Shown here: positions 1 through 35,002 of the stretch, piece by piece
How the letters are laid out: each line of letters opens with the position of its first letter
How positions within the stretch are numbered: position 1 is the first letter of the stretch
Origin: a virus
UHGV virus genome: UHGV-0140552
DNA length: 35,002 bases
Strand: one strand, 5' to 3'
Made by a program: the position numbers and the translations under genes
Notes under the pieces: generated by a model
The model's database searches: none
Seen by the model: only the letters and a program-made list of their open reading frames with translations
What the model was told of the DNA's origin: nothing

Positions 1-1017
1 TCATTTTTTCTGACCACCAACAACCGGCACAATTTTAGTTTTCCTGTCGTAAATCGCCGTTTGTCTCGAATTCTTATGGCCTGAAATCGCCTGTTTCTCC
101 TCGAGGCTTCCTTCCAGATCAGAGACACCTTTCGCTTTCAGATCGTGGAAAGTGAAATCTATCTGCAGGTGTGGGTTCTTTTCCTGCGCTGCGATTTTCG
201 CGTCGCGCCAGCGTGAATTAAAACCGTCACGGGTGTATTTGCTGCCGCTGGTCTGGTGAATGACAAACAGGCTACGGATACCCGGCTTTAACGGCAGGGA
301 ACGGGCGAGGGCGACAGCGGCGCGCAGGCGTGGCGACCATGCTTTGATTTGCTTCACGCCTGTTTTCCCCTGGCGGATAAAGATCCCGGTTTCGCGTATC
401 TGGTCTTCAGTCAAAGCCAGCACATCGCTTTGTCTGGCCAGACACAAATAAGCGATTTCCATGGTGGCGCGAACTACGTCTGGAGCAACATCGTAAACCG
501 CTTTGTATTCTTCGTCGGTGATGTAACGCTCCCGGGCTGCCTCTTTGAACTTCTTAACGCCCTGACAGGGATTATGCTGGACGTAACCCCGCTCATAACC
601 CCAGCGGAATACCCGAGAAAGAAAACTCTTTTCCCGGTTGGCCTGCGTTTTACTGGCCATGCCACGCTGATCCATATAGCGCCGGATGTGTTCCGGTTTA
701 ATTTTATCGGGGTTAACCTTCCCGAACACCGGCAACACTTTGCCTGCGTATTTCGTGTAGTCTTTTCGGGTTTCTGCCGCTAAATCCTGCCAGTCAGGGG
801 AAGACATGAATTGATCGGCCAGAGCCTGAAACGTCTTGCGCTCGACTTCTTCTCCCATGGCTTTTTCATATGCCAGCCATACAGCTGATTGAGGCTCGGA
901 GAGCGCACATAGCCTGATAGCCTTGTTATCTTTATTCCTGAATTCATACGCCGCCTTACCGCGATACACGCGGGGCGGCATCCAGTTATCAGCGGGGTTC
1001 TTACGTTTTCCGGCCAT
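1..1017 (-). CDS. int: Tyrosine-type site-specific integrase (338 aa, stop codon at 1-3)
   Basis: Full ORF on minus strand. C-terminal region has the integrase-like HDLKAKG...SGHKNSRQTAIYDR pattern with a putative catalytic Tyr. Lies at the edge of the phage gene set, directly downstream of a small excisionase-like gene. Confidence 0.88.
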   Translation of the reverse strand: MAGKRKNPADNWMPPRVYRGKAAYEFRNKDNKAIRLCALSEPQSAVWLAYEKAMGEEVERKTFQALADQFMSSPDWQDLAAETRKDYTKYAGKVLPVFGKVNPDKIKPEHIRRYMDQRGMASKTQANREKSFLSRVFRWGYERGYVQHNPCQGVKKFKEAARERYITDEEYKAVYDVAPDVVRATMEIAYLCLARQSDVLALTEDQIRETGIFIRQGKTGVKQIKAWSPRLRAAVALARSLPLKPGIRSLFVIHQTSGSKYTRDGFNSRWRDAKIAAQEKNPHLQIDFTFHDLKAKGVSDLEGSLEEKQAISGHKNSRQTAIYDRKTKIVPVVGGQKK

Positions 1018-1246
1018 TAAAGATAGCTCCGAAGTCTGGTTCTTCCTCCCGCACCGTCTCTTCCTGCTGGTTGCGGTATTTAATCGGGTTCAGGAAATGG
1101 CCCCACGTCGTTTTAGGATGGCCGTCTGCCCTTTCCATGAAAAAGACACCGGCCCGACGTAGCGCTTCACACTGCCTCGATTTAAGTGGGGTCCCCGTCA
1201 GTTCGATCATTTCCTCTCTGGTGATGATGTCGTGATCGTGTCTCAT
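1001..1246 (-). CDS. Putative excisionase / small recombination directionality factor (81 aa)
   Basis: Small basic ORF immediately upstream of int and overlapping it by 17 nt. Preceded by the conserved GAGGAAAGACC-ATG initiation motif. Function assigned by position only. Confidence 0.45.
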   Translation of the reverse strand: MRHDHDIITREEMIELTGTPLKSRQCEALRRAGVFFMERADGHPKTTWGHFLNPIKYRNQQEETVREEEPDFGAIFNGRKT

Positions 1247-1400
1247 GGTCTTTCCTCAGCATGCCGGCTATCGCGTTGTCTGCCGTATCGCAAGCGCGTT
1301 GGATATCGGACTGGGTCAGAGTCCTCTTTCTAACGCTGGCTGATAGCCTGCCAATTTTGATATCGAAATCTGAAAGTAAAAGTGTGCCTGGTTGCCAACG

Positions 1401-1440
1401 TAGCATTGTGATCTCCGGTTCATAGGTAGATCACAATGCT
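1401..1440. repeat. Perfect 14-bp inverted repeat TAGCATTGTGATCT / AGATCACAATGCTA with 12-bp spacer
   Basis: Read directly from sequence. Lies between the 61-aa gene and the xis-like gene, with no T-run on either side. Confidence 0.8.
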
Positions 1441-1455
1441 AACGACAGTTGCGAG

Positions 1456-1641
1456 TTATTTCTGATTAGGCTTAATCAGGTTTGGTTTATTCCGGAACGC
1501 GCCATTTTCGCGGGTGATTTTGGCACTGCGCGGAAAATGCATAGCCAGTTCACAACGCGCGCAGGCTTCGATTATCCCGTTAGTACCGTCCGGAAAAACG
1601 ACGTGAAGCGCGTCGCCTCGTTTCAGTGTGAGTTTCAGCAT
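1456..1641 (-). CDS. Hypothetical small protein (61 aa), start at ATG 1641
   Basis: ORF in the leftward early operon. Its ATG at 1639-1641 abuts the stop codon (1643-1645) of the upstream gene. No recognisable motif. Confidence 0.5.
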   Translation of the reverse strand: MLKLTLKRGDALHVVFPDGTNGIIEACARCELAMHFPRSAKITRENGAFRNKPNLIKPNQK

Positions 1642-1642
1642 A

Positions 1643-2209
1643 TCAGCGCACCTGCAGCGAACGTTCGCCAATCTCAAGGTGAGCGCCCGGCACTGGGTTT
1701 AACAGTTCTTCCGGTATCTCTCCGCCGTCAGCGGTAATCTGGGCCGCCGCTGCCTGTGCTGATTCAATCGCTTCCTTGATGGCTTTCTTGTCCGGAGTGA
1801 CTAACGTCTGAACTGTCACTAATTCATCCGGCAGTAATTCATCATTATCGATCACGACGTTTATAGCTCCCTTACGTGCGGTAAAGGTATTTTTGGCGGT
1901 TTTAACCGTATCCTGACCGGCGGCCAGTAGACACTGGAGAACATATTTCTTCAGGTTCGTGATCTTACCTTCGAATGATTTTTTGCGGGCGGCAAGGCGT
2001 TTGGCCTCTTCATCGCAGGTTTTTGCCAGGCCTTCCAGATTGCGAACGTGGACGAAAACGGCATCCAGTTTATCGCCGAGTTGTAACTCAAGACCTTCCA
2101 TTGTGTCGGCGATCATTTCAGGAGACAGACCAGCACCGTCTTCGTTTTCCAGTAGTGCCTGGAGTTTTGACATATCGGCTGCGATAGCAATTGCAGTGGT
2201 GGAAGTCAT
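1643..2209 (-). CDS. Gp157-like phage protein (188 aa), recombination-module associated
   Basis: Coiled-coil-rich acidic protein with an EEAKRLAARKK...NLKKYV segment resembling the Siphovirus Gp157 family as I recall it. Translationally coupled (TAATG overlap) to the upstream annealing-protein gene. Confidence 0.55.
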   Translation of the reverse strand: MTSTTAIAIAADMSKLQALLENEDGAGLSPEMIADTMEGLELQLGDKLDAVFVHVRNLEGLAKTCDEEAKRLAARKKSFEGKITNLKKYVLQCLLAAGQDTVKTAKNTFTARKGAINVVIDNDELLPDELVTVQTLVTPDKKAIKEAIESAQAAAAQITADGGEIPEELLNPVPGAHLEIGERSLQVR

Positions 2210-4401
2210 TATGCTTTCTCCTCGGCTTTATTCAGTTCTTTAATGCGCCCATCTTTGATGGAGATGAGTCGGCGGAGCCGGCCAGACAGATAACGTTCAT
2301 GCTGCGTGTCGCCGTTGGCCTGGGCGGCTTTAATGTGAACATCGATCTCACGTGCGATAGGGGAAAACACACCGTTGATTTCGTTCACCGTCACGCCATG
2401 CGCCAGGGTATTAGCAACGCGGCTTAATTTATCGTCAAACTCCTGGCGGAGCCGTGCTGCATCTTCGGCTGATTCGCTGGCGTTCTTCAGGTCAAACTCG
2501 GCCTTGTTCTTCTGGCGGTACTCCAGATTGTCGTAAAGCCCCATAAAGATATCGCCACTGAATCCGAGGCCGGATAACGCTTTTTTGGTCGCATCTGTCA
2601 GTGATTTTTTGGCTGCTTCGCCGTCGCAGGTGATCCCGTATTTACTACCGTAAATGTAGGGTGTACAGCCGTATGCTGTTTCCTCACCTCGTACTCCGTT
2701 CAGGATGTACCAGAGCCGGACAGTCACAACATGGTGCTGTTCGTTGACGGTATTACCATTCCCATCAAGAACCAGCTCCCACGATGCGTTGTTGTCTTTG
2801 CCTTTTACTTGCCGAGTGATCGGCGCGCCAATATCGAAACGCTCTTCAACAATATCCACGCCCCAGCCGATGCCCTTAGGGCCAAACTCACGTGTGGCAA
2901 GCATGGTCATGTAGGTACCGTTGATCGAGGTGCCACCGCCGTTCTGTGTGAAAGCCTTAGTAAACCTTTCGTCGGTTTTAAATACGCGTTTCCAGAGGTC
3001 TAAATTGTCTTCCCCGATGATTGGTTTTCCGACAGCCTGCACAACATCCTCAGCGTTAGGCAGGCTTTCAGCGTGAGCGATTTGTTTTGCTAAACGCTCG
3101 GAATCATCAGCCAGTTTTTCAGCCTTAACGCTTAACTTCTCTTCCGGCTCTGCACCTTCACCAGAGGCATATACGCCATAACCCATATCATTGAGCGTCT
3201 CACGCGCCTGTTTGGCCTGGGTGTCGGTTACAACCGGCTGCTGCGCTTCCACTTTTTCGCCCACGTTTGAGGCGGTATTTTGCGTCGCCTCTGGTTGTTT
3301 AACGGATCCTGTCTCGGTTTCCTCAAAGCGGCCGTTGGCCGCCAGCCATGAATCGATATGGCGGCGCAGGCTGTCAGGGAAATGGTAGGTATCTTTCGCC
3401 GGTACGTTTTGTACCACGCCGAAGATGCTGGCGCGGTCGTATTTGAGTATCTGCGGCGTGGTGTGCAGCGATGCTGACCAGCGTTTAAAATCTTCCCGGT
3501 CATCGGAAATCATCTTCTTAGCGTCCAGAAGGTTTCCGGATAGTACCGGCGCATCAGGCGCCAGCGGGAGAAGGGCGGTAGCGATCTCCTGATCCAGCGT
3601 TGCATAAGTGTGTTTATATCCGCGCTTAGAAATTACCACGGGTGTTTTATCATCGGTGCTGGTGCTGGTGCTGGTGCTGGTGCTGGTGCTGGTGCTGGTG
3701 CTGGTGCTGAGAGCGGTATTTTTATATACGCCGGGGGCCAGTTCGTCGCGCTTGCCCGGATTCTCAAGCCAGCGTTTAACGAACTGAGAGATAGCCGCTT
3801 TGCCCGGCGTCTGGTTTTCAAAGTGGGAGAAAATACCCTGAATAAGATTGTTCAGACCTTCCACATGCATGCTTTGAACCGGGAAGTTATTTTGCAGGGC
3901 ACACAGAACATTAAAGTTAAAGCGATCTTCCTCTTCAAATTCCCCATCGTGGTTTTTCAGATTATCCAGATAATCCACAACCTGAGAATAAAGATGGCCA
4001 TCAATCGCCGCGGTACTAAAAAGCAGGACGGCAGCAAAGCGTTCATCAGGGGAAACGGTCATCAGGTCGATCACTTCATCGTCGGCAGGTAAACCTGCAC
4101 CACTTCCGGAAGCGCTATCCTGCGCAGTAGAAACCCATTTTTCACCGTCAAAAGTATGCTGCTGGGCGAATGACTCATCGAACTGGCCAACGGTCGGCAG
4201 CGGCTGGCCTTCAACGTGTTCCCACAGTTTCGGTTTGAAATAGTTGTCACCATTGGCCGGGTATGATTCCCAGAGTTTGCCGGTCATAATGCTTTCGGCC
4301 ACTTTTTTGTTTGGCGCATCGATGGCGATCGCCAGCTGCACGGCGCCGCAGTCTTTAATCGCCGATTTCTTTGGCTCAAATGAGCCGTTGTAGATGGTCA
4401 T
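2209..4401 (-). CDS. Large multidomain protein (730 aa) with C-terminal Rad52/Sak-type single-strand annealing domain and an internal (Ser-Thr)9 linker
   Basis: Segment GCTPYIYGSKYGITCDGEAAKKSLTDATKKALSGLGFSGDIFMGLYDN matches the Rad52-family signature (K-x-A/S-V/L-TD-x-x-K-K/R-AL-x-x-F/L-G). Start placed at ATG 4399-4401, which has the GAGGAAAGACCA RBS motif; the ORF-track start at 4434 is a GTG without a Shine-Dalgarno. Confidence 0.75.
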   Translation of the reverse strand: MTIYNGSFEPKKSAIKDCGAVQLAIAIDAPNKKVAESIMTGKLWESYPANGDNYFKPKLWEHVEGQPLPTVGQFDESFAQQHTFDGEKWVSTAQDSASGSGAGLPADDEVIDLMTVSPDERFAAVLLFSTAAIDGHLYSQVVDYLDNLKNHDGEFEEEDRFNFNVLCALQNNFPVQSMHVEGLNNLIQGIFSHFENQTPGKAAISQFVKRWLENPGKRDELAPGVYKNTALSTSTSTSTSTSTSTSTSTDDKTPVVISKRGYKHTYATLDQEIATALLPLAPDAPVLSGNLLDAKKMISDDREDFKRWSASLHTTPQILKYDRASIFGVVQNVPAKDTYHFPDSLRRHIDSWLAANGRFEETETGSVKQPEATQNTASNVGEKVEAQQPVVTDTQAKQARETLNDMGYGVYASGEGAEPEEKLSVKAEKLADDSERLAKQIAHAESLPNAEDVVQAVGKPIIGEDNLDLWKRVFKTDERFTKAFTQNGGGTSINGTYMTMLATREFGPKGIGWGVDIVEERFDIGAPITRQVKGKDNNASWELVLDGNGNTVNEQHHVVTVRLWYILNGVRGEETAYGCTPYIYGSKYGITCDGEAAKKSLTDATKKALSGLGFSGDIFMGLYDNLEYRQKNKAEFDLKNASESAEDAARLRQEFDDKLSRVANTLAHGVTVNEINGVFSPIAREIDVHIKAAQANGDTQHERYLSGRLRRLISIKDGRIKELNKAEEKA
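3655..3708. repeat. Perfect hexanucleotide tandem repeat (GGTGCT)x9, in-frame within the 730-aa gene, encoding (ST)9
   Basis: Read directly: nine contiguous GGTGCT units on the plus strand; on the minus coding strand AGCACC gives S-T repeats. Confidence 0.95.
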
Positions 4402-4445
4402 TGGTCTTTCCTCTTGGTTACTGGCGCAGGTCACGCGCCGGTTAA

Positions 4446-4769
4446 TTAAAACGGTACGTCGCTTTCTTCAATTGGAGAGTGATCGATGCACAGCAGCTGC
4501 TGAATCTGGTCTTCAATAACACCCAGCTCCTTCTTTGCTTCGGCAGAGATTTTCTCTTTCTTCGCACGAAGGGCATTAACCTGCATACCAATAATGTCGA
4601 TTGGCTCTAAAGCTGGAATGGCAACCTCTACCGTTTTGGTAGTAACGAGGACATACAGATCAGGGTATTGCTGTGACATGTCACAGGTGAATGAGTGATA
4701 AGACGTTGGTAGATATGGGTTGGTTGTGGCCATAACGTAAATAGTTACGGGGATGGTAAGCGCTTCCAT
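4446..4769 (-). CDS. Hypothetical protein (107 aa), first gene of the leftward early operon; C-terminus ...PIEESDVPF
   Basis: ORF with a strong AAGGAG Shine-Dalgarno 5 nt upstream of the ATG at 4769. No recognisable domain. Confidence 0.7.
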   Translation of the reverse strand: MEALTIPVTIYVMATTNPYLPTSYHSFTCDMSQQYPDLYVLVTTKTVEVAIPALEPIDIIGMQVNALRAKKEKISAEAKKELGVIEDQIQQLLCIDHSPIEESDVPF

Positions 4770-4887
4770 AGCGACTCCTTGATGATATATACTCAGAGCC
4801 GATCAGCGGCTCTGTCGTTGGTCTTTCCTCGCTACAGGGTTGGTCCCCTGTAGCATTCTGGGCGGTTTGGTCACTGTCCCGGGTAAA

Positions 4888-4962
4888 TTAGCCCACTTCG
4901 GTGGGCTTTTTTACGCCTGAAGGTTGCCGGTCTTTCCCGGCTGTCAGGGTGGTCAGCCCCAT
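4888..4962 (-). CDS. Possible leader-peptide ORF (24 aa, MGLTTLTAGKDRQPSGVKKPTEVG) ending inside the terminator hairpin
   Basis: ATG at 4960-4962 is preceded by a perfect copy of the GAGGAAAGACCA initiation motif. The stop codon (4888-4890) sits at the base of the 4890-4907 hairpin. Very short and unverified. Confidence 0.25.
   Translation of the reverse strand: MGLTTLTAGKDRQPSGVKKPTEVG
4890..4912 (+). terminator. Intrinsic-terminator-like hairpin AGCCCAC-TTCG-GTGGGCT followed by TTTTT (plus-strand sense); A-tract on the other side, so possibly bidirectional
   Basis: 7-bp GC-rich stem, TTCG tetraloop, T-run 4908-4912. Located in the ~490-bp noncoding leader between the repressor gene and the early-left genes. 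Confidence 0.55.
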
Positions 4963-5169
4963 TGGTCTTTCCTCGTTACTGCGTGAATGCTTTAAAAAAA
5001 TGCCCGGGGCGCCCGGGCCAAGACTACACACAGCAATTCGCATTCGTTGCGGTCTTTCCCGCATGTCATCGTACTGTCGGCGACCCGAAGAATTCGCGCC
5101 CGTCTTTCCGGACTGTCAGAACTGTTTCTGAACAACTGCCGCGTGGTTAGTGCGTCGTTGATGTGATGT

Positions 5170-5198
5170 AATTTAGATAAATCTAACAATTTGGTCAA
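5170..5198 (-). promoter_or_regulatory. Putative early-left promoter (PL-like): -35 TTGACC, 17-bp spacer, -10 TAAATT, overlapped by an operator
   Basis: Reverse complement of 5170-5198 reads TTGACC-17 nt-TAAATT. The operator palindrome at 5173-5186 overlaps the spacer and -10. Confidence 0.4.
5173..5186. promoter_or_regulatory. Operator-like 14-bp palindrome TTAGATAAATCTAA (OL-like)
   Basis: One of three sites fitting TTAGA-N4-TCTAA. A swapped-arm relative, TCTAACTGATTAGA, lies at 5244-5257. Confidence 0.6.
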
Positions 5199-5263
5199 TG
5201 ATTAAATTAGAGAAAACGAACACAATGGGCGTAAAAAAATGCATCTAACTGATTAGAAAGGGA

Positions 5264-5650
5264 TTATTTTTGTTTGCGGGCTTGCAGTAACTCCTCAAAT
5301 AAACGATTGAAACCGTCTACTTTTTCGCGAAGTTCCGTTAAATGCCGCTCTTTTTCAGATTCTGGGAGTGACGAAAAGAGTTTTAAAAGCTCTGTTTCTC
5401 GTTCATCTAATGGCGGCGGGGTGTCTACCGGGGTTCCCGGAGTGGCGGCTTCATCGCCGTAAAGTATCCAGGTAGGGCTGCATTGAAGTGCGTTACTTAA
5501 AGCGAAAAGGTTTTTTCCGCCAGGCTCACTATCACCGGTCTCCCACTGGGAGATAGTGACGTGCGCGACGTTAACCAGCTTCGCTAAAGCGCGCTGAGTA
5601 AGTTTGAGATCTTTTCTACGCGCTCTGATGCGCTCACCTGGCATTGTCAT
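5264..5650 (-). CDS. Phage repressor, HTH XRE-family (128 aa), RacR/CI-like, no S24 peptidase domain
   Basis: N-terminal HTH (LTQRALAKLVNVAHVTISQWETG). Divergent from a cro-like gene, with palindromic operators in the 80-bp intergenic region. Too short to carry a LexA-like autocleavage domain. Confidence 0.85.
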   Translation of the reverse strand: MTMPGERIRARRKDLKLTQRALAKLVNVAHVTISQWETGDSEPGGKNLFALSNALQCSPTWILYGDEAATPGTPVDTPPPLDERETELLKLFSSLPESEKERHLTELREKVDGFNRLFEELLQARKQK

Positions 5651-5652
5651 AG

Positions 5653-5666
5653 TTAGATAATTCTAA
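5653..5666. promoter_or_regulatory. Operator-like 14-bp palindrome TTAGATAATTCTAA (OR-like, proximal to the repressor gene)
   Basis: Palindrome read from sequence. On the minus strand it contains TAGAAT about 10 nt upstream of the repressor ATG, suggesting a leaderless PRM-like transcript. Confidence 0.6.
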
Positions 5667-5672
5667 ATTTCC

Positions 5673-5701
5673 TTGACTTCGTTATCTCGAACACCTAATT
5701 T
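5673..5701 (+). promoter_or_regulatory. Putative early-right promoter (PR-like): -35 TTGACT, 17-bp spacer, -10 TAATTT
   Basis: Sequence match. The -10 is weak, so this is a tentative call. Confidence 0.35.
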
Positions 5702-5702
5702 G

Positions 5703-5716
5703 TTAGAAAAATCTAA
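5703..5716. promoter_or_regulatory. Operator-like 14-bp palindrome TTAGAAAAATCTAA (OR-like, proximal to the cro-like gene)
   Basis: Palindrome lies between the putative PR -10 and the CAGGAGGG Shine-Dalgarno of the cro-like gene. Confidence 0.6.
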
Positions 5717-5730
5717 CAGGAGGGTGTTTC

Positions 5731-5925
5731 ATGTTAACAACTGATGCGATCAAATATTTTGGTAGTAAGAGAAAACTGGCTGAGGCCGCTGGCGTTAAGG
5801 CTCCTACTGTCTATGCGTGGGGGCGTTTGGTTCCTGAAGGTAAAGCGGCTCGTTTGTCTCTGATGACTGATGGCGAACTTGTTTATGACCCAAAGGCTTA
5901 CCAACTGCCAGCCAAATCAGCTTAA
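5731..5925 (+). CDS. Cro-like / YdaS-family small HTH regulator (64 aa)
   Basis: Small ORF divergent from the repressor, with a strong Shine-Dalgarno (CAGGAGGG). HTH-like segment KRKLAEAAGVKAPTVYAWG. Same arrangement as racR-ydaS in the E. coli Rac prophage. Confidence 0.75.
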   Translation: MLTTDAIKYFGSKRKLAEAAGVKAPTVYAWGRLVPEGKAARLSLMTDGELVYDPKAYQLPAKSA

Positions 5926-5987
5926 CAATTAGCGGCATCGAAATCTGATTACGCTTAATCAATTTTCAGCGACAGGAGACGCTCGAA

Positions 5988-6434
5988 GTGGAATACCTCG
6001 AAGAACTTAAACGAGAGATCTTTAACTGGGCAGCGGAAAGCGGGCAGGAGCTGGTTGCTATCGAGATAAGCCGCATGTGGTTTCGTCTTGGTGGTAATAC
6101 CGGTTCGCTGAAGCTGCACCAGATCGAAGATGCAGATGGAAACGCCGACTGGCGGGCAATCAACAACAACCGCCAACAAATTTTTCGTTGGTTGCGAGGC
6201 GAGACCAAAGCCGCGAGAGCCAAAACTCTGGCGCTGGTCAAAGCGATGGAAGCGGCGCTGCCGGCAGAACGTTACGCGCGCTTGGGTATGTCCACTCAGT
6301 ATTTAATTTGTGTGGCCATTCGCGAGTTTGCCGCGGCGATTATCGCGTTGTTACTCGACGCCAGAGACGGGCCGCAGCAAGTCGCCAGAGCATTGCAAGC
6401 TATGCGAGAAACACAGCGCCTGACCAGCGTTTAA
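5988..6434 (+). CDS. YdaT-like / CII-like regulatory protein (148 aa), GTG start
   Basis: Follows the cro-like gene. AGGAG Shine-Dalgarno 9 nt upstream of GTG 5988. The QQIFRWLRGETK segment is reminiscent of the YdaT family (recalled from memory, unverified). Confidence 0.55.
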   Translation: MEYLEELKREIFNWAAESGQELVAIEISRMWFRLGGNTGSLKLHQIEDADGNADWRAINNNRQQIFRWLRGETKAARAKTLALVKAMEAALPAERYARLGMSTQYLICVAIREFAAAIIALLLDARDGPQQVARALQAMRETQRLTSV

Positions 6435-6454
6435 CCTGTACCGAGGAAAGACCA

Positions 6455-6676
6455 ATGAGAACACAAGACCGCATCACCTGGCGGAACGGGTTTCGCCGGA
6501 ACGGGGTACAAGTCCCGATAGAAGATATCGAATTGATTTTCGAGGAACGTCGCGCTGCTGCGCTGACAATCTGGGAACGCTACGAGCTGCGCAAAGCAGA
6601 CCTGCAGGAAGCGGGACTCACCCAGAAAGAATATGAAATCGCCTGCCGCCAGCTGGCTGACTCGCTGGGGATCTGA
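6455..6676 (+). CDS. Hypothetical small protein (73 aa)
   Basis: ATG 6455 is preceded by the conserved GAGGAAAGACCA motif. The longer ORF-track call (6188-6676) overlaps the YdaT-like gene and lacks an RBS. Confidence 0.6.
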   Translation: MRTQDRITWRNGFRRNGVQVPIEDIELIFEERRAAALTIWERYELRKADLQEAGLTQKEYEIACRQLADSLGI

Positions 6677-6678
6677 GT

Positions 6679-7671
6679 ATGAATATTTTGCCATTACTCG
6701 ACAGGCCGATCGCCTTCCAGCGTAGTTTCATTCGCCTGAATATCGGTGTGACGGCTGCACTGTTCCTGTCTCAAATGACTTACTGGACTAACCGATCCGA
6801 CGATGATGGATGGGTATATAAAACCCAGGAAGAATGGGAGGAAGAAACAGGCCTTTCCCGTTACGAACAGGAGGGGGCGCGTAAGAAACTTCGCTCAATT
6901 GGTGTACTGCTGGAAAAAAAGAAAGGTGTACCTGCTCGTCTTTTCTACAAGATTGATAATGATGTTTTATTTCAATCACTTGTAGCCGCAAACAAGAATG
7001 CGGAAAAACCACATACTGGAATGCGGAAAACCAGCAAACAAGTAAGTGGAAAACCAGCAAACTTTCTTACAGAGAATACTACAGAGAATATATATACCCC
7101 TAACCCCTTAGAGGGGGAAGGCGTTGAGTTAATTCTTTCTGATGCACAAAAAGCGCTGGAATTTTACAACGAGCAAACCGGTACCCGCTGCCGTGACCTG
7201 AAACCGTTTGTGATGATGCTGACGCCGACCACCACCCGGGAAGGTTACACCCTGGACGAATTGCAGTTAGTTATCCGCTGGGTGCTGGCCACATGGCGCC
7301 GCCGTGGCGATAGCCTGCCGAAGCCAGCGAACATCTGCCGGGTAAACCGCTTTGATGGTTATCTCGCTGACGCTGAAGCATGGGCGGTGACCGAAGCCGA
7401 TATTGACCCCGAAGCCGTTATGAACGGCTACAACGAAATTTTTGCTGACGCTCTGCCTGCTGCTGAACTCGACACCGACCGCCGCCGGATGATCACCCGT
7501 CTGGCCGCCCATATGAAAAACAAAACCACGGGCGCATTTCTGGGCTATTTCGAAAAATTCCGCGCTGACGCCTCCGATTTTTACTTTGGTGAAAATGGCG
7601 GATGGCGCGCCAGCTTTGACTACCTGATGAAGCCTGAAACATTGCGTAAAACTCGTGAGGGATCGCTATGA
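6679..7671 (+). CDS. Phage replication initiation protein (O-like / replisome organiser, 330 aa)
   Basis: Sits immediately upstream of, and translationally coupled to, the DnaB-type helicase gene. N-terminal DNA-binding-like region and a C-terminal region typical of phage replication proteins. Confidence 0.7.
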   Translation: MNILPLLDRPIAFQRSFIRLNIGVTAALFLSQMTYWTNRSDDDGWVYKTQEEWEEETGLSRYEQEGARKKLRSIGVLLEKKKGVPARLFYKIDNDVLFQSLVAANKNAEKPHTGMRKTSKQVSGKPANFLTENTTENIYTPNPLEGEGVELILSDAQKALEFYNEQTGTRCRDLKPFVMMLTPTTTREGYTLDELQLVIRWVLATWRRRGDSLPKPANICRVNRFDGYLADAEAWAVTEADIDPEAVMNGYNEIFADALPAAELDTDRRRMITRLAAHMKNKTTGAFLGYFEKFRADASDFYFGENGGWRASFDYLMKPETLRKTREGSL

Positions 7672-9056
7672 CTCCGCAGGAACTGGAATCTTGTGTACTG
7701 GCTGGACTGCTTAACGGTGGAGCAAGTCCGGACGCTTTCGACGTGATCGCATCGACGCCTGAAGAATCATTCAGCATTGTTTTTCATCGTCGCGCCTTCT
7801 CGGAAATCAAAAAACAGGCGTTGACGAACGGTCTGATCGATATGCTGTTTGTCAGTGAGGCTCTGGGAGGGAGTAGCCTGGCTGATTTATCAGAGATTTC
7901 GCGTATGCCCGCAACGGTACCAAACCTGAAAGGTTACGCCGGGAAAATGGTGAAGGCGTGGCGCAGCCGCCGTATGGCTGAATTACTGCAACATGGTGCT
8001 GATGGTATCCGCCAGGCGAATAATCAGGAGCAGCGCGATCAGATTGTCGAAACTGCCGTGGCGCAGCTGCTGGACATGACCGGCGACACTGGCGACGTGC
8101 AGCCGGTACACATGAGCGAATTATTGCCGGTGTACATGGAAACCATGCAGAAGCGCATGGACGGCGAAGAGGGTACTCGCAACCTGAAAACCGGGATCGA
8201 GGAACTGGACGATGCGACCGGCGGAATCAACCTGCAGGATTTGATTGTCGTCGCCGGGCGTCCGGGCATGGGAAAAACAGAATTTGCGCTGAAGATTGTC
8301 GATGGTGTTACCGCTGCTGGCGGTGGCGCGTTGATATTCAGCATGGAAATGGCCGCTGCGCAAATCGTAGAACGCTCTCTGGCGGGTTCTGGCAACATGT
8401 CAGTGTCACGCCTGCGTAATCCCCTCGATATGCAGGACGAGGACTGGGCGCGCTTTACCGCGGCCATGGAGACCATGAACGGGCGAGATATCTGGATCGT
8501 TGATGCTACCGATCTGACGATTGAGCAAATCCGCGCCGTTGCCGAAACGCATAAGCGCCGGTATCCGCATCTGGCGATGATCGTTGTCGATTACCTTGGC
8601 CTGATAAAAAAACCGAAGGCAGAGCGTAACGACCTCGCGATCGCCCACATATCCCGAAACCTAAAAACTATGGCTATGCGCCTGCATACGCCGACGTTCG
8701 CGCTTAGCCAGCTTTCCCGCGCCGTGGATTCCCGCCCGGCGGCCCAGCGCCGCCCGGTCATGTCAGACCTGCGCGATTCCGGTTCCATTGAGCAGGACGC
8801 CGACAGCATCATGTTTCTGTACCGCGATGAGGTTTACAACCCGGAAAGCCCGGCGGCTGGCGTCGCTGAAATTATCCTGGGTAAAAGCCGCTTCAGCGCC
8901 GCAGGCGCAATTATTTATCAGGAATTTAAAAACGGACACTTTCTGTCAATGGATCAGCATGTTGGCAAAGAGAAAACACGTATCCAACTGGAGGCCGCGA
9001 AACCCCGGAAACAACCCCGTAAATACTCAGAGAAATTCAATACCGATGCATTTTAA
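7668..9056 (+). CDS. Replicative DNA helicase, DnaB family (462 aa)
   Basis: Walker A GRPGMGKTEF, Walker B-like IVVDYLGLI, and overall DnaB C-terminal RecA-fold layout. Confidence 0.9.
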   Translation: MTPQELESCVLAGLLNGGASPDAFDVIASTPEESFSIVFHRRAFSEIKKQALTNGLIDMLFVSEALGGSSLADLSEISRMPATVPNLKGYAGKMVKAWRSRRMAELLQHGADGIRQANNQEQRDQIVETAVAQLLDMTGDTGDVQPVHMSELLPVYMETMQKRMDGEEGTRNLKTGIEELDDATGGINLQDLIVVAGRPGMGKTEFALKIVDGVTAAGGGALIFSMEMAAAQIVERSLAGSGNMSVSRLRNPLDMQDEDWARFTAAMETMNGRDIWIVDATDLTIEQIRAVAETHKRRYPHLAMIVVDYLGLIKKPKAERNDLAIAHISRNLKTMAMRLHTPTFALSQLSRAVDSRPAAQRRPVMSDLRDSGSIEQDADSIMFLYRDEVYNPESPAAGVAEIILGKSRFSAAGAIIYQEFKNGHFLSMDQHVGKEKTRIQLEAAKPRKQPRKYSEKFNTDAF

Positions 9057-9094
9057 CCGCGCCTGACCAGCGCGATTTAACTGAGGAAAGACCA

Positions 9095-9763
9095 ATGACC
9101 ACGAATTTAAATTACCCAAAACCAGTAAAACCGGATGATGGCTGCAACTGGCTCCCCGTTATTCTCTGGCGCATGAATGCCGGTGCGCGCGCCCGTAGCC
9201 GTTCCGTGTTCGTAGCGGCGCCACGTCCGGCCCCTGTACCAGGCATCACCCCGCAAAAACCGATTAAGCGAGAAATTATCGCCCCTACGGTTTCCGGCCG
9301 CAGGCGTAAAACCCACATCGGCACCGTGATTTATTCCAGAGGTGAAAAAAGCGTTCGCCTTAGCGAAGGCGCGACTGTCTGGTCTGCTGGCTCAAATGAG
9401 CATTTCGATAAAAAAACGGGCCAGCGCGTCGGCAGTATTGGCCGTCACCGTCTGGTGCTGGAGAGTATCCGCCCATTGCAGGCCAGCGACGCACAACAGG
9501 ACGCCGGGAGCGTCACCGCGCAGCAACTGGTAGCCGTGATGAAAGGCAAAACGCTTTCTTACCAGGGCATTCTGGCATTAATCCAGAAGCACTATCCCGA
9601 TTGTCAGGTGACGACTAAAGAACTTCACGATCGCGTGTTCGGCATGTTCATGTCGAATTACGTGGGTATCACCCGTCACGACGATATGCCGGTGGTTCAC
9701 TTCACGCTTAACAGCGTCGATCCCCGTTATTACATCGAGTCAGCGAAGAACAAGAGGGCATAA
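9095..9763 (+). CDS. Hypothetical protein (222 aa)
   Basis: ORF preceded by the GAGGAAAGACCA motif. Coding-like composition, no recognisable domain. Confidence 0.65.
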   Translation: MTTNLNYPKPVKPDDGCNWLPVILWRMNAGARARSRSVFVAAPRPAPVPGITPQKPIKREIIAPTVSGRRRKTHIGTVIYSRGEKSVRLSEGATVWSAGSNEHFDKKTGQRVGSIGRHRLVLESIRPLQASDAQQDAGSVTAQQLVAVMKGKTLSYQGILALIQKHYPDCQVTTKELHDRVFGMFMSNYVGITRHDDMPVVHFTLNSVDPRYYIESAKNKRA

Positions 9764-9766
9764 GGC

Positions 9767-10000
9767 ATGGCCGGGCAATCAGATTACTTGCCGCCCGGCT
9801 TACCGCTTAATCGCGCCAAATGGCCGCAGGAGTGCCAGATCAAAGAGCACTACGACATGCGGGCCGCGGCACTCATACGCCAGCTGTTCGAGAAAAAAGT
9901 TACTCGACAGGCCATCGTAGAGCAGATTGCAGCGACGCCGGAAAGCTACCGGGAGTTTTTCAAAGAACGATTAAATTTTTGGCGGGAGAAGCGGACATGA
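9767..10000 (+). CDS. Hypothetical small protein (77 aa)
   Basis: ORF packed between neighbours; stop overlaps the next start (ATGA). Confidence 0.5.
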   Translation: MAGQSDYLPPGLPLNRAKWPQECQIKEHYDMRAAALIRQLFEKKVTRQAIVEQIAATPESYREFFKERLNFWREKRT

Positions 10001-10167
10001 AATTTTCAACACCTGATTTTATGCATTGCAGCCGCAGGACGCTGATGCTGTTCGTACTCAGTGCAAACGTTGTTGGCTGGATAGTCATTATCGCTCTGAT
10101 ATGGGCTGGATGTGAGGTTGCACAGTGGGCGCTGGAATGTCTCCGCAGTAGTGGGGTGCTTGCGTGA
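9997..10167 (+). CDS. Small hydrophobic (membrane) protein, 56 aa
   Basis: ATG 9997 overlaps the upstream stop. One clear hydrophobic helix (LMLFVLSANVVGWIVIIALIWAG). The stop overlaps the GTG start of the methyltransferase gene. Confidence 0.4.
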   Translation: MKFSTPDFMHCSRRTLMLFVLSANVVGWIVIIALIWAGCEVAQWALECLRSSGVLA

Positions 10168-10754
10168 ATAACAAATACACCCTGATTTATTGCGATCCGC
10201 CCTGGACTTATCGCGACAAAGCCAACGATGGGGAACGCGGCGCCGGGCACAAATACCAGACCATGACTGTGCTCGATATCTGCCGTCTCCCGGTCTGGGA
10301 ACTGGCCGCTGAAAACTGCCTGCTGGCTATGTGGTGGGTACCTACTCAGCCGCTGGAGGCGTTACGAGTAGTCGAGGCGTGGGGGTTCCGCCTGATGACC
10401 ATGAAAGGCTTTACGTGGAACAAATGCTACAGCCGGCAGACCGACAAACTGGCCCTTGGAATGGGCCATATGACCAGGGCGAACAGTGAGGATTGCCTTT
10501 TCGCTGTGCAGGGGAAATTGCCCGCCCGGCTGGATGCCGGGATCGTTCAGTCATTCACGGCCCCGCGTCTGGAGCATTCGCGCAAACCGGATATCGTGCG
10601 CGAAAAGCTTGTGCAGCTGCTGGGCGATGTACCGCGTATTGAGTTATTCGCCCGCCAGTCTTCGCATGGTTTCGACGTGTGGGGCAACCAGTGTGAATCG
10701 CCAGCGGTGGCGCTGCTGCCGGGCATTGCGGAATATATCGGGGAGGTTTCTTAA
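10164..10754 (+). CDS. DNA N6-adenine methyltransferase, MT-A70 family (196 aa), orphan phage MTase, GTG start
   Basis: Catalytic DPPW motif (IYCDPPW) near the N-terminus. No adjacent restriction endonuclease gene. Confidence 0.85.
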   Translation: MNNKYTLIYCDPPWTYRDKANDGERGAGHKYQTMTVLDICRLPVWELAAENCLLAMWWVPTQPLEALRVVEAWGFRLMTMKGFTWNKCYSRQTDKLALGMGHMTRANSEDCLFAVQGKLPARLDAGIVQSFTAPRLEHSRKPDIVREKLVQLLGDVPRIELFARQSSHGFDVWGNQCESPAVALLPGIAEYIGEVS

Positions 10755-10919
10755 CCATGAATAACAGTACACAGGATTTTATAGACTATGAGTTCTCCAT
10801 GCTTCAAACTGTCACTATAGATTTTGTACTGACGGTATGTTAAAAATGTAGATGGATTTTTGTTTGACAAAAATTTAACCGCTTGTGTCCTTAAGAGTTT
10901 TATTAAAACTAGGTTTTTT

Positions 10920-11402
10920 ATGATAAAAATAGATGAACTAAAAGAAGCCGTTTCTACTTTTGATGACGTTTCTGATCTCAATGTTTCTAACAAAGGAGTT
11001 AATTTTAAATACCAAGGCGTTCAGACTATTATTAATACGTGTGAGAGTGATAAAATTTCAGCGAATAAAATAATTGTTATGAATTCTTTTAAGTCCCCGG
11101 AATCTATTGACAGTAAGATTATGGGTGAAAAAATCGCGGAGATTGTTAATATGACTTCGCTGTCCCCTGCGAAGACTACTTATGTACACTTCCCTGATGA
11201 TGGTGGAGCATTCTTTTTTAGAAATATATTTTCGGATAAATTAAATGCTTTGGAATATAATGACGATGTTTCCAGGCGGCTATTCTTATCTAATTTGAAG
11301 GTTGTTCTTCTCGGAATGATGCTGGAGAATTATAACTGCTTTCATGATGTTAAAGAAGAGGCTTCGAAACTGTGTGAGGCGCTGAATGATGAAAGCAAAT
11401 GA
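10920..11402 (+). CDS. Hypothetical cytoplasmic protein (160 aa), gene 1 of an AT-rich two-gene cassette
   Basis: ORF in a markedly AT-rich island. First ATG at 10920 (the ORF track extends to a TTG at 10860). No recognisable motif. Confidence 0.6.
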   Translation: MIKIDELKEAVSTFDDVSDLNVSNKGVNFKYQGVQTIINTCESDKISANKIIVMNSFKSPESIDSKIMGEKIAEIVNMTSLSPAKTTYVHFPDDGGAFFFRNIFSDKLNALEYNDDVSRRLFLSNLKVVLLGMMLENYNCFHDVKEEASKLCEALNDESK

Positions 11403-11787
11403 TGCTCCACGTATAATTATACAGCTGATTTTAAGTGCGTTTGTATTTTTTGCTTTCTCTTTTAAATATAAGGCCCAATTAATAGGGTTTCTTTCTGAAC
11501 AGGTATATTACCAATTGTTGATAATAACAGTCATATTGACTGGGTATTTTTCACGCTGGATTGATGAGTTGCGTATTTTCTTATGTCATCATTTTATGAT
11601 GACTTGCAATAAGCAATATAAAGTAAAGTATCTCAAGGACAATGCATCGGTTTTGTTAAAGCAGGCAGAGAATGCTAATATTTCAGAAGAAGCGAAAGCA
11701 ATGGTTTCTGAAATGACTGGTTCAGATTTTGAATTGGAGGTTAAAATTAAATCTTTAAGTGAGGAAATAAAAAGAATAAAAGGTTGA
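11386..11787 (+). CDS. Predicted membrane protein with 2 TM helices and a C-terminal coiled coil (133 aa), gene 2 of the AT-rich cassette
   Basis: Two hydrophobic segments (IIIQLILSAFVFFAFSF; QLLIITVILTGYF). Overlaps the upstream gene by 17 nt, implying co-translation. Confidence 0.65.
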   Translation: MMKANDAPRIIIQLILSAFVFFAFSFKYKAQLIGFLSEQVYYQLLIITVILTGYFSRWIDELRIFLCHHFMMTCNKQYKVKYLKDNASVLLKQAENANISEEAKAMVSEMTGSDFELEVKIKSLSEEIKRIKG

Positions 11788-11831
11788 TGGAGTGTTTATT
11801 ATTTGAGATAGGACTAATTATGAATTGTTAA

Positions 11832-11866
11832 ATAAATGAAGAGGTGATCTCACTCTCTTCATTTAT
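11832..11866 (+). terminator. Perfect 12-bp inverted repeat ATAAATGAAGAG / CTCTTCATTTAT with 11-nt loop; possible cassette terminator or protein-binding palindrome
   Basis: Read from sequence, 45 nt downstream of the cassette stop codon. The U-tract is weak. Confidence 0.4.
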
Positions 11867-11940
11867 CATCTAGTAAGTTATCAGTTCCAGTGGACAGAAA
11901 AAATAATATTTTACGTTGAGATAATTCCCTATGCATAGGT

Positions 11941-12147
11941 TCAGAAAATAATAGGGATGAGATGTAGGTTACTGGACAAAAATCGAGCTAGTAGGCCGAG
12001 TACATCGCTATGCTGATCCGATAGGATGATGCGCGAGTTAGTGGCCACATCAAATCGATCAGCAAACGCCTGTGTGGAAAGTGCGATGAGTCGCTGCCAA
12101 TCATCTCCTGCCCGTGTGCTTAAACTGTCAGCATAGCGAACAACCAT
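11941..12147 (-). CDS. Doubtful small ORF (68 aa from ATG 12147)
   Basis: ORF without a convincing Shine-Dalgarno. Could be a gene remnant. Confidence 0.25.
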   Translation of the reverse strand: MVVRYADSLSTRAGDDWQRLIALSTQAFADRFDVATNSRIILSDQHSDVLGLLARFLSSNLHLIPIIF

Positions 12148-12278
12148 ACCAGACAAAACAGAACCGTCAGAAATGGCGGTTTTCTTTATAATTCAATCGG
12201 ATATTTTGAGGTTTATTGTTGATTTTTAACGATTCGTGCTCTTAAAAATTTGCGCTCACTGTCAGTTGGTAGTATATA

Positions 12279-12298
12279 TACTGTAATTTTATACAGTA
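12279..12298. promoter_or_regulatory. LexA (SOS) box TACTGT-AATTTTAT-ACAGTA
   Basis: Perfect CTGT-N8-ACAG with the flanking TA/TA of the E. coli-type consensus TACTGTATATATATACAGTA. Overlaps a candidate promoter (-35 TTGGTA 12266-12271, -10 TATACA 12290-12295) and lies 20 nt upstream of a GTG start. Confidence 0.7.
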
Positions 12299-12318
12299 TT
12301 GTTGTTGAGGGAGAGGTA

Positions 12319-12510
12319 GTGGTTGATAAGAAAGACGCAGGAGACCTTCTCCCCGACGATGGTGATGTACTGATAACGTGTGAAAATGGGAAGATTAAGA
12401 AGACCAGAATTGTCCATTCCGATGAGCACGTAGCGACACTTAACGCGTTGTTTGAATTAGCTAAATTGACGGGTTATACCATTATCAAACCAGACGGCAA
12501 TATGCTATAA
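12319..12510 (+). CDS. Small protein (63 aa, GTG start) under the LexA box; candidate SOS-controlled antirepressor or induction factor
   Basis: GGGAGAGG Shine-Dalgarno 5-6 nt upstream of GTG 12319. The longer ORF-track call would place the LexA box inside the coding region. Confidence 0.5.
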   Translation: MVDKKDAGDLLPDDGDVLITCENGKIKKTRIVHSDEHVATLNALFELAKLTGYTIIKPDGNML

Positions 12511-12578
12511 TTACCCCGTTGGCCTGAACACCCAACACCATGTAATTCTGAACAATTGCTGCGCTAAAGGGGAACCCA

Positions 12579-13175
12579 ATGGCGCAGTATTCTTTTGTAA
12601 AAGCACCCGGCGGTGTATTAATTCCGGCAACGCCTGACGCCCGCGAATTCTTAGAAAAAAAAGTCCGCATGGGCGGTATTCTGTATGCGGATTTTAAACA
12701 GGCAAGGAACCCGGCATTTCACCGTAAATTTTTTGCCCTCCTGAATCTGGGATTTGATTACTGGCAACCTTCCGGCGGTGCAATATCGCCAGCCGATAAA
12801 AAACTGGTTCGTGGTTACGTGCAGCTGGTGGCCCACTATGCCGGGCATGCCGACACATTGCAGGAACTGGCGGATCAGTATCTGCGCGATGAGGCAGAAA
12901 AACGCGCCGGGAATATCAGCGCGGTTAAATCGTTTGAAGCTTTCCGTTCCTGGGTAACTATCGAAGCCGGTTTTTATACCGAATACCAGATGCCTGATGG
13001 CACCACCCGCAAGGAACCCAAATCCATATCGTTCGCAAAAATGGACGATGTAGAATTTTCCCAGCTGTACAAATCCGTATTAGACGTCCTCTGGAATTTT
13101 ATTTTATTCCGCACCTTCCCTAATCAGCAGGCAGCAGAAAACGCAGCCTCTCAGCTTTTCAGTTATGCGGCCTGA
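12579..13175 (+). CDS. Conserved nin-region phage protein (198 aa), possibly DUF1367-like
   Basis: Good Shine-Dalgarno (AAAGGGGA) and coding-like composition. The family name is a tentative recollection. Confidence 0.6.
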   Translation: MAQYSFVKAPGGVLIPATPDAREFLEKKVRMGGILYADFKQARNPAFHRKFFALLNLGFDYWQPSGGAISPADKKLVRGYVQLVAHYAGHADTLQELADQYLRDEAEKRAGNISAVKSFEAFRSWVTIEAGFYTEYQMPDGTTRKEPKSISFAKMDDVEFSQLYKSVLDVLWNFILFRTFPNQQAAENAASQLFSYAA

Positions 13176-13185
13176 GGCGGACACT

Positions 13186-13662
13186 ATGAAATTCAATATT
13201 CGCTCTCATATCGTCGAGATGGATGAGGCCGACGCCTTGATCTTTGTGGGTTACCCCATCCACATCGGCTCGAATGGTTATGCAAAAGTCACCGGCTGGC
13301 ATTTTGGCAAGGAAAGATACCTTCATCGCGTCATCATGAATGCGGGGCCTCATGATGTTGTAGATCACATTGATGGTAATAAGCTCAACTGCACCCGCTC
13401 AAATCTGAGGATCTGCACACAGGCCGACAATACCAAAAATGTGGGCTTGAGGAGTGACAATAGCTCAGGAATTCCGGGAATTTACTGGGTATCCACTCGC
13501 CTAAAATGGGCGGCGCAAATTTCAGTTGATGGCAGGACCGTTAGTTTAGGCCGCTTTGATGAAATTGCCGATGCTATCAATGCCCGCCGGAAAGCAGAAG
13601 ATTTGTATTACGGGGAGTTTGCAGCCAGCAAGGGGGTGCTTTGTGAAAAAGCGCGCCAGTAA
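13186..13662 (+). CDS. HNH homing-type endonuclease with AP2-like DNA-binding domain (about 158 aa)
   Basis: HNH motif VDHIDGNKLNCTRSNLRICTQADNTKN, followed by an AP2-like segment GIPGIYW...WAAQISVDGRTVSLGRFDEIADA. An alternative ATG at 13165 is in frame. Confidence 0.85.
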   Translation: MKFNIRSHIVEMDEADALIFVGYPIHIGSNGYAKVTGWHFGKERYLHRVIMNAGPHDVVDHIDGNKLNCTRSNLRICTQADNTKNVGLRSDNSSGIPGIYWVSTRLKWAAQISVDGRTVSLGRFDEIADAINARRKAEDLYYGEFAASKGVLCEKARQ

Positions 13663-13957
13663 ATCAGATAAGCAATATTTCCAAGATCTCGTTGAGATAG
13701 GTTGTATTGTCTGCAAAGTACACTTCGGCGTGTACTCCGCCCCCGAAATCCATCACATCCGAACCGGTCAGGGCATAGCCCAGCGCGCCGACCACAAAGA
13801 AACTCTCCCGCTTTGCCCTCCACACCACAGAACCGGCGGACACGGCGTAGCTATCCACGCAGGGCAAAAAACGTGGGAAGAAAACTATGGAACGGAGACT
13901 GAATTGCTCGAACAGGTCACTAACGAGGTAAAGGAATTACGCTTATGCAGAATTTAA
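13643..13957 (+). CDS. DUF1364/YbcO-like Cys/His-motif protein (putative nuclease), GTG start
   Basis: Pattern C-x2-C ... HHIRTG ... C-P-x-HH resembles the YbcO family of lambdoid nin regions. AAGGGGG Shine-Dalgarno precedes GTG 13643. Confidence 0.5.
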   Translation: MKKRASKSDKQYFQDLVEIGCIVCKVHFGVYSAPEIHHIRTGQGIAQRADHKETLPLCPPHHRTGGHGVAIHAGQKTWEENYGTETELLEQVTNEVKELRLCRI

Positions 13958-14112
13958 TTCCGTCTCTAAGAGCAGCGGATAAATCTAGAAAGTGTGGTTG
14001 GCCAACAAGACGAGAAAGCATGAAATTCTGTTCAGGCTCCTTTTCGATTCTGGCGGGCGGCGATTTTGCCCTTCTCTATGCTCGCGCACGCGCGCGTTTA
14101 GGGGGCTGATTT

Positions 14113-14409
14113 ATGCCGCTGGTCGCCACCTTCCGTACAGACTGGTTCAGAGTCATTACCGACCTGACCAGAAAAAATCTCACCACTCAGCAAATCGCCG
14201 ATGAACTTGGCGTTTCAAAATCCGCCGTCCTCGGCTGGAAATCTGGATCAGAGCCTCGCCATGGTCACGGTGAAGCGCTGATTGCTCTCTGGTGTCTGGC
14301 TACCAGCTCAGACCGTAAAAAACTCCCTACTGTGCTTTACCGCCAGTGGTGGACGTTCCGCCGCCCTGTTTTTGGTCGGGAAACTGACCAAAAGGGCAAC
14401 ACACAATGA
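14113..14409 (+). CDS. Small HTH DNA-binding protein (98 aa); candidate late-gene regulator by position
   Basis: HTH-like segment LTTQQIADELGVSKSAVLGW. Last gene before the virion module. Confidence 0.45.
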   Translation: MPLVATFRTDWFRVITDLTRKNLTTQQIADELGVSKSAVLGWKSGSEPRHGHGEALIALWCLATSSDRKKLPTVLYRQWWTFRRPVFGRETDQKGNTQ

Positions 14410-14437
14410 CGACTCACTAACTCAGGAGTGAAAAAAA

Positions 14438-14878
14438 ATGGCTCGACCGAAAAAAATCGTTGAGATGCCGGGGCAGGAAAAAGCGGCGTCGGAAGAAAAA
14501 ACGCTCGTTACAGAGGGGCAGTTAATTACTGCTGAACAGAGCGGCGTGCAGCAGCAGGGGAACGGCAGCGGCGAAGAGACCTTGCAGCAAAAGGTTTCAA
14601 CCCTGCTTGATAGCACTCAACTGGCAGAACGTAACGCCATTCTCGCCACGCTCAACGCGCAGGGTGCTGCCATCGTTGCCCGCTTCGAAGAGTACGCCTT
14701 CACTGACAGCCTCGATCACCCACTGACCAATAACCTCGATTTCCTCAATCTGGTACGCAAAGCCACCGATGTAAGCACTGGCGGTACGGCGGAGCAGGTG
14801 ACAAACGAGGAAGGCAAAAAGCAACCAGTACGCAGCGCGCCGGTATTAACCGAACACGGCTGGCACGTTCCAGGCTAA
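14438..14878 (+). CDS. Hypothetical protein (146 aa), first gene of the virion module
   Basis: Strong Shine-Dalgarno (CAGGAG). Sits just upstream of the gp6.7-like and portal genes. Confidence 0.6.
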   Translation: MARPKKIVEMPGQEKAASEEKTLVTEGQLITAEQSGVQQQGNGSGEETLQQKVSTLLDSTQLAERNAILATLNAQGAAIVARFEEYAFTDSLDHPLTNNLDFLNLVRKATDVSTGGTAEQVTNEEGKKQPVRSAPVLTEHGWHVPG

Positions 14879-14888
14879 GGAGATTTTT

Positions 14889-15110
14889 ATGTGTGGAAGC
14901 GCACCAAAAGTTGTTCAGTCAGACCCGCAGGCCGAAGCAGATGCAGCAGCAGACGCAGCCGCCAAAGCTGCGAACGCTGACGCAGCCGCGCGCAAAAAGC
15001 GCAAACAGGGATCATCCCTGCTGGCCAGCGGCGCAGAAGGCGCAACGGATACAGGTTCTTCCCTGCTGTCCACTGGCGCACAGGCCGCAAAAAATACGTT
15101 AGGGGCTTAA
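14889..15110 (+). CDS. Small virion protein resembling T7 gp6.7 (73 aa, N-terminal MC..., Ala/Lys-rich)
   Basis: Size, composition and position immediately upstream of the portal gene, as in T7-like phages. Confidence 0.5.
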   Translation: MCGSAPKVVQSDPQAEADAAADAAAKAANADAAARKKRKQGSSLLASGAEGATDTGSSLLSTGAQAAKNTLGA

Positions 15111-15113
15111 TTC

Positions 15114-16739
15114 ATGGATCAACTCGCCAGCCGGTTAATCAGGCGCGCTGACACGCTGAAAGCAAATCGCCAGGTGCACGAAAGCGTCTGGCGGGAATGC
15201 TACGACTACACCTATCCGCTGCGCGGGGCCGGGTTTTCGTCTGAGGTGCTGGACGCACAGAGCGCAAAGCACAAGGTTGCGAAGCTGCTGGACGGCACAG
15301 CCACCGACAGCGCCCGTATGCTGGCGTCCGCGCTTATGTCAGGGATGACCCCGGCGAATGCTCAATGGCTGAACCTCGACAGCGAATTACTTCCTGATGA
15401 CGCTAAGGCGTGGTTGTCCACCTGTGCAACGCTGGTATGGGAAAATATCCACGCCGCTAACTTTGACGCGGAAGGGTACGAGGCCAATCTCGATGTGGTC
15501 TGTGCTGGCTGGTTCGCGCTGTACGTCGATGAGGACAAGGAAGAGGGCGGATTTACCTTCCAGCAGTGGCCGCTGGCGCAATGCTTTGTGACCTCCACAC
15601 GTCGCGACGGCATCGTTGATACGATATATCGCTGCTATCAGCTCACCGCTGAACAGGCAGTGAAAGAATTCGGCGCGGACAAGGTAAGCGAAAAAATCCG
15701 CGTCGCTGCAAAAAACAAACCCGACGATAAATTTGATTTTCTGCACTGTATTTTCCCGCGCGATACCTACGTCGTAAATGCGAAGCTGGCGCGCAATATG
15801 CGTTTTGCATCGTTCAACGTGGAAGTGAGCGGCAAGCGTATCGTGCGTGAATCCGGCTATCACGAATTCCCTGTATGCGTCCCGCGCTGGATGAAAATCC
15901 CCGGTGGCTCCTACGGTATAGGCCCGGTATACGACGCGCTGCCGGACTGCAAAGAACTGAACGAAACCAAACGCATGGAGAAGGCCGCGCAGGATCTGGC
16001 TATCTCCGGCATGTGGATTGCTGAAGATGACGGCGTACTCAACCCGCGTACGGTCAAAGTCGGCCCGCGCCGCATCATCGTGGCGAACAGTACCGAAAGC
16101 ATGAAACCGTTGCTCACCGGCGCAGATTTCAACGTGGCGTTTACCGCTGAAGAACGCCTGCAGGCTTCCATCCGCAAAATCATGATGGCCGACCAGCTGC
16201 AACCGCAGGACGGCCCGGCGATGACCGCTACCGAAGTGCATGTGCGTGTCGCGCTGATCCGCCAGTTGCTTGGCCCGGTCTATGGACGATTCCAGGCTGA
16301 ATACCTGCAACCGCTGGTGGAGCGCTGCTTCGGTATTGCGTTCCGCGCTGGCGTTTTTCCTCCCGCTCCCGAGAGCCTCCAGAGCGCCAATTTCAACGTG
16401 CGTTATATCTCCCCGCTGGCCCGTGCGCAGAAGCTGGAAGATGTGACCGCCATCGAGCGATACGGCCAGAACATCATGCAGCTGGCGCGGGCGTACCCGG
16501 ATGTACTGGACAACATGGACAGCGACGAGGCGAGCAAGGTTGTCGGCGAGGCTCTTGGCGTTCCGGCAAAAGTTATGCGTTCCGCTGATGCGGTCGAGCA
16601 ACTTCGACAGCAGCGCCAGCAGATGCAACAGCAGCAGGCGCAACAGCAGTTGCTGATGCAGGCCGGGACGGAAGCCGCCGGCGCAGCAGGGCAGGCAGCA
16701 GGCGCAATTATGGGACAACGACTGGCGGGCAACCAATGA
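15114..16739 (+). CDS. Portal (head-to-tail connector) protein, T7 gp8-like (541 aa)
   Basis: Length, N-terminal pattern and Gln-rich C-terminal tail (QQRQQMQQQQAQQQLLMQ) typical of podovirus connector proteins. Followed by scaffold and capsid genes. Confidence 0.8.
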   Translation: MDQLASRLIRRADTLKANRQVHESVWRECYDYTYPLRGAGFSSEVLDAQSAKHKVAKLLDGTATDSARMLASALMSGMTPANAQWLNLDSELLPDDAKAWLSTCATLVWENIHAANFDAEGYEANLDVVCAGWFALYVDEDKEEGGFTFQQWPLAQCFVTSTRRDGIVDTIYRCYQLTAEQAVKEFGADKVSEKIRVAAKNKPDDKFDFLHCIFPRDTYVVNAKLARNMRFASFNVEVSGKRIVRESGYHEFPVCVPRWMKIPGGSYGIGPVYDALPDCKELNETKRMEKAAQDLAISGMWIAEDDGVLNPRTVKVGPRRIIVANSTESMKPLLTGADFNVAFTAEERLQASIRKIMMADQLQPQDGPAMTATEVHVRVALIRQLLGPVYGRFQAEYLQPLVERCFGIAFRAGVFPPAPESLQSANFNVRYISPLARAQKLEDVTAIERYGQNIMQLARAYPDVLDNMDSDEASKVVGEALGVPAKVMRSADAVEQLRQQRQQMQQQQAQQQLLMQAGTEAAGAAGQAAGAIMGQRLAGNQ

Positions 16740-16969
16740 TCAAAAAAGACGTAACCCCTGAAGACTACCGGCGCATTTTCGAGGAGATGCCCGGCGGGCC
16801 GCAGGTGCTGGACGAATTAACGCGCCGCTTCGGGCGTGAGGTGTATGTCAAAGGCGGTACCGAAGGCGACCGCGAAACCTGTTACCGGGCCGGACAGCGT
16901 TCCGTGCTCGATTTCATTCTGATGCAAATCAACAAAGCAGACGGAGTAAACGACGATGTGGAAGTTTAA
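16736..16969 (+). CDS. Hypothetical small protein (77 aa) between the portal and scaffold genes
   Basis: ORF overlapping the portal stop (ATGA). Confidence 0.5.
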   Translation: MIKKDVTPEDYRRIFEEMPGGPQVLDELTRRFGREVYVKGGTEGDRETCYRAGQRSVLDFILMQINKADGVNDDVEV

Positions 16970-17804
16970 ACACTTATTCATGAACACCGAAACAGGTGCA
17001 GAAGCGCCAGCGGGTAACGCAGGAGGGGATGATGCTGGTAATGGCGATGGTACTCAAAATCCGGGCGGCGGTACTCCTGCTGGTACTTCGCTACTCAGCA
17101 CCGGCGCGGGCGAACAAGGCGCGGATGACTGGCTACCTGAAAAATACCGCGTTATGGGCGATGACGGAAAACTCAACGTTGAAGGCTCAGCCCGCAAACT
17201 GGCGGATGCTTACTCGCACCTTGAAAAGCGCATGGGCAGCGGGGACATGCCGCCGAAAACTGCTGATGAGTATGCGCCAAAGGTAGAAGTCGAGGGCTTT
17301 AAGTGGGACGAATTCAAAGCCGATCCGCGCATGCAATCATTCATGAAATCGGCTCATGCCAAAGGCATCACCAACGATCAGATGGGTTTCATCCTGGGCG
17401 AATATGCACAGCTGGCCCCAGAGCTGGTTAACGGTGCTGCGGCGCTGGATTCGGAAGCCGCCGCCACGCAACTGCGCGAGACGTGGAAAACTGACGCCGA
17501 GTTTAATAAAAACATCGGCCTGGCTTTCCGTGCATTTAATACCCTGGCGGATGACGGCGACAAAGGGCGCATGGACGAAATCGGCAATAACCCGATGGTG
17601 ATCCGCATGTTGGCGAAAATCGGTGCTGAAATGCAGGAGGATGCACCGGCGGGCGGCGATGTGAATCTCGAAGAGCAGCAATCAATCCGCGACCTGATGA
17701 AGTCTCCGGCCTACATGGATCCTAAACACGCCGACCATGAGAATGTTTCCGCCCGGGTTCGCGCCTATTACCAAAAGCGTTACGGCGATCAAACCGTAGC
17801 GTGA
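16956..17804 (+). CDS. Capsid assembly (scaffolding) protein, T7 gp9-like (282 aa)
   Basis: Acidic, Gly/Ala-rich N-terminus and a T7 gp9-like C-terminal tail, positioned between portal and capsid. Confidence 0.65.
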   Translation: MWKFKHLFMNTETGAEAPAGNAGGDDAGNGDGTQNPGGGTPAGTSLLSTGAGEQGADDWLPEKYRVMGDDGKLNVEGSARKLADAYSHLEKRMGSGDMPPKTADEYAPKVEVEGFKWDEFKADPRMQSFMKSAHAKGITNDQMGFILGEYAQLAPELVNGAAALDSEAAATQLRETWKTDAEFNKNIGLAFRAFNTLADDGDKGRMDEIGNNPMVIRMLAKIGAEMQEDAPAGGDVNLEEQQSIRDLMKSPAYMDPKHADHENVSARVRAYYQKRYGDQTVA

Positions 17805-17835
17805 CATGTCACGACTACGGTCTGGGCCACTGGTC

Positions 17836-18135
17836 TTATTGCTTATTAAGCCAATCGAGGCCAGTGGCTGTTATAAAGGTTTGTCTGGTATCGATAAGCC
17901 AACGACCTTCACCGCGTTTAGGGTTGTCTATCTGCGCTCCATCCTCATCAATATATAAGTATTGAACCTGTGAGGATATCAGTCCTTTTTGATACATATA
18001 GAGAATGTGGCCATCAAGTTTATCTTCGCCATACGTCCTTAATAATTTGGTATATCCATCAGTCATTAATGGGTGCGGATAAAACTCTTGCAAATATTTT
18101 AATATATCGAAACAAACATTTTCTTCAATTTTCAT
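17836..18135 (-). CDS. Moron: hypothetical protein (99 aa) on the opposite strand between scaffold and capsid genes
   Basis: AT-rich island. TAAGGAAT Shine-Dalgarno upstream of ATG 18135. Orientation opposes the virion operon. Confidence 0.55.
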   Translation of the reverse strand: MKIEENVCFDILKYLQEFYPHPLMTDGYTKLLRTYGEDKLDGHILYMYQKGLISSQVQYLYIDEDGAQIDNPKRGEGRWLIDTRQTFITATGLDWLNKQ

Positions 18136-18202
18136 CAATTCATTCCTTAGTTGCTTAGAGCAACACCAGTATGGCACTAGTTTTTGTGCAGATATAGGTA
18201 TT

Positions 18203-18218
18203 TGGTCGGGATTCCGAC
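18203..18218. repeat. Hairpin motif GGTCGG-GATT-CCGACC (copy 1 of 4), upstream of the capsid gene; followed by ATCACTCCA at 18235-18243
   Basis: Identical 20-mer TTGGTCGGGATTCCGACCGC recurs at 30919-30938. Confidence 0.8.
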
Positions 18219-18369
18219 CGCGCACCTCGCTAACAATCACTCCATAACCAGCCCGGCGGGGACGCCGGATACCTGATTTCTCCCGCAATGCGCCAGCGCC
18301 AACCGCATTGTGCAGATTTGGGCCGGGAAACCGACACCCCGCAGGCGATTTTTTACTGGAGTGATTTTT

Positions 18370-19275
18370 ATGTCATTTGATACAAACAAGAACATGATCA
18401 CCGCTGCGTTTGTTACGCAGTTTCATGATTCTTTCGAAATTGCTGCACAGCAAAAGGATTCGCGCCTGCAAGCGGCTGTCCATGACCGTGGCAGCATCAC
18501 CGGTGCGTCGTTCACCATCAACGATATGGGCACCATTGAGATGACCCAGATCACCACGCGCTTCGGTGATACTGTCTGGGATGTTCCGGAAGCTGGTACC
18601 CGTAATGCGCTGATGGCCGACTACGGCGTTTTCGTCCCGGTCGAGAAACGCGACCTGCGCAAGCTGATTGCCGACCCGCAGGGGCCGTATTTGCAGCTCA
18701 CCCTGTCCGCCGCCAACCGCAAAAAAGACGATGTTATTTACCGCGCGCTGCTCGATGCGGTACTGCGTAAGACTGAGAACAACGGCGCGTATGCATCCGT
18801 TACCCTCCCGGCCTCGCAGAAAATCGTTGCTGGTGGTACCGGCATGACCAAAGCCAAACTGATCGCAGCAAAAGCGATGTTCCGCCGTAACGAGTGTGAC
18901 GAGCAGAACGGCGAAGAGCTGTACATGACGTACAACGCCGACATGCTGACGCAGATCCTCAGCGATACCACGCTGACCAGCGCCGACTTTATGGCGGTGA
19001 AAATGCTTCAGGAAGGTGCGGTAAACGGTAACTGGCTGGGCTTTAAATGGCTGGCTTACGAGAAACTGGACTCTGTGACCGCCGAAAGCGTCACCACCAA
19101 AACCGCCGCCGCCTGGTGTAAGTCCGCTGTGCATTTCGGTACCGGCGCTGAGTACAACGTCGATATCGGCCCGCGTCGCGATAAAAATAACACCATCCAG
19201 ATTTCCGTTGATGCGTCCTATGGCGCTGGCCGCGCCAACGAGAAAAAAGTCGTTGCCATCGATTTTGTAGCATAA
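18370..19275 (+). CDS. Major capsid protein (301 aa)
   Basis: Position after the scaffold gene, size, and GGAG Shine-Dalgarno. Assigned by synteny; similarity to T7 gp10 was not obvious by eye. Confidence 0.6.
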   Translation: MSFDTNKNMITAAFVTQFHDSFEIAAQQKDSRLQAAVHDRGSITGASFTINDMGTIEMTQITTRFGDTVWDVPEAGTRNALMADYGVFVPVEKRDLRKLIADPQGPYLQLTLSAANRKKDDVIYRALLDAVLRKTENNGAYASVTLPASQKIVAGGTGMTKAKLIAAKAMFRRNECDEQNGEELYMTYNADMLTQILSDTTLTSADFMAVKMLQEGAVNGNWLGFKWLAYEKLDSVTAESVTTKTAAAWCKSAVHFGTGAEYNVDIGPRRDKNNTIQISVDASYGAGRANEKKVVAIDFVA

Positions 19276-19334
19276 AGCCGCTGGTACCTTTGCCGGGGGA
19301 TCCCTCCCGGCCTTTTTTCATCTGAGGTAAGGCT

Positions 19335-19898
19335 ATGGCTTCCAGTATCTCTATCTGTTCTAACGCACTGCTGGCGCTCGGCGCTCATCCCATTAACAGC
19401 TTCGACGAAGCGACCGAACACGCCCGCCTGTGCTCCAATATTTACCCTACCGTACGCAATGACCTGCTGCGAAAACATCCATGGAACTGCGCGGTAAAAC
19501 GCGTCGTGCTCTCACCGTCCAGCACCGCGCCCGCGTTTGGTTTCGGCTACCAGTTCCCGCTGCCGGGCGATTTAATCCGGATCCTGTCCGTTGGCCGTGA
19601 GTATGAGGATATCGGGTACCGCGTTGAAGGAAACCGCCTGCTGGCGAATCAGAACGTAATTTATCTGCGCTACCTGTTTCGTAACGAGGATGAATCGACG
19701 TGGGATTCGTCGCTGGTCAATCTGGCCGAAGCGTTCATGGCCGCAAAGCTGGCGTACGCCGTCACCGGCTCCGCGAGTCTGCGCGACAGTCTGACGCAGG
19801 AAGCTGCATTCCTTCTTCGCCAGGCCAAATCTATCGACGGACAGGAAGAACCGCCGGAAACGCTGGACGGCTATCCAACTTATGAATCGAGGTTCTGA
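19335..19898 (+). CDS. Tail tubular protein A, gp11-like (187 aa)
   Basis: Size and position after the capsid gene, as in T7-like podovirus gene order. Confidence 0.55.
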   Translation: MASSISICSNALLALGAHPINSFDEATEHARLCSNIYPTVRNDLLRKHPWNCAVKRVVLSPSSTAPAFGFGYQFPLPGDLIRILSVGREYEDIGYRVEGNRLLANQNVIYLRYLFRNEDESTWDSSLVNLAEAFMAAKLAYAVTGSASLRDSLTQEAAFLLRQAKSIDGQEEPPETLDGYPTYESRF

Positions 19899-21889
19899 TG
19901 CGCGCGAACCTGATAAAAACCAATTTTACCGCGGGTGAAATTTCCCCGCGCCTGATGGGGCGTGTTGATATCGCCCGCTATGCCAACGGTGCAAAAATTA
20001 TCGAAAACGCGGTGTGCGTGGTGCAGGGCGGTGTCGTTCGCCGACCGGGTACGCGCTTTGCCGCTGCCGCTAAATATGGTGACCGGACAGCACGACTGAT
20101 CCCCTACGTCTTTAACCGCTCGCAGGCGTACATGCTCGAATTTGGCGACGGGTATCTGCGCATCTACCAGAACGGCCGGCAGCTGGTAAACGACGATAAT
20201 ACCCCGTATGAAATCGCCAGCCCGTACACCGTCGATATGTTGTCTGAGGTGAATTACGTGCAGGGCGCTGACACGATGTTTTTAGTGCACCAGAGCGTCC
20301 CGCCGCACCGCTTGCAGCGTAAGGGGCAAACTGATTGGGTACTGGAAGCCGCGCCGTTTATCGTGGAACCATTCGACGAAATCCGCGACACGCCGGAGAA
20401 ATGGTGTAAGCCATCGGTTAAAGAATTCGTCGGCTCAGAAATCACGCTGACGCTCAGTGATGCCGAACCCGCAGATGATGACGATTCCCCCGCGTTTACT
20501 GGTACCGGCTGGGTATCGGAGGACGTTGGTTCGTACGTTCGTATTAACAGCGGTCTGGTGCTAATTAAGAGCATCACCAGCGCGCAGATTGCTGTCGGCA
20601 CCATCCGCACCGATTTAAGCGCAACGCAGGCGGCATCCCCCGGAGCCTGGACACGTGAAGATACTGTCTGGACGGAGGAATTTGGCTACCCCGGCGCGGT
20701 GACGCTGTACCAGCAGCGGCTGGTTCTGGCTGGTTCCCCGCAGTACCCGCAAACAATCTGGTGGAGCGAAACCGGCGTTTACCTGTCGTTTGAGCTGGGA
20801 ACGGACGACGACGACGCGATCAGCTTTACGCTGTCTTCTGACCAGTTAAACCCGATCGTGCATCTGGCGCAGATGAATACGCTTATCGCGCTGACGTACG
20901 GCGGCGAGTTTACAATCACTGCCGGCAGCGACGCGGCGATCACCCCGACCAATATTTCGGTAAAAAATCCCAGCCCGTACGGCTGCAACAGCATTCGCCC
21001 GGTTCGTGTCGGTACCGAAATTATGTTTATCCAGCGTGCCGGGAAAAAACTGTATGCCGTGGCGTATGACCCCGACAGCTACGTTTCGTATTCCGCCAAT
21101 GATTTAACGGTGCTGGCCGAACACATCACGGCCGGCTGCGTCCTCGATATGGCGTATCAGCAACAGCCTGATGCGTTCGTGTGGCTGATCCGCGCCGATG
21201 GCGTACTGGTGACGATGGGTATCGACCGGGCGCAGGATGTAGTCGCATGGTCACGCCAGATCACCGATGGCGTTTTTGAATCGGTGGCGAGTATTCCCTC
21301 GGAAAGCGACGACGTGATTTATGTTCTGGTGCGCCGGGAAGTTAACGGCCAGACCGTTCGTTATGTTGAAGTATTCGACAGCAACCTGAATACCGATTCC
21401 GCAGTAACCGGCTCCAGTTCAGAAGGTGCCACCACGTGGACAGGTCTTTCTCACCTCAATGGAAAAACGGTTGATGTGGTGGCCGATGGTTCCGTGATGC
21501 CGCAGGCAACGGTAACAGACGGGCAAATCACTCTCAGCCGCAAAGCGAAAAAAATCGAAGTAGGCCTGCATTACGAAACCACCATCCAGACGCTGACGCC
21601 GGAAATCTCAACGACAGAAGGCACCACGCAGAACGCCCGCAAGCGTACCAGCGAAGTCACGCTCCGCTTTATGGAAACCACTGGCGCGGAGTGCAACGGT
21701 CAGGTGATCCCCTTCCGTACCTTCGGCCCAAAAATCCTTAACCAGCCCGCGCCACTTTTCACCGGTGATCATTATTTCGGGAAACTTGGCTGGGAGCGCG
21801 GGGAAGACACTTTGATTATTCAGCAACGCCAGCCGCTGCCGTTTCATCTGCTGGCGATTATTTTCACGTTCTCCAGCAACGGGGGCTAA
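19898..21889 (+). CDS. Tail tubular protein B, gp12-like (663 aa)
   Basis: Large protein translationally coupled to the gp11-like gene. Assigned by synteny. Confidence 0.6.
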   Translation: MRANLIKTNFTAGEISPRLMGRVDIARYANGAKIIENAVCVVQGGVVRRPGTRFAAAAKYGDRTARLIPYVFNRSQAYMLEFGDGYLRIYQNGRQLVNDDNTPYEIASPYTVDMLSEVNYVQGADTMFLVHQSVPPHRLQRKGQTDWVLEAAPFIVEPFDEIRDTPEKWCKPSVKEFVGSEITLTLSDAEPADDDDSPAFTGTGWVSEDVGSYVRINSGLVLIKSITSAQIAVGTIRTDLSATQAASPGAWTREDTVWTEEFGYPGAVTLYQQRLVLAGSPQYPQTIWWSETGVYLSFELGTDDDDAISFTLSSDQLNPIVHLAQMNTLIALTYGGEFTITAGSDAAITPTNISVKNPSPYGCNSIRPVRVGTEIMFIQRAGKKLYAVAYDPDSYVSYSANDLTVLAEHITAGCVLDMAYQQQPDAFVWLIRADGVLVTMGIDRAQDVVAWSRQITDGVFESVASIPSESDDVIYVLVRREVNGQTVRYVEVFDSNLNTDSAVTGSSSEGATTWTGLSHLNGKTVDVVADGSVMPQATVTDGQITLSRKAKKIEVGLHYETTIQTLTPEISTTEGTTQNARKRTSEVTLRFMETTGAECNGQVIPFRTFGPKILNQPAPLFTGDHYFGKLGWERGEDTLIIQQRQPLPFHLLAIIFTFSSNGG

Positions 21890-22341
21890 TGATGATCCGT
21901 AATGCAACCGCCGGTGATATTCCGGCGCTTATCGAACTGGGAACCCGGATGTACCTGGAATCCCGCTATTCCGAAAACTCACCCTTTGACGCGGACAAAT
22001 GCGCGGAACTGGCTGAGAGCCTGATTTATTCCCCCGCCGGATGCGTGCTGGTGGCAGAGAAAAACGGCCTGGTGATTGGCTGGCTCGGCGGCGGCATCGC
22101 GGAGCAGTTTTTTTCCCGCCAGTTGATGGCGTTTGAATATGGCCTGTTCGTCGCTCCGGAGTACCGGGGCGGCAGCGCGGGCCCACGGCTGGCCCGTGCA
22201 TTTATCGAATGGTCGAAAGAACACGGCGCCGCAGTGATCAACATGGGGATCACCACGGGCGTCCATGCCGAACGTACTGGCCAGCTTTATTCCCGCCTCG
22301 GTCTGCAACGTACCGGGCTGCTTTATTCGATGGAGGTTTAA
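21889..22341 (+). CDS. GNAT-family N-acetyltransferase (150 aa) embedded in the virion gene block
   Basis: Acetyl-CoA-binding-type motif FVAPEYRGGSAGPRLARAF. TAATG overlap with the tail tube B gene. Confidence 0.75.
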   Translation: MMIRNATAGDIPALIELGTRMYLESRYSENSPFDADKCAELAESLIYSPAGCVLVAEKNGLVIGWLGGGIAEQFFSRQLMAFEYGLFVAPEYRGGSAGPRLARAFIEWSKEHGAAVINMGITTGVHAERTGQLYSRLGLQRTGLLYSMEV

Positions 22342-22343
22342 CG

Positions 22344-22832
22344 ATGTGTACAGGTGTTGAAATCGCACTGGTGGCTTCTTCGGTTCTCGCTGCTGGCGGG
22401 GCAGTGGCCAGCGGCCAGCAGCAAAAGAAAATGGCGAACTATCAGGCCGCGCAGGCTGAAGCCGACGCCGAAGCATCAAAAGCAGCGGCAAAAGTTGAAG
22501 CGGAGCGTATTCGTAAAGCCGGTCGCCAGCAGGCATCTGCCGCCAATGCTGCGTTGGCAGCTTCAGGCGTTGAGACGGGAGAGGGAACGGCGCTCCGTGT
22601 CACGTCAGGTATTGTAGGGGATGCGGAGCAGGACGCCTATCAGACAATCCTTAATGGCGTGAATTCTTCTAATCGCCTGCAGGCGCAGGCACAAGCCGAC
22701 AGGATCAGCGGCAGTAATGCGGCGACAGCGGGGAATATTAGTGCTGGCAGTTCATTACTTAGTGCTGGCGGAACTGCATACAGCGGCTGGAAAAAAGCAA
22801 AAACAGGCAAATACGGTTTATATGCGGAGTAA
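22344..22832 (+). CDS. Internal virion protein (162 aa), Ala-rich, N-terminal hydrophobic segment
   Basis: Position and composition. TGGAGG Shine-Dalgarno. Confidence 0.5.
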   Translation: MCTGVEIALVASSVLAAGGAVASGQQQKKMANYQAAQAEADAEASKAAAKVEAERIRKAGRQQASAANAALAASGVETGEGTALRVTSGIVGDAEQDAYQTILNGVNSSNRLQAQAQADRISGSNAATAGNISAGSSLLSAGGTAYSGWKKAKTGKYGLYAE

Positions 22833-22837
22833 GTGAC

Positions 22838-25552
22838 GTGAGAATTCCAACGGGTAATTTTGGTAATGTGACACCGCAGGCACAGCAGACGCGTGTCGCT
22901 GTTAGCAATGTAGGCACTATAGGCAATGCGGTGTCTGGTTTTGGGACCGCTACAGGGCAGGTAGCAGAACAAGTACAGCATGAGCAGGATAAAGCCGATG
23001 TGGCAGCCACGCAGGCGATTCTGACTGATCTGGAAGCTAAATCTAATGACCGCTGGGAAAACCCGGAGACGGGCGCCACGGTCACTCGTCAGGGCTTTAA
23101 ATCGTCCGGTGTGGTAACCGATATGGATAAGGCCGACGCTGGCGATTACGAGGAAGCGCGGAAGCGCGTACCGCCCAACCAGTTAAACTATTTTGATGCG
23201 CAGTGGAAAGCAGGGCAGGTACGCCGGACAAGTACCTACAGCGGTTTCGAGCGTGCACAGACGGATGAGGCCCAGCGGCAGCAGCTTAATGCGACGGTGA
23301 CCACTTCCGTCGAACAAGAGGCCAGCGCATACGATAATCCGATGCAGGCAGGGCTGATACGTAGCGCCCGTAAACACTCGATCGAGATGTATGGCCAGGC
23401 GCGTGGCTGGCCGCAGGAGCGCATCGACGCGGCGGTATCAGAAGCGAACCAAAAAGCGCTGGAGCAGCGCGCGCAGAACTACGCGGTAACCAATCCCACT
23501 GGCTGGCTGAATGGCGATTTTACGTTGATTAACAGCAGCACCGGCGAACTCGATATGCGCGCCGTTGGCCTGGTGGAGTCCGGTGGTAAGCACCGCAATG
23601 CGGATGGTAGTCTTGTTACATCGCCCGCTGGCGCGCAGGGTGAATTTCAGTTGATGCCGGACACAGGGAAAGAACTGGCGGCTAAACGTGGCGTGGAATA
23701 CAACCCGGACGATCCTGTGCAGCATGCGCAGCTGGCGCGTGATTATGCCGGGCAGCTCAGTAAAAAATACCAGTCAGAACCACTGGCCGGGGCCGCGTAT
23801 AACTGGGGGATGGGTAACGTCGATAAACTGATCGCCAAAGTGGGCGACCCGCGCAAAGGCGAAATCTCGATGGCGGATTTCGTTAAGCAGCTGCCCGCAG
23901 AAACGCGCGGTTGGTTGTCCCGTTACAACAAAAATAAAACCGGTCTCGACCCGGTAGCAGTAAACAAAATCGACAATATCGCCGAAGCGCAGATCCGGCA
24001 GCAGCGTACGGCGCTGCGCCAGCAGATTGACCCGATTCTCAATAATACAATGGCGCAGCTGTATAACGGCGAGGTGCCGGATGCTATGCCGAACGCCTCC
24101 ACCATTTTGTTTGCGTATGGTGAGCAGGGGCAAACAGCGGTCAAGCAGCTGGATATCGCGATTGATAACGCCAGAACCTTCCAGGCTATTCAGTACGCCA
24201 CCCCGGCAGAACAGCAGGCCGAACTGGCGAAGGTGAAGCCGCAGGCAAACGATCCCGATTTTGCGCTAAAACTTGATGCACACGGCAAACTTAGCGCGCT
24301 GGTGCAGAAGAGCAACGCCAATATTCAGGCGCAGCGCGACTCCGCCCGCTTTAACGATGCGCTGCTCTCCGGCGAGAAACTCGACCCGAGCAATAAATCT
24401 ATGCAGAGGGCGGCGGACAATACGCCATCGGCGCTTAACTTCCGCATTAACGACGCCACCACTCACGACGCCATCGTGCAGCAGGTTAACCAGACCGGCA
24501 TTATCCCATCGCAAGTTACATCGCAACTGAATGCGATCGCCCGTTCCAGCAGCCCCGGCGTGGTTAAGCAGGGCTCGACATTATTTAACGCGCTGTACGA
24601 AACAGATCCTGCCTCTGTGGGCGATATGCCAAAGGACATGCAAAGCTTTTACCTGACCGTTAAACAACTTACCGATTCCGGCATGGCGTCAGACGAAGCA
24701 GTGAAGCAGGCGCAGAACGTTACCTATAACCAGACTGATGCCCTTAAATCACAATTGTCTTCTACGCAGAGCACGAAGGAATACAAAAAAGAGCGTGCCA
24801 GCGCGATGGATTCCGCAGTCAGTAGCATGAAACCGTGGTACAGCTTTGGCGGTCCTGCAGCAGATGACCAGAATCTTAACGCCGTCAATTTCCGTAACGA
24901 CTACCAGTCGCTTTATGACATCAATTATCGCAACTCGGGTGGTAATGCCGATGTTGCCAAAAAGATGACCAATACCCAGATCGCGCGTACCTGGAGTCTT
25001 AGCGATGTGAACGGCAGCGCCCAGTTTATGAAATACGCGCCTGAAGCACTTTATAACTACGGGCCTTCTGGTTGGCAGGCTGCGCAGTGGAAAGAAGAGA
25101 AAGAGCGTCTGACCTATGGCGAACGTGGAGAAAAATTTGAAACCAGCCCGACCCAACTGGGTATTACATCAGGTTCAGCGCCCGTTATTACATCAAATAC
25201 ACCTGAATCCCAAATCGGTGGTGAACTGGAAATTACCCCTGACGTTTTAACCACGCGTAACGGTGACTACGCCATTATGGTTCGCATGAAAGATAAAGAT
25301 GGTAACGAGAGCGTACAGCCATATTACGATAAATTCAGGCGTCCGATGCGCTGGAAACCGTCGCTGGAAGACTGGGAACCGTATAAAAAAATGCAGCAGG
25401 AGCGGGAACAGCAAGGCGAAGAGGAATTATCACGCGGGAAAGATATTCGAGGCTTTAAGGAAAAACACCGAGCGCTCGATGAGCAATATCAGCGTTTGCA
25501 CGATGACCGTATGAACCGGGTTAAAAACTACTTTTCATGGAGCAATGAATAA
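22838..25552 (+). CDS. Internal virion (ejection) protein with lytic transglycosylase (SLT) domain (904 aa), GTG start
   Basis: SLT motifs ES...GAQGEFQLMP...AYNWGMGN around residues 250-330. Large size and position in the internal-core block. Confidence 0.75.
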   Translation: MRIPTGNFGNVTPQAQQTRVAVSNVGTIGNAVSGFGTATGQVAEQVQHEQDKADVAATQAILTDLEAKSNDRWENPETGATVTRQGFKSSGVVTDMDKADAGDYEEARKRVPPNQLNYFDAQWKAGQVRRTSTYSGFERAQTDEAQRQQLNATVTTSVEQEASAYDNPMQAGLIRSARKHSIEMYGQARGWPQERIDAAVSEANQKALEQRAQNYAVTNPTGWLNGDFTLINSSTGELDMRAVGLVESGGKHRNADGSLVTSPAGAQGEFQLMPDTGKELAAKRGVEYNPDDPVQHAQLARDYAGQLSKKYQSEPLAGAAYNWGMGNVDKLIAKVGDPRKGEISMADFVKQLPAETRGWLSRYNKNKTGLDPVAVNKIDNIAEAQIRQQRTALRQQIDPILNNTMAQLYNGEVPDAMPNASTILFAYGEQGQTAVKQLDIAIDNARTFQAIQYATPAEQQAELAKVKPQANDPDFALKLDAHGKLSALVQKSNANIQAQRDSARFNDALLSGEKLDPSNKSMQRAADNTPSALNFRINDATTHDAIVQQVNQTGIIPSQVTSQLNAIARSSSPGVVKQGSTLFNALYETDPASVGDMPKDMQSFYLTVKQLTDSGMASDEAVKQAQNVTYNQTDALKSQLSSTQSTKEYKKERASAMDSAVSSMKPWYSFGGPAADDQNLNAVNFRNDYQSLYDINYRNSGGNADVAKKMTNTQIARTWSLSDVNGSAQFMKYAPEALYNYGPSGWQAAQWKEEKERLTYGERGEKFETSPTQLGITSGSAPVITSNTPESQIGGELEITPDVLTTRNGDYAIMVRMKDKDGNESVQPYYDKFRRPMRWKPSLEDWEPYKKMQQEREQQGEEELSRGKDIRGFKEKHRALDEQYQRLHDDRMNRVKNYFSWSNE

Positions 25553-28446
25553 TGCCGATCTATCCGCAATCTGATGTTCCACCGAGCGTAATGGATAATG
25601 CTCTTCAGGCGCCAACTGGTTTTGATGTCTCTCTGCCTGAAGGAACTAACCCGGAGCCGCTGCAACAGCAACCGTCTGTATGGGATGCCGCTTTTCGTCA
25701 GAATAACCTGCTGGCCGGAGTGTTCCGCCCGGCTAAACAGTTCGAGACAGCGGAGGGGTATAACCCTTATTCTGATAAAAACGAACTAAAGGGGTACGAA
25801 CAATGGGGATCTGCCTTCGCTGATTCAAAATCCCCAGAGGAAACCGCCTGGATTAAAAACCAGATTGATGAAGAAAATGAAGATAGGCGCGTTACTGCTG
25901 AGGCAGGATGGGGCGGAACTTTAGCGAATATTGCGTCTGGCATGCTTGACCCTATCACAGTAGCATCAATGTTTATTCCCGGTGCGCAGGGAAGCCTGGC
26001 TGCGCGTATTGGTTCTCAGGTTGCTATTGGCGCCGCCGGTACCGCACTTAGCGAGGTAGCGCTCAATAACGAGCAGTACACCAGAACCGCCAGGGAGAGC
26101 GCAGCACACATCACAGCCGGCGCACTTCTAAGCGGTGTATTCGCCACTGCTGGCGCGATGATCACTCCAGCGGTAAGAAACGCGGCCACGCGTGAAGTGG
26201 CAGAGGCGCTCGATAATATGAACGTCTCGCCAACGATTAACAACGCAGCAGACGCCCTGGCGGATACTTTACCGAACGGTGGCAGCGTCGGCGCCATGCG
26301 TATTCGCGAAGCTACACTGGAAGACCTCACGCCGGTGTCTGGCGGCCCGCTTGGCAAGCTGGCTAAAAAAGCCGGTAGCTATCTCACGCCGATCACCCGA
26401 CTGATGGAATCCCCGTCAAAAGAAGCGCGCCGGACAGCGCTGGAGCTAGCGGAGAATAACTTCACGCTGGAAGGAAACCTGCGCGGTATCGAAACTCCGG
26501 TAGCTGCCGAGACGCGCGTACGTGGTTGGCGCCGCGAAGAGGCGGCCGTCGTTACTGCGAATAAGCAGGCATACACTCAGTATAAAGCTGAAGGCGGCGA
26601 TCTGGGTCATACGGCTTTCCGTGAACAGGTCGGCGAGGCGCTGCGTAACGGCGACGTGCACGTTAATGCGAAAGTGCAGGAAGCAGCGCAGGCAATGCGC
26701 ACAGTCATTAACCGCGTGAAGACGGCACAGCAGGAGCTGGGTTTGCTTCCGCCGGATGCCGAACTGAAAGCGATGGGGCAGACCAGCTATTTCCCTCGCG
26801 TGTACAAGGTAGGGAAAATTGTTAGCGAGCGCGATAAATTCCGCAATATGCTGGTTGACTGGTGGTCACGTGGTGAAAAAACCATGTCCCGCGAAGATGC
26901 CGAAATCGCCGCCGATACCACGATTAACCGTATCGTCGGGGCCAAAATTCCGCAGGAGTTCGCCAACGTCTTCATGGTGAAAGCACCAGGTAGCACCAAA
27001 TCGCGAACGTTGAGCGTCCCCGATCGCCTGATGAAAGATTATCTGGAGAGTGATGCAAATTACGTCCTGCAGCGTCATATCCGCGAAGCCTCAGCGGAGA
27101 TCGAATTAACCCGTACGTTCGGCAACAAGTCGCTGGATTCGCAGCTCGCCGCCATCCAGGACGAATACGACGCGCTGATGCGTTTACGCCCAGCAGAACA
27201 GGAAAAGCTGGCGAAGGCGCGCGAAGCCGACCTGCGCGATATTCTGGCGCTTCGCGATCGCCTCGTCGGTACCTACGGTATGCCGGATGACCCATCATCA
27301 TTTTTCGTTCGCGCTGGTGCTTTCCTGCGTAGCGCCAACTTTGTAACGAAACTCGGCGGCATGACGGTATCCGCTATCCCGGATCTGGCGCGCGGCATGA
27401 TGGTTAACGGCTTCAGCAATACCATGCGTGGATATGGCGCACTGATCACCCGCTCTCCGGCTTATCTCGCCAGCCGGGCGGAGCAGAAGAAAATGGCCGT
27501 TGGGCTGGAAACCATACTGCATACCCGCGCGCGTACTATGGGGGATCTGGTCGATAGCTCTTCTCGTACGACAGCTGCAGAAGCTGGCATGGAACGTATT
27601 ACTGATGTGTTCGGCAAGTTGACCATGATGGGCCACTTTGACGATATGAACAAATCGGTGAATGGCATGATCACGTCCGACGGTATTCTGTCCGGCGCGT
27701 TCCCTGCGAAGCGCCTGGCAAAACTCGGCATCAACGAGAATATGGCCGAACGCATCCAGCGAGAATTTCAGAGGCACGGTGAAGTTATTCAGGGCTGGCA
27801 TATCGGCAATTTCGAAAAATGGGATGACCAGTACGCCGCTGGACTTCTGCAATCTGCTGTGCTCAAGGATGTAAACAATACCGTTATCACGCCGGGTATC
27901 GGTGACACGCCGTTGTGGGCCAGCACCCCGTTGGGAAAAACCGTATTCCAGTTTAAGTCTTTTGCTACGGCATCCTATAACCGCGCGACGCTCGGCGGCC
28001 TGCAGGAAGGTACCGCGCAGTTCTATTACGGTACCGCCTTCCAGATTGGCCTTGGTTCACTGACCTATGCGCTTAAGCAGGCGGCCAACGGCCGGGAGGT
28101 TGATTTGACTCCGCAGAAAATGGTAATCGAGGGCATCGACCGCTCTGGTATTCTCGGCCCGCTGATGGAATACAACAACATGGCGGAAAAGGCATCCGGT
28201 GGGATGATAGGGCTCGGGCCATTGCTCGGTACCGGTACGCAGTCCCGTTACGCCAGCCGTGGCTTTATCGGTTCTGCGCTAGGGCCAACCTTCGGCCTGC
28301 TGGATACCGTTACTGATGTGACCGCCGGCGTGCTTAACGGCGATGCCGGCGATCGTGTTTTGCATAGTGTGCGTACGTTACTGCCGGGTAATAACCTGTT
28401 CTGGATTGCCCCACTGCTTAATCAGGTTGATCCGGGAATGCGATAG
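25552..28446 (+). CDS. Large internal virion / ejection protein (964 aa)
   Basis: Size and position (TAATG coupling to the previous gene), as for T7 gp15/gp16-like core proteins. Confidence 0.6.
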   Translation: MPIYPQSDVPPSVMDNALQAPTGFDVSLPEGTNPEPLQQQPSVWDAAFRQNNLLAGVFRPAKQFETAEGYNPYSDKNELKGYEQWGSAFADSKSPEETAWIKNQIDEENEDRRVTAEAGWGGTLANIASGMLDPITVASMFIPGAQGSLAARIGSQVAIGAAGTALSEVALNNEQYTRTARESAAHITAGALLSGVFATAGAMITPAVRNAATREVAEALDNMNVSPTINNAADALADTLPNGGSVGAMRIREATLEDLTPVSGGPLGKLAKKAGSYLTPITRLMESPSKEARRTALELAENNFTLEGNLRGIETPVAAETRVRGWRREEAAVVTANKQAYTQYKAEGGDLGHTAFREQVGEALRNGDVHVNAKVQEAAQAMRTVINRVKTAQQELGLLPPDAELKAMGQTSYFPRVYKVGKIVSERDKFRNMLVDWWSRGEKTMSREDAEIAADTTINRIVGAKIPQEFANVFMVKAPGSTKSRTLSVPDRLMKDYLESDANYVLQRHIREASAEIELTRTFGNKSLDSQLAAIQDEYDALMRLRPAEQEKLAKAREADLRDILALRDRLVGTYGMPDDPSSFFVRAGAFLRSANFVTKLGGMTVSAIPDLARGMMVNGFSNTMRGYGALITRSPAYLASRAEQKKMAVGLETILHTRARTMGDLVDSSSRTTAAEAGMERITDVFGKLTMMGHFDDMNKSVNGMITSDGILSGAFPAKRLAKLGINENMAERIQREFQRHGEVIQGWHIGNFEKWDDQYAAGLLQSAVLKDVNNTVITPGIGDTPLWASTPLGKTVFQFKSFATASYNRATLGGLQEGTAQFYYGTAFQIGLGSLTYALKQAANGREVDLTPQKMVIEGIDRSGILGPLMEYNNMAEKASGGMIGLGPLLGTGTQSRYASRGFIGSALGPTFGLLDTVTDVTAGVLNGDAGDRVLHSVRTLLPGNNLFWIAPLLNQVDPGMR

Positions 28447-28449
28447 CTA

Positions 28450-28968
28450 TTACGACTTACATGATTCGGGGGAAACCCCAAACCCAAACATGAGGGTTTT
28501 CCCTGAATCACTGTAGTAATTGATCATTATTTTTTTATTTTCTTTTCGGGTTTCGTAGAATAGCCGCTCTTGAGATGACACTGGGTAAAATCCATCTGGT
28601 GCACAATACAAATCCCTTAAATTTTTCAATGTTGAATTTTTAGCGTCTTCTGATGTAAATTTTATAAAATCGTCTGTGTAAACATTGGCATTGTAACTAG
28701 ATATGGTTTTACTTCCTTCCACATAGTGAGTATTAGTTTCACTAAAATCTGCGTTTTCTTTATAGGTTCGCAAGTGTAATACCGATACATGGATCTCAAT
28801 TTTTTTACCAGTGTCGATACCGTTAATGACCGTATAGTCGGTATATGGATTGGTAATCTGTATTCCTGGTCCGGATATAGGAACGATATATTTAGAGTCA
28901 TCAACTAAATCGGTTGATGCGAATGCTGCAAAGTGAAAGATTAGCAACAATGGAATTAATATCTTCAT
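28450..28968 (-). CDS. Moron: secreted/periplasmic protein with signal peptide (172 aa)
   Basis: AT-rich island, opposite strand. N-terminal signal peptide MKILIPLLLIFHFAAFA|STD. AAGGAG Shine-Dalgarno. Confidence 0.7.
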   Translation of the reverse strand: MKILIPLLLIFHFAAFASTDLVDDSKYIVPISGPGIQITNPYTDYTVINGIDTGKKIEIHVSVLHLRTYKENADFSETNTHYVEGSKTISSYNANVYTDDFIKFTSEDAKNSTLKNLRDLYCAPDGFYPVSSQERLFYETRKENKKIMINYYSDSGKTLMFGFGVSPESCKS

Positions 28969-28987
28969 TCTATTTACTCCTTGTGAT

Positions 28988-29003
28988 AGTCAGGATTCCG
29001 ACC
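28988..29003. repeat. Hairpin motif variant AGTCAG-GATT-CCGACC (copy 2 of 4), upstream of the terminase genes
   Basis: Read from sequence; shares the GATTC core and flanking arms with the other three copies. Confidence 0.7.
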
Positions 29004-29050
29004 TCAAAAAGAATACATCATAGCTCTATGGATAACCACGGGGCTTTTTT

Positions 29051-29392
29051 ATGCATTCAGATTACAAAACTCGCCTTACTGCTCTTAGCGATAAGCTCAC
29101 CGATGTAGTTCTGGAAGAAGCCGATCCGGACAACTGGCCGGGGGCAGGGAAGGAAATCACAAAGCACACTAAACAGGAACGCGGTGATCGGTACTGGCAT
29201 AAGAAGAACGCGGCCGCATCGCTGACGCTGCTGGTAAAAGTCCATTCGCTGATTGGCATGCATACGCGCGGGGGGACGCCTAAACCCGGCGAGGATCCGG
29301 ACGATGAAGCATTCCGCCTGGGGCAACAGGTATCTGCGGCTGAACGGGCAGCACAGGAAGTTATCGAACGCATACAACAGCGGAAAAAATGA
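29051..29392 (+). CDS. Putative terminase small subunit (113 aa)
   Basis: Small protein translationally coupled (ATGA) to the large terminase gene. Assigned by position. Confidence 0.45.
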   Translation: MHSDYKTRLTALSDKLTDVVLEEADPDNWPGAGKEITKHTKQERGDRYWHKKNAAASLTLLVKVHSLIGMHTRGGTPKPGEDPDDEAFRLGQQVSAAERAAQEVIERIQQRKK

Positions 29393-30999
29393 TTTCATTC
29401 GTCGCCTTTTTCATCATATGGGCGGAGCGGATGGGGTGGGAGGTTCCCGACTGCCATTATCGAGCCTGCCACTGGTTGGAACACCGCGGGGATCTCGCGG
29501 TGCTTCGCTGTTTTCGTGGCTTTGGTAAATCTACCATTCTGGCGGTGTATAACGCATGGCGATATTACCAGAACCGCCAGTACCGCATTCTTCACCAGTC
29601 TGAAGCTGACGGCACCGCGTACAAAACCAGCCGCGATACGCAGAACGTTTTACGCAATCACCCACTGACCAAAGGCATGCTACCGGACGGACAGGGAACC
29701 GTTGAACAGTGGTGGGTTAACGGCTCTCTGGATATGCGTAACGGCAGCATGTACGCAAAGGGGATCCTCTCTAACGTTACCTCGGCCCGCGCTGATGAAT
29801 GCCAGAACGATGACGTAGAAGTACCCCGCAATATCCAGACGCCAGAGGCGCGGGAAAAGCTGCGTTATCGTCTCGGTGAACAGACACACATTCTTGTCCC
29901 CGGCGGGCGAAAGCTGTTTATCGGCACGCCGCATACCCACGATAGCCTTTACGATGAGGTTGAATCTATGGGCGCCGACTGTCTGACCATCAAACTATTC
30001 GGTAAAGAATTTAGAATCGAGGAAAAACAGGCCACCGCGAGCCGTTACTCGTTACCGTTCCGGCCGGAATATGTTTTCGTCGGTATTCACATTGGCGCGC
30101 GACTGCTCGTTGAAGGTGTTGATTATCGTCTTAACGATGACGGTATCGAGTTTGCCGAGGCTCCCGGCACCACGGTTGACTGTTACGCCGATTGTGAATG
30201 GCCAGAAAGGTTCACTCCGGAGGAAATGACAAAGCGCCGTCGCGAGACTCGCACAATTAACGAATGGGACAGCCAGTACCAGCTGCACAGTAAACCGGTT
30301 GGCGAGGTTCGTCTCGATCCCGACCGCATACGCGAATACAACGTACAGCCTGAAATCCGGTACGCGAACCGCTCCTGCTCGATGTGGCTTGGCCAGACGC
30401 AAATTGTTGGTGCTGTTGCCTGGTGGGATGTGGCCACCGGCAAAGTTAAGGCCGACGCCTCGGCGTTCTCTCTGATTTTCACCGACGCACGCGGGCATCT
30501 GTACTGGCATGTTTGCCAGGGGCTTACGGGCGAACTGGCGGAATTCGACGACAACGACAAAATCACCGGCGGTCAGGTGATGCAGATTAAAGAGCTGGTG
30601 CTTAAATACCAGATCCCGCTGGTCTGCGTCGAGGTGAACGGCCCGGGCAGCTTTGCCGGGAAATTGCTGATTCAGGCACTAAAGGGTACCGGCTGCGGCG
30701 TACGGGAAGAATTCAGCGTGACCAATAAACAAAAGCGCATCCTCGATGCATTCGAAGCGCCGCTGTCGTCGCGCTTCCTCTGGGCGCATACCGACGTGCT
30801 CGACGGCCCAATGTATGACCAGATGCGCGACTTTAACCCGGCGCTGACTAATCAGCCAGATGACTTTATCGACTCTGGCTCTGGCGCAATCAGCTCAACA
30901 CCAGTGCGCATTGGTAAATTGGTCGGGATTCCGACCGCACAGGCGCGGGAACATTGGCAACCAAATGATGGCGATCACATGGTCGCCGTAGATTACTAG
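29389..30999 (+). CDS. Terminase large subunit (536 aa)
   Basis: Walker A-like FRGFGKST near the N-terminus, size, and coupling to the small-subunit gene. Confidence 0.75.
   Translation: MISFVAFFIIWAERMGWEVPDCHYRACHWLEHRGDLAVLRCFRGFGKSTILAVYNAWRYYQNRQYRILHQSEADGTAYKTSRDTQNVLRNHPLTKGMLPDGQGTVEQWWVNGSLDMRNGSMYAKGILSNVTSARADECQNDDVEVPRNIQTPEAREKLRYRLGEQTHILVPGGRKLFIGTPHTHDSLYDEVESMGADCLTIKLFGKEFRIEEKQATASRYSLPFRPEYVFVGIHIGARLLVEGVDYRLNDDGIEFAEAPGTTVDCYADCEWPERFTPEEMTKRRRETRTINEWDSQYQLHSKPVGEVRLDPDRIREYNVQPEIRYANRSCSMWLGQTQIVGAVAWWDVATGKVKADASAFSLIFTDARGHLYWHVCQGLTGELAEFDDNDKITGGQVMQIKELVLKYQIPLVCVEVNGPGSFAGKLLIQALKGTGCGVREEFSVTNKQKRILDAFEAPLSSRFLWAHTDVLDGPMYDQMRDFNPALTNQPDDFIDSGSGAISSTPVRIGKLVGIPTAQAREHWQPNDGDHMVAVDY
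30921..30936. repeat. Hairpin motif GGTCGG-GATT-CCGACC (copy 3 of 4), inside the 3' end of the terminase gene, upstream of the tail fibre gene
   Basis: Exact copy of the 18203-18218 hairpin and its 20-nt context. Confidence 0.8.
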
Positions 31000-31016
31000 C
31001 CGCCGGAGTTCCTCGT

Positions 31017-33536
31017 ATGTCGGTACCGAACCAGACACCCTATAACATCTATACCGCCAACGGGCTGACGACTGTCTTTGCCTATGAGTTTTACCTGATC
31101 AGCGCCAGCGATATTCAGGTCACAATCAACGGCAACGAAGTAACGTCCGGCTATACAGTGTCTGGTGTGGGTAATACTGGCGGTGGCGAAGTTACTTTTC
31201 TGACCGCGCCGGCCAATGGCGCTACAGTCATTTTTGAACGTGTAACGCCGACTTACAGGCTCACTGATTACCAGGACAACGGCGACCTGCTGGCCGATAC
31301 AGTTAACAAAGATTTTGACCGTCTCTGGATGGCTACTCAGCGCGCGTTTATTTATCTCGGAGTGGCCCTAAGTCGCCCGCTGTTCGGCGGTGGACCTTTC
31401 AACGCTAACGGCTACCGGATAGCAAATCTGGCCGATCCAGTTAACGATCAGGATGCAGCTACTAAAAAATTTGTAATTGAAAATGGAAAAATTAATCTAG
31501 CTCGTACTCTACGCGTTCCGGAGTCTAGCATCACACCGTTACCTTCCATTGCAGAACGAAAAAATAAAATCGTTGCAATGGATAATAATGGCAATCCATT
31601 GATGGTATTGCCTTCGAGTGGAAGTGCAGCAGATGTAATGATTGAGTATGCCAAACCGACAGGTAGCGGGCATATAGGGGTTCTTACTGGAGGCACCGTT
31701 GAAGATGCAATAAAATACGTAACCCCTGAAATGATAAGGATTAATGGTGAAAGATATATTCACGGCATCACTGCTGATGCAACTAAATTTCTACAGGCAG
31801 CTATAGATTACGGAAAAGCTAATAACCTTCCGGTATATTTAACTAAAATGTATCCGTGCATATCTTCACCGATAGAGTTTAATTTGCCATTCGACGATGG
31901 GACTGTATACCCAGGGTGGATAGGGAACGGTGATTCAAATATTGCTCCTGAAATACCAGTTAAGGCAAAAGCAGCACTGCGTGTTTATGATGATTCAATG
32001 ATTGTTGGTGAAAACCAACACAATTGTGGGATTATTGGTAATTTTTCAAAAACTGCGGGACCATGGGATCATACATCTTCCATGGGTCTATACATCGCAG
32101 GTGACAGCGGACCAGATCAATACATAAAGTATCACCTTTCTGATTTCAGGATTAGCGGATTCTTTATTGGGCAATGGGTAGACGGGACTGTAAACCGCTG
32201 TGTAGAAAATAATATGATGTACTCAGGGTGTGCCATTCCTGCTTGTTATCAAGGATCTGATTCTCTGGCGCAAACTGGGCTGACATTATATTGGTATAAT
32301 ATTACAGGCCCTGTTTTTGGCGGGCGCTGGCTAACGAGAAATCATGCATACGCGTCTCAGTACCTTCCGCCGTACCCGGCATCAGATATTCATCGGGCGG
32401 GATGGAATGATTCGTACCATGTAGACAAGTTTCATTATTATGGTGATACCGGCATGGACTGGACACATCCAGCATATGCCGCTCTTGACACTTGGTTTGA
32501 TACGTATGTTTTCAAGTCTGCAAACTGCTTGCCTACGGCCAGCGGTGGTCGGTTGTCAAATAATCAGCAGAATGGGGTTTACCCAGTTGATACCTATAGA
32601 GGTATAGCTGGGCGCGCAAGAACTATTATTTCACTTCCGGGAAGGGAGATATTGCATTGCAATATTGGTGAGGCTAAAGTGCTGTGGTCTCCAAGAACGC
32701 CATTCTACCACTCTGCTCAATTCGTTGACGGATTTAAATCATATGTTGGTAACAGTAAAATAAGGACTCTTATACTGGAAAGGGTAGGAATCATCAAGTA
32801 TGGCCTTGGTGATGTTGCTGGAAATAGATTTAATGTTAATAATGTTGATCCCTACGAACCATCTCTTTCAACATTTCCAGCGATGGCAACAAGAGGAAAT
32901 ATTTTCGCCCTTGATATTGTAAAAGGTGGCGCGGTTCAGGCTGCCCCAGTTAATGAATTTAACGGCACAAGAATCGGTGCCGGTGAGAATATAGTTGCTC
33001 AAAGAAAGCTTGGAGATAATTCAAACTATCGTCTTTTCGGTCTTCAGGAGTTAAACGGAACAAATTTATCCGATAAGTATGTTTTTAATCGAAATGATGC
33101 CTATATGCCGCCAATAGCTTTTCCCGGTGGTAATGCTGCTCAGTTTAAGTATCTTTATGGCTCATTCACACCAACTATTACAATTGGCGGGGCAAGCGTA
33201 ACGCCATCATCCATTACTGGAATTTACCGTAGGTTTGGTGATGTTGTTCGTTGCGATATAAGAGTCAGATCAACCTCTTTACTGGTTAGTACTGCGGGAG
33301 CCATAGTCATTAGTGGTCTTCCTTTTACAGCCGCCTCAATACAGGAGGGTGGGTCTAAAGGAAGCATAATTCTAAGCACGGCTACAGGAGTTTTTGTTAT
33401 GCCGCTTGTTCCTGCAGGGACAAATCAAATGACGATTATAAAATCGTCAGCCCAAGAAATATATTCTCAAGCAGCTGGTACTTTTGATTTTACTCTCCAG
33501 TGTACTTTTGATTATGTTGTTCCTTTTAATTCATGA
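31017..33536 (+). CDS. Tail fibre / tailspike (839 aa) with T7-like N-terminal adaptor domain and an AT-rich distal receptor-binding region
   Basis: N-terminal segment NGYRIANLADPVNDQDAATKKFV parallels T7 gp17 (RGRRIVNLANAVDDRDAVPFGQL). GC content drops after about 31450. Confidence 0.8.
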   Translation: MSVPNQTPYNIYTANGLTTVFAYEFYLISASDIQVTINGNEVTSGYTVSGVGNTGGGEVTFLTAPANGATVIFERVTPTYRLTDYQDNGDLLADTVNKDFDRLWMATQRAFIYLGVALSRPLFGGGPFNANGYRIANLADPVNDQDAATKKFVIENGKINLARTLRVPESSITPLPSIAERKNKIVAMDNNGNPLMVLPSSGSAADVMIEYAKPTGSGHIGVLTGGTVEDAIKYVTPEMIRINGERYIHGITADATKFLQAAIDYGKANNLPVYLTKMYPCISSPIEFNLPFDDGTVYPGWIGNGDSNIAPEIPVKAKAALRVYDDSMIVGENQHNCGIIGNFSKTAGPWDHTSSMGLYIAGDSGPDQYIKYHLSDFRISGFFIGQWVDGTVNRCVENNMMYSGCAIPACYQGSDSLAQTGLTLYWYNITGPVFGGRWLTRNHAYASQYLPPYPASDIHRAGWNDSYHVDKFHYYGDTGMDWTHPAYAALDTWFDTYVFKSANCLPTASGGRLSNNQQNGVYPVDTYRGIAGRARTIISLPGREILHCNIGEAKVLWSPRTPFYHSAQFVDGFKSYVGNSKIRTLILERVGIIKYGLGDVAGNRFNVNNVDPYEPSLSTFPAMATRGNIFALDIVKGGAVQAAPVNEFNGTRIGAGENIVAQRKLGDNSNYRLFGLQELNGTNLSDKYVFNRNDAYMPPIAFPGGNAAQFKYLYGSFTPTITIGGASVTPSSITGIYRRFGDVVRCDIRVRSTSLLVSTAGAIVISGLPFTAASIQEGGSKGSIILSTATGVFVMPLVPAGTNQMTIIKSSAQEIYSQAAGTFDFTLQCTFDYVVPFNS

Positions 33537-33543
33537 GGCTAAT

Positions 33544-33813
33544 ATGACTTTCAGAGTGACGCAGACCATAGGAAAATCTATAGCATATCCAACGCTAGGT
33601 GTATGGATGCCATCAGAAGATACATCGATTGAAGTTGAATACCAGGCTGTATCGTTAATATCGCTAAATAATGGAACAGCGACTGTTTCATTTAAAGTTA
33701 GCATTGATGGTTGTCTTTCCTGTGGGGAGCTTACCCATTCTTTTGTGTATTCTGGGTCAGGAAGCCCTCTTGAAGAGGCAGAGGAATCACTTAAAAGAAA
33801 ACTCCAAATATAG
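33544..33813 (+). CDS. Hypothetical protein (89 aa) downstream of the tail fibre gene
   Basis: ORF in an AT-rich region with ATG at 33544. Possibly a fibre accessory protein. Confidence 0.45.
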   Translation: MTFRVTQTIGKSIAYPTLGVWMPSEDTSIEVEYQAVSLISLNNGTATVSFKVSIDGCLSCGELTHSFVYSGSGSPLEEAEESLKRKLQI

Positions 33814-33823
33814 AATTTCATTT

Positions 33824-33839
33824 AGTCAGGATTCTGACC
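33824..33839. repeat. Hairpin motif variant AGTCAG-GATT-CTGACC (copy 4 of 4), upstream of the lysis cassette; followed by ATCACTCCA at 33861-33869
   Basis: Read from sequence. Confidence 0.7.
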
Positions 33840-33895
33840 TTAGCTTCGCCTTACCCTCGCATCACTCCACATAGTGATCCCCATGGGGGTAAGGC

Positions 33896-34126
33896 ATGCG
33901 AATGAAGAATTTACCGGATGTGGCGGCTGGCACGTCGTACATCACATCCACTGTCAGCGGGAGCTACTGGCTGCTGCAACTTCTCGATAAGGTAAGCCCC
34001 AGCCAGTGGGCGGCTATTGGCGTACTGGCCAGTATTGTTTTTGGGCTGCTTACCTACCTCACTAATTTGTACTTCAAAATCAAAGACGACCGGCGGAAGG
34101 CACAGGACTATGAGCAACAAAGCTAA
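33896..34126 (+). CDS. Holin (76 aa), probably pinholin-type
   Basis: Small protein with a hydrophobic helix ([23 protein letters not shown]) and charged C-terminus, immediately upstream of and overlapping a SAR-endolysin gene. Confidence 0.6.
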
Positions 34127-34646
34127 GTTCAGCGCCGCTATGCTGGCGCTTCTGGCCGCCGGTGCATCTGCACCGATACTGTTCGATCAGTTTATCAGCG
34201 AAAAAGAAGGTAACGCGCTGGTGGCCGTTGTTGACCCCGGCGGTGTGTGGTCATTGTGCCACGGAGTAACCGTTATAGATGGCAAGCGTGTCATTAAGGG
34301 CCAAAGAGCAACTGAGGAACAGTGCAGGAAGGTAAACGCCATTGAGCGTGATAAGGCGCTTGCCTGGGTAGAAAAGAATGTGCTCGTTTCTTTGACGCCG
34401 CCGCAGAAGGTCGGCATAGCCTCATTCTGCCCGTACAACATCGGGCCGGGTAAATGCTTCCCCTCAACGTTCTATCGCAAGCTGAACGCAGGCGACCGTA
34501 AAGGTGCATGCGCGGAGATCCGGCGATGGGTGTTCGACGGAGGCCGGGATTGCCGACTGACCAAAGGCCAGAAGAATGGCTGCTACGGGCAGGTTGACCG
34601 CCGCGATCAGGAAAGCGCTTTGACGTGCTGGGGGCTGTACGAATGA
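34110..34646 (+). CDS. SAR endolysin (lysozyme, 178 aa)
   Basis: Weakly hydrophobic Gly/Ala-rich N-terminal signal-anchor ([17 protein letters not shown]) followed by a lysozyme-like catalytic segment ([26 protein letters not shown]). ATG 34110 lies within the holin 3' end. Confidence 0.75.
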
Positions 34647-35002
34647 ACGGAAAAACCAAACTGGTGATTGTTGGTGGCGTGCTGGCGGTATGCGCCGGGA
34701 TTTACTGGGCGGGGTATCTGAAAGGCTGGTACGCACATTCAGAGCAAGTAAACAGCCAGGCTAAACAAAGGCTACCGAAGCAGGAAAAGGCAGTTGCCGC
34801 TGGTGAGCAGAAAGCAGCGACGGCGAACGCCGAAGCCAAAGTGATTTACCGTACCGTTTATCGTGATGTGGTGAAATATGTCAATGACCCGAATCGTACT
34901 GTGTGCCAGTTTGATCCTGCTGCTGTGCAGCTGCGCCAACGAGCAATCGACGCGGCCAACGCCATCCCCGGATTTGATGAACCGACCGTGCAAGATAAGT
35001 AA
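34643..35002 (+). CDS. Rz-like i-spanin (119 aa)
   Basis: N-terminal TM helix followed by a charged, Ala/Gln/Lys-rich periplasmic region. ATGA overlap with the endolysin. Stop codon at 35000-35002. Confidence 0.7.
   Translation: MNGKTKLVIVGGVLAVCAGIYWAGYLKGWYAHSEQVNSQAKQRLPKQEKAVAAGEQKAATANAEAKVIYRTVYRDVVKYVNDPNRTVCQFDPAAVQLRQRAIDAANAIPGFDEPTVQDK
34884..35002 (+). CDS. Rz1-like o-spanin lipoprotein, embedded in the +1 frame of Rz; 3' end runs past the window
   Basis: ATG 34884 opens MTRIVLCASLILLLCSCANEQSTRPTPSPDL..., with a lipobox (LLCSC) and Pro-rich mature region. Not in the ORF track because it is truncated by the window end. Confidence 0.55.
   Translation, partial: MTRIVLCASLILLLCSCANEQSTRPTPSPDLMNRPCKIS

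Follow-up and report, generated by a model that had tools for sequence, protein, structure and literature searches.

It has long been suggested that phage mosaics are joined at conserved boundary sequences, and the reason for this conservation has rarely been clear. The modular evolution model is reportedly owed to Susskind and Botstein; among lambdoid phages, which carry such conserved linkers, "boundary sequences" have been described in HK620 and related genomes. Phages also make antisense RNAs that occlude ribosome-binding sites, among them the P1/P7 c4 RNA, which acts on a2/b2 before icd-ant, P22 sar and lambda OOP. Phage recombinases carry out relaxed homologous recombination (De Paepe et al. 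2014, PMC3945230). Cluster K mycobacteriophages contain SAS and extended SAS (ESAS) repeats, with an upstream inverted repeat at about half of the SAS copies (Pope et al. 2011, PMC3203893), and Gifsy-1 and Gifsy-2 of Salmonella encode the small RNA IsrB (RF01386; Padalon-Brauch et al. 2008, PMC2330248).

The locus described here lies in a 35,002-nt stretch of the UHGV virus genome UHGV-0140552 (the window). The initial annotation had reported that the junctions after the YdaT-like gene (J1) and after dnaB (J2) share a word, a TTAAC and a 16-nt module in the same order. Direct reading confirms this resemblance, although the shared word is a 14-mer rather than a 12-mer and the coordinates had been one base off (Table 1). 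Both junctions had been called intergenic, which is true of the J2 14-mer; at J1, the 14-mer falls within the YdaT-like coding sequence, near its 3' end (which reads ...Q R L T S V stop), and the junction is thus only partly intergenic. The J1 hairpin falls within the last codons of that gene, and the stop TAA (6432-6434) sits inside the J1 TTTAAC. There are exactly two copies of the 14-mer GCGCCTGACCAGCG in the window, where shuffles with one mismatch allowed expect 0.01, and two exact + strand copies of the 16-mer GAGGAAAGACCAATGA, those of J1 and J2. For collinear exact words of 14 and 16 nt in 35 kb, with a spacing tolerance of about +/-3 nt, the chance estimate is ~4e-9, and the resemblance is therefore homology, not chance.

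The pair is not unique: the 11-nt core GAGGAAAGACC has six copies in the window, all co-oriented with the early genes and none past 9.1 kb. Searching for the 16-mer at up to two mismatches gave five copies with 0-1 mismatch each, the further three being on the - strand (4413-4398, exact; 4830-4815 and 4974-4959, one mismatch each). The motif GGAAAGACC occurs eight times against 0.32 expected, always below 9.1 kb and co-oriented with the early genes, with no copy at 10-35 kb of the window. The cassette before the excisionase-like gene lacks the UGACC hairpin, its upstream part being coding. The complement of the first leader copy is the seed region of a predicted + strand RNA; the ATG of the second is replaced in relatives by ACG, AAG or GTG.

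Table 1. Coordinates of the cassette copies, the putative antisense RNA and the genes of the region
Feature	Position	Strand	Details
J1 cassette	6415-6457	+	hairpin AGCGC-CUGACCA-GCGUU 6415-6431, spacer, core GAGGAAAGACC 6443-6453, ATG 6455-6457 (73-aa gene)
J1 shared words		+	GCGCCTGACCAGCG 6416-6429; TTTAAC 6430-6435; GAGGAAAGACCAATGA 6443-6458
J2 cassette	9054-9097	+	dnaB stop TAA 9054-9056, hairpin CGCGC-CUGACCA-GCGCG 9058-9074, spacer with UUUAAC, core 9083-9093, ATG 9095-9097 (222-aa gene)
J2 shared words		+	GCGCCTGACCAGCG 9059-9072; TTTAAC 9076-9081; GAGGAAAGACCAATGA 9083-9098
J3 cassette	4399-4448	-	107-aa gene stop 4448-4446, hairpin GGCGC(G)-UGACC-(U)GCGCC 4439-4423, core 4413-4403, ATG 4401-4399 (730-aa exonuclease gene)
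Excisionase cassette core GAGGAAAGACC	1257-1247 (element 1244-1257)	-	directly precedes ATG 1246-1244 of DUF4224 excisionase-like gene
Non-coding leader copy	4815-4850	-	hairpin CUACAGGG-GACCAA-CCCUGUAG, then GAGGAAAGACCAACGA (ACG, not ATG)
Second leader copy	4928-4974	-	GAGGAAAGACCAAUGG 4974-4959, then hairpins GGG-CUGACCA-CCC and CCGG-GAAAGA-CCGG
Putative IsrB-like antisense sRNA gene	4788-4912	+	-10-like TATACT 4788-4793, predicted transcript ~4797-4912, terminator 4890-4912
YdaT_toxin/CII-like gene	5988-6434		identity holds
73-aa gene	6455-6676		
RepO-like gene	6679-7671		identity holds; three 23-nt iterons at 6986-7054
DnaB	7668-9056		identity holds
222-aa gene	9095-9763		
Replication block between J1 and J2	6455-9056	+	73-aa gene, RepO-like gene, DnaB

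The cassette unit consists of a GC hairpin (4-6 bp, ~-8 kcal/mol) with a UGACC loop, a spacer of 8-13 nt usually ending in AACC, the core GAGGAAAGACC and an ATG 0-5 nt further on; UUUUAA(C), the final codon and stop of the upstream gene, often stands before it. Its owners are a large family of Enterobacterales prophages with DicA/DicC immunity and YdaT-RepO-DnaB, in which it stands at 4-8 early positions per phage, non-coding leader copies included. Only two deposited phage genomes belong to this family.

Across 142 related loci (1.35 Mb), most of them retrieved by a pattern demanding one hairpin-plus-core, so that one conserved junction per locus is present by construction, exact GAGGAAAGACC occurs 556 times against 0.64 expected, and one-mismatch variants number ~47 against ~21 expected by chance. 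The core stays exact while its flanks have diverged by 20-60% (down to 70-80% identity or less), and AAAGACC is invariant across hundreds of copies, including positions without pairing potential to 16S rRNA. An ATG lies 0-5 nt past GACC in 435 of 514 copies; at the leader copies ACG, AAG or GTG comes next in many relatives, the reading frame is not conserved, and neither copy has a conserved ORF. The genes downstream belong to the 73-aa, 222-aa, exonuclease and excisionase families, with extra genes besides; on the upstream side of the exonuclease gene, the cassette forms the link to any of six different gene families. The hairpin occurs as 62 distinct stems, 77% paired, whose covariation (0.298 against 0.143 in shuffles, 0/500) exceeds that of all slid controls, and in minimum-energy folds the Shine-Dalgarno (SD) sequence and AUG are unpaired. 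Comparison of these loci shows the cassette to be under strong purifying selection and oriented with early transcription.

The closest counterpart is the SAS/ESAS repeats, as an analogue rather than a homologue. Both are asymmetric repeats with an SD core a few bases before ATG, both precede only non-structural genes of unrelated families in one orientation, and both are conserved at positions unable to pair with 16S rRNA. The words themselves are unrelated (GGGATAGGAGCCC in SAS, GAGGAAAGACC here), the host phyla differ, and SAS has 11-19 copies per phage. ESAS repeats have no RNA-pairing support, whereas the inverted repeat of the cassette is a short hairpin with covarying stems; unlike SAS, the cassette family also has a putative complementary antisense RNA gene and some non-coding copies.

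The proposal that the replication block is a unit swapped at these junctions holds in part. In alignments of related prophages, replication modules are exchanged at or near J1 and J2, with sharp changes of identity at the cassette edges. Among 59-83 distinct related loci, pairs at least 95% identical on one side and at most 85% on the other, which are not independent events, number 92 across J1 against 0 inside the YdaT gene, and 31 across J2 against 4 and 0 in neighbouring sequence. Identity switches at +10..+19 and -55..-30 of J1 and at -45..-35 of J2, that is, at the cassette edges, and in discordant pairs, from loci chosen by the motif, a block of about 45-60 nt stays identical while one flank falls to 65-80% or ~40%. 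One pair (L021 and L070) is 98% identical, then ~40% over 2.3 kb, then 95-100% from J2 onward, a whole module replaced between conserved flanks; in another locus (L002) a 316-nt gene insertion is bounded by direct repeats of GAGGAAAGACCA. The block is nonetheless not indivisible: sub-module swaps within it are as common as whole-block replacement, and the left breakpoint is often not at J1 but ~100 nt into the 73-aa gene. The 73-aa/RepO boundary, which has no cassette, is at least as mosaic: it scores as high in the pair counts and has 16 discordances at allele level where J1 has 10 and J2 has 5, so the cassette is not needed for exchange. The breakpoints would fit both crossover within the conserved block and survival of only those recombinants joined at gene boundaries. 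The phage carries its own exonuclease/recombination genes.

As with lambdoid linkers, then, a short conserved block stands between dissimilar modules and breakpoints fall at or beside it. Unlike those linkers, the cassette recurs at several non-allelic sites as well as in a non-coding leader, is conserved far more strictly than a recombination relic requires, and also bounds single-gene insertions. Module exchange alone, the explanation first put forward, does not explain a near-invariant cassette throughout the family, leader copies included.

Opposite the PL leader copy, a predicted sRNA has two hairpins with UUGGUC loops, a terminator at its 3' end on the + strand only, and a single-stranded segment, UCGUUGGUCUUUCCUCGCU (4814-4832), that is the exact complement of the cassette. 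A TATAcT/TATAAT is conserved 19 nt from the ATG of the opposite gene, in the geometry of the mapped Gifsy-2 IsrB promoter; this putative + strand promoter has no good -35, and the consensus scan did not call it. Compensatory changes are found in 18 of 31 predicted pairs, G.U versus A.C cells favour the + strand by 114 to 3 (15 to 0 in a separate count), and the MFE is -54.9 kcal/mol (z ~-6). The Rfam isrB model (RF01386) matches 4827-4911 + over its full length at 28.7 bits, below the Rfam gathering score of 35, and a model made here (R1) matches Gifsy-2 5958-6085 + (E ~4e-4), over the mapped IsrB at 5987/5993-6080. Both RNAs are antisense in the early-left operon, beside exonuclease-side genes, with a -10 ~20 nt from the opposite ATG, a length of ~90-115 nt, a UUUGGUC hairpin loop and a GCCCACUUCGGUGGGC terminator. 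The predicted + strand RNA of the window is a sub-threshold homologue of Gifsy IsrB, from which its family differs by an extra 5' part with the anti-cassette and a second UUGGUC-loop hairpin. An anti-cassette of at least 9 nt is present in 92 of the 93 loci with the sRNA 3' part, and is exact over 11 nt in 86. Gifsy-2 has no cassettes, and its IsrB has neither an anti-cassette nor obvious trans targets; a Shimwellia prophage (L140) has the J1 and J2 cassettes and an IsrB-like RNA without anti-cassette.

The PL leader itself packs five GGAAAGACC motifs and several GACCA loops into ~300 nt. Its part at 5118-4928, which is not complementary to the sRNA, contains three UGACAGnCGGGAAAGACCG hairpins with GAAAGA loops, one core and one CUGACCA hairpin, and a PL-sense consensus intrinsic terminator (5018-5002; a second was read by eye) lies upstream of all left-operon genes. 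For hairpins 2 and 3 beside the leader core, selection acts on the antisense strand and not on the leader strand. A lambda-type nut site was rejected: the leaders have no boxA CGCTCTT(T)A, window-wide matches are at chance, and the first PL gene product (107 aa), of an unknown-function family, is not Arg-rich. The 73-aa protein has an Arg/Trp-rich N-terminus, MRTQDRITWRNGFRRNG.

We consider that J1 and J2 are probably two of six copies of a selected, start-associated intercistronic RNA cassette that doubles as a crossover site. In mRNA the cassette would act as a standard translation-initiation signal, and its sequence would be frozen because a factor acting in trans reads it. The best candidate for that factor would be the putative IsrB-like RNA that lies antisense to the PL-leader copy: in every cassette, 13-16 nt spanning SD and AUG could pair with its single-stranded UUGGUCUUUCCUC (plus CG), and kissing contacts could form between its UUGGUC loops and the UGACCA loops of the cassettes. 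The block of about 40-60 nt kept in otherwise diverged phages would also serve as homology for relaxed phage recombination to join modules, and exchanged modules would stay compatible with the resident regulator.

That the putative sRNA controls the cassettes in trans is a possibility we put forward tentatively. Since the leader holds a cassette copy, complementarity between sRNA and cassette is automatic, and since the core is invariant, their pairing leaves no covariation to score. Slightly more speculatively, the cassette may be an "address label", with one sRNA pairing from SD to AUG of the excisionase, exonuclease, replication-module leader and 222-aa genes, regulon and recombination joint being one sequence. 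Pairing would begin by UUGGUC/UGACCA loop-loop contact, and in the lysogen the sRNA would suppress leakage from the early genes up to the point at which PL transcription uses it up; the label being identical in all family members, modules recombined in at it would fall under the resident phage's control. Like c4, sar and OOP, the putative sRNA is a small phage RNA with loop-exposed motifs and a target that includes the ribosome-binding site, and it would be expected to silence lytic/early functions in a lysogen. Each of those RNAs targets a single operon through one or two sites, whereas here up to four dispersed genes in both early operons may be reached through one shared target sequence.

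The strongest competitor is a protein-binding site, which seems rather unlikely: a phage or host RNA-binding protein (translational repressor, activator or antiterminator) would read GGAAAGACC or the GACCA loops, with the PL leader as loading site or CsrB-like sponge. Motifs are dense in the leader part that cannot pair with the sRNA, the Shimwellia prophage retains cassettes without an anti-cassette sRNA, the 73-aa protein offers an Arg/Trp-rich N-terminus, and the intrinsic terminator is upstream of the left-operon genes; but no known RNA-binding family was found among the early gene products, the leaders lack boxA, and the selection on hairpins 2 and 3 is antisense. Distinctly unlikely is a role in RNA processing or stability: RNase E would cleave in the A/U-rich spacer while the hairpin shields the preceding cistron at its 3' end, and the polycistronic early RNA would yield messages that are stable and translated separately, much as with the T7 early RNase III sites or intercistronic stabiliser hairpins. 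Covarying stems suit it, and so does the position of the hairpin, which lies just past the upstream stop at J2 and J3 and over it at J1, with UUUAAC, AUAAAACC or a like sequence after it. The 4-6 bp stems are, however, far too short for RNase III, and the AAAGACC invariance, the UGACC loop conservation, the hairpin-less excisionase cassette and the leader copies are left unaccounted for. We separately discarded a T7-type RNase III site, which needs a stem of ~20 bp with an internal loop.

The view of the initial annotation, a functionless recombination linker that persists as a by-product of repeated module joining, is improbable. It draws on the sharp identity shifts, the whole-module swaps and the cassette-bounded insertions, and Rad52-like phage recombinases reportedly act on homologies that are short and diverged (PMC3945230). 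Yet recombination leaves point mutations in an 11-nt word, against the observed excess of exact over one-mismatch copies; every copy is co-oriented with transcription, 0-5 nt from ATG; leader copies, which join no modules, are conserved just as well; the stems covary; and a boundary without the cassette is just as mosaic. Least credible of all are ordinary strong ribosome-binding sites, alike by convergence or chance. GAGGA is a good SD core at normal spacing, but the counts exclude chance and effectively refute this reading, hundreds of copies show no variation at positions unable to pair with 16S rRNA, and the RepO, DnaB, theta and methylase genes of the same operons are without the cassette word.

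At this locus, an RNA cassette that looks functional and is strongly selected forms the joint, which suggests a concrete answer to why boundary sequences are conserved: a selected, shared expression signal would make islands of homology at gene starts, which recombination then uses. If the sRNA reads the cassette, Enterobacterales would have a phage-encoded translational regulon of several genes, and IsrB-type RNA, for which we know of no assigned function, would gain its first proposed one. The system would also offer a testable explanation for the still unexplained mycobacteriophage start-associated sequences. The 11-mer plus hairpin is, in addition, a cheap marker for a poorly studied prophage family.

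The cassette that recurs at gene starts in the early region is probably a selected, start-associated RNA element that doubles as a recombination joint. The initial annotation had reported two look-alike junctions, J1 after the YdaT-like gene and J2 after DnaB, with three common words in the same order. Direct reading bears this out with slight corrections: the words are a 14-mer (GCGCCTGACCAGCG), TTTAAC and a 16-mer (GAGGAAAGACCAATGA), identical at the two sites. The genes around them encode a YdaT_toxin/CII-like protein, an unknown 73-aa protein, a RepO-like initiator with iterons, DnaB and an unknown 222-aa protein; the 14-mer forms the tail of the YdaT-like reading frame at J1 and is intergenic at J2. 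The 14-mer occurs exactly twice in the window (0.01 expected) and the 16-mer, with up to two mismatches permitted, five times, always with 0–1 mismatch (0.00 expected). Chance or low complexity as the origin of these words was ruled out by shuffles.

The core, GAGGAAAGACC, has six copies in the window, some ahead of coding genes and others in the untranslated leader of the early-left operon (PL leader). Each of the eight GGAAAGACC words points the same way as the early genes around it, and the window has no such word from 9.1 to 35 kb. J3, ahead of the 730-aa exonuclease gene, shares the complete layout of J1 and J2: a stop codon, a GC hairpin with a UGACC loop, a spacer ending in AACCAA, the 16-mer and an ATG. 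An Rfam scan of the window gave no family at its gathering score, and hence none for the junction, and the motif was found on neither strand in the microbial papers searched.

Coordinates of the features discussed in the text
Feature	Position	Strand	Description
J1 words	6416-6429; 6430-6435; 6443-6458	+	14-mer; TTTAAC; 16-mer; before 73-aa gene
J2 words	9059-9072; 9076-9081; 9083-9098	+	14-mer; TTTAAC; 16-mer; before 222-aa gene
Core	4413-4403	-	before 730-aa exonuclease gene
Core	1257-1247	-	before DUF4224 excisionase-like gene
Leader cores	4974-4964; 4830-4820	-	untranslated PL leader
Putative IsrB-like RNA gene	4797-4912	+	antisense to PL leader
GATC	4801-4804	+	Dam site
GAAAGA-loop hairpins	5118-4928	-	PL leader, three copies
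RprA-like segment	5093-4992	-	first terminated segment of PL leader; terminator 5018-5002 and T-run
Immunity region	5264-5925		DicA/DicC (Qin/Rac) type
Repressor	5650-5264	-	NF007257
Cro-like	5731-5925	+	DicC
73-aa N-terminus	6455-6505	+	MRTQDRITWRNGFRRNG
73-aa/RepO boundary	6660-6690		conserved block
Iterons	6986-7054		CCGCAAACAAGAATGCGGAAAAA and variants, within RepO-like gene
GGTGCT array	3655-3715		Gly-Ala type repeat, within 730-aa exonuclease gene
Late-region repeats	14372; 18202; 18319; 28987; 30919; 33823	+	hairpins, mostly between late genes

BLAST relatives of this region were limited to BUCT708/709, phages labelled as Stenotrophomonas, and a handful of E. coli prophages; every one has identical gene order and the cassette at equivalent places even where genes are <80% identical; in a phage collection, only BUCT708/709 matched. 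Scanning viral contigs for the hairpin-plus-core pattern gave at least 120 matching contigs, and among one-genome-per-species bacteria the pattern was found in Serratia, Citrobacter, Enterobacter, Escherichia whittamii, Raoultella, Shimwellia, Rosenbergiella and Pseudescherichia. Loci commonly hold 4–6 cores and at most 8. Across 1.35 Mb of loci we counted 556 exact cores against 0.64 expected, where the retrieval pattern guarantees one hairpin-plus-core per locus and the further copies per locus and the BLAST-derived loci were not so selected. One-mismatch variants number only ~47, mostly at the first base, in flanking sequence that is 20–60% diverged. Such conservation is far stricter than a Shine–Dalgarno (SD) sequence needs, which argues that the entire core word is under selection. 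OM816834.1 (locus L001) and OM816835.1, the sole deposited phage genomes of this prophage family, are labelled as Stenotrophomonas maltophilia phages, a host label that looks doubtful because all other relatives found are Enterobacterales.

In 194 of 293 distinct contexts, the loop of the best local hairpin upstream of the core contains GACC or AACC; the stems vary by position and phage (CGCGC/GCGCG, CACGC/GCGTG, GGCGC/GCGCC, GGTGT/GCACC, GTCGT/ACGAC). Pairing holds in 77% of cells over 62 distinct hairpins, whose covariation score is 0.298 versus 0.143 when shuffled (0/500), with slid controls all below. In minimum-energy folds the small hairpin alone forms, leaving the SD and AUG unpaired. 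A nut site was rejected for want of a boxA, and an RNase III site because the stems are merely 4–6 bp.

The closest described kind of element is the start-associated sequence (SAS/ESAS) of Cluster K mycobacteriophages, to which the window cassette is analogous. The SAS is an SD-containing 13-mer of unknown function that lies, in a single orientation, a few bases 5' of non-structural ATG starts, often with an inverted repeat upstream (PMC3203893). The window cassette differs from SAS/ESAS in its sequence, in a hairpin that is demonstrably of RNA type and in having a candidate reader.

Mosaic breakpoints do fall at the junctions, as discordant pairs, switch points and module replacement all indicate. 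Flanks of 200 nt to the left and right of the core were compared among 83 (J1) and 79 (J2) distinct loci, and a pair was scored as discordant when one flank was ≥95% and the other ≤85% identical; J1 gave 92 discordant pairs versus 0 between two windows within YdaT, and J2 gave 31 versus 4 and 0 in controls. Switch points lie at +10..+19 in 35/45 and −55..−30 in 30/33 cases for J1 and at −45..−35 in 21/26 for J2, coinciding with both edges of the conserved block. The idea that the junctions bound a swappable replication module is partly supported, in that complete replacement between J1 and J2 occurs (six pairs by a strict pattern, ~10 more loosely): identity between two related loci, L021 and L070, is 98% across YdaT and J1 as far as ~+100 nt, ~40% over 2.3 kb and 95–100% from J2 onward. 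It needs amending in that exchange of module parts is equally frequent, the 73-aa gene alone or the DnaB end alone being swapped as often as the complete module, and in that the cassette is not the only kind of joint.

The boundary between the 73-aa and RepO genes has no cassette, just a 13–16 nt conserved block (GCTGGGGATCTGA / GCTGGGGATCTGAnnATGA), and its GCTGGGGATCTGAnnATGA form is joined to at least 4 or 5 different RepO N-termini. Because a four-gamete-type cycle count (1 cycle at J1, 0 elsewhere) is too conservative, we adopted allele-level discordances for events; with 16 at this boundary, 10 at J1 and 5 at J2, it is mosaic to at least the same degree as J1 and J2. Six different upstream gene families attach to the exonuclease gene via the cassette. 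Cassettes also delimit insertions the size of a gene: in one relative (L002) a 316-nt segment of one gene and one cassette, flanked by direct repeats of GAGGAAAGACCA, occupies the window's single-cassette site. Non-homologous replacement at J1 and J2 themselves was rejected: across J1, YdaT is invariably followed by the 73-aa family, and across J2, DnaB by the 222-aa family, so exchange there involves diverged alleles or very distant homologues rather than unrelated genes. Nor did any related locus show a deletion derivative that links YdaT directly to the 222-aa gene. These comparisons make the cassette one kind of mosaic joint among several; they do not separate a causal role in exchange from survivor bias. 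A cassette serving as a mosaic joint fits the boundary-sequence idea of lambdoid phage evolution. It also fits relaxed homologous recombination at short diverged homologies, which has been shown experimentally (PMC3945230).

The N-terminal stretch of the 73-aa protein is the conserved portion of otherwise diverged alleles, and some left breakpoints map there; it is Arg/Trp-rich and loosely recalls arginine-rich RNA-binding motifs. Family searches gave this protein no assignment. The three tandem 23-nt repeats within the RepO-like gene are the expected origin iterons, and the exonuclease gene contains a tandem array of GGTGCT hexamers.

In many relatives the PL leader copies have ACG, AAG or GTG for ATG and an unconserved frame; downstream translation is therefore not the sole function of the cassette. 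A leader mini-ORF (24 aa from 4962) and an overlapping ORF after the 4830 copy were rejected as genes, frame and start codon being unconserved. When the region around the 4830 copy was aligned among relatives in the + orientation, it showed a TATAcT/TATAAT that is conserved at 19 nt from the opposing 107-aa gene's ATG, a CGTTGGTCTTTCCTCG stretch left single-stranded, two TTGGTC-loop hairpins with freely covarying stems and a terminator with a T-run on the + strand only. The + strand RNA folds at −54.9 kcal/mol (z about −6), with compensatory changes in 18/31 pairs by RNAalifold. Counts of G.U versus A.C favor the + strand by 114 to 3 (15 to 0 in an independent count), an excess that argues for an RNA antisense to the PL leader as the folded, selected molecule.

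The Rfam isrB model matches this RNA end to end at 28.7 bits, under its threshold of 35. IsrB is an 88/94-nt Salmonella RNA, mapped by primer extension and Northern, that adjoins sbcA in Gifsy-1 and Gifsy-2 and is transcribed against both neighbors (PMC2330248). The Gifsy-2 copy occupies 5987/5993-6080, and 21 nt separate a TAGAAT from the ATG of sbcA, the same promoter-to-opposite-ATG geometry as in the window (21 versus 19 nt). A covariance model from the window family scores untrained homologues at 100–133 bits and also recovers the IsrB locus of Gifsy-2 in the right orientation (E about 4e-4). On these comparative data we treat the segment as a probable IsrB-like small RNA gene, with a candidate promoter that has no good −35. 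Directly 3' of the putative −10, a nearly invariant GATC, also present at homologous positions, can form a wobble-containing pairing to the first UUGGUC and might be either sensitive to methylation or structural.

The most interesting reading, an antisense-RNA regulon in which this RNA would control the cassette genes, is one that we regard as possible rather than probable. The small RNA would keep cassette genes off in the lysogen and, on induction, PL transcription would consume it. Its single-stranded segment is perfectly complementary to GAGGAAAGACCAA; if one G.U is allowed, the predicted pairing extends through AUGA and covers the SD and the start codon at J1, J2 and J3 with 16 bp. The GACCA of the cassette loops is complementary to the UUGGUC loops of the RNA. 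Among 93 loci with the RNA 3' part, this anti-cassette is an exact 11-nt match in 86 and at least 9 nt in 92, and Gifsy-2 has an IsrB without the anti-cassette and no cassettes. Having a cassette copy in the leader makes the complementarity automatic, and a core that never varies gives covariation nothing with which to test the pairing. Whole-molecule RNAduplex energies (cassette targets −55 to −70 versus controls −34 to −48) ignore intramolecular structure and were not relied on, and a search for genuine IsrB trans targets in Gifsy-2 gave only chance-level 8–10 nt matches, which lend no support.

A serious rival to control by the small RNA is that a protein reads the cassette instead. In its favor, three UGACAGnCGGGAAAGACCG hairpins, one core and one CUGACCA hairpin occur in 5118-4928, a part of the leader to which the small RNA has no complementarity. 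The Shimwellia pseudoproteus locus (L140) is a natural counterexample to the antisense reading: cassettes are present at J1 and J2, but the IsrB-like RNA of this prophage (4181-4297, − strand) consists of just the 3' hairpin and terminator and lacks the anti-cassette.

The three copies of UGACA(G/U)nC(G/C)GGAAAGAC(C/G)G in the PL leader, each a small hairpin with a GAAAGA loop, look boxB-type and fall outside the stretch to which the IsrB-like RNA is complementary. The leader's first terminated segment, GAAUUGCUGUGUGUAGUCUUGGCCC followed by a terminator, is similar to the 3' half of RprA, a host sRNA (41.6 bits to the Rfam RprA model versus a threshold of 70), and its core UUGCUGUGUGUAGUCUU-terminator recurs in 48 related loci, among which the terminator stems covary. 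By analogy with StxS, a prophage mimic of RprA that arises by early termination (PMC7547250), it may be a mimic of the same kind. The immunity region contains a repressor matched at 185.8 bits, and TTAGA-N(5-6)-TCTAA operator-like repeats were seen by eye between the repressor and Cro-like genes and at PL. A second repeat family, in the late region, consists of hairpins of the type (U)UUGGUCGGGAUUCCGACC or UAGUCAGGAUUCCGACCU, which include the UUGGUC word, as in the small-RNA loops.

What the first reader, a model, noticed from the sequence alone, without database searches (positions are those of the whole stretch)
10755..11870. AT-rich two-gene cassette (soluble protein + 2-TM membrane protein) in the nin-like region: candidate undescribed defence or exclusion module
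Two overlapping, co-oriented genes (10920-11402, 160 aa; 11386-11787, 133 aa with two TM helices and a C-terminal coiled coil) sit in a sharply AT-rich island between the methyltransferase and the LexA-controlled gene. A 12-bp perfect inverted repeat follows the cassette. Neither protein carries a motif I recognise. The architecture (cytoplasmic partner plus small membrane partner, low-GC moron inside a prophage) is what is seen for superinfection-exclusion and abortive-infection pairs such as lambda RexAB, but the sequences are not RexAB-like.
Basis: partly seen in the sequence, partly recalled or inferred. Interest (0 to 1): 0.75.

Follow-up and report, generated by a model that had tools for sequence, protein, structure and literature searches.

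The report
Mobile chaperone-fold plus membrane-protein pair
The AT-rich island holds a real, conserved but uncharacterised two-gene module (a soluble protein with a secretion-chaperone-like fold plus a small two-helix membrane protein) that travels between small ColE1-type plasmids and lambda-like prophages and is most likely a toxin/antitoxin-like or phage-exclusion device, though no function has been shown.

Summary
Genes A (10920-11402, 160 aa) and B (11386-11787, 133 aa) overlap in a 33% GC island inside a 52% GC prophage. MT-A70 lies upstream, a LexA-box gene downstream, and a perfect 12-bp inverted repeat follows B.

No Pfam, PHROG, PADLOC, NCBIfam or PDB sequence match exists for either protein. 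A has only 14 clusters among 1.84 billion representative proteins.

A and B were adjacent and overlapping wherever both ends of the pair lay on the contig (about 15 distinct pair variants). Both genes are under purifying selection.

The pair sits after the replication genes in at least five lambdoid backbones. It also sits on small ColE1-type plasmids directly downstream of RNAI, and is the only cargo of 2.97-kb E. coli plasmids.

In 80 sister prophages the same slot holds other cargo, including AbiL. The insertion here truncated a resident gene.

Best reading (0.4): a toxin/antitoxin-like module with a membrane effector. Defence is plausible but unproven.

The parts
10755..10919 (+). AT-rich intergenic DNA at the left junction of the inserted island, between the MT-A70 stop and the start of A.
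   Evidence: GC drops here. It is only 67% identical to sister prophage L010, while the flanking MT-A70 is about 95% identical. It is not conserved in other backbones, where shared DNA starts at 10898. No convincing + strand sigma-70 site was found.
10920..11402 (+). Gene A: a 160-aa acidic (pI 4.86) soluble protein with a YbjN / T3SS class I chaperone-like fold.
11386..11787 (+). Gene B: a 133-aa basic (pI 8.8) membrane protein. It has a two-helix hairpin (about residues 9-26 and 38-56) and a cytosolic helical tail. The conserved start is probably ATG 11389.
   Evidence: ORF. Hydropathy. AF2 pLDDT about 88 over residues 11-70. In 13 diverse homologues the invariant residues are I10-I12, Q13, L14, L16, S37, Q39, Y41, Y42, Q43, Y54, H68 and E116. 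dN/dS is 0.07-0.13.
11832..11866 (.). Perfect 12-bp inverted repeat, a hairpin that probably marks a transcript end. It has a U-rich tail only on the - strand.
   Evidence: L010 keeps it through a compensatory change. Non-homologous hairpins follow B in most other loci.
11995..12126 (+). Decayed 3' remnant of a resident 112-120 aa CxxC gene (AEYIAMLIR*DDARVSGHIKSISKRLCGKCDESLPIISCPCA*). It marks the right junction of the insertion.
   Evidence: Translation compared with the intact gene in sister prophages L034, L039, L035 and others. L010 carries a similar fragment.
12160..12183 (+). Intrinsic-terminator-like hairpin that belonged to the truncated resident gene.
   Evidence: It folds at -12.8 kcal/mol, z -3.6.
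10164..10754 (+). MT-A70 methyltransferase. This is context: the left border of the variable cargo slot.
   Evidence: Pfam E 1.3e-22. 80 sister prophages have an 82-98% identical protein followed by different cargo.
12279..12510 (+). LexA-box-like palindrome (12279-12298) and the 63-aa phrog_340 gene (12319-12510). This is context: the right border of the slot.

Best explanation
A and B form a self-contained module carried by mobile elements. It behaves like a toxin-antitoxin or abortive-infection pair with a membrane effector.

Inferred mechanism:
- B inserts into the inner membrane through a hairpin of two helices, with N and C termini in the cytoplasm.
- The hairpin's conserved Gln/Tyr/Ser/His residues mediate self-association or binding to a membrane target. 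When active, this perturbs the membrane.
- A is an acidic, chaperone-fold protein made just before B by coupled translation. It binds B's basic cytosolic juxtamembrane and tail segment, much as type III secretion class I chaperones wrap their substrates. It either keeps B inactive or acts as the variable specificity/sensor subunit.
- Loss or titration of A would free B. Possible triggers are plasmid loss, phage infection or proteolysis.

Shown here: obligate pairing of the two genes; translational coupling signals; purifying selection; the fold of A; the conserved polar membrane hairpin of B; the distribution on mobile elements; a cargo slot shared with AbiL.

Inferred, not shown: physical A-B binding; toxicity of B; the trigger; any phage-resistance or addiction phenotype.
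For: 1. Obligate pair. A is directly upstream of B, overlapping by 4-20 nt (about 40 nt by the gene call in L026), wherever both ends of the pair lay on the contig. A GAGG lies before B's start in the eight loci checked. These loci include prophages, plasmids and metagenome contigs with A identity down to about 18-25%.

2. Both genes are under purifying selection, with dN/dS 0.07-0.35.

3. B is always more conserved than A: B 38-97% against A 24-69% across pairs. Against sister prophage L010, A is an old swapped allele (dS 1.67) next to a nearly identical B (dS 0.22) and MT-A70 (dS 0.28). This is the pattern of a constant effector with an exchangeable partner.

4. A adopts a peptide-binding chaperone fold and is acidic, while B is basic. 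T3SS/YbjN-type chaperones have been noted in predicted immune systems (PMC9503650).

5. The invariant positions of B are polar residues inside the membrane helices.

6. Carriers and neighbours are typical of conflict or addiction modules:
- at least five lambdoid backbones;
- small circular ColE1-type plasmids;
- sole cargo of 2,973-2,974-bp E. coli plasmids;
- next to YoeB/YefM;
- next to a sub-threshold Abi_2 protein;
- next to an Ltp-type lipoprotein.

7. In 80 sister prophages the same slot holds alternative cargo, including AbiLi/AbiLii (E 1e-70 and 2e-12).

8. The cassette is 0.29-0.35 GC in every host backbone, which range from 0.37 to 0.56.
Against: - There is no homology to any known toxin, antitoxin, Abi, Sie or holin family.
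- A has no recognisable DNA-binding domain of the kind most type II antitoxins use for autoregulation.
- No promoter or terminator travels with the cassette. In the window it is co-oriented with the early lytic operon, and no good upstream promoter was found, so expression in the lysogen is unproven.
- The variable slot also holds non-defence cargo.
- In both plasmids and phages the pair sits beside the replication module, which could instead point to a replication or maintenance role.
- The family is very rare: 3 of 100,044 species representatives and 3 of 5,426 complete E. coli genomes.
Confidence: 0.4

Rival explanations
1. It is a non-lethal superinfection or entry exclusion device. B sits in the inner membrane and blocks DNA entry or another envelope step of incoming phages or plasmids. 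A is an accessory factor that stabilises or targets B.
For: - B is a small inner-membrane protein with conserved membrane helices.
- The pair is prophage and plasmid cargo.
- One plasmid relative sits near an Ltp-type lipoprotein gene. Own knowledge: that family includes a superinfection-exclusion protein.
- The slot is shared with AbiL.
Against: - Known Sie proteins (own knowledge: P22 SieA, T4 Imm/Sp, Ltp, Sim) act alone and need no cytosolic chaperone-like partner.
- There is no PHROG or PADLOC match.
- Expression in the lysogen is unproven.
Confidence: 0.2
2. It serves the mobile element's own biology rather than a conflict function. Examples would be a membrane-associated factor that helps replication, copy-number control or maintenance, or one that re-programmes the host envelope. 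It would be expressed together with the replication module.
For: - The pair always lies next to replication functions.
- In phages it follows O/P, DnaB or DnaT genes.
- In ColE1-type plasmids it starts 45-55 nt after the RNAI terminator (about 145 nt in L022), on the same strand, across lineages whose A proteins are barely alignable. This suggests expression by RNAI read-through.
- It is co-oriented with the early operon, with no promoter of its own.
- Own knowledge: YbjN/AmyR-family proteins affect exopolysaccharide and stress phenotypes.
Against: - The distribution is sporadic. 80 close sister prophages lack the pair and carry other cargo, and nearly all ColE1 plasmids lack it, so it is dispensable for replication.
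- It has foreign base composition in every backbone.
- No nucleic-acid-binding fold is evident.
Confidence: 0.2
3. It is a lysis-type pair: B is a class II holin-like pore former and A is its cytosolic inhibitor that sets timing.
For: B is small, has two membrane helices and a charged cytosolic C-terminus, and shows Met-Met-Lys at its start in the window.
Against: - There is no endolysin or spanin next to it.
- Related prophages have their own holin-lysozyme cassette elsewhere (L012, L013).
- There is no holin PHROG or Pfam hit.
- The double Met is absent in most relatives.
- The pair occurs on 3-kb plasmids that have no lysis function.
Confidence: 0.07
4. It is a type III secretion chaperone with its cognate secreted substrate. 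B would be inserted into a target membrane in a Tir-like manner.
For: - A has the class I chaperone fold, size and acidity.
- B has a two-helix hairpin. Own knowledge: this resembles Tir, the substrate of CesT.
Against: - Own knowledge: the hosts are mainly Klebsiella, which generally lack injectisomes.
- There is no CesT or other chaperone Pfam hit.
- The top structural matches are the non-secretion YbjN group.
- The pair lies in a phage early region and on 3-kb plasmids, not beside effector loci.
Confidence: 0.03

Closest known systems
YbjN family (E. coli YbjN, Erwinia AmyR 5fr7, Deinococcus DR_1245 4h5b, DUF2170 8q8o)
   Different: There is no sequence relationship: no Pfam YbjN hit, hhalign against E. 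coli YbjN gives probability 0.1%, and sequence identity is 6-9%. Own knowledge: YbjN proteins are chromosomal singletons with no obligate membrane partner. A has an unusually long C-terminal helix (residues 116-156).
Type III secretion class I chaperones (SicP, CesT/VecA, SycN/YscB, ExsC, Spa15, SycH)
   Different: No sequence similarity. There is no secretion system in the context, and the hosts mostly lack injectisomes (own knowledge). The partner, B, is an inner-membrane protein of the producing cell.
Lambda RexA/RexB
   Different: No PADLOC match. Own knowledge: RexB has four transmembrane helices, RexA is 279 aa with a different architecture, and rexAB lies in the immunity region and is expressed with cI. 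The A/B pair lies after the replication genes.
CptA/CptB (YgfX/SdhE) and other toxin-antitoxin pairs with a small membrane toxin (own knowledge)
   Same: A soluble protein is encoded first, followed by a roughly 135-aa inner-membrane protein with two N-terminal membrane helices and a cytosolic tail. The soluble partner neutralises the membrane toxin by binding it.
   Different: No Pfam Cpta_toxin or SdhE hit, and A has a different fold. Toxicity of B is untested.
AbiL (AbiLi/AbiLii)
   Same: It occupies the same slot between MT-A70 and the phrog_340 gene in sister prophages L058, L061, L062 and L063, and is also low in GC at 0.36.
   Different: The proteins are unrelated (an AAA ATPase plus a RloB/Toprim-like protein), and the genes are on the opposite strand. 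This is evidence by position only.

Membership tests
RexAB (lambda exclusion system) | Sequence match to the RexA and RexB profiles | tested here: not met
   PADLOC scan of A and B returned no family at E <= 1.
RexAB (lambda exclusion system) | Membrane partner with four transmembrane helices | tested here: not met
   B has two hydrophobic helices. The four-helix topology of RexB is from own knowledge.
YbjN family (Pfam YbjN) | Sequence-profile match to the family | tested here: not met
   No Pfam hit. hhalign of the A profile against E. coli YbjN gave probability 0.1%. The exhaustive HMM search found only 14 A-type clusters and nothing weaker.
YbjN / T3SS class I chaperone fold superfamily | Alpha-beta fold with an antiparallel sheet packed by helices on one face | tested here: met
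T3SS class I chaperones | Small and acidic (pI about 4-5) | tested here: met
   A and its homologues are 157-171 aa with pI 4.74-5.19.
T3SS class I chaperones | Works with a type III secretion system present in the host and binds a secreted substrate | not testable with these tools
   No T3SS genes appear in any of the loci read. That the hosts (Klebsiella, Citrobacter, Rouxiella, Enterobacter, E. coli plasmids) mostly lack injectisomes is own knowledge. Whole genomes were not examined.
Type II toxin-antitoxin modules | Two small co-transcribed, overlapping genes found on plasmids and prophages | tested here: met
   Overlaps of 4-20 nt wherever both genes could be read (about 40 nt by the gene call in L026), with a Shine-Dalgarno for B inside A in the eight loci checked. 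The pair occurs on ColE1-type plasmids and lambdoid prophages.
Type II toxin-antitoxin modules | Antitoxin carries a DNA-binding domain for autoregulation | tested here: not met
   No HTH, RHH or AbrB match in A. The whole protein is a single chaperone-like domain.
Type II toxin-antitoxin modules | The toxin arrests growth and the antitoxin neutralises it by binding | not testable with these tools
   This needs expression experiments.
Holins (class II) | Match to a holin family and adjacency to an endolysin | tested here: not met
   No holin hit in Pfam or PHROGs. The neighbours are MT-A70 and a LexA-box gene. Related prophages have separate holin-lysozyme genes.
Known anti-phage defence systems (PADLOC-DB v2) | Match of either protein to any of 5,027 models | tested here: not met
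   Zero families for A and B at E <= 1.

The most novel reading that the evidence does not exclude
A/B is a previously undescribed class of membrane-effector toxin-antitoxin or abortive-infection system. In it, a secretion-chaperone-fold protein gates a two-helix pore-forming or membrane-disrupting partner. Its ancestral home is the ColE1 plasmid family, where it is hard-wired 45-55 nt downstream of the RNAI terminator and expressed by RNAI read-through. That would tie its dosage to the plasmid's copy-number control circuit. Lambdoid prophages later captured it into their early-region cargo slots; contig L015 still carries the RNAI fossil.
Probability: 0.2. Interest if true: 0.75.

Novelty: new variant of a known kind. 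Interest (0 to 1): 0.6.

Why it matters
If B is a chaperone-gated membrane toxin, this would add a new protein architecture to the short list of toxin-antitoxin, abortive-infection and exclusion systems that have membrane effectors. It would also give a non-secretion role to the type III chaperone / YbjN fold, whose cellular function is still unclear.

The conserved RNAI-A-B arrangement would be an example of accessory genes riding on a plasmid's antisense-RNA promoter.

The slot after MT-A70 is a new cargo hot spot in Klebsiella lambdoid prophages, and it can be mined for further systems.

Because 3-kb natural plasmids carry the pair as their only cargo, the system comes ready-made for experimental tests.

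Tried and rejected
- **Family scans.** Pfam, PHROGs, PADLOC and NCBIfam gave nothing for A or B. The phrog_28117 match to B (E 0.0014) is a family of unknown function and was not pursued.
- **PDB sequence searches.** Profile searches gave only noise: WNK3 and IL-33 for A, bZIP coiled coils for B.
- **DNA and protein similarity searches.** Megablast of the island against 5,426 E. coli genomes and 50,697 phage genomes found no match. tblastn of A and B against phage genomes found nothing meaningful.
- **RNA families.** Rfam on 10500-12700 found nothing.
- **The 71-aa minus-strand ORF 11941-12156.** Rejected as a gene. It is broken in L010, and the region is the remnant of a plus-strand gene.
- **The longer TTG start of A at 10860.** Rejected, because the N-terminus MIKIDELKEA is conserved and DNA shared with other backbones begins at 10898.
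- **Rapid positive selection on A.** Considered as the reason for 69% against 97% identity to L010, and rejected. A's dS is saturated (1.67) with dN/dS 0.11, which indicates an exchanged old allele.
- **The conserved hairpin upstream of A in divergent loci.** First suspected to be a new regulatory RNA. It turned out to be the terminator of ColE1 RNAI.
- **Literature searches.** Searches for the pair, for the E. coli plasmid protein accessions and for chaperone-fold antitoxins found no description.
Full report
**1. The observation**

The window is a prophage. It encodes an integrase at 1-1017, a CI-type repressor at 5264-5650, a YdaT/CII-like protein and a DnaB helicase at 7668-9056. Nin-type genes follow (DUF1367, HNH, a RecA-dependent nuclease) and then virion genes. 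It is not close to any sequenced phage.

- At 10920-11402 and 11386-11787 lie two co-oriented, overlapping ORFs of 160 aa (A) and 133 aa (B).
- GC falls from 0.55-0.58 to 0.30-0.37 across them. The island 10755-11994 is 0.33 GC against 0.52 for the window.
- Upstream is an MT-A70 methyltransferase.
- Downstream is a CTG-N10-CAG palindrome (12279-12298), read as a LexA box from the consensus. It precedes a 63-aa phrog_340 gene.
- The 12-bp perfect inverted repeat is at 11832-11866. It is unexpected by chance, with 0.007 expected. It folds at -17.2 kcal/mol, z -3.8, and L010 keeps it through a compensatory change.

All factual parts of the finding are confirmed.

**2. These are real genes and an obligate pair**

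- Word-indexed searches of 5.8 billion proteins found only 4 clusters for A and 7 for B. A profile search raised A to 10.
- An exhaustive HMM search of 1.84 billion representatives found 14 clusters for A, all with E < 1e-18 and nothing weaker.
- Wherever DNA could be read, an A homologue sits directly upstream of a 129-146 aa B homologue. The genes overlap by 4-20 nt in most loci, and a GAGG lies before B's start in the eight loci checked.
- dN/dS is 0.10-0.35 for A and 0.07-0.13 for B.

**3. What the proteins look like**

Neither protein matches Pfam, PHROGs, PADLOC, NCBIfam or PDB sequences.

*Protein A*
- The AlphaFold2 model is confident (pLDDT 89, pTM 0.83). Its topology is helix, four strands, helix, two strands, then a long C-terminal helix.
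- The resemblance is structural only. hhalign against E. coli YbjN gives no signal.
- A is acidic, pI 4.7-5.2.

*Protein B*
- B is basic, pI 8.8-9.3.
- It has a strongly hydrophobic helix at 9-26 and a second helix at 38-56. The helical tail is modelled with low confidence.
- By the positive-inside rule both ends face the cytoplasm (my inference).
- In 13 diverse B sequences the invariant residues cluster in the membrane hairpin and include polar ones: Q13, S37, Q39, Y41, Y42, Q43, Y54 and H68. The tail adds an acidic (S/T)D(F/I)ELE motif.
- Membrane helices that are the most conserved part of a protein and carry polar residues suggest specific helix packing, either in an oligomer or pore or against a membrane target. 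They are unlikely to be a mere anchor.

**4. Evolutionary pattern**

- In every pairwise comparison A has diverged more than B: A 24-69% against B 38-97%.
- Against sister prophage L010, nucleotide identity is about 95% in MT-A70. It is 67-78% across the upstream spacer and A, 92-96% in B, and 93-96% in the next gene.
- A's dS is 1.67 while B's is 0.22 and MT-A70's is 0.28. An old, divergent A allele was therefore exchanged by recombination next to a constant B.
- Both genes stay under purifying selection, so this is allele shuffling and not runaway positive selection.

**5. Where the pair lives**

*(a) Lambdoid prophages of Klebsiella and Citrobacter, and viral contigs.* The pair always lies just after the replication module, in at least five different backbones:
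- DnaB + MT-A70, as here;
- DnaT/lambda-P + DUF977, followed by DinI;
- DUF1627, followed by Pol III theta and DinI;
- lambda O/P, followed by NinB/NinE/NinG (by my recollection of the lambda map, the position of ren);
- a further type in L017.

DNA shared between backbones is limited to 10898-11782, that is, the ribosome-binding site plus the two genes. No promoter or terminator travels with the cassette, although unrelated hairpins follow B in most loci.

*(b) Small ColE1-type plasmids.*
- In the divergent half of the family, the region upstream of A is strongly conserved. It is the antisense replication-control RNA, RNAI (Rfam RF00106, 50-94 bits). RNAI is on the same strand and ends 45-55 nt before A's ATG, or about 145 nt in L022.
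- The short gap carries what I read, from knowledge of ColE1, as the divergent RNAII promoter (TTGACG/TTGACC ... TAACCT/TAGTCT on the other strand).
- L022 (Rouxiella silvae, 4,773 bp) and L028 (6,578 bp, with Rop) have terminal overlaps and so appear to be circular.
- Three complete E. coli plasmids of 2,973-2,974 bp consist of Rop, RNAI, an A-like gene, a B-like gene and a small mobA. The A-like gene matches the A profile at hhalign probability 86%, E 5e-6. A/B is their only cargo.
- Contig L015 has CI/Cro, HNH and DnaT-type genes, and it keeps a full RNAI beside A/B. It looks like a fossil of plasmid-to-phage capture.

*Composition and rarity.*
- The cassette is 0.29-0.35 GC in every backbone.
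- The family is rare. It occurs in 3 of 100,044 species-representative genomes and 3 of 5,426 complete E. coli genomes. It occurs in none of 50,697 phage genomes.

**6. The slot in this prophage is a cargo hot spot**

- Eighty IMG/VR prophages encode an MT-A70 that is 82-98% identical, and none has A/B.
- Between MT-A70 and the phrog_340/DUF1367 genes they carry 0.97-3.6 kb of alternative cargo:
  - AbiLi + AbiLii (PADLOC E 1e-70 and 2e-12, GC 0.36, opposite strand);
  - a low-GC HNH-type protein;
  - a DUF6338 membrane protein;
  - an HNH homing-type endonuclease;
  - a 650-750 aa C5-methyltransferase;
  - a dATP/dGTP pyrophosphohydrolase with Ead/Ea22.
- Most keep a 112-120 aa CxxC gene just before the LexA box. 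In the window only its 3' end survives, at 11995-12126, with an in-frame TAG and an early stop.
- The A/B segment was therefore inserted by a recombination event that destroyed a resident gene. This also explains the odd spacer between the hairpin and the terminator at 12160-12183.

**7. Interpretation**

What is shown:
- an obligate, translationally coupled gene pair under selection;
- movement between plasmids and phages;
- a constant, conserved membrane component and a more variable, exchangeable chaperone-fold component;
- TA or Abi-like neighbours in two plasmid contexts, and a slot shared with AbiL.

Best explanation (confidence 0.4): a toxin-antitoxin-like or abortive-infection module. 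B is the membrane effector. A binds its cytosolic segment and either holds it in check or supplies specificity.

Precedents (own knowledge):
- class I chaperones that shield membrane-spanning substrates;
- the YgfX/SdhE pair, where a soluble protein neutralises a two-helix membrane toxin;
- RexAB.

Aravind and colleagues have noted T3SS/YbjN-type chaperones in predicted immune systems (PMC9503650).

Points against:
- there is no homology to any known system;
- A has no DNA-binding domain;
- no promoter travels with the cassette;
- in both kinds of carrier the pair sits beside the replication module, so a maintenance or replication-linked role (0.2) stays open.

Other rivals are non-lethal exclusion (0.2), a holin-like role (0.07) and a genuine secretion chaperone-substrate pair (0.03).

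**8. Novelty and verdict**

The pair is not a member of any described family. All sequence-based membership tests failed, and only the fold-level test for A was met. As a kind, a mobile two-gene module with a membrane effector, it resembles known systems, so I rate it a new variant of a known kind.

The defence or exclusion interpretation is reasonable but unproven.

Noticed in passing
window 11995-12126: A decayed 3' fragment of a conserved 112-120 aa CxxC...C gene, with an in-frame TAG and a premature stop. The gene is intact in most sister prophages just upstream of the LexA-box gene, and its function is unknown.
   Followed up: yes
window 10755-12318, compared with L030-L109: The interval between MT-A70 and the phrog_340/DUF1367 genes is a variable cargo slot in Klebsiella-type lambdoid prophages. 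Its alternative cargo includes AbiL, an HNH protein, a DUF6338 membrane protein, a large C5-methyltransferase, a MazG-like pyrophosphohydrolase and Ead/Ea22. Several cargo proteins have no annotation: a 311-aa protein in L053 with only a sub-threshold HNH_5 match, and 76-aa and 104-aa proteins with no family match at all.
   Followed up: partly
L015 6847-6947 (also L016): A full-length ColE1-type RNAI gene sits inside a contig that otherwise looks like a temperate phage early region (S24 repressor, Cro, HNH, DnaT-like). This is either a plasmid fragment captured by a phage or a phage-plasmid hybrid.
   Followed up: partly
window 12279-12510: A near-consensus LexA box lies in front of a 63-aa phrog_340 protein. 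The protein's C-terminus weakly resembles anti-repressor C-termini (phrog_4792, E 0.0013). It may be an SOS-controlled antirepressor-like switch gene. In other backbones DinI occupies the equivalent LexA-controlled position.
   Followed up: no
window 9767-10000: A 77-aa protein with a weak match to DNA polymerase III theta (NCBIfam E 0.0033). A clear Pol III theta homologue sits next to the A/B pair in L007/L008.
   Followed up: no
L010 8941-9234 and L011 8941-9225: Sister prophages carry an Acb2/Tad1-hairpin family gene (an anti-CBASS / anti-Thoeris sponge family) a few genes downstream of the A/B pair.
   Followed up: no
L028 4287-4439 and 4844-4994: STAXI and EFASI RNAs (Rfam, 82 and 89 bits) lie on the 6.6-kb ColE1-like plasmid that also carries A/B, DUF4190, DUF805 and an Ltp-type lipoprotein.
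   Followed up: no
window 2209-4434 (- strand): A 741-aa ORF in the early-left region with no Pfam match.
   Followed up: no
L001 and L004, 10153-12483 (- strand): A 1,054-aa protein with Metallophos and nSTAND NTPase domains, a candidate STAND-type defence gene. It lies just beyond the Q antiterminator in the DUF977-type prophages that carry A/B.
   Followed up: no

Follow-up and report, generated by a model that had tools for sequence, protein, structure and literature searches.

A 63-residue protein behind a LexA box in a Klebsiella-type lambdoid prophage: a predicted SOS-controlled antirepressor related to the Gifsy, Fels-1 and Rem proteins

Described antirepressor systems

The antirepressors GfoA/GfhA (Gifsy-1/-3) and GftA (Gifsy-2) of the Gifsy prophages are encoded in a LexA-controlled dinI-antirepressor-irsA operon. 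Each Gifsy prophage has a terminator-like palindrome in front of its LexA box (Lemire et al., 2011, PMC3121763). Deletions of dinI and irsA leave induction unaffected, the small antirepressor gene alone being sufficient. The antirepressor displaces the repressor from the DNA, most likely by forming an A2B2 complex with the repressor dimer, and induction was noted to be reversible in principle (Lemire et al., 2011, PMC3121763). GfoA and GfhA set a precedent for cross-reactivity, and the repressor GtgR is inactivated by GftA as well as by FsoA of Fels-1. The repressor on which FsoA acts is a foreign one, and Fels-1 can be induced without FsoA (Lemire et al., 2011, PMC3121763).

In the cryptic prophage Qin of E. 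coli, overproduction of Rem relieves the repression exerted by DicA 165-fold (Ragunathan and Vanderpool, 2023, PMC10448788). The signal inducing Rem is published as unknown (PMC10448788), which is consistent with the scan of approximately 1 kb around rem (E. coli K-12 Qin, L004, 4400-5400), where no LexA-type box of the form CTG-N10-CAG occurs. The intergenic region between rem and hokD contains a terminator-like hairpin, AAACCCGCCGAAGCGGGTT.

The logic proposed here is also that of Tum in coliphage 186 and of AntC in N15. A LexA-repressed promoter (p95) drives an antirepressor, which blocks DNA binding by a non-cleavable repressor. The mechanism has been known since 2011, and the protein family is also known.

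Comparison of the locus with the described systems

The window is the whole stretch of DNA analysed, the 35,002-nt virus genome UHGV-0140552. It starts inside an integrase gene, followed by genes for a RecE-like exonuclease, the repressor and Cro, cII, and O-like and DnaB-like replication proteins. After the replication genes come a methyltransferase gene, a variable two-gene insert, a terminator-like hairpin, a LexA promoter and a gene for a 63-aa protein. A DUF1367 gene and an HNH-like gene follow on the 3′ side, and then the structural genes. With a probability of about 80%, the 63-aa protein is predicted from the sequence to be an SOS-controlled antirepressor of this Klebsiella-type lambdoid prophage.

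The likeness to the Gifsy system concerns size, start codon, position and partner. The protein has 63 aa, compared with 73 aa in GftA and 82 aa in the GfoA-type ORF of SEN34, and non-AUG start codons are used in both systems. Its gene is located behind a terminator-like hairpin and a LexA box, 3′ of the replication genes and directly 5′ of DUF1367/irsA; the order in Gifsy-2 is terminator, LexA box, dinI, gftA and irsA homolog. The partner is a short repressor consisting of a helix-turn-helix (HTH) region only and homologous to GtgR. In contrast to Gifsy, the window lacks dinI, so that the antirepressor gene comes first behind the promoter. The protein has low sequence identity to GfoA and no direct match to GftA, the host is Klebsiella/Raoultella, and the repressor is nearer to DicA than to GtgR.

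FsoA is the closest characterised homolog (55.5 bits) and shares the core G-R-V-L-x-x-x-E-N-G ... D-E-H-[IV]-A-x-L ... E-[LM]-A-x-x-A-G. However, fsoA belongs to the early-left operon of Fels-1 under the phage's own S24 repressor and has no LexA box nearby. For Rem and DicA, both partners are homologous to those of the window (63% identity to DicA, 26.4 bits for Rem), but Rem has 83 aa with an extra N-terminal part. Tum has no sequence relationship to the window protein; it comprises 146 aa with a DinI-like C-terminal half. The large Ant-type proteins (P22_AR_N, KilA-N, Rha) carry approximately 50 C-terminal residues homologous to the whole 63-aa protein, whereas the window protein represents the module alone, without an N-terminal domain and under LexA control.

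LexA box and promoter

The LexA (SOS) box TACTGTAATTTTATACAGTA was read directly at 12279-12298 (no strand assigned) and covers the predicted transcription start. Both half-sites, TACTGTA and TACAGTA, are perfect. The three departures from TACTG(TA)5CAGTA all lie within the central AT-rich spacer. It is the sole site with up to three mismatches from the consensus in the 35-kb window. The chance expectation, obtained by scanning 100 shuffles of the window to three mismatches, had a mean of 0.01. The original prediction of a near-perfect E. coli-type SOS box is thus borne out.

The looser pattern CTGT-N8-ACAG occurs twice in the window, with 0.27 copies expected. The second copy (4671-4686), whose centre is GC-rich and which lies within an ORF, was rejected as a LexA box on both counts. 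It forms a perfect 16-bp palindrome, CTGTGACATGTCACAG, inside ORF 4446-4769 on the minus strand (phrog_2479, function unknown). Judged by its sequence, it is probably not a LexA site despite the formal fit and could be a binding site for another protein.

A probable -35 hexamer, TTGCGC (12250-12255, plus strand), is separated by a 17-nt spacer from a probable -10 hexamer, TATATA (12273-12278, plus strand), which directly abuts the box. As no gap separates the -10 hexamer from the box, the transcription start is predicted inside the LexA box, at about 12284-12287. The proposed overlap of the box with a plausible promoter therefore stands. Of the predicted span 12266-12510, the box and the ORF lie inside, and the probable -35 hexamer lies just outside.

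Conservation was assessed in 57 loci from viral contigs and one locus from a Raoultella genome, 58 loci being counted including the window. In all 58 loci, the box precedes the start codon by 35-44 nt. Immediately 5′ of the box, 32 of 34 distinct upstream variants have TTGC(N)(N)-17 nt-TATA(N)(N), while the spacer sequences vary; TTGC(N)(N) is the conserved form of the -35 hexamer, and the -10 hexamer reads TATAAA in many relatives. Box and ORF are retained even where the surrounding DNA is unrelated (L032, L053, L056, L064 and L065). A more distant branch of the family (L072) has TTGCAC-17-TATAAA and a LexA box 37 nt from the start codon.

A terminator-like hairpin, AGAACCGTCAGAAATGGCGGTTTT followed by CTTTAT (12160-12183, plus strand), is located just upstream of the promoter. 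It is predicted to insulate the SOS unit from upstream early-right transcription. A terminator-like palindrome before the LexA box is likewise visible in Gifsy-2 and SEN34. The minus-strand ORF 11941-12156 was considered as a member of the SOS unit and ruled out: it has no Pfam or PHROGs homologs, and the hairpin separates it from the box. The box is approximately 6.6 kb from the repressor gene and thus outside the immunity region.

A strict sigma-70 consensus scan called no promoter at the LexA box, which would suit a chance match or a non-functional box with the gene expressed only by early-right read-through. The A at position 6 of the -10 hexamer caused the scan to miss the -35/-10 pair. 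The expectation of only 0.01 such sites, the presence of the box in every locus with the hexamers at 17 nt in nearly all variants and amid unrelated flanks, the hairpin just upstream and the same architecture in the distant L072 branch all argue against a chance box, which is highly improbable.

In the wider family, the branch L067-L071 has a weaker CTGG-type box approximately 190 nt upstream. In the P0049 branch, no box was found directly upstream, and a weak CTG-type match occurs 135 nt upstream in two of three loci. No LexA box was detected in the 0.9-1.3 kb scanned around each of the genes for FsoA, Rem and a homolog from phi467. The mixed presence of boxes across the branches indicates that the module is used under LexA control and under other controls.

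The 63-aa gene

The gene extends from 12319 to 12510 on the plus strand, with GTG as start codon and TAA (12508-12510) as stop codon. Between the end of the LexA box and the GTG lie 20 nt, which contain the Shine-Dalgarno sequence GAGGGAGAGG (12307-12316, plus strand), a purine-rich G tract kept in all loci. The ORF has 63 codons for amino acids in 58/58 loci, with GTG as start in 57 and ATG in one. These observations confirm the predicted GTG-initiated ORF with a good Shine-Dalgarno sequence 20 nt 3′ of the box, and both the length and the spacing to the box are conserved.

A longer in-frame version starting at TTG (12250-12510, 86 aa) is listed for the window, and some gene calls in metagenomes give 86-107 aa. 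Such N-terminal extensions were ruled out, as they are unconserved and would cross both promoter and box. For 47 distinct coding sequences, the median pairwise dN/dS is 0.15 (910 pairs with dS > 0.15), and the ORF accordingly encodes a protein under purifying selection. A word-indexed search retrieved 36 homologs. Every source that names them calls them hypothetical, and the named source organisms are Klebsiella and Raoultella.

A site resembling a promoter, TTATCA-18-TATAAT preceded by TG (10/12 matches), overlaps the end of the gene at 12482-12511. As a consensus match, it could permit LexA-independent expression of the DUF1367 gene.

Protein family and structure model

Neither Pfam nor NCBIfam contains a family matching the 63-aa protein. 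Pfam searches gave no match to DinI and, even with E up to 10, none to P22_AR_N, KilA-N or ANT (KilAC). For one homolog, P0013, the precomputed annotation gives accession PF27490, an entry outside the Pfam copy searched. In PHROGs, the protein is assigned to phrog_340 (function unknown, E 5e-23) and weakly matches two entries annotated 'anti-repressor' at their C-terminal ends. When the window family was used as a profile in an exhaustive search, 67 representative clusters were obtained at E ≤ 0.001. Most of these proteins have 55-100 aa and several 177-285 aa; a few very long repetitive ones look spurious.

A family HMM was built from the small proteins of the profile search, seeded by relatives of the window protein only, and scored against a background of 3,548 ORFs. 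FsoA of Fels-1 reached 55.5 bits (E 6e-16), the GfoA-type protein of SEN34 30.7 bits (E 3e-8) and Rem of Qin 26.4 bits (E 7e-7). The best background ORF had 8.2 bits and GftA 6.6 bits, both not significant. Direct BLASTP gave no alignment between the 63-aa protein and GftA, which is joined to the family indirectly, via FsoA and the phi467 homolog. The identities of GftA (Gifsy-2 ORF 11464-11685) and FsoA (Fels-1 ORF 3494-3730) were confirmed by a published primer table, and the GfoA-type protein (SEN34 ORF 2310-2558) was checked against it (Lemire et al., 2011, PMC3121763). Tum of phage 186 obtained no score, the best ORF of that phage having 6 bits, and was ruled out as a relative.

The original prediction described the small protein as not obviously similar to known antirepressors. 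This view is overturned by the profile-level homology to FsoA, the GfoA-type protein and Rem, by which the protein is a previously unannotated relative of the Gifsy/Fels-1 and E. coli Rem antirepressors. The similarity to Rem is modest, and family membership does not fix the target of the protein. In the literature searched, no paper dedicated to the 63-aa clade was found.

KilA-N, P22_AR_N and Rha proteins have their N-terminal domain first and the antirepressor module at the C-terminus. The proteins P0063, P0078, P0096, P0072, P0074 and P0093 possess the module as C-terminal domain and/or in two copies, the latter within one protein in P0072, P0074 and P0093. Module carriers of the KilA-N, P22_AR_N and Rha types are annotated as anti-repressors in PHROGs.

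AlphaFold2 (AF2) modelled the 63-aa protein as one compact unit with a pLDDT of 89.5 when a 51-sequence alignment was supplied. A model from a shallow alignment (pLDDT 61) was discarded in favour of this run. The model comprises a short helix, a beta-hairpin (residues 17-22 and 25-31), a helix (41-50) and a short C-terminal strand. Residues G24, R30, E36, H37 and G52-Y53 of the protein are conserved. Foldseek searches with the pLDDT 89.5 model against the PDB and BFVD returned nothing significant, nor did a sequence profile of the family match the PDB. Known structures thus lend no support to a particular binding mode.

Predicted partner repressor and immunity region

The predicted target is the immunity repressor encoded at 5264-5650 on the minus strand, a 128-aa protein assigned by Pfam and NCBIfam to the DicA family and to HTH families only. 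It had been considered too short for an S24 domain, and this is correct: the Pfam scan gave no match to Peptidase_S24 (PF00717), while the same scan does find S24 in the 258-aa repressor of another locus, L063. On the NCBIfam DicA model NF007257, it scores 186 bits against a cutoff of 101. Identity is 63% to E. coli DicA and 36% to GtgR, including the C-terminal segment LDE.E..LL.LF..LPE.EK. DicA repression is relieved by Rem (PMC10448788) and GtgR is inactivated by GftA and FsoA (PMC3121763). Both partners in the window are therefore homologous to both members of studied pairs.

Two copies of TTAGA-N4-TCTAA, at 5653-5666 and 5703-5716 (no strand assigned), lie 50 bp apart and are likely operators of the DicA-type repressor, as read from their sequence. 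Between them, a putative promoter TTGACT-17-TAATTT (5673-5701) faces cro. The Cro-like gene (P22_Cro; 5731-5925, plus strand) is the first of the early-right operon, which the repressor would silence. With palindromes flanking the cro-facing promoter, the immunity switch looks intact. The second palindrome starts right after the -10 hexamer, a geometry identical to that of the LexA box at the antirepressor promoter.

The repressor was readable in 47 related loci. In 46 of them, it has 128-154 aa and an HTH region only, and these repressors fall into seven clusters. The exception, L063 (IMGVR_UViG_2767802184_000002), encodes a 258-aa Peptidase_S24 repressor (2870-3646, minus strand) and retains the LexA-controlled antirepressor gene. 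This prophage would then have two SOS inputs, or its antirepressor would play a cross-talk role like that of FsoA in Fels-1.

Antirepressors 97-100% identical to that of the window adjoin repressor types of 128, 133, 137, 144, 151 and 154 aa. An alignment of these heteroimmune repressors has three invariant positions in the N-terminal 70 residues, and eleven invariant plus eight nearly invariant positions in residues 81-126. Since near-identical antirepressors accompany six heteroimmune types that share only the C-terminal helical motif, the antirepressor probably contacts this shared C-terminal part of the repressor and not the DNA-recognition helix.

The same observation suits a LexA-controlled antirepressor that serves mainly for cross-talk: it would inactivate the repressors of other prophages, synchronise induction in polylysogens and be dispensable or redundant at home, like FsoA in Fels-1. 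FsoA and the cross-reactivity of GfoA/GfhA are precedents (PMC3121763), and L063 joins the module with an S24 repressor that could induce alone. However, the resident repressor lacks an autocleavage domain in 46/47 loci, and the scanned parts of the window contain no other antirepressor candidate, which would leave the prophage without an evident SOS input. Cross-talk as the main role is unlikely, and cross-talk and self-induction are not mutually exclusive.

A broader proposal is offered tentatively and is itself rather doubtful. The 63-aa protein may be a pan-immunity inducer that docks on the shared repressor motif LL.LF..LPESEKERHL..L..KV.GF..LF.ELL, so that one SOS pulse would co-induce all prophages of this kind in a polylysogenic Klebsiella. 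The module of approximately 50 residues would then also be the repressor-binding effector domain of the KilA-N/P22_AR_N/Rha 'Ant' proteins. If true, this would unite the small and the large antirepressors mechanistically. Only this docking hypothesis and the connection with the C-termini of Ant-like proteins go further than the literature searched.

DUF1367 gene and intergenic hairpin

The DUF1367 gene (12579-13175, plus strand; PF07105, E 2.5e-84) is an ortholog of the Gifsy irsA homolog. Its product has 56% identity to the Gifsy-2 irsA homolog STM1020. The gene is next after the antirepressor gene in every locus and is probably the co-transcribed second gene of the SOS unit. A tblastn search with the Gifsy-2 DinI found nothing in the window or in any related locus.

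The constant neighbourhood and the absence of dinI, the first gene of the Gifsy operon, are compatible with a LexA promoter that mainly serves the downstream genes (DUF1367/IrsA, HNH-like and others). The 63-aa protein would then fulfil another SOS task, e.g. modulation of RecA in place of DinI, or a role in cell division or replication, and phrog_340 has no annotated function. However, the protein is homologous to FsoA, a GfoA-type protein and Rem and not to DinI, as neither Pfam nor tblastn gave a DinI match, the latter in all loci. In Gifsy, moreover, deletions of dinI and irsA are harmless to induction and the small gene alone is sufficient (PMC3121763). A promoter devoted mainly to the downstream genes is quite unlikely on these grounds.

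Between the antirepressor and the DUF1367 genes, a conserved hairpin, GTTGG-CCTGAACAC-CCAAC, is located at 12518-12536 (plus strand). The loop is conserved as CCTGAACA(A/C). The 5-bp stem covaries, with the pairs GTTGG/CCAAC, GCTGG/CCAGC, ACTGG/CCAGT (Gifsy-2) and AACGG/CCGTT (SEN34) and one G-U variant. Equivalents are found at about 11719-11737 in Gifsy-2 (L003) and about 2549-2568 in SEN34 (L008). No Rfam family matches the hairpin. The isrK match (17 bits, gathering score 50) and a DnaX match were sub-threshold and taken as chance. The hairpin may act in processing, in translational control or as a boxB-like element for the DUF1367 gene.

Proposed mechanism and significance

In undamaged cells, host LexA bound at 12279-12298 would cover the transcription start and keep the antirepressor gene silent. 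Upon DNA damage, RecA-stimulated cleavage of LexA would allow the promoter to fire. The 63-aa protein would be synthesized, and the same mRNA would probably also yield the DUF1367 protein. Binding to the 128-aa DicA-type repressor would then remove the latter from its operators and start the lytic programme. Because the repressor is not destroyed, induction would be reversible in principle. We infer that LexA occupies the box, that SOS induces the gene, that the two proteins bind each other and by which surface, and that the prophage needs the protein for induction.

The prophage most likely wakes via the known route of a LexA-controlled antirepressor rather than by self-cleavage of its repressor. 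Every sequence-testable element of the predicted pairing of a LexA-repressed small antirepressor with a non-cleavable repressor holds, from the conserved box and promoter to the DicA-family HTH-only repressor and the position corresponding to gftA/gfoA. The Gifsy-type model fits the conservation and homology data better than any rival.

A function is thereby proposed for phrog_340, a conserved hypothetical family of Klebsiella, Raoultella and relatives. Under the model, DNA-damaging antibiotics are predicted to induce a widespread class of Klebsiella prophages via LexA and an antirepressor; such induction would be reversible and might extend across immunity groups. This prediction is relevant to the synergy of prophages with antibiotics and to gene transfer in a genus of clinical importance. 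The gain is annotation and testable detail, with the repressor C-terminus as likely docking site and the module at the C-termini of Ant-like proteins, and no new principle.

Related records and a variable gene slot

Two records labelled as Stenotrophomonas phages, BUCT708 (OM816834.1, L002) and BUCT709 (OM816835.1), have approximately 85% DNA identity to the Klebsiella-type region. The LexA box of E. coli type and the antirepressor recur in both. The LexA of Xanthomonadales recognises a motif other than the E. coli type, and for this reason the host assignment of both records deserves checking.

Between the methyltransferase gene and the terminator of the SOS module, positions 10860-12156 form a slot with variable cargo. 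In BUCT708 (L002, 1059-2710), it holds genes for an RloB-domain protein and an ATP-binding protein on the opposite strand. In the window, it is occupied by two ORFs (180 and 133 aa) without an assigned function, which are shared only with L050 and L059. The difference in content points to a hotspot of accessory or defence genes.

Follow-up and report, generated by a model that had tools for sequence, protein, structure and literature searches.

A probable moron encoding an acidic winged-helix protein at the scaffold-capsid cargo hotspot of a temperate podovirus prophage

Between the scaffold and capsid genes of the 35,002-nt stretch of viral DNA analyzed here (UHGV virus genome UHGV-0140552; hereafter the window), a 99-aa gene lies on the minus strand (17836..18135), and we consider it very likely that it represents a moron cassette encoding a genuine winged-helix protein. 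Morons, in the sense of Juhala and Hendrix, are extra genes in temperate phages, for example lambda bor and HK97 gp15, and the first-pass annotation of this DNA used the label fairly: the gene is extra, AT-rich and opposite in strand, and it is absent from relatives whose gap at this position is only ~210 bp. The evidence as a whole is best explained, in our moderately confident view, by an accessory cassette with an independently transcribed, acidic winged-helix binder that acts in conflict, while the more specific proposal of a conflict binder expressed in the lysogen is put forward tentatively.

Nearly the whole window is taken up by a single temperate podovirus prophage of ~35 kb with T7-type virion genes. 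Its gene content includes an integrase (1-1017, minus strand), a CI-like repressor (5264-5650, minus strand), an O-like initiator, DnaB, NinB, a T7-type portal (PF12236), Bbp19, scaffold, capsid (PF19821), tail tube A and B, GNAT, internal virion proteins, terminase and a T7-type fiber. The nearest isolated phages are the Yersinia phages YeP4/5/6, and a sister prophage in E. coli 23GD11002 adjoins tRNA-Leu. On the left, the 99-aa gene is flanked by the gene for a scaffold-like protein (16956..17804, plus strand; phrog_3742 / phrog_458), whose YeP4 homologue carries the annotation endoprotease, and on the right by the major capsid protein gene (18370..19275, plus strand; PF19821 with E = 2e-70, phrog_3437). 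When aligned with YeP4 and with two prophages of E. coli, the DNA showed a 383-bp cassette (17814..18196) that takes the place of a ~45-bp spacer and an intrinsic terminator seen in cargo-free relatives, so that scaffold and capsid are 565 bp apart here versus 213-217 bp in YeP4 and E. coli STEC383. At the same junction, E. coli 23GD11002 has a different insert with an 83-aa minus-strand ORF, which was compared with the 99-aa protein and proved unrelated. The cassette is 94.5% identical to that of one other relative (L011), whereas the flanking genes of the two are only 75-85% identical, which points to horizontal exchange.

The gene itself is well delimited, and its coordinates, strand and composition all agree with what had first been described as an AT-rich ORF opposite to the virion genes. 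It runs from an ATG at 18135-18133 to a TAA at 17838-17836 on the minus strand and encodes the product MKIEENVCFDILKYLQEFYPHPLMTDGYTKLLRTYGEDKLDGHILYMYQKGLISSQVQYLYIDEDGAQIDNPKRGEGRWLIDTRQTFITATGLDWLNKQ. The ribosome-binding site, called good in the first-pass annotation, can be read directly in the sequence as AAGGA (18148-18144, minus strand), 8 nt 5' of the ATG, and is unchanged in the alleles L011 and L012. A mechanically called ORF reaches further upstream, to a TTG at 18288; we place the start at the ATG at 18135 because every homologue begins with MKI or MEI. At a GC content of 0.367 (ORF) and 0.384 (383-bp insert), this DNA is poorer in GC than the scaffold and capsid flanks (0.55) and the window as a whole (0.518). 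An ATG-initiated ORF of at least 99 aa arose in only 42 of 20000 shuffles of the insert (0.2%).

The gap that holds this gene was described as an unusual position for an insertion, which is wrong for this lineage. Among 100 enterobacterial relatives with capsid identity of at least 87%, 64 carry cargo between scaffold and capsid, and the comparison with insertion-free relatives that had been proposed as a check gave an empty gap of 206-219 bp at the other 36 loci, among them those of YeP4 and E. coli STEC383. Plus-strand sponge homologues, one or more per locus, occupy 41 loci (a count that includes L134, a "mixed" locus where a minus-strand ORF of 62 aa, itself dubious, is also present), other plus-strand cargo at seven, and minus-strand cargo only at 15, while one locus has no ORF of at least 45 aa in the gap. 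The sponge homologues are Acb4-like at 25 loci (PF13876, E down to 1.7e-34; PDB 9e4w), Acb2-like at 12 (PF24729, E = 3.6e-17; PDB 8h2j, 7uq2) and Tad2-like at eight (PDB 9eib, 8v3e at E = 2e-16), with PF13876 corresponding to Acb4 (bioRxiv 10.1101/2024.12.30.630793; 10.1101/2025.07.12.664507). Different cargo was found in phages whose capsids are 98-100% identical to that of the window, and the turnover of cargo is therefore fast. The minus-strand cargos comprise at least eight mutually unrelated families, including a signal-peptide protein (L063) and a protein with membrane segments (L117), and a family HMM searched against the other cargo types at the hotspot found no hidden relative of the 99-aa protein.

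By its residents, then, the slot of the 99-aa gene is an anti-defense island, and anti-CBASS genes tend to group in such islands (bioRxiv 10.1101/2024.12.30.630793). These sponge neighbors could equally favor an anti-defense role in infection over a role in the lysogen, and a small, acidic protein that is hypervariable on one surface, as described below, would suit a counter-defense factor that acts during infection by a mechanism other than a sponge, for example by blocking a defense sensor or effector. We nevertheless judge this reading unlikely, as the gene is opposite in orientation to, and unlike in base composition from, every sponge cargo, the other minus-strand cargos include secreted and membrane proteins that are improbable counter-defense factors, and one family member is chromosomally fixed outside any prophage. 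The 99-aa protein also has no relation in sequence or fold to the known sponges: no Pfam match and no PDB sequence match to them was obtained, and its fold matches winged helices only.

The division between the two kinds of cargo extends to their effect on the backbone. Plus-strand sponge cargo has a mean GC content of 0.51 and keeps the backbone terminator (AAAGCCAGCC-loop-GCTGGCTTTTT) in 29 of 40 cases, and empty gaps keep it in 33 of 36, whereas minus-strand cargo has a mean GC content of 0.40 and keeps it in 1 of 15. All 15 minus-strand cargos are AT-rich, and each of these cassettes has a hairpin of its own 3' of the stop codon. The 99-aa gene belongs with this AT-rich minus-strand class.

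At this site the ORF is conserved, which bears directly on the first-pass annotation's own proviso that conservation in no related element would count against the gene. Identical copies occur on at least 24 contigs, alleles of 87-89% identity always lie between scaffold and capsid, and an allele of ~50% identity (L102) occupies the same site. Beyond these, phmmer against the full database recovered no more than about a dozen genuine relatives, 89-116 aa long, and a profile search gave 19 clusters; in all, the family has about 20 distant clusters in this size range. Neither Pfam nor NCBIfam gave a match to the 99-aa query, none of the known anti-phage defense proteins in PADLOC-DB matched it (0 families at E <= 1), and a PDB profile search returned only noise (E > 0.1). 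Some phmmer matches were discarded as spurious: those to giant repetitive surface proteins (SSSPR-51/MucBP; P0009-P0020) were driven by composition and repeats, consisted only of "Y-DEDG--I"-like stretches recurring many times over and came from unrelated architectures, and similarities to MORN/YwqK or YD repeats were dropped as the same artifact. PHROG 3983, in turn, was matched at E = 3.8e-5 (24.4 bits), with residues 1-97 of the query on positions 2-83 of the 165 in the profile. The homologue of lambdoid-type IMG/VR phages stands alone, opposite in strand and lower in GC, with Rz/endolysin on one side and terS on the other, the position of lambda bor, and in Atlantibacter one family member is a fixed chromosomal singleton outside any prophage. 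The neighborhoods of family members in the lambdoid IMG/VR phages, in Atlantibacter and in the Klebsiella phage ST13-OXA48phi12.5 showed no conserved partner gene. The family is thus both uncharacterized and rare.

AlphaFold2, run on a 15-sequence alignment, returned a confident model (pLDDT 94, pTM 0.82) with the order H-H-H-strand-strand-H, consisting of helices at residues 5-18, 24-35 and 37-49, a strand at 57-60, a long wing loop, a second strand at 78-81 and a C-terminal helix at 90-98. The top Foldseek matches in the PDB were a 103-aa PadR, Pex and YjcQ (2hgc, probability 0.90), with weak E-values, and those in BFVD were phage YjcQ proteins (probability 1.0, TM 0.58-0.64). At Pfam thresholds for YjcQ (PF09639) and DUF2513 (PF10711), the query gave no match and no family member passed, the best member reaching E = 0.013 for YjcQ (16.1 bits, below the cutoff of 23.3) and E = 0.17 for DUF2513. 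These sub-threshold matches, seen in a few members, and the UniRef label "DUF2513 domain-containing" of one member are in line with the fold search. Since these two Pfam families have no known function, and a literature search on DUF2513 and YjcQ yielded nothing about function, the resemblance tells the fold class and not the mechanism. A moron in a phage hotspot is a well-known kind of element, and the fold class of its product is likewise known yet functionally blank; the protein is in any case too small and featureless for an enzyme.

All of the strong structural neighbors are DNA-binding regulators, and the wing tip carries the residues K73, R74 and R78, which leaves some room for nucleic-acid binding. 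A rival reading is a conventional PadR/MarR-like dimeric transcription factor that would bind a palindromic operator and reprogram transcription in the lysogen; the operator could be the palindrome in the gene's own 5'-UTR, TTGCTCTAAGCAA, or lie in a host or phage promoter, and candidate palindromes are present at 18151-18163 and 17800-17813. The charge of the protein speaks against such a regulator. Of the 15 family members, 14 have a pI of 4.4-5.7 and a net charge between -2 and -12 (the pI of the query is 5.0), helix 3 (EDKLDGHILYMYQ) is almost devoid of basic or polar DNA-reading residues, the basic wing loop is wholly missing in four members, and no MarR, PadR or HTH Pfam model matched the query or its family. 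We counted the acidity toward a binder over a classical repressor, and regard the transcription factor as improbable.

Variation among alleles is concentrated in the wing of the predicted structure. Codons 56-71 (17923..17970, minus strand), which cover strand 1 and the wing loop, form a hypervariable segment that differs between alleles and takes up the indels of the family, so that the wing varies in length. Between alleles, these codons show 8-10 nonsynonymous versus 0-0.5 synonymous differences, a signal drawn from three or four alleles only, whereas the core (the gene outside the wing) has a pN/pS of 0.2-0.5. For the window versus L011, the wing and the core differ (Fisher p = 0.011), and the core is under purifying selection (pN/pS 0.2, binomial p = 0.0065). 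Judged from these alleles, the wing appears to evolve under diversifying selection, as would be expected if it determines specificity in a conflict between phage and host or between phages.

The same data bear on the least likely possibility, namely that the ORF is decaying or non-functional in foreign AT-rich DNA, or that only its RNA matters, as an antisense that damps leaky expression of scaffold and capsid. Such a reading could draw on the absence of an annotated family, on the 83-aa counterpart in the sister E. coli prophage having received no annotation from PGAP, and on a whole-gene dN/dS of 0.6-1.1 between close alleles, a value that was uninformative before the wing and the core were separated. 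Against it stand the purifying selection on the core, a confidently predicted fold, homologues that retain length and hydrophobic pattern at 31-50% identity, and the lack of a frameshift or stop in any allele. We regard a non-functional ORF or an RNA-only role as highly improbable.

Candidate expression signals lie on both sides of the gene. Although a consensus promoter scan upstream of the ORF found none, a candidate promoter element, TGn-CATACT (18161..18176, minus strand; extended -10 at 18176-18168), is enclosed by the conserved block CATACTGGTGTTG at 18173-18161; this extended -10, TGCCATACT, is the best promoter candidate, and 42% of shuffles score equally well. The block is kept as CATACTGGT(G/T)TTG in the ~50%-identical allele L102, where the upstream DNA around it has diverged. 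Downstream of the candidate promoter, the 5'-UTR contains the small palindrome or hairpin TTGCT-CTA-AGCAA (18151..18163, minus strand), and comparable small palindromes were seen 15-25 nt upstream of distant family members. At the other end, an inverted repeat, GCCACTGGTCT / AGGCCAGTGGC (17826..17868; 91% complementary), surrounds the stop codon of the ORF and contributes to the 3' structure of the predicted minus-strand transcript, with the hairpins at 17826-17868 and 17794-17820 together reaching -29 kcal/mol (z -3.95). These 3' hairpins have no free U tract, so the window allele has no canonical terminator, whereas the L102 allele ends in one (CAGCCCGC-TTGC-GCGGGCTTTTT). Elsewhere in the minus-strand class, the cassettes of L002, L070, L048 and L128 leave just 16-23 nt between the leader hairpin and the start codon, a spacing that requires their promoter to lie in the conserved backbone. 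Combined with the loss of the backbone terminator across almost the whole class, this suggests that minus-strand cassettes may be transcribed leftward from the leader side.

We take as shown that the gene is real, as well as its fold and acidity, the hotspot, the exchange of cassettes and the hypervariability of the wing; for the promoter, expression timing, binding mode and biological role of the conflict binder, we infer the following course. The cassette would have been acquired by recombination at the scaffold-capsid hotspot of a temperate podovirus. With its own RBS and a probable sigma-70-type -10 (CATACT), the single antisense gene would be transcribed apart from the late genes, most likely while the prophage is resident and when the phage enters; we counted the AT-rich minus-strand cargos with their signal-peptide and membrane proteins, the bor-like slots, the opposite-strand gene of the Klebsiella phage, the Atlantibacter gene and the conserved upstream block toward such independent, probably lysogenic, expression. 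The cytoplasmic product may then bind its target stoichiometrically, using a face made up of helix 3 and the wing, and a protein is a likelier target than DNA. Its role would probably lie in phage-host or phage-phage conflict, for example in the exclusion of rival phages or in the modulation of a host factor.

Two elements beside the gene that had been connected with the insertion turn out to be regulatory features of the backbone, a correction that comes from the survey. The first is a palindrome or hairpin, CCGTAG-CGTGACATGTCACG-A-CTACGG (17794..17820), whose perfect 14-bp core at 17800-17813 does overlap the scaffold stop codon (TGA, 17802-17804), as originally described. The accompanying proposal of a bidirectional terminator or insulator for the insertion did not hold up. 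No free U tract follows the palindrome on either strand, which argues against a terminator, and an insulator of the insertion is contradicted by relatives that have no cargo (L003, L025, L027-31) yet carry its core, GTGACATGTCAC, 3' of the scaffold stop, and by a second, near-identical copy, CTGTGACATGTCACAG, in the early region (4670-4685), the same pair being present in the sister E. coli prophage. The 14th base of the palindrome is variable in L011-L013. The element is probably a binding site for a protein or else a conserved phage hairpin, and it lies outside the cassette. With regard to a possible LexA box, the early copy reads CTGT-N8-ACAG and the late copy GCGT...ACGA, the conserved part being the internal 12 bp.

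The second element is a hairpin, GGTCGGGATTCCGACC, which had been noted upstream of the gene as copy 1 of a hairpin motif. We located it at 18204-18219, 69-84 nt from the ATG of the 99-aa gene; it is not part of the insertion, being the first stem-loop (SL1) of a structured, covarying capsid 5' leader of 173 nt with four stem-loops (18197..18369, plus strand). This leader belongs to the backbone and not to the cassette: it is present in all enterobacterial relatives, with or without cargo, and is 95% identical where the coding flanks are 75-85% identical. The predicted fold pairs 95.6% of cells, with compensatory changes in 13 of its 28 pairs; changes on both sides were counted in 41 cells, compared with 12.5 +/- 2.6 for shuffles and a maximum of 15 for slid controls, and the observed score was reached by 0 of 500 shuffles. 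Rfam gave no match to the leader, which we regard as a candidate new cis-regulatory RNA.

Taken by itself, the 99-aa gene is one more moron, and its usefulness comes from its context, an unusually active anti-defense and accessory island in a compact, inducible enterobacterial prophage, and uncharacterized genes of such islands are a standard source of new immune-evasion and exclusion factors. The hotspot context and the wing signal make the gene a reasonable candidate for functional screening, and a structure model, a mapped hypervariable surface and natural alleles together make a defined experiment possible. A further-reaching and rather doubtful idea is that the protein represents a new family of phage-borne conflict proteins, an acidic winged-helix "decoy/blocker" whose specificity is set by the wing and which serves as an exclusion factor or as a non-sponge counter-defense inhibitor. 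If this were true, the gap would amount to a two-way arsenal, in which plus-strand sponges ride the late operon and minus-strand cassettes are read in the opposite direction, some of them apparently from a promoter in the conserved backbone.

Several known systems share features with the cassette or with its product. The sponges Acb2/Tad1 (PF24729), Acb4 (PF13876) and Tad2 (PF11195) occupy the same intergenic slot and are likewise small single-gene cargos, but they lie on the plus strand in the late operon, have a GC content of ~0.51 and leave the backbone terminator in place, whereas the 99-aa gene lies on the minus strand at a GC content of 0.37 with the terminator gone. MarR and PadR regulators have the winged-helix-turn-helix fold in common with the 99-aa protein at 9-22% identity, and the latter differs from PadR subfamily-2 and MarR repressors in being acidic, in its non-basic helix 3 and in lacking MarR-type dimerization helices. 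PHROG 3983, a family of unknown function, is represented by a 157-aa protein of the Klebsiella phage ST13-OXA48phi12.5, which is likewise encoded by a lone opposite-strand gene; its profile spans 165 positions, and the 99-aa protein is without the C-terminal helical half of the Klebsiella protein. YjcQ (PF09639, 2hgc) and DUF2513 (PF10711) share with the 99-aa protein a length of ~90-100 aa, the succession of three helices, beta wing and C-terminal helix, an H3 motif resembling HLxYLxEKGLI and the C-terminal "ITxxGxDYL". Morons such as lambda bor and HK97 gp15 resemble the gene in being extra, deviant in composition through AT richness and opposite to the late operon, and the likeness of the cassette to a moron extends to its own RBS, a 3' hairpin and distant members in a bor-like slot, with a candidate promoter of its own; in comparison with morons of the lambda bor type, neither promoter nor terminator could be demonstrated in this allele, and its predicted product is a cytoplasmic winged-helix protein and not an envelope protein.

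Among 100 enterobacterial relatives (capsid identity of at least 87%), the gap between the scaffold and capsid genes carried homologues of nucleotide-signal sponges, with Acb4-like genes at 25 loci, Acb2-like genes at 12, and Tad2-like genes at 8 (loci L023-L142). Gene arrays occupied the gap at some loci, e.g., a 54-aa ORF with a Tad2-like and an Acb2-like gene at L071, and the further cargo included several uncharacterised families, among them membrane/coiled-coil proteins of 158-190 and 138-298 aa. Judged from these homologies, the scaffold-capsid gap of the relatives is an anti-defence island. The 99-aa gene of the window was also found as an identical copy in L004 (ENA ERZ1743278 contig), where the prophage ends after a GNAT gene and is joined to ABC-transporter genes; what is left of the prophage at this locus is decayed or rearranged but retains the cassette.

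In cargo-free relatives, the gap holds an intrinsic terminator followed by the capsid 5' leader, and this backbone terminator was absent from 14 of the 15 loci with minus-strand cargo. The leader (18197-18369, plus strand) contains four conserved stem-loops, and in the alignment of relatives 13 of 28 pairs showed compensatory changes and 95.6% of cells were paired. Between phage backbones whose flanking genes were 75-85% identical, leader identity was 95%. A search of the leader against Rfam returned no match, and we regard it as a candidate new cis-regulatory RNA. The minus-strand cassettes of four relatives (L002, L048, L070, and L128) leave only 16-23 nt, holding an RBS and nothing else, between the cargo ORF and SL1, the first stem-loop of the leader; given this spacing, the predicted promoter of these ORFs must be part of the conserved backbone and be oriented antisense to the leader.

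SL1 (18204-18219) is itself one match to a recurrent hairpin motif, GGTCGGGAWWCCGACC and its variants, which was also located at 14374-14389, 18320-18334, 28988-29003, 30921-30936, and 33824-33839. Hairpins of this type had 7 matches in the window against 0.27 expected, all on the plus strand, and late genes begin 50-96 nt downstream of them. They could be late-promoter/activator sites, or alternatively hairpins for RNA processing or stabilisation. A 14-16 bp palindrome, (C)TGTGACATGTCACA(G), is present in two near-identical copies (4670-4685 and 17800-17813), and the same pair was found in the sister E. coli prophage (L061, 6598-6611 and 20145-20158). In both prophages one copy lies inside an early leftward gene and the other at the scaffold stop; the early copy fits the LexA-box-like pattern CTGT-N8-ACAG, and the palindrome is probably a binding site for a regulator.

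Two further AT-rich regions were identified in the window. The first is a plus-strand block at 10800-12000 (GC 0.30-0.37) with an ORF of 180 aa at 10860-11402 and one of 133 aa at 11386-11787, neither of which had a match in Pfam or PHROG; the equivalent place in the sister prophage is occupied by a DUF2971 gene together with an IS110 element. The block looks like a further cargo hotspot, and its ORFs are possibly a two-gene defence module. The second region is the other opposite-strand gene (28450-28968, minus strand, 172 aa, GC 0.33) of the function-unknown family phrog_8033, situated between an internal virion protein gene and a small terminase-like gene, and the sister prophage carries a different minus-strand gene (130 aa) at this position. 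Finally, the O-like replication initiator gene (6679-7671) contains, at 6986-7054 (plus strand), a 23-bp unit in three tandem copies (CCGCAAACAAGAATGCGGAAAAA with variants), which look like the iterons of a lambdoid-type origin.

Follow-up and report, generated by a model that had tools for sequence, protein, structure and literature searches.

The window, the whole 35,002-nucleotide stretch of virus genome UHGV-0140552, belongs to a group of temperate podophages of about 35 kb that are common prophages in Klebsiella, Raoultella, E. coli, Enterobacter, Serratia and Yersinia and that carry T7- or BPP-1-like virion genes and no recognizable polymerase gene of their own. A 16-bp imperfect dyad stands ahead of each block of late genes, and its five copies, all on the late-gene strand, are listed as P1 to P5 in Table 1 with the features around them. 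The motif had been described from the sequence alone as occurring four times; it is real, but the copy before the capsid gene lies at 18204-18219 rather than 18203-18218, and a fifth copy, within the 3' end of the open reading frame of a 98-aa helix-turn-helix (HTH) protein and 49 nt upstream of the first late gene, had been overlooked. The exact 16-mer occurs at P2 and P4, where the identity extends as previously described over the 20 nt TTGGTCGGGATTCCGACCGC (18202-18221 and 30919-30938), and the variants before the terminase genes and the lysis cassette are where they had been placed.

Table 1. Dyads, predicted -10 elements and neighbouring features in the late region of the window.
Feature	Position	Strand	Context
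98-aa XRE-type HTH protein (phrog_16553), candidate late activator	14113..14409	+	last gene before P1
Terminator-like hairpin and T-run, weak	14346..14373	+	directly 5' of P1
P1 dyad GGTCGGGAAACTGACC	14374..14389	+	in 3' end of HTH ORF, ahead of 146-aa / 73-aa / portal / scaffold block
P1 predicted -10 CACAAT	14402..14407	+	12 nt past dyad; overlaps HTH stop codon
P2 dyad GGTCGGGATTCCGACC	18204..18219	+	ahead of major capsid gene (ATG 18370)
P2 predicted -10 AACAAT	18232..18237	+	
Degenerate sixth copy GGCCGGGAAACCGACA	18321..18336	+	capsid 5' leader; no -10 downstream
Strong intrinsic terminator	19292..19321	+	just 3' of capsid gene
P3 dyad AGTCAGGATTCCGACC	28988..29003	+	ahead of terS/terL
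P3 predicted -10 CATCAT	29016..29021	+	
Terminator-like hairpin AGCTCTATGG-ATAA-CCACGGGGCT and T-run	29022..29050	+	begins right after P3 -10, ends at terS ATG (29051)
P4 dyad GGTCGGGATTCCGACC	30921..30936	+	in terL 3' end (codons V-G-I-P-T), ahead of tail-fibre gene (ATG 31017)
P4 predicted -10 GAACAT	30949..30954	+	final T invariant 48/48 though codon varies His/Asp/Asn
P5 dyad AGTCAGGATTCTGACC	33824..33839	+	ahead of holin / lysozyme / Rz cassette (ATG 33896)
P5 predicted -10 TACCCT	33852..33857	+	overlaps CCTTACCC (33849-33856)

With up to three mismatches allowed, the window holds seven matches to the motif where 0.27 would be expected, and seven was not reached in any of 100 shuffles. 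When a position weight matrix trained on relatives only was applied to the window, it returned exactly five sites scoring 33-51 bits, the rest of the window reaching no more than 8 bits and the shuffles a maximum of 2.6. The ATCACTCCA that had been reported to follow both the capsid and the lysis copies is present at both, one base from the position first given at the capsid site (18236-18244) and as given at the lysis site (33861-33869). Its register relative to the motif differs between the two (+17 and +22), and it is not common to both sites in relatives, which at the lysis site mostly read ATCACTACA instead; it was therefore rejected as part of the element.

Conservation at equivalent positions in related phages, a comparison that the sequence-only reading had suggested, was found: the motif is kept at the same four or five positions in prophages of E. 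coli, Raoultella, Enterobacter and Rosenbergiella (57-90% protein identity) and in Yersinia phage YeP4, and it is also conserved in more than 150 viral contigs. Protein homology retrieved over 170 viral contigs of such phages, and scanning viral contigs for the exact motif gave at least 120 stretches; a contig scan with the 904-aa SLT protein returned mostly unrelated SLT-domain matches, of which L003-L007 alone were useful. Across 168 related loci (2.7 Mb), 411 of 415 motif instances lie on the late-gene strand and the four exceptions are perfect palindromes, although the shared phylogeny of these loci means that such counts overstate independent support, the independent units being five paralogous sites in a handful of lineages. 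The motif is absent from Acinetobacter phage TPWB-05, E. coli phage APEC and Alcaligenes phage Piluca, and a de novo repeat search of TPWB-05, which has a weak homologue of the HTH protein, yielded A/T-rich noise only. About 15 kb of host DNA flanking prophages L001 and L002 contains no copies, which rules out a REP-like host repeat. The copy within terL is evidently under selection at the nucleotide level: its third codon positions (GTC-GGG-CCG-ACC) are invariant in 48 of 48 cases, and the flanking fourfold-degenerate codons, which encode invariant amino acids, use all four bases. A literature search on the motif, on phages YeP4-6 and on late promoters and activators returned nothing on this element, the only link in the APSE paper being that of the YeP4 early module to BPP-1-like phages.

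Constraint is not confined to the dyad. The 265 unique copies have A at position +14 in 258 cases (1.80 bits) and at +17 in 207 (1.10 bits), and T at +18 in 258 (1.78 bits); the positions around these carry only 0.05-0.5 bits. The result is a hexamer NANNAT exactly 12 nt 3' of the dyad, with fixed spacing in about 97% of unique copies; the hexamers vary by paralogous site and lineage (AACAAT, CAAAAT, CATTAT, CATCAT, GAACAT, GAAGAT, TACCCT, CACAAT, GATACT, TAAAAT), A2 and T6 being nearly constant. In the window, all five copies have the A at position 2 (-11) and the T at position 6 (-7) of a sigma-70 -10 element. The usual T at -12 is missing (+13 carries no information), as is an extended -10 TG. 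A preference for C at +24 and A at +25 is as would be expected around a start site. The slot for a -35 element is occupied by GGATTC, inside the dyad, with no TTGACA-like hexamer, and a consensus promoter scan found no sigma-70 promoter at any of the five sites and no canonical one on the + strand between 14 and 31 kb. The motifs of sigma-54 (GG-N10-GC), sigma-E (GGAACTT) and sigma-28 (TAAA-N15-GCCGATAA), compared by eye, all misfit in spacing. Some of the -10 conservation at P5 and P4 could have another source, namely pairing with the downstream ribosome-binding site or coding constraint; the CCTTACCC that overlaps the P5 hexamer is able to base-pair with the ribosome-binding site of the holin gene, GGGTAAGG (33887-33894).

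The five copies are probably the upstream halves of five activator-dependent late promoters for the host sigma-70 polymerase, with the HTH protein as the probable factor. Each promoter would consist of the imperfect dyad RGTCRG-GAWW-CYGACC (preceded by A-W-T-T), a free spacer of 12 nt and a minimal -10 of N-A-N-N-A-T. With the T of the hexamer set as -7, the dyad would extend from about -40 to -25 (centre about -32.5) in place of a -35 box, and transcription would start near 14414, 18244, 29028, 30961 and 33864. Since no TTGACA-like -35 stands where the dyad does, the promoters would be silent on their own; a dimer of a small phage DNA-binding protein on the dyad would recruit or stabilise the polymerase and turn them on, the direction of regulation presumably being activation rather than repression. 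P1 would drive the portal and scaffold block, P2 the capsid gene and then the tail and internal proteins beyond the terminator that marks the end or attenuation of its transcript, P3 the terminase, P4 the tail fibre and P5 lysis. Terminators lie directly upstream of P1 (Table 1) and, as strong terminator-like hairpins, of P2 in most relatives, and therefore transcription must restart at these sites. Late promoters ahead of late blocks, one of the functions proposed in the sequence-only reading, are the best supported, in a modified rather than a T7-like form. Such a late-transcription map, in which five promoters with predicted starts are joined to a single candidate activator and a defined site of 16 bp, could serve to annotate these prophages, to distinguish in advance cargo genes active in the lysogen from those expressed only late, and to supply a compact orthogonal activator/promoter pair for engineering.

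The likely activator is the 98-aa HTH protein, because it is the sole non-structural protein common to relatives with unrelated early regions; it had already been proposed for EMSA in the sequence-only reading, and it is the best candidate factor. Its gene is co-inherited with the motif, P1 being conserved in L001-L004, L006 and YeP4 and present at 78 of 80 HTH loci. The early rightward operon has this gene at its distal end, and the protein is therefore probably made in lytic growth and not in the lysogen. In the early ORFs that were scanned with Pfam, nothing matched a polymerase, sigma or Q domain, three of the larger ones (741, 330 and 222 aa) being without any match, and the annotations of L001, L002 and YeP4 list no phage RNA polymerase, sigma or Q. 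The 741-aa protein was considered as a hidden polymerase and rejected, having no Pfam match and being an endonuclease by name in RefSeq relatives; its absence from L002 and YeP4 also excludes it as the common factor.

The PHROGs label of the HTH family is "transcriptional repressor", and XRE-fold proteins are often repressors. The dyad might accordingly be an operator, for the HTH protein itself or in the manner of a stoperator, that keeps late operons off by binding at -35 or as a roadblock, but this is rather unlikely. There is no -35-like hexamer or other promoter to block, the strict 12-nt spacing to the -10 is typical of factors that contact polymerase, and the HTH gene is probably one of the lytic phase. 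Stoperators of cluster A mycobacteriophages are one-orientation sites scattered through operons, which the present sites recall; the orientation bias is there, yet the identical motif accompanies unrelated immunity repressors in the window, L002 and YeP4, and stoperators of that type were rejected. The degenerate site in the capsid leader, with no promoter behind it, would suit a repressor; it is possibly an auxiliary binding site.

The hairpin appearance of the motif had also suggested a site for RNase III. That the motif acts as an RNA hairpin in late mRNA, whether to be processed by RNase III or RNase E, to stabilise the message or to signal antitermination, is improbable, although its orientation is constant, its sites lie between gene blocks like the RNase III sites of T7, and perfect copies fold at -11 to -14 kcal/mol (z -2.6 to -4.4). 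The commonest terS/lysis variant folds at only -2.9 kcal/mol (z 0.1), like shuffles, and stem changes go uncompensated: of the 265 unique copies, 69 have an A.C mismatch at pair 1-16 and 62 have one at pair 5-12, CCGAAC in three of the four YeP4 copies breaks pair 2-15, and there is no covariation, the 5/12 combinations fitting independence (4 A-T observed, 5.7 expected). With no more than 6-7 bp, the stem falls far short of the 20 bp or so of double-stranded RNA, or more, that an RNase III site would be expected to keep through compensatory change. Terminators directly 5' of P1 and P2 imply that the motif would often be untranscribed, and an RNA hairpin leaves the conserved A and T at +14 and +18 unexplained. 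Scanned against Rfam at gathering thresholds, the whole window gave no match, and no copy is followed by the T-run of an intrinsic terminator, upstream T-runs belonging to separate hairpins. Comparative sequence analysis alone can thus tell a hairpin-looking repeat from a protein-binding dyad.

Least probable of all is a hairpin or cruciform in the template (minus) DNA strand, read as by the N4 virion RNA polymerase: G.T wobbles on that strand do keep pair 1-16 in 261 and pair 5-12 in 246 of 265 unique copies, and the variants fold better there (-7.3 to -7.6 kcal/mol, z about -2), but a duplex half-site consensus RGTCRG yields the same pattern, 19 unique G/T copies mismatch on the minus strand, neither strand strictly preserves the hairpin, no N4-type polymerase gene was found (the matches of the large virion proteins are to internal-virion/SLT families), the sigma-70 -10 signature suggests an ordinary open-complex pathway, and a 4-nt centre in a 16-bp site suits two major grooves one helical turn apart.

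If the copies are activator-dependent promoters, the late genes may, more speculatively, be insulated twice over. The dyad in place of a -35 would make every late promoter wholly dependent on the HTH activator, and at P3, P4 and P5 a structure whose 5' arm coincides with the -10 or directly follows it would block read-through transcripts, by termination before terS or by hiding the ribosome-binding site of the tail-fibre and holin genes; only transcripts begun at the activated promoter would be translatable, because the predicted start lies 3' of that arm. The pairs of the terS hairpin are kept in 46-48 of 48 cases, some by compensatory change, and the predicted P3 start falls in its 5' arm. 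Insulation of this kind would protect the lysogen from terminase or holin expression via read-through from moron genes, and would bring into phage late operons the fold-back logic previously known from the transposase genes of IS10 and IS50.

Several known systems resemble the proposed promoters in part. The T7 group shares the structural gene order, a terminator after the capsid gene, and signals ahead of the genes for capsid, terminase, tail fibre and lysis. However, neither a phage RNA polymerase nor long double-stranded RNA was found here, and the T7 promoter is a contiguous consensus of about 23 bp, in contrast to a conserved block, 12 unconstrained positions and three constrained ones; the comparison with T7-style polymerase promoters in the sequence-only reading gives way to a bipartite arrangement of dyad and sigma-70-type -10. 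Controller (C) proteins of restriction-modification systems share the XRE-type dimeric HTH fold with the HTH protein, at a sequence identity of only 10-19%. Their C-boxes are paired OL/OR operators before the regulator's own gene that activate and repress, whereas the five distant promoters here have single dyads of unrelated sequence, one 3' of the HTH gene and the other four far from it, and no restriction gene adjoins them. T4 middle promoters join a -35-replacing MotA box near -30 to a normal sigma-70 -10, a likeness to the present arrangement, but the MotA box is asymmetric and 9 bp long, the co-activator AsiA remodels sigma region 4, and no homologue of MotA or AsiA was seen here.

Lambda CII promoters (PRE, PI, PaQ) are similar in having a small phage HTH protein (97-98 aa), a site straddling -35, a weak -10 and no usable -35, and in the control of several dispersed promoters by one factor. 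CII binds as a tetramer to TTGC-N6-TTGC, a direct repeat from about -38 to -25, and serves lysogeny genes, whereas the present site, at about -40 to -25, is an inverted repeat before late genes. Searches for kinship of the HTH protein with CII gave no Pfam Phage_CII match and only E 0.5-0.7 in a PDB profile search. In phages Mu (C/Mor), P2 (Ogr) and P1 (Lpa), a small protein that is produced as the early or middle phase closes activates several late promoters with a -10 and a shared dyad but no -35, the same activation logic as is proposed here. Mu C, Ogr (a zinc finger) and P1 Lpa belong to other folds or families, and their sites differ in sequence and in dyad position (about -43.5 for Mu C, -55 for Ogr and -22 for P1). 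A dyad centre at -32.5 is atypical for dimeric HTH activators, for which it is usually near -41.5.

The window is a temperate phage of ~35 kb with a lambdoid replication and Nin-type early region and, on the plus strand from 14.4 kb onward, a T7/BPP-1-like virion module in the order two small ORFs, portal, Bbp19-like protein, scaffold/protease, capsid, tail tube A and B, GNAT protein, internal virion proteins (one with an SLT domain), terS, terL, tail fibre and holin/lysozyme/Rz. Its near relatives are E. coli prophages at 84% and 79% DNA identity and prophages of Raoultella, Enterobacter, Rosenbergiella and Superficieibacter; the same group takes in Yersinia phages YeP4-6 together with over 150 IMG/VR contigs, each ~35 kb long. 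Remoter capsid relatives are HTVC010P-type pelagiphages, Alcaligenes phage Piluca and E. coli phage APEC. Neither Pfam scans of early ORFs nor the annotation of the relatives revealed a phage RNA polymerase, sigma factor or Q antiterminator.

A 16-bp imperfect dyad, RGTCRG-GAWW-CYGACC, precedes the late-gene blocks at five sites, P1 to P5. The sequence-only reading had noticed four of these copies, which are real, three of them exactly where it placed them and the capsid copy one base further to the right; it overlooked the fifth, GGTCGGGAAACTGACC, which lies just ahead of the first late gene and overlaps the last codons (G-R-E-T-D-Q) of the ORF for a 98-aa HTH protein. All five copies are on the plus strand, and the window holds seven matches with at most three mismatches, compared with 0.27 expected. 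When a weight matrix trained on relatives only was run on the window, the five sites scored 33-51 bits, no other window position exceeded 8 bits, and the shuffled-sequence maximum was 2.6.

Coordinates of the proposed late promoter motifs and associated features in the window
Feature	Coordinates	Strand	Remarks
Integrase	1-1017	minus	
CI-like repressor	5264-5650	minus	
Low-G+C island	10860-12500		ORFs of 180 and 133 aa
98-aa HTH protein	14113-14409	plus	candidate late activator
Weaker terminator	14346-14373		upstream of P1
P1 dyad (portal/scaffold block)	14374-14389	plus	hexamer CACAAT; predicted start ~14414
Two small conserved proteins	14438-15110		146 aa (phrog_17476) and 73 aa (phrog_9015)
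A+T-rich stretch	17805-18200		~400 bp, separates scaffold gene from P2
P2 dyad (capsid)	18204-18219	plus	hexamer AACAAT; predicted start ~18244
Capsid leader hairpin	18253-18268		CCGGCG-GGGA-CGCCGG
Degenerate dyad GGCCGGGAAACCGACA	18321-18336		~35 nt ahead of capsid ATG (18370)
Strong intrinsic terminator	19292-19321		8-bp G+C-rich stem and T-run, directly 3′ of capsid gene
172-aa ORF (phrog_8033)	28450-28968	minus	between last internal virion gene and P3
P3 dyad (terS/terL)	28988-29003	plus	hexamer CATCAT; predicted start ~29028
P3 hairpin and T-run	29022-29050		starts right after -10, ends at terS ATG
P4 dyad (tail fibre)	30921-30936	plus	hexamer GAACAT; predicted start ~30961
P4 arm GGGAACATTGGC	within 30944-31016		pairs with tail-fibre ribosome-binding region
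P5 dyad (lysis)	33824-33839	plus	hexamer TACCCT; predicted start ~33864
P5 arm CCTTACCC	33849-33856		overlaps -10; pairs with GGGTAAGG (33887-33894), the holin ribosome-binding site

The motif was found at equivalent positions in every relative examined, the conservation by which the sequence-only reading had proposed to judge it. Four or five positions are occupied per relative, ahead of the first late gene, the capsid gene, terS and the lysis genes and inside the end of terL, and this positional conservation reaches YeP4 as well as Rosenbergiella, whose SLT protein is 57% identical. Across 168 loci (2.7 Mb), the late-gene strand holds 411 of 415 instances, the other four being copies whose centre is by chance a perfect palindrome. 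No copy was found in the host chromosome flanks (~15 kb) of the related loci L001 and L002 (E. coli B379). The motif is also absent from APEC, Piluca and Acinetobacter phage TPWB-05; the HTH protein has no match in APEC and Piluca and a weak one (41% identical, inside the early genes) in TPWB-05. Within terL the motif encodes V-G-I-P-T. All 48 unique sequences have the same third base in each of the codons GTC, GGG, CCG and ACC, whereas adjoining fourfold-degenerate codons, whose amino acids are just as invariant, occur with any of the four bases; therefore, the constraint is on nucleotides, not on protein.

A hairpin of the template (minus) strand is formally possible, and most variants turn into G.T wobbles on that strand, but the duplex half-site consensus RGTCRG yields the same pattern, and 19 G/T copies are mismatched there. 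The transcript hairpin or RNase III site of the sequence-only reading is rejected on uncompensated stem changes and on the weak folding of the commonest variant. With stem pairs numbered by position within the dyad, pair 1-16 is A.C in 69 of 265 unique copies, and pair 5-12 is G-C in 180, A.C in 62, G.T in 19 and A-T in 4, counts that fit independent variation (5.7 A-T expected); no covariation was found in the dyad stem among these copies. YeP4 has CCGAAC in three of its four copies, which breaks pair 2-15 without compensation. AGTCAGGATTCCGACC, the variant seen most often ahead of terS and the lysis genes, has a folding energy of -2.9 kcal/mol (z 0.1), no more stable than that of shuffles, and good folding is limited to perfect copies. 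None of the copies is followed by a T-run, and the motif has no match in Rfam.

When all 265 unique copies were aligned on the dyad and information content was computed per position, the 12 nt behind the dyad proved near-uninformative (0.05-0.56 bits), and conserved bases followed at +14 from the dyad end (A in 258 copies, 1.80 bits), +17 (A in 207, 1.10 bits) and +18 (T in 258, 1.78 bits). Judged from sequence, these positions would correspond to A-11, A-8 and T-7 of a sigma-70 -10 element, of which sigma flips two bases, A-11 and T-7, out of the helix. The hexamer varies across the five paralogous sites and across lineages (CAAAAT, CATTAT, GAAGAT, GATACT and TAAAAT are among those found elsewhere), yet the conserved letters stay; in terL its final T is present in 48 of 48 sequences though the codon is CAT, GAT or AAT. 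C is preferred at +24 and A at +25, as would be expected for -1 and +1. If T(+18) is set as -7, the dyad covers -40 to -25, and the hexamer at the -35 location is GGATTC. Four conserved bases, A-W-T-T, lie directly 5′ of the dyad, and a consensus scan of the plus strand from 14 to 31 kb found no ordinary sigma-70 promoter.

In most relatives, terminator hairpins with T-runs end right ahead of P2. Together with the terminators upstream of P1 and behind the capsid gene, where T7 likewise has T-phi, they imply that transcription must restart at these places. Beyond the capsid terminator, the tail and internal-protein genes (9 kb) are without a promoter of their own and must rely on read-through. 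The late promoters of the sequence-only reading are supported in a modified form, as activator-dependent promoters of the host polymerase; a T7-style promoter is rejected, as no phage RNA polymerase was found and the sites consist of a dyad, a 12-nt gap and a sigma-70-type -10.

The probable activator is the 98-aa HTH protein, to which the sequence-only reading had also pointed. The early regions of L002 and YeP4 are unlike that of the window, with DNA polymerase, VapE primase, SNF2 helicase and a LexA-like repressor. When all window ORFs upstream of 14450 were compared with them by tblastn, the HTH protein was the one protein common to all three (60% identity in L002, 51% in YeP4); the sole other match was that of the CI-like repressor ORF, a generic HTH resemblance to the repressor/Cro HTH region of L002. 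The HTH gene is always the last before P1, and in 78 of 80 loci retrieved through the protein the motif lies at or just past its end. The family, phrog_16553, is restricted to Enterobacterales, and in profile searches lambda CII and P22 C2 sequences matched it without significance (E ~0.5). The residues that never vary in it (G33, V34, K36, V39, G41, W42, K43, G45) lie in or close to the predicted recognition helix, in keeping with GTC and GAC bases that stay unchanged while the HTH proteins diverge to as little as 50% identity. Each half-site is 6 bp, and the two centres are 10 bp, or one helical turn, apart, suggesting the usual geometry of a dimeric HTH protein. Residues 83-98 are of low confidence and many homologues end at 84-88 aa, so the tail of the ORF may be incidental read-through into P1.

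In the proposed mechanism, the HTH gene would be the end of early rightward transcription, and a dimer of its product would bind each of the five dyads in place of the missing -35 box, allowing E-sigma70 to open the minimal -10 and start ~7 nt downstream. Activation is favoured over repression because a repressor would have no promoter-like sequence to block, because the spacing of dyad and -10 is strictly fixed, and because the motif is identical in phages with unrelated immunity repressors. Lambda CII at PRE, PI and PaQ and the T4 MotA box are closest in position and logic, the controller proteins of R-M systems in fold and site symmetry, and Mu C, P2 Ogr and P1 Lpa in biological role; the circuit belongs to none of these families by sequence or site. 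It is a putative, as yet uncharacterised late-promoter circuit within a well-known kind of phage regulation.

At three sites (P3, P4 and P5), a stretch that coincides with the predicted -10 or directly follows it serves as the 5′ arm of a structure that would affect the downstream gene, and the predicted start lies 3′ of this arm. Of 48 unique sequences, 46-48 retain the pairs of the P3 hairpin, some changes being compensatory, and ~35 of 36 retain the P5 pairing; at P4, other lineages have different sequences that are likewise able to pair. Mean free energies for P3, P4 and P5, respectively, were -15.1, -32.0 and -24.5 kcal/mol for read-through RNA, -8.1, -27.4 and -15.2 when its 24-nt 5′ segment was shuffled, and -1.8, -16.3 and -7.7 for RNA from the predicted start. 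The read-through RNAs are thus far more stable than the shuffled controls, an effect not seen at P1. If the predicted starts are true, termination or occlusion of the ribosome-binding site would spare only the transcripts that begin locally. The IS10 transposase is protected from outside transcription, which the putative block on read-through resembles.

Several smaller features accompany the predicted promoters. In the ~125-nt capsid leader, the G+C-rich hairpin is strongly conserved, also in Rosenbergiella and almost as well in YeP4; Rfam has no matching family. The degenerate dyad in the same leader is kept in relatives and YeP4 with no -10-like hexamer behind it, and may serve the HTH protein as a secondary binding site (in feedback or to form a roadblock) or function as an RNA element. 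The sharing of ATCACTCCA between 18236-18244 and 33861-33869 is real but in differing register (+17 and +22 from the dyad), and it was discarded as part of the element because in relatives the two sites do not have it in common; at the lysis site it supplies the 5′ arm of a small hairpin in the leader, ATCACT...AGTGAT. The A+T-rich stretch ahead of P2 may be an insertion or small moron; the corresponding interval in the related loci L002, L003 and L004 is ~50 bp and made up of a terminator. The 172-aa ORF ahead of P3, whose counterpart is shorter in L001 and absent in L002, is a moron-type insertion at a transcription-unit boundary. The low-G+C island (33.5% in 11001-12000), whose two ORFs have no Pfam match, is probably a variable cargo or defence slot; L001 has a DUF2971 gene and an IS110 element at the equivalent site. 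In every relative, the first genes behind P1 are those of the 146-aa and 73-aa proteins, which may be co-factors of late transcription.

Follow-up and report, generated by a model that had tools for sequence, protein, structure and literature searches.

The window, by which we mean the whole 35,002-nt stretch of viral DNA that was analysed (UHGV virus genome UHGV-0140552), is essentially one complete temperate prophage with a T7/epsilon15-like structural module, and a DnaB helicase gene is also encoded in it. Among phage genomes, megablast found no close relative of either the locus or the 21-kb late region, and TL-2011b was the only match by tblastn. The following genes frame the locus:

1-1017, minus strand: integrase
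5264-5650, minus strand: CI-type repressor
15114 (start): portal, structural module
18310 (start): capsid, structural module
22838-25552: SLT-domain internal protein, structural module
25552-28446, plus strand: gp16-like last internal virion (ejection) protein, 964 aa, phrog_342/16310
29051-29392, plus strand: terS, small terminase, phrog_9277, divergent from the gene studied here
29389-30999: terL, following terS
31017 (start): T7-type tail fibre
33896-35002: lysis cassette, far from the gene studied here
34017 (start): lysozyme

Among the internal virion and tail genes there is also a GNAT acetyltransferase gene (21889-22341), which is annotated in the E. coli relative L001 too.

Between the gp16-like gene and terS lies a gene of 172 codons on the minus strand, antisense to all late genes, just as the original prediction had described it. 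A gap of 3 nt separates its stop codon from that of the gp16-like gene, and its start is 82 nt from terS. The features in and around it are these:

28450-28968, minus strand: moron coding sequence, phrog_8033 member, 172 aa, ATG start (coordinates include the stop)
28453-28917, minus strand: predicted mature periplasmic domain, 155 aa, AspS/PA3611-like alpha/beta fold in the model
28459-28461, minus strand: invariant Cys170, from the family alignment
28603-28605, minus strand: invariant Cys122, from the family alignment
28918-28968, minus strand: predicted Sec signal peptide, aa 1-17 (MKILIPLLLIFHFAAFA), cleaved between AFA and ST, from by-eye reading and the subfamily alignment
28977-28982, minus strand: Shine-Dalgarno AAGGAG, 8 nt before the moron ATG
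28988-29003, no strand assigned: backbone hairpin copy, AGTCAG-GATT-CCGACC on the plus strand, right boundary of the slot and part of the moron 5' leader
29017-29022, minus strand: TATGAT, a -10-like hexamer and candidate promoter only, 48 nt upstream of the moron ATG
29022-29050, plus strand: terminator-like hairpin with T6, a backbone feature (2983-3011 in L013), ending exactly at the terS ATG

The strong Shine-Dalgarno sequence and the low GC content that had been claimed for this gene are both there, the latter at 0.35 against 0.54-0.55 in the flanks (0.348 for 28501-29000, and 0.554 and 0.538 for the two flanking 500-nt bins). The dN/dS ratio of the gene is 0.10 against a Salmonella homologue and 0.13 against a Klebsiella homologue, in comparisons where synonymous sites are near saturation. 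Together with about 40 clusters of homologues, these ratios indicate a real coding gene under purifying selection. A second AT-rich island lies in the early region at 10860-12500 (GC 0.32-0.35), with plus-strand ORFs at 10860-11402 and 11386-11787, neither of which matches Pfam, PHROG, NCBIfam or PADLOC; possibly the island is a further cassette for accessory or defence functions.

At the sequence level, the sole match of the moron protein is to phrog_8033 (E 4e-46), whose function is given as hypothetical. Exhaustive searches gathered the roughly 40 homologue clusters, all from Enterobacterales and all named 'hypothetical', and the family occurs on several hundred contigs of Klebsiella, Salmonella, Citrobacter, E. 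coli, Providencia and Proteus, with one Salmonella cluster alone on 354 contigs. We found no literature on it. Residues invariant across the family include P30, Y121-C122, Y151-Y152 and C170. Divergent members, from Providencia, Proteus, Superficieibacter, TL-2011b and some Klebsiella, have no cleavable signal peptide but an N-terminal membrane anchor, with an LELSG.A..FF motif after it, and lack the 29-aa insertion of the window's subfamily; these anchored proteins are the older members of the family. Database lengths for the family are unreliable because called ORFs can run on into, or overlap, the 3' end of the gp16-like gene. In three distant homologues (P0030, P0033 and P0040) the called ORF continues into the antisense of that 3' end (tail ...PHSRVDLVNQWRYPEQVIT), and in Superficieibacter the convergent pair shares about 30 nt (L012 7491-7519).

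The most consistent property of the family is its position. In every locus examined, the family gene and a gp16-like gene converge directly, 3' end to 3' end, with a gap of 0-30 nt or an overlap; this covers loci from Salmonella (L003, L004), Klebsiella (L005-L007), Providencia (L009-L011), Superficieibacter (L012), E. coli phage TL-2011b (L002) and Raoultella (L016, L017), as well as 13 of the 13 IMG/VR loci that reach that far. The gp16-like proteins at these loci are 42% to 82% identical to the window's over their full length, and those at the IMG/VR loci up to 99% identical over the C-terminal 350 aa. The opposite flank varies, and may hold terS, a P22-like immI region, or Bro-N and toxin morons. 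All of the loci examined are prophage. In Klebsiella prophages the ATG of the homologue lies 20 nt inside the end of an Mnt-like gene, which shares 46% identity with P22 Mnt over its ribbon-helix-helix domain (E 6e-13). Arc-like (E 3e-8) and Ant genes run divergently from it, in an immI-like region. The homologue there is probably co-transcribed with the Mnt-like repressor gene. Since P22 Mnt is a maintenance repressor made in the lysogen, this overlap suggests by analogy that the Klebsiella subfamily is very probably expressed from the prophage.

In close relatives of the window, the slot between the gp16-like gene and terS is empty or otherwise filled. Along with the foreign composition, the export signal and the strong Shine-Dalgarno sequence, this bears out the proposal that the gene is a moron in the sense of Hendrix, an additional gene within the late region: it is inserted between genes that are adjacent in relatives, and its base composition is distinct. 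In E. coli B379 (L013) and Enterobacter sichuanensis (L015) the slot is empty, with 64-66 nt from the gp16-like stop to terS, and the B379 sequence reads stop, 2 nt, the hairpin GGTCGGGATTCCGACC, a terminator-like hairpin and the terS ATG. The window's gp16-like protein shares 92-95% identity with those of the empty L013 prophage and of L001, which carries an unrelated cassette; in L015 the identity is 87% over the C-terminal 350 aa. The cassette of L001 (E. coli 23GD11002; 20150-20542, minus strand) encodes an unrelated, secreted, Rap1a-like protein of 130 aa with two cysteines. Its Pfam match is weak (E 0.036), and a 66%-identical Serratia homologue has the UniRef name 'Rap1a immunity protein domain-containing'. 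This cassette suggests that the slot can carry orphan immunity genes.

Other occupants, in a census of one genome per species, are a 106-aa secreted protein in Trabulsiella (L020 6081-6401, plus strand), a 208-aa AT-rich ORF in Rosenbergiella (L018 6153-6779, plus strand), an Acyl_transf_3 acyltransferase on a contig labelled Pseudomonas lundensis (L024 5410-6528, plus strand), and, in two Raoultella species (L016 6050-6484, minus strand, in one of them), a very divergent member of phrog_8033 itself, which matches over the C-terminal domain only (24% identity, hhalign E 3e-6) with both cysteines aligned. Proteins with a hydrophobic N-terminal segment are among the products of these cassettes, and nearly all of the alternative cassettes encode envelope proteins; the slot is thus a hot spot of envelope-directed morons. 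Sequence comparison indicates that the window's gene is one horizontally acquired accessory cassette among these.

The P. lundensis contig and a contig labelled Algoriphagus oliviformis (L025) carry copies of an enterobacterial prophage protein at 85-86% identity; the latter contig is only 378 bp long, and assembly contamination may be the cause.

We found no co-variation between the moron allele and the C-terminus of the adjacent gp16-like protein. Compared with the window's, that C-terminus shows 98% identity in R. lignicola but 77% in R. scottii, and near-identical C-termini occur beside an allele of about 24% identity, beside another cassette or beside none, which leaves allele-specific recognition of the adjacent gp16-like product unsupported.

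A copy of a hairpin motif had been pointed out in the upstream region of the gene. It is real and lies at 28988-29003, but it is an element of the phage backbone that is present in empty slots as well, and we therefore rejected it as a moron-specific regulatory element. The 16-nt hairpin (GGTCGG-GATT-CCGACC) has four copies in the window, all in the same orientation: before the capsid gene (18204-18219), at the moron slot (28988-29003), within the last part of terL, immediately ahead of the low-GC tail-fibre gene (30921-30936), and after the tail-fibre module (33824-33839). Four copies within 3 mismatches compare with 0.2 expected, and none of 100 shuffles reached four. Copies stand at matching positions in the related prophages L001, L003 and L013, and there are none in TL-2011b-type loci. 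Where the junction of a terS-type slot was read, the cassette is flanked by the gp16-like stop and this hairpin; L001, L016 and L020 share the junction, and the empty L013 slot keeps the hairpin, which makes it a fixed right boundary of the slot. It may act as a module junction or recombination linker, in RNA stability or processing, or as a regulatory site.

Other hairpin copies have neighbors of their own. A 99-aa minus-strand ORF (17836-18135) with a weak phrog_3983 match (E 4e-5) occupies the 500-nt gap between scaffold and capsid, about 70 nt from a copy, and could be another antisense moron in the same arrangement. Past the conserved T7-type N-terminal adaptor, the tail-fibre gene (31017-33536) has a GC content of 0.41-0.45, and a hairpin copy stands on either side of the gene; the region looks like an exchanged host-range cassette. 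A minus-strand ORF beside another copy (33531-33821) was discarded as spurious, as the overlapping plus-strand ORF matches phrog_7836.

In slots with minus-strand cassettes the left arm of the hairpin reads AGTCAG, so that all six pairs, two of them G-U, form only in the minus-strand RNA. Within the leader of the moron (28969-29016, minus strand) the hairpin can be extended to a stem that pairs UAUUCUUU (29006-29013) with the Shine-Dalgarno sequence AAGGAGUA. Related loci keep this pairing, some of them in a shifted register and with few independent covariations, and the stem in the window is not significant (z -1.4); there is only a hint here of translational damping. The TATGAT hexamer is kept in 11 of 13 IMG/VR terS-type loci and in L003, L004 and L016, has no acceptable -35 and was not called by a consensus scan. 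That scan found no sigma-70 promoter or terminator for the window copy, and no terminator between the convergent genes. In Providencia, by eye, a promoter-like TTGACG lies upstream of the homologue and a hairpin downstream. We infer expression of the window copy in the lysogen from its relatives, namely from this Providencia element and from the overlap with the mnt-like gene in Klebsiella.

On the other strand, the terminator-like hairpin that ends at the terS ATG likely holds the terS ribosome-binding region in its 3' arm. Its stem sequence differs in L013 and L003 with the pairing kept, and in the empty L013 slot a 76-nt stretch that includes the motif hairpin folds at -28.9 kcal/mol (z -4.8), much more strongly than the window's. 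Such a hairpin suggests that the late genes are split into units, or that antitermination or translational control is needed. A search of 28000-29500 against Rfam gave no match.

The protein begins with MK, followed by ILIPLLLIFHFAAFA and, past the cleavage site, STD; a basic residue is thus followed by a hydrophobic core of 15 residues and an AxA motif for cleavage. We judged this signal peptide by eye from the sequence rather than with a dedicated predictor, and it is kept across the subfamily, in agreement with the export claimed at the outset. Neither the moron protein nor its membrane-anchored relatives have a canonical lipobox cysteine. Lipoprotein status was accordingly rejected for the moron protein, and so was a receptor-blocking exclusion lipoprotein of the Cor, Llp or Ltp types, to which there are no family matches either. 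Two invariant cysteines in an exported domain would be expected to form a disulfide in the periplasm.

The original prediction had recognised no domain in the protein, and this stands for its sequence: neither it nor its relatives match Pfam, NCBIfam or PADLOC, with no Pfam match even at E up to 10. It does not stand for predicted structure. A first AlphaFold model built from a shallow alignment was unusable (pLDDT 56.6), and a second, of the mature domain with distant homologues added, reached a pLDDT of 81.7 and a pTM of 0.74. [quoted passage not shown] The mature domain is thus predicted to have an AspS-type alpha/beta topology. Of the invariant cysteines, one is placed where the long central helix (90-104) ends and the other in the C-terminal helix (150-153). 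A subfamily-specific insertion of about 29 aa is modeled with low confidence, and it and an N-terminal YIVP segment set the protein apart from those of AspS/PA3611 type. Sequence searches of the PDB with three profiles gave chance-level matches only (PilA, OprF) and no pilotin chain, hhalign against E. coli AspS/YghG gave a probability of 0.2%, and the best hit of a BFVD viral fold search was not significant (E 0.11). By its model the moron protein shares the pilotin fold, yet it is not a pilotin, because it has no lipobox and no secretion-system context.

We tentatively propose, at slightly less than an even chance, that the moron product is a periplasmic superinfection-exclusion factor that acts on incoming ejection proteins. 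It would be made in the lysogen, exported by Sec and freed of its signal peptide, and its folded form in the periplasm would be an alpha/beta domain with the pilotin-like AspS/PA3611 fold, stabilised by a disulfide. On infection by a related podovirus, whose ejected gp14/15/16-like internal core proteins would build a trans-envelope conduit for the DNA, the moron protein would bind one of them, or the assembling conduit, and DNA entry would be blocked. It would then be a soluble, periplasmic functional counterpart of P22 SieA, with the older members anchored in the inner membrane.

Several observations point this way. The strict linkage to the gp16-like gene comes with the same position, orientation and size as P22 sieA, and the extreme divergence of alleles at one slot resembles that of SieA types A, B and C. 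Only in the periplasm could the product meet incoming ejection proteins, and a pilotin-type fold, known to clamp a C-terminal peptide, would suit a binding-type inhibitor. The slot is a hot spot of envelope-directed morons, and the Klebsiella homologue overlaps an Mnt-like repressor gene. Against exclusion stand the lack of a consensus promoter or terminator at this locus, of a match to any PADLOC defence model and of a significant BFVD match, as well as the lack of co-variation with the neighboring gp16-like protein. Synteny points to superinfection exclusion, and nothing in our data is specific to adhesion or serum resistance, for which the original prediction had suggested tests.

The product might instead be a lysogenic-conversion factor with no part in phage exclusion, serving host envelope physiology through, for example, protection from toxins or colicins, stress tolerance or a virulence trait. 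We think this unlikely. The features of a moron together with export would suit such a role, as would the Rap1a-like alternative cassette of E. coli 23GD11002, which perhaps shows a slot open to orphan immunity genes, and the closest structural match, PA3611, is a secreted protein whose function is not known. However, a conversion factor leaves unexplained why the family is never found away from the gp16-like 3' end when its other flank can be wholly different, and the protein has no similarity to known virulence or immunity families in Pfam or NCBIfam.

A periplasmic role in the lytic cycle, either sensing or blocking superinfection during the latent period or setting the time of lysis in the manner of T4 RI, a periplasmic antiholin that modulates lysis timing, strikes us as improbable. 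The predicted location would be right for it, no lysogen-type promoter was found, and late in growth the divergent terS region could be a source of transcription. However, transcription of the late operon should interfere with a gene that lies antisense to it and has no terminator between itself and its convergent neighbor. Close relatives of the prophage also do without the gene, the linkage to an mnt-like gene in Klebsiella prophages argues against a lytic role, and the lysis cassette is distant.

Most improbable of all, we judge, is a pilotin mimic that alters secretion or secretin-dependent processes by binding, in the periplasm or at the inner membrane, the S-domain of a host secretin of the T2SS or another system: the three top structural matches and the two cysteines, which seem placed as in the conserved AspS/PA3611 disulfide, speak for it, and against it are the missing lipobox, and hence no piloting to the outer membrane, the lack of sequence similarity to E. 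coli AspS/YghG or to pilotin chains in the PDB, a gene that is never near secretion genes, and host genera with different pilotin classes or no classical T2SS (Salmonella is not known to have one), which make a common secretin target unlikely.

Superinfection exclusion thus remains the reading we prefer. In a stronger form, which we regard as somewhat unlikely, the moron protein would be the founding member of a new exclusion family, a pilotin-type periplasmic clamp on ejection proteins of the T7/epsilon15 type that stops the assembly of the conduit. If so, periplasmic blockers would in general be exchanged for one another at the site that follows the last ejection-protein gene, and this site would be to podoviruses what the sieA locus is to P22. 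Should the protein block entry, the pilotin fold of secretion systems would have been reused in conflict between phages; the protein would offer a soluble and easily purified probe of the poorly understood periplasmic stage of podovirus genome ejection, and it would be a widespread prophage-borne resistance determinant in Klebsiella and Salmonella, relevant to the choice of therapeutic phages. Should it not, the gene would be an ordinary uncharacterised moron. Overall, we describe a widespread accessory gene in a sieA-like position that plausibly encodes a new type of exclusion protein.

Among known systems, the fold compares best with AspS and PA3611. AspS binds the S-domain of the secretin and clamps a C-terminal segment of another envelope protein; in AspS and PA3611 a conserved disulfide ties helix alpha2 to the C-terminal helix alpha4, and PA3611 has an extra short helix (PMC3542185). 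Set side by side by eye with the published structures, as the fold searches give no residue alignment, our model has a similar order of elements (a beta-hairpin, two helices, a beta-hairpin, a C-terminal helix and the extra short helix of PA3611), and its two conserved cysteines appear, from their helix positions in the model, to be at the sites of the alpha2-alpha4 disulfide. Like PA3611, the moron protein has a signal peptide with no lipobox. Unlike the AspS and EpsS pilotins, it is encoded in a prophage beside an ejection-protein gene and not at a T2SS locus, and it has no detectable sequence homology to them.

HxsA of the HXS defence system is also periplasmic and is reported to stop the entry of phage DNA, including that of T7, after adsorption (PMC13128918); it differs from the moron protein in belonging to a chromosomal multi-gene system with radical-SAM maturation and proposed DNA binding, and is unrelated in sequence and gene context. 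A closer parallel in mechanism is T4 Spackle, a small Sec-exported periplasmic protein that excludes superinfecting phage by inhibiting the gp5 lysozyme (PMC7677548). The mechanism proposed for the moron protein is of the same class, periplasmic binding of a virion-delivered protein during envelope penetration. Spackle, in contrast, is an early gene product of a lytic phage, and has no sequence or fold match to ours in Pfam, PDB or BFVD searches.

P22 SieA is the closest parallel in position. It blocks DNA injection, with escape mutations in the ejection proteins gp16 and gp20, its types A, B and C are under 30% identical to one another, and it is a polytopic inner-membrane protein with a cytoplasmic FxRYPxEAxxFNK motif (PMC10883804). 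P22 sieA encodes 164 aa on the minus strand, 22 nt after gene 16. In both cases a prophage accessory gene of about 165-170 codons lies on the opposite strand right after the last ejection-protein gene, an mnt/arc/ant immI region adjoins it (in some relatives of the moron), and an envelope protein with highly divergent alleles is encoded. The proteins themselves differ: hhalign against P22 SieA, which is of type A, found no similarity (probability 0.3%), and by inspection the motif and the polytopic topology are absent from the moron protein, which has one N-terminal hydrophobic segment, a cleavable signal peptide here and a single anchor in the older members, and a globular periplasmic domain with a probable disulfide. 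The phages differ too, as those of the moron have core proteins of the T7/epsilon15 type and not P22 gp7/20/16. The most economical reading is that the moron product would be a periplasmic exclusion factor of the prophage, a positional equivalent of SieA whose mechanism would be closest to that of T4 Spackle.

Follow-up and report, generated by a model that had tools for sequence, protein, structure and literature searches.

The tail fibre gene of this prophage very probably encodes a mosaic tailspike, in which a virion-attachment anchor belonging to the phage lineage is joined to a depolymerase cassette acquired by recombination. The cassette would also include the small gene directly downstream, for which we propose a putative helper role. 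The window, i.e., the whole stretch of DNA analysed (35,002 nucleotides), comprises most of a temperate Klebsiella-type podovirus prophage, in which a T7-like virion module occurs together with lambdoid-style early and lysis genes. An integrase at positions 1–1017 indicates that the phage is temperate. Genes for T7-like tail tubular proteins A and B precede the fibre gene, and the T7-type tail genes at 15114–21889 matched phrog_394 (tail, E 8e-62), phrog_376 (tail, E 8e-220) and phrog_332 (portal/adaptor). Megablast was run with positions 29000–35002 against a phage collection and with the fibre region against complete E. coli genomes, and the matches were limited to a piece of an endolysin and 332 nt of the anchor; the element is therefore neither a known phage nor an E. 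coli prophage. The features of the locus are compiled in Table 1.

Table 1. Features of the tailspike locus (positions refer to the window).
Feature	Position	Strand	Details
Large terminase gene, T7-type	29389–30999		Directly before the fibre gene
Tail fibre/tailspike gene	31017–33536	+	839 aa; from the ORF list
N-terminal virion-attachment (anchor) domain, aa 1–160	31017–31496	+	PF03906; sibling identity
AT-rich block	31441–33843	.	GC 0.417 against ~0.55 on either side; change-point and permutation
Linker/neck, aa 161–220	31497–31676	+	Contains RTLRVPESSITPLP; module-junction zone
Putatively imported distal module, aa 221–839	31677–33536	+	Predicted right-handed beta-helix capsule depolymerase and two-part C-terminal domain
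Gene junction	33534–33546	+	TGA 33534–33536, GAGG 33535–33538, 5-nt spacer, ATG 33544–33546
Small acidic protein (phrog_7836)	33544–33813	+	89 aa, pI 4.75; within the putatively imported block
Conserved intergenic stretch upstream of P21-type holin	33816–33895	+	Right homology arm; blastn to siblings
P21-type holin	Start 33896		Downstream of the small ORF

The N-terminal region of the fibre matched Pfam PF03906 (Phage_T7_tail) over residues 9–153 (E 2e-11, 44.3 bits with a cut-off of 25.2), and residues 1–160 had a median identity of ~95% in Klebsiella prophage fibres that share the anchor but not the distal part, in agreement with the T7-like N-terminal adaptor proposed in the initial annotation. 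The HMM match, which lies above the gathering score, relates this region to the N-terminal tail-attachment domain of T7 gp17, as in the “anchors” of Klebsiella phage receptor-binding proteins. T7 gp17 differs in having a fibre shaft and tip, whereas the prophage protein carries a tailspike enzyme and the phage is temperate. Sequence matches of the anchor in the PDB included the tail fibres Dpo31/Dpo36 (residues 1–252, E 1e-12) and “tail fiber gp9”. Two PHROG families annotated as “tail protein” covered the fibre, phrog_1640 at residues 1–247 and phrog_22560 at residues 202–839 (E 4e-230). The GC content of the anchor (~0.53) is like that of the prophage backbone, to which residues 1–160 belong as the lineage's own part of the protein.

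Base composition changes within the fibre gene. The initial annotation had described a sharp GC drop after ~450 nt, and our maximum-likelihood analysis placed the change-point at nt 31441, 424 nt into the gene, where GC falls from 0.550 to 0.423 (likelihood ratio 66.8, with a maximum of 15.9 across 500 permutations). The AT-rich block ends between the small ORF stop and the holin start, and the small ORF, with a GC content of 0.40, is thus part of the same block. Such a drop could also reflect the amino-acid make-up of the beta-helix or relaxed codon selection rather than horizontal exchange, and the distal fibre parts of sibling prophages likewise lie somewhat under backbone GC (0.40–0.51 in many bins). 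We consider this explanation very improbable. GC3 about halves at the step, from 0.43–0.73 to 0.17–0.40 past ~residue 145, so the shift affects synonymous sites and not amino-acid composition alone. Furthermore, the step lies at most ~55 nt from the loss of DNA homology to the siblings, and the block takes in a separate small gene and ends at most 30 nt past its stop. Homologous modules also adopt the GC content of their resident genome (0.315 in K64-1, 0.48 in JY917 and 0.52 in KN1-1). A module with GC of 0.42 in a backbone of 0.55 suggests a recent arrival that has not yet drifted toward the backbone composition.

Both ends of the exchanged segment were located by comparison with three sibling prophages (L013, L014 and L015), which have the virion, terminase and lysis genes in common with this prophage and, in L013 and L014, the chromosomal flank too. 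The siblings are 84–92% identical from position 28986 to ~31571–31646 and then again from 33816; between these homology arms, they have other distal domains and other small ORFs. Nucleotide identity is 77–97% per 60-nt bin up to 31496 and decays thereafter, to ~0.63 and then 0.42–0.62 in the linker, where the protein is kept (median identity 59%) whereas the DNA is diverged and AT-rich. Alignment with related prophages, suggested earlier as a way of finding the breakpoint, thus puts it at about residue 160 in the DNA, with a protein-conserved linker following; junctions between families occur at residues 181–226. On the right-hand side, blastn alignments to the three siblings and to a further prophage (L003) all begin at 33815 or 33816, i.e., homology resumes 2–3 nt past the small ORF stop. 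A 99.1%-identical copy of the whole region was found elsewhere (L016); it represents the same allele with the same breakpoint and is thus not the case that would have refuted the initial annotation, i.e., uniform similarity to a single homologue with no composition breakpoint.

The reciprocal arrangement was also identified. The unrelated prophage L001 encodes a fibre with a T7-like anchor that is 36% identical and a distal part that is 91% identical at the protein level, and the two prophages share one stretch with 80% nucleotide identity (31557–33772), comprising the distal domain and the small ORF. The distal part recurs after unrelated N-termini in Webervirus, Taipeivirus, jumbo phage K64-1 and another prophage, and in Taipeivirus UPM 2146 both the distal part and the small ORF follow a different N-terminal region. 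Homology with distal-only homologues starts at residues 179–226, with one case at residue 126. Among the best 120 proteins, 90 match the anchor with at least 70% identity and have no distal match, 17 match the distal part only, and none joins an anchor of at least 70% identity to a distal part of at least 45%. The median anchor identity was 95% (91 homologues with an anchor match and without a distal match). The GC step, the sibling breakpoints and this split of 90/120 and 17/120 support the exchange of a receptor-binding or depolymerase domain onto a conserved attachment domain that the initial annotation had envisaged; its view of the distal domain as swapped is likewise sustained by the end of sibling DNA homology at ~31496–31646 and by the occurrence of the distal part behind unrelated N-termini.

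Based on sequence comparisons, the distal part is assigned to the KN1/KN4 group of beta-helix capsule depolymerases, which corresponds to class 4A in DepoCatalog, KN4 being equivalent to KL124 (PMC13385381). A phmmer search against the PDB retrieved “Depolymerase, capsule KN1-specific” (9m4d/9m4c, E 7e-94/4e-92, residues 78–834), and in tblastn the distal part showed 54–55% identity to the tail protein of Klebsiella phage JY917, to phi1_175008 and to K64-1 S1-2. The AF2 model was poor at residues 1–230 (pLDDT below 50 in many stretches), all-beta at residues 273–590, and reached pLDDT values of 85–96 over much of the beta-helix and 83–92 in the last domain. Structure prediction, as recommended earlier for this domain, therefore returned a beta-helix, and the best Foldseek matches in the PDB were all beta-helix tailspikes: Dettilon gp208 (E 2e-9), phi92 gp150, AS12 gp42, Kp7 gp52 and K2-2 TSP. 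Global TM scores for the fibre were low (0.17–0.25) because the AF2 monomer model was poorly packed. No Pfam match to the Peptidase_S74 intramolecular chaperone domain was present in the fibre, and an intramolecular chaperone of this type was ruled out.

The K64-1 tail spike S1-2 (UniProt “Depolymerase, capsule KN4-specific”) is 54% identical over residues 217–839, to the last residue, and has the same predicted layout of a short beta-helix and a two-part C-terminal domain. It differs in its N-terminal attachment region, which is that of a jumbo myovirus, in its GC content (0.315 versus 0.42 here) and in having no phrog_7836 gene downstream. Similarly, the KN1-specific enzyme of the Klebsiella podovirus KN1-1 (structures 9m4c, 9m4d/9m4e) is a homologous depolymerase carried by an N-terminal anchor, and the phage has T7-like tail genes as well. 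However, its identity is only ~31%, the phage is virulent (Przondovirus), and the gp17.5 holin directly follows the depolymerase gene without a phrog_7836 gene. S1-2 and the KN1 enzyme are both listed as recombinantly validated depolymerases (PMC13385381, PMC6465236). By homology, the distal module is expected to cleave one particular type of capsule, which would determine host range; the capsule type itself cannot be read from 54% identity to S1-2.

The start of the small ORF was set to the ATG indicated by the family alignment; in the mechanical ORF list, it begins further upstream, at a TTG (33484). Direct reading of the junction showed that the GAGG Shine-Dalgarno sequence of this ORF overlaps the fibre stop codon. 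Our promoter/terminator scan identified no terminator-like or promoter-like site in the junction itself; the nearest were a promoter-like match at 33417–33444, in the 3′ end of the fibre gene, and, on the minus strand, a weak hairpin at 33430–33449, and site counts equalled the shuffle expectation. The encoded protein matched the phrog_7836 profile (E 1.8e-20, residues 1–88 on profile positions 1–88 of 92), whose conserved motif is F-x-F-x-YSG-x-GNPL-x-EAE. The dN/dS values of 0.05–0.18 in six pairs point to purifying selection. On the strength of this low dN/dS and of the Shine-Dalgarno sequence at the fibre stop, we consider the small ORF to be a real gene.

An exhaustive HMMER search of 1.84 billion proteins yielded 78 representative clusters of the small-ORF family, and a word-indexed protein search with the 89-aa ORF yielded two close relatives only. 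The family proteins are free-standing and mostly 85–130 aa long; two large proteins with multiple weak matches, a type IX-secretion repeat protein and an eCIS-core protein (979 and 975 aa), were judged spurious and set aside. All members are acidic (pI 4.05–5.03), and the public name in the protein search was “hypothetical protein” in every case. The AF2 model (pLDDT 84) contains four beta-strands and a C-terminal helix, and its structural matches in BFVD (TM 0.82–0.90) were uncharacterised proteins of Klebsiella, Erwinia and Serratia phages. Literature searches on a small gene downstream of tailspikes, on PDB 9M4C and on phiMAM1 virion proteomics returned nothing relevant. We also considered a defence or anti-defence role, which was rejected for lack of a PADLOC hit, and a receptor-blocking lipoprotein like T5 Llp, which was rejected because the N-terminus is neither signal-peptide-like nor lipobox-like and the model represents a soluble sheet plus helix.

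To place the family in its genomic setting, loci were sought with a degenerate DNA pattern based on YSGxGNPLxEAE. The fetched loci contained 46 family members, and wherever the upstream sequence sufficed, the member was preceded by a long ORF on the same strand (420–952 aa), usually at a distance of 5–16 nt and in four cases at ~324–367 nt. Many of the 30 upstream proteins that were typed match tail-fibre/tailspike PHROGs and 11 match Pfam anchor domains; an S74 or other intramolecular chaperone domain was found by Pfam in none of the 30. In at least five phage lineages, the small ORF follows a tailspike gene at a distance of 5–60 nt; this adjacency holds in Webervirus, Pavtokvirus, the Schitoviridae phage Frozen, the Ackermannviridae phages UPM 2146, 3M and phiMAM1, and many IMG/VR contigs. 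The downstream neighbours all differ among these lineages (a convergent J-like gene in Webervirus). Pairwise identity of the small ORF correlates with that of the tailspike's middle part (Pearson 0.88) and C-terminal part (0.84), but not with that of its first 150 residues (−0.01). The initial annotation had suggested a co-transferred accessory or chaperone. Co-transfer is borne out by the resumption of homology at 33815/33816 and by the stretch shared with L001; the chaperone part found no such backing, given the lack of a match to a chaperone family and the absence of the gene in three phages.

These three phages, JY917, K64-1 (S1-2) and KN1-1, lack a phrog_7836 gene next to homologous depolymerases that are 54–55% and 31% identical and align to the last residue. 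Since S1-2 and the KN1 enzyme were validated recombinantly and have no adjacent small gene, the fold probably does not need the small protein. This bears on comparison with lambda Tfa, T4 gp38 and Mu/P2 Tfa, tail-fibre assembly chaperones that are encoded 3′ of fibre genes. By analogy with these, the small gene is located immediately downstream and is co-inherited with the distal end. An obligate chaperone of the lambda Tfa or T4 gp38 kind, needed for distal folding, would fit this classic location, the covariation with the distal part of the fibre and the lack of a Pfam intramolecular chaperone domain in 30/30 upstream tailspikes. We nevertheless regard it as improbable, as homologues of this depolymerase exist without the gene, two of them catalogued as active recombinant enzymes, and neither sequence nor fold matches any Tfa/gp38/gp57A family; the protein, moreover, is ~89 aa, acidic and probably dispensable for homologous enzymes.

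In the siblings, small ORFs with no relation to this one occupy the fibre–holin slot, two in L013 (62 and 90 aa) and one each in L014 (65 aa) and L015 (64 aa), and part of the linkage could therefore be positional. The small ORF might accordingly be a hitch-hiking moron, with a function unrelated to the tailspike and linked to it by its place between the fibre and the recombination arm. Besides the occupants of the sibling slot, the absence of the gene beside the depolymerases of the three phages and its lack of resemblance to any known chaperone are in line with such a moron, as is the uniform acidity of the family, a property of many phage inhibitor proteins. We find this rather unlikely, because the tight same-strand adjacency is maintained despite all-different downstream neighbours, and a positional accident would not persist over at least five lineages under purifying selection. 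Tentatively, phrog_7836 may instead represent a new class of tailspike-module partner, a helper or capping factor that acts in trans and travels with depolymerase modules; as part of the same possibility, it may have spread among phages of at least five lineages, temperate as well as virulent. If this is true, phrog_7836 would influence the performance of a receptor-binding module that has been swapped into a new phage.

In the mosaic tailspike that we propose, the distal cassette would have been acquired by recombination from a capsule-depolymerase pool common to Klebsiella and related phages, and would span from the conserved linker (residues ~160–220) to a point 2 nt beyond the stop codon of the 89-aa gene. 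DNA coding for the anchor would have provided the left homology arm and the conserved sequence upstream of the holin the right one. The resulting protein would be the single receptor-binding protein of the prophage, with its T7 gp17-type anchor predicted to dock the tailspike trimer to the tail. The 89-aa protein would be made from the fibre transcript and inherited together with the distal module. It is probably neither an enzyme nor a lysogenic-conversion gene product, and could serve as a non-essential helper of the distal tailspike, e.g., by assisting its folding, trimerisation or stability.

The accepted route by which Klebsiella phages change capsule specificity is the modular exchange of depolymerase domains while the anchor is conserved, and the present locus is thus a clean and well-delimited example rather than a discovery. 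It represents ordinary mosaicism of a kind familiar in phages, with the small gene as a mildly interesting extra. For the engineering of receptor-binding modules, the locus provides exact left and right junctions of a cassette that occurs naturally in a temperate lineage of T7-like prophages. It also shows that, in many lineages, the cassette includes a small uncharacterised gene. If this gene improves tailspike assembly or function, its omission could explain poor engineered or recombinant depolymerases.

The window represents a nearly complete temperate podovirus. Besides the features listed in the table, it carries genes for the portal, the capsid, tail tubular proteins A and B and internal virion proteins. 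The prophage is a hybrid: it joins an integrase, an HTH repressor-like gene, a DnaB-type helicase and a P21-type lysis cassette to a T7-like virion and terminase module comprising portal, capsid, tail-tube, internal-protein and terminase genes. The T7 tail-fibre N-terminal domain (PF03906) matches residues 9-153 of the fibre protein with 44.3 bits, above the Pfam cut-off of 25.2, and this supports the T7-like N-terminal adaptor proposed in the initial annotation.

Features of the window relevant to the fibre locus and other AT-rich stretches
Feature	Coordinates	Strand	Remarks
Integrase	1-1017	minus	
HTH repressor-like gene	5264-5650	minus	
DnaB-type helicase	7668-9056		
Type II DNA methyltransferase	10164-10754		PADLOC MTase_II, E 3e-77; just 5' of ORFs 10860-11402 and 11386-11787
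172-aa ORF, signal-peptide-like N-terminus	28450-28968	minus	phrog_8033 match
T7-type large terminase, 536 aa	29389-30999		directly 5' of fibre gene
Fibre gene, 839 aa	31017-33536	+	from ORF list
Small ORF, 89 aa	33544-33813	+	ATG at 33544, stop at 33813; start set by family alignment
P21-type holin	33896-34126		3' of small ORF; followed by lysozyme and Rz-like gene

A two-segment likelihood scan placed a left GC change-point at nt 31441 (0.550 to 0.423; likelihood ratio 66.8, against values of at most 15.9 in all 500 permutations) and a right one at 33843 (0.417 to 0.548), in the pre-holin spacer. The AT-rich block between them covers the fibre from residue ~142 to its end and the entire small ORF (GC 0.40), as the initial annotation had described from the sharp GC drop early in the fibre gene. 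Third-codon-position GC also falls, from 0.43-0.73 before residue ~145 to 0.17-0.40 past it, and the change therefore lies at synonymous sites and does not simply follow from the amino acids encoded. In GC, homologues of the distal module resemble the genomes that carry them (0.315 in the jumbo Klebsiella phage K64-1, 0.41 in Klebsiella phage UPM 2146, 0.48 in JY917 and 0.52 in KN1-1). With GC 0.42 in a 0.55 backbone, the module of the window was probably acquired fairly recently, from a phage of lower GC.

A second AT-rich island (28447-28985, GC ~0.33-0.37) separates the last internal-virion-protein gene from the small terminase gene. Its 172-aa ORF had no match in Pfam, NCBIfam or PADLOC, and the same slot in the sibling prophages holds other ORFs of 145, 108 and 144 aa, which suggests an insertion site for morons. 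GC is lowest in the window at 10164-12500 (0.33-0.40), where the two ORFs downstream of the methyltransferase gene showed no family match whatever.

The 120 best matches to the fibre protein fell into two clean groups, sharing either the anchor or the distal part. Ninety of the 120 are Klebsiella "phage tail fiber" proteins with at least 70% identity in the anchor and no detectable distal match, versus 17 that share residues ~206-839 only (52-78% identity) and have different N-termini. Median identity among the anchor-only proteins (n = 91) was 95% over residues 1-160 and 59% over residues 161-220. We also fetched the DNA of three sibling prophages, in which the neighbouring virion, terminase and lysis genes are as in the window; two of these (L013 and L014) have a common chromosomal flank with dapA-like, SEC-C and ferritin genes. 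The siblings are 84-92% identical to the window in nucleotide sequence from 28986 to 31571-31646. In 60-nt bins, identity is 77-97% up to 31496, ~0.63 at 31497-31556 and at background from ~31620; similarity resumes at 33815 or 33816 in all siblings and in one Raoultella prophage, 2-3 nt past the small-ORF stop. Because homology is lost within the fibre gene and regained after the small ORF, the replaced block consists of the distal fibre together with the small ORF, and it is flanked by anchor-coding DNA on the left and a conserved holin leader on the right. The alignment with related prophages that had been suggested as a check thus located the breakpoints at ~31496-31646 and 33815/33816, and bears out the proposed swap of the distal domain onto a conserved anchor.

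The same block was identified in two further sequences. An unrelated prophage (L001), with another lysis cassette and a T7-like anchor just 36% identical to that of the window, shares a single stretch of 80% nucleotide identity (31557-33772) spanning the distal domain and most of the small ORF, which are 91% and 60% identical in amino-acid sequence, respectively. The allele of the window is in circulation, since a metagenome assembly contig (L016) matches it at 99.1% identity over 28986-35002. The differences from L016 cluster in the small ORF (13 in 270 nt at L016 7001-7270, or 48 per kb, versus only 0.6 per kb in the terminase gene) and are mostly synonymous (dN/dS 0.18); this excess would fit a fine-scale patch of recombination within the cassette.

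Sequence and model comparisons indicate that the distal part is probably a beta-helix capsule depolymerase, with the 54% identity to its relatives too low to infer capsule type. Searches of phage genomes with tblastn gave 54-55% identity, over residues ~182/206/217-839, to tail proteins of Webervirus JY917, Klebsiella phage phi1_175008 (~149 kb) and K64-1, whose S1-2 gene product is named in UniProt as a KN4-specific capsule depolymerase. The group of the Taipeivirus UPM 2146 is ~51% identical, and the tailspikes of KN1-1 and IME321 are 31% identical. Among PDB sequences, residues 78-834 matched the solved structure 9m4c, "Depolymerase, capsule KN1-specific", as well as 9m4d/9m4e (E 4e-92 to 7e-94). 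The KN1 and KN4 (KL124, S1-2) enzymes belong to DepoCatalog class 4A, in which a double C-terminal domain follows a short beta-helix with 9-10 rungs (PMC13385381). The AF2 model of the fibre (mean pLDDT 68.7) is poor at residues 1-230 and good across much of the beta-helix and the last domain; the structure prediction called for earlier is all-beta from residue 273, and its top PDB matches are beta-helix tailspikes.

The small ORF is a real gene, based on its Shine-Dalgarno position (GAGG 5 nt ahead of the ATG, overlapping the fibre stop codon), dN/dS of 0.05-0.18 in six pairwise comparisons and a confident AF2 model (pLDDT 84) of four antiparallel strands and a C-terminal helix. The fibre/small-ORF junction contained no promoter-like or terminator-like site. 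The protein matches phrog_7836 (E 1.8e-20), and an exhaustive HMMER search of 1.84 billion representative proteins identified 78 clusters, free-standing and mostly of 85-130 aa, two large proteins being set aside as spurious. All public names for the family are "hypothetical protein", BFVD matches were solely to uncharacterised proteins from phages of Klebsiella, Erwinia and Serratia (seven matches with E < 0.001 had TM 0.67-0.90), and no description of the linked family was found in the searchable literature. All phrog_7836 members are acidic (pI 4.05-5.03), and the family motif F-x-F-x-YSG-x-GNPL-x-EAE-x-x-L lies at the strand-4/helix junction.

In annotated phages, including Webervirus K64PH164C4, Erwinia phage Pavtok, the Schitoviridae phage Frozen and the Ackermannviridae UPM 2146, 3M and phiMAM1, the phrog_7836 gene lies 8-58 nt 3' of a same-strand tailspike or EPS-depolymerase gene. 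Across all fetched loci we detected 46 family members, and a long same-strand ORF precedes every one with enough upstream sequence, usually by 5-16 nt (~324-367 nt in four). Many of the 30 upstream proteins typed match tail-fibre or tailspike PHROGs, and 11 carry Pfam anchor domains of two kinds, Tail_spike_N and Phage_T7_tail. Over 435 locus pairs, small-ORF identity correlated with that of the central (r 0.88) and C-terminal (r 0.84) parts of the tailspike and not with that of its first 150 residues (r -0.01); where small ORFs were more than 60% identical (n = 53), the central domain exceeded 60% in 43 pairs and the anchor was shared in one. It follows that the small gene and the distal module travel together.

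Two other arrangements were observed among these loci. Between L013/L040/L041/L051 and L028 (loci from IMG/VR and NCBI), which carry one module type, the central tailspike domain (93-98%) and the small ORF (92-94%) are conserved versus just 53-58% identity in the last 150 residues of the tailspike, which hints at a separate C-terminal-domain exchange between two conserved neighbours. Three IMG/VR contigs (L035, L038 and L044) each contain two phrog_7836 genes on opposite strands. A long ORF precedes both L035 genes and one of the two in L038; for the second L038 gene and those in L044, the upstream ORF is clipped at the locus end. Two tailspike-plus-small-gene modules may therefore be present in some phages.

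Our best reading is that the small protein would act on the distal tailspike as a non-essential accessory factor, and any more specific function is proposed tentatively. In favour of a helper role are the tight 3' adjacency to the tailspike in unrelated genome contexts, co-inheritance with the distal module, purifying selection, and likely translational coupling to the fibre; also, the 30 typed tailspikes preceding phrog_7836 genes contained no intramolecular chaperone domain. The initial annotation had suggested a co-transferred accessory or chaperone: co-transfer stands, but an obligate chaperone is argued against by the JY917, K64-1 (S1-2) and KN1-1 depolymerases, which have no phrog_7836 gene nearby and yet align to the last residue of the window's protein, and by the cataloguing of S1-2 and the KN1 enzyme as active recombinant proteins. 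Unrelated small ORFs also occupy the fibre-to-holin slot in the sibling prophages. In UPM 2146 (L002, record positions 96191-106881), four consecutive tailspike/tail-fibre genes are each followed by a small ORF (78, 92, 49 and 88 aa), of which the last alone belongs to phrog_7836, the other three being unrelated in sequence. A hitch-hiking moron, although unlikely, therefore stays a serious rival to the accessory factor. Small genes trailing tailspike genes may represent a wider pattern involving several families.

Conserved anchors with exchangeable depolymerase modules are well documented in Klebsiella phages, with exchange across phage morphotypes and the temperate/virulent divide (PMC13385381; PMC13123978; bioRxiv 10.64898/2026.05.12.724579). 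This locus adds a new and precisely delimited case to that pattern, and the linked small-gene family is the only part of it that might repay experiment.
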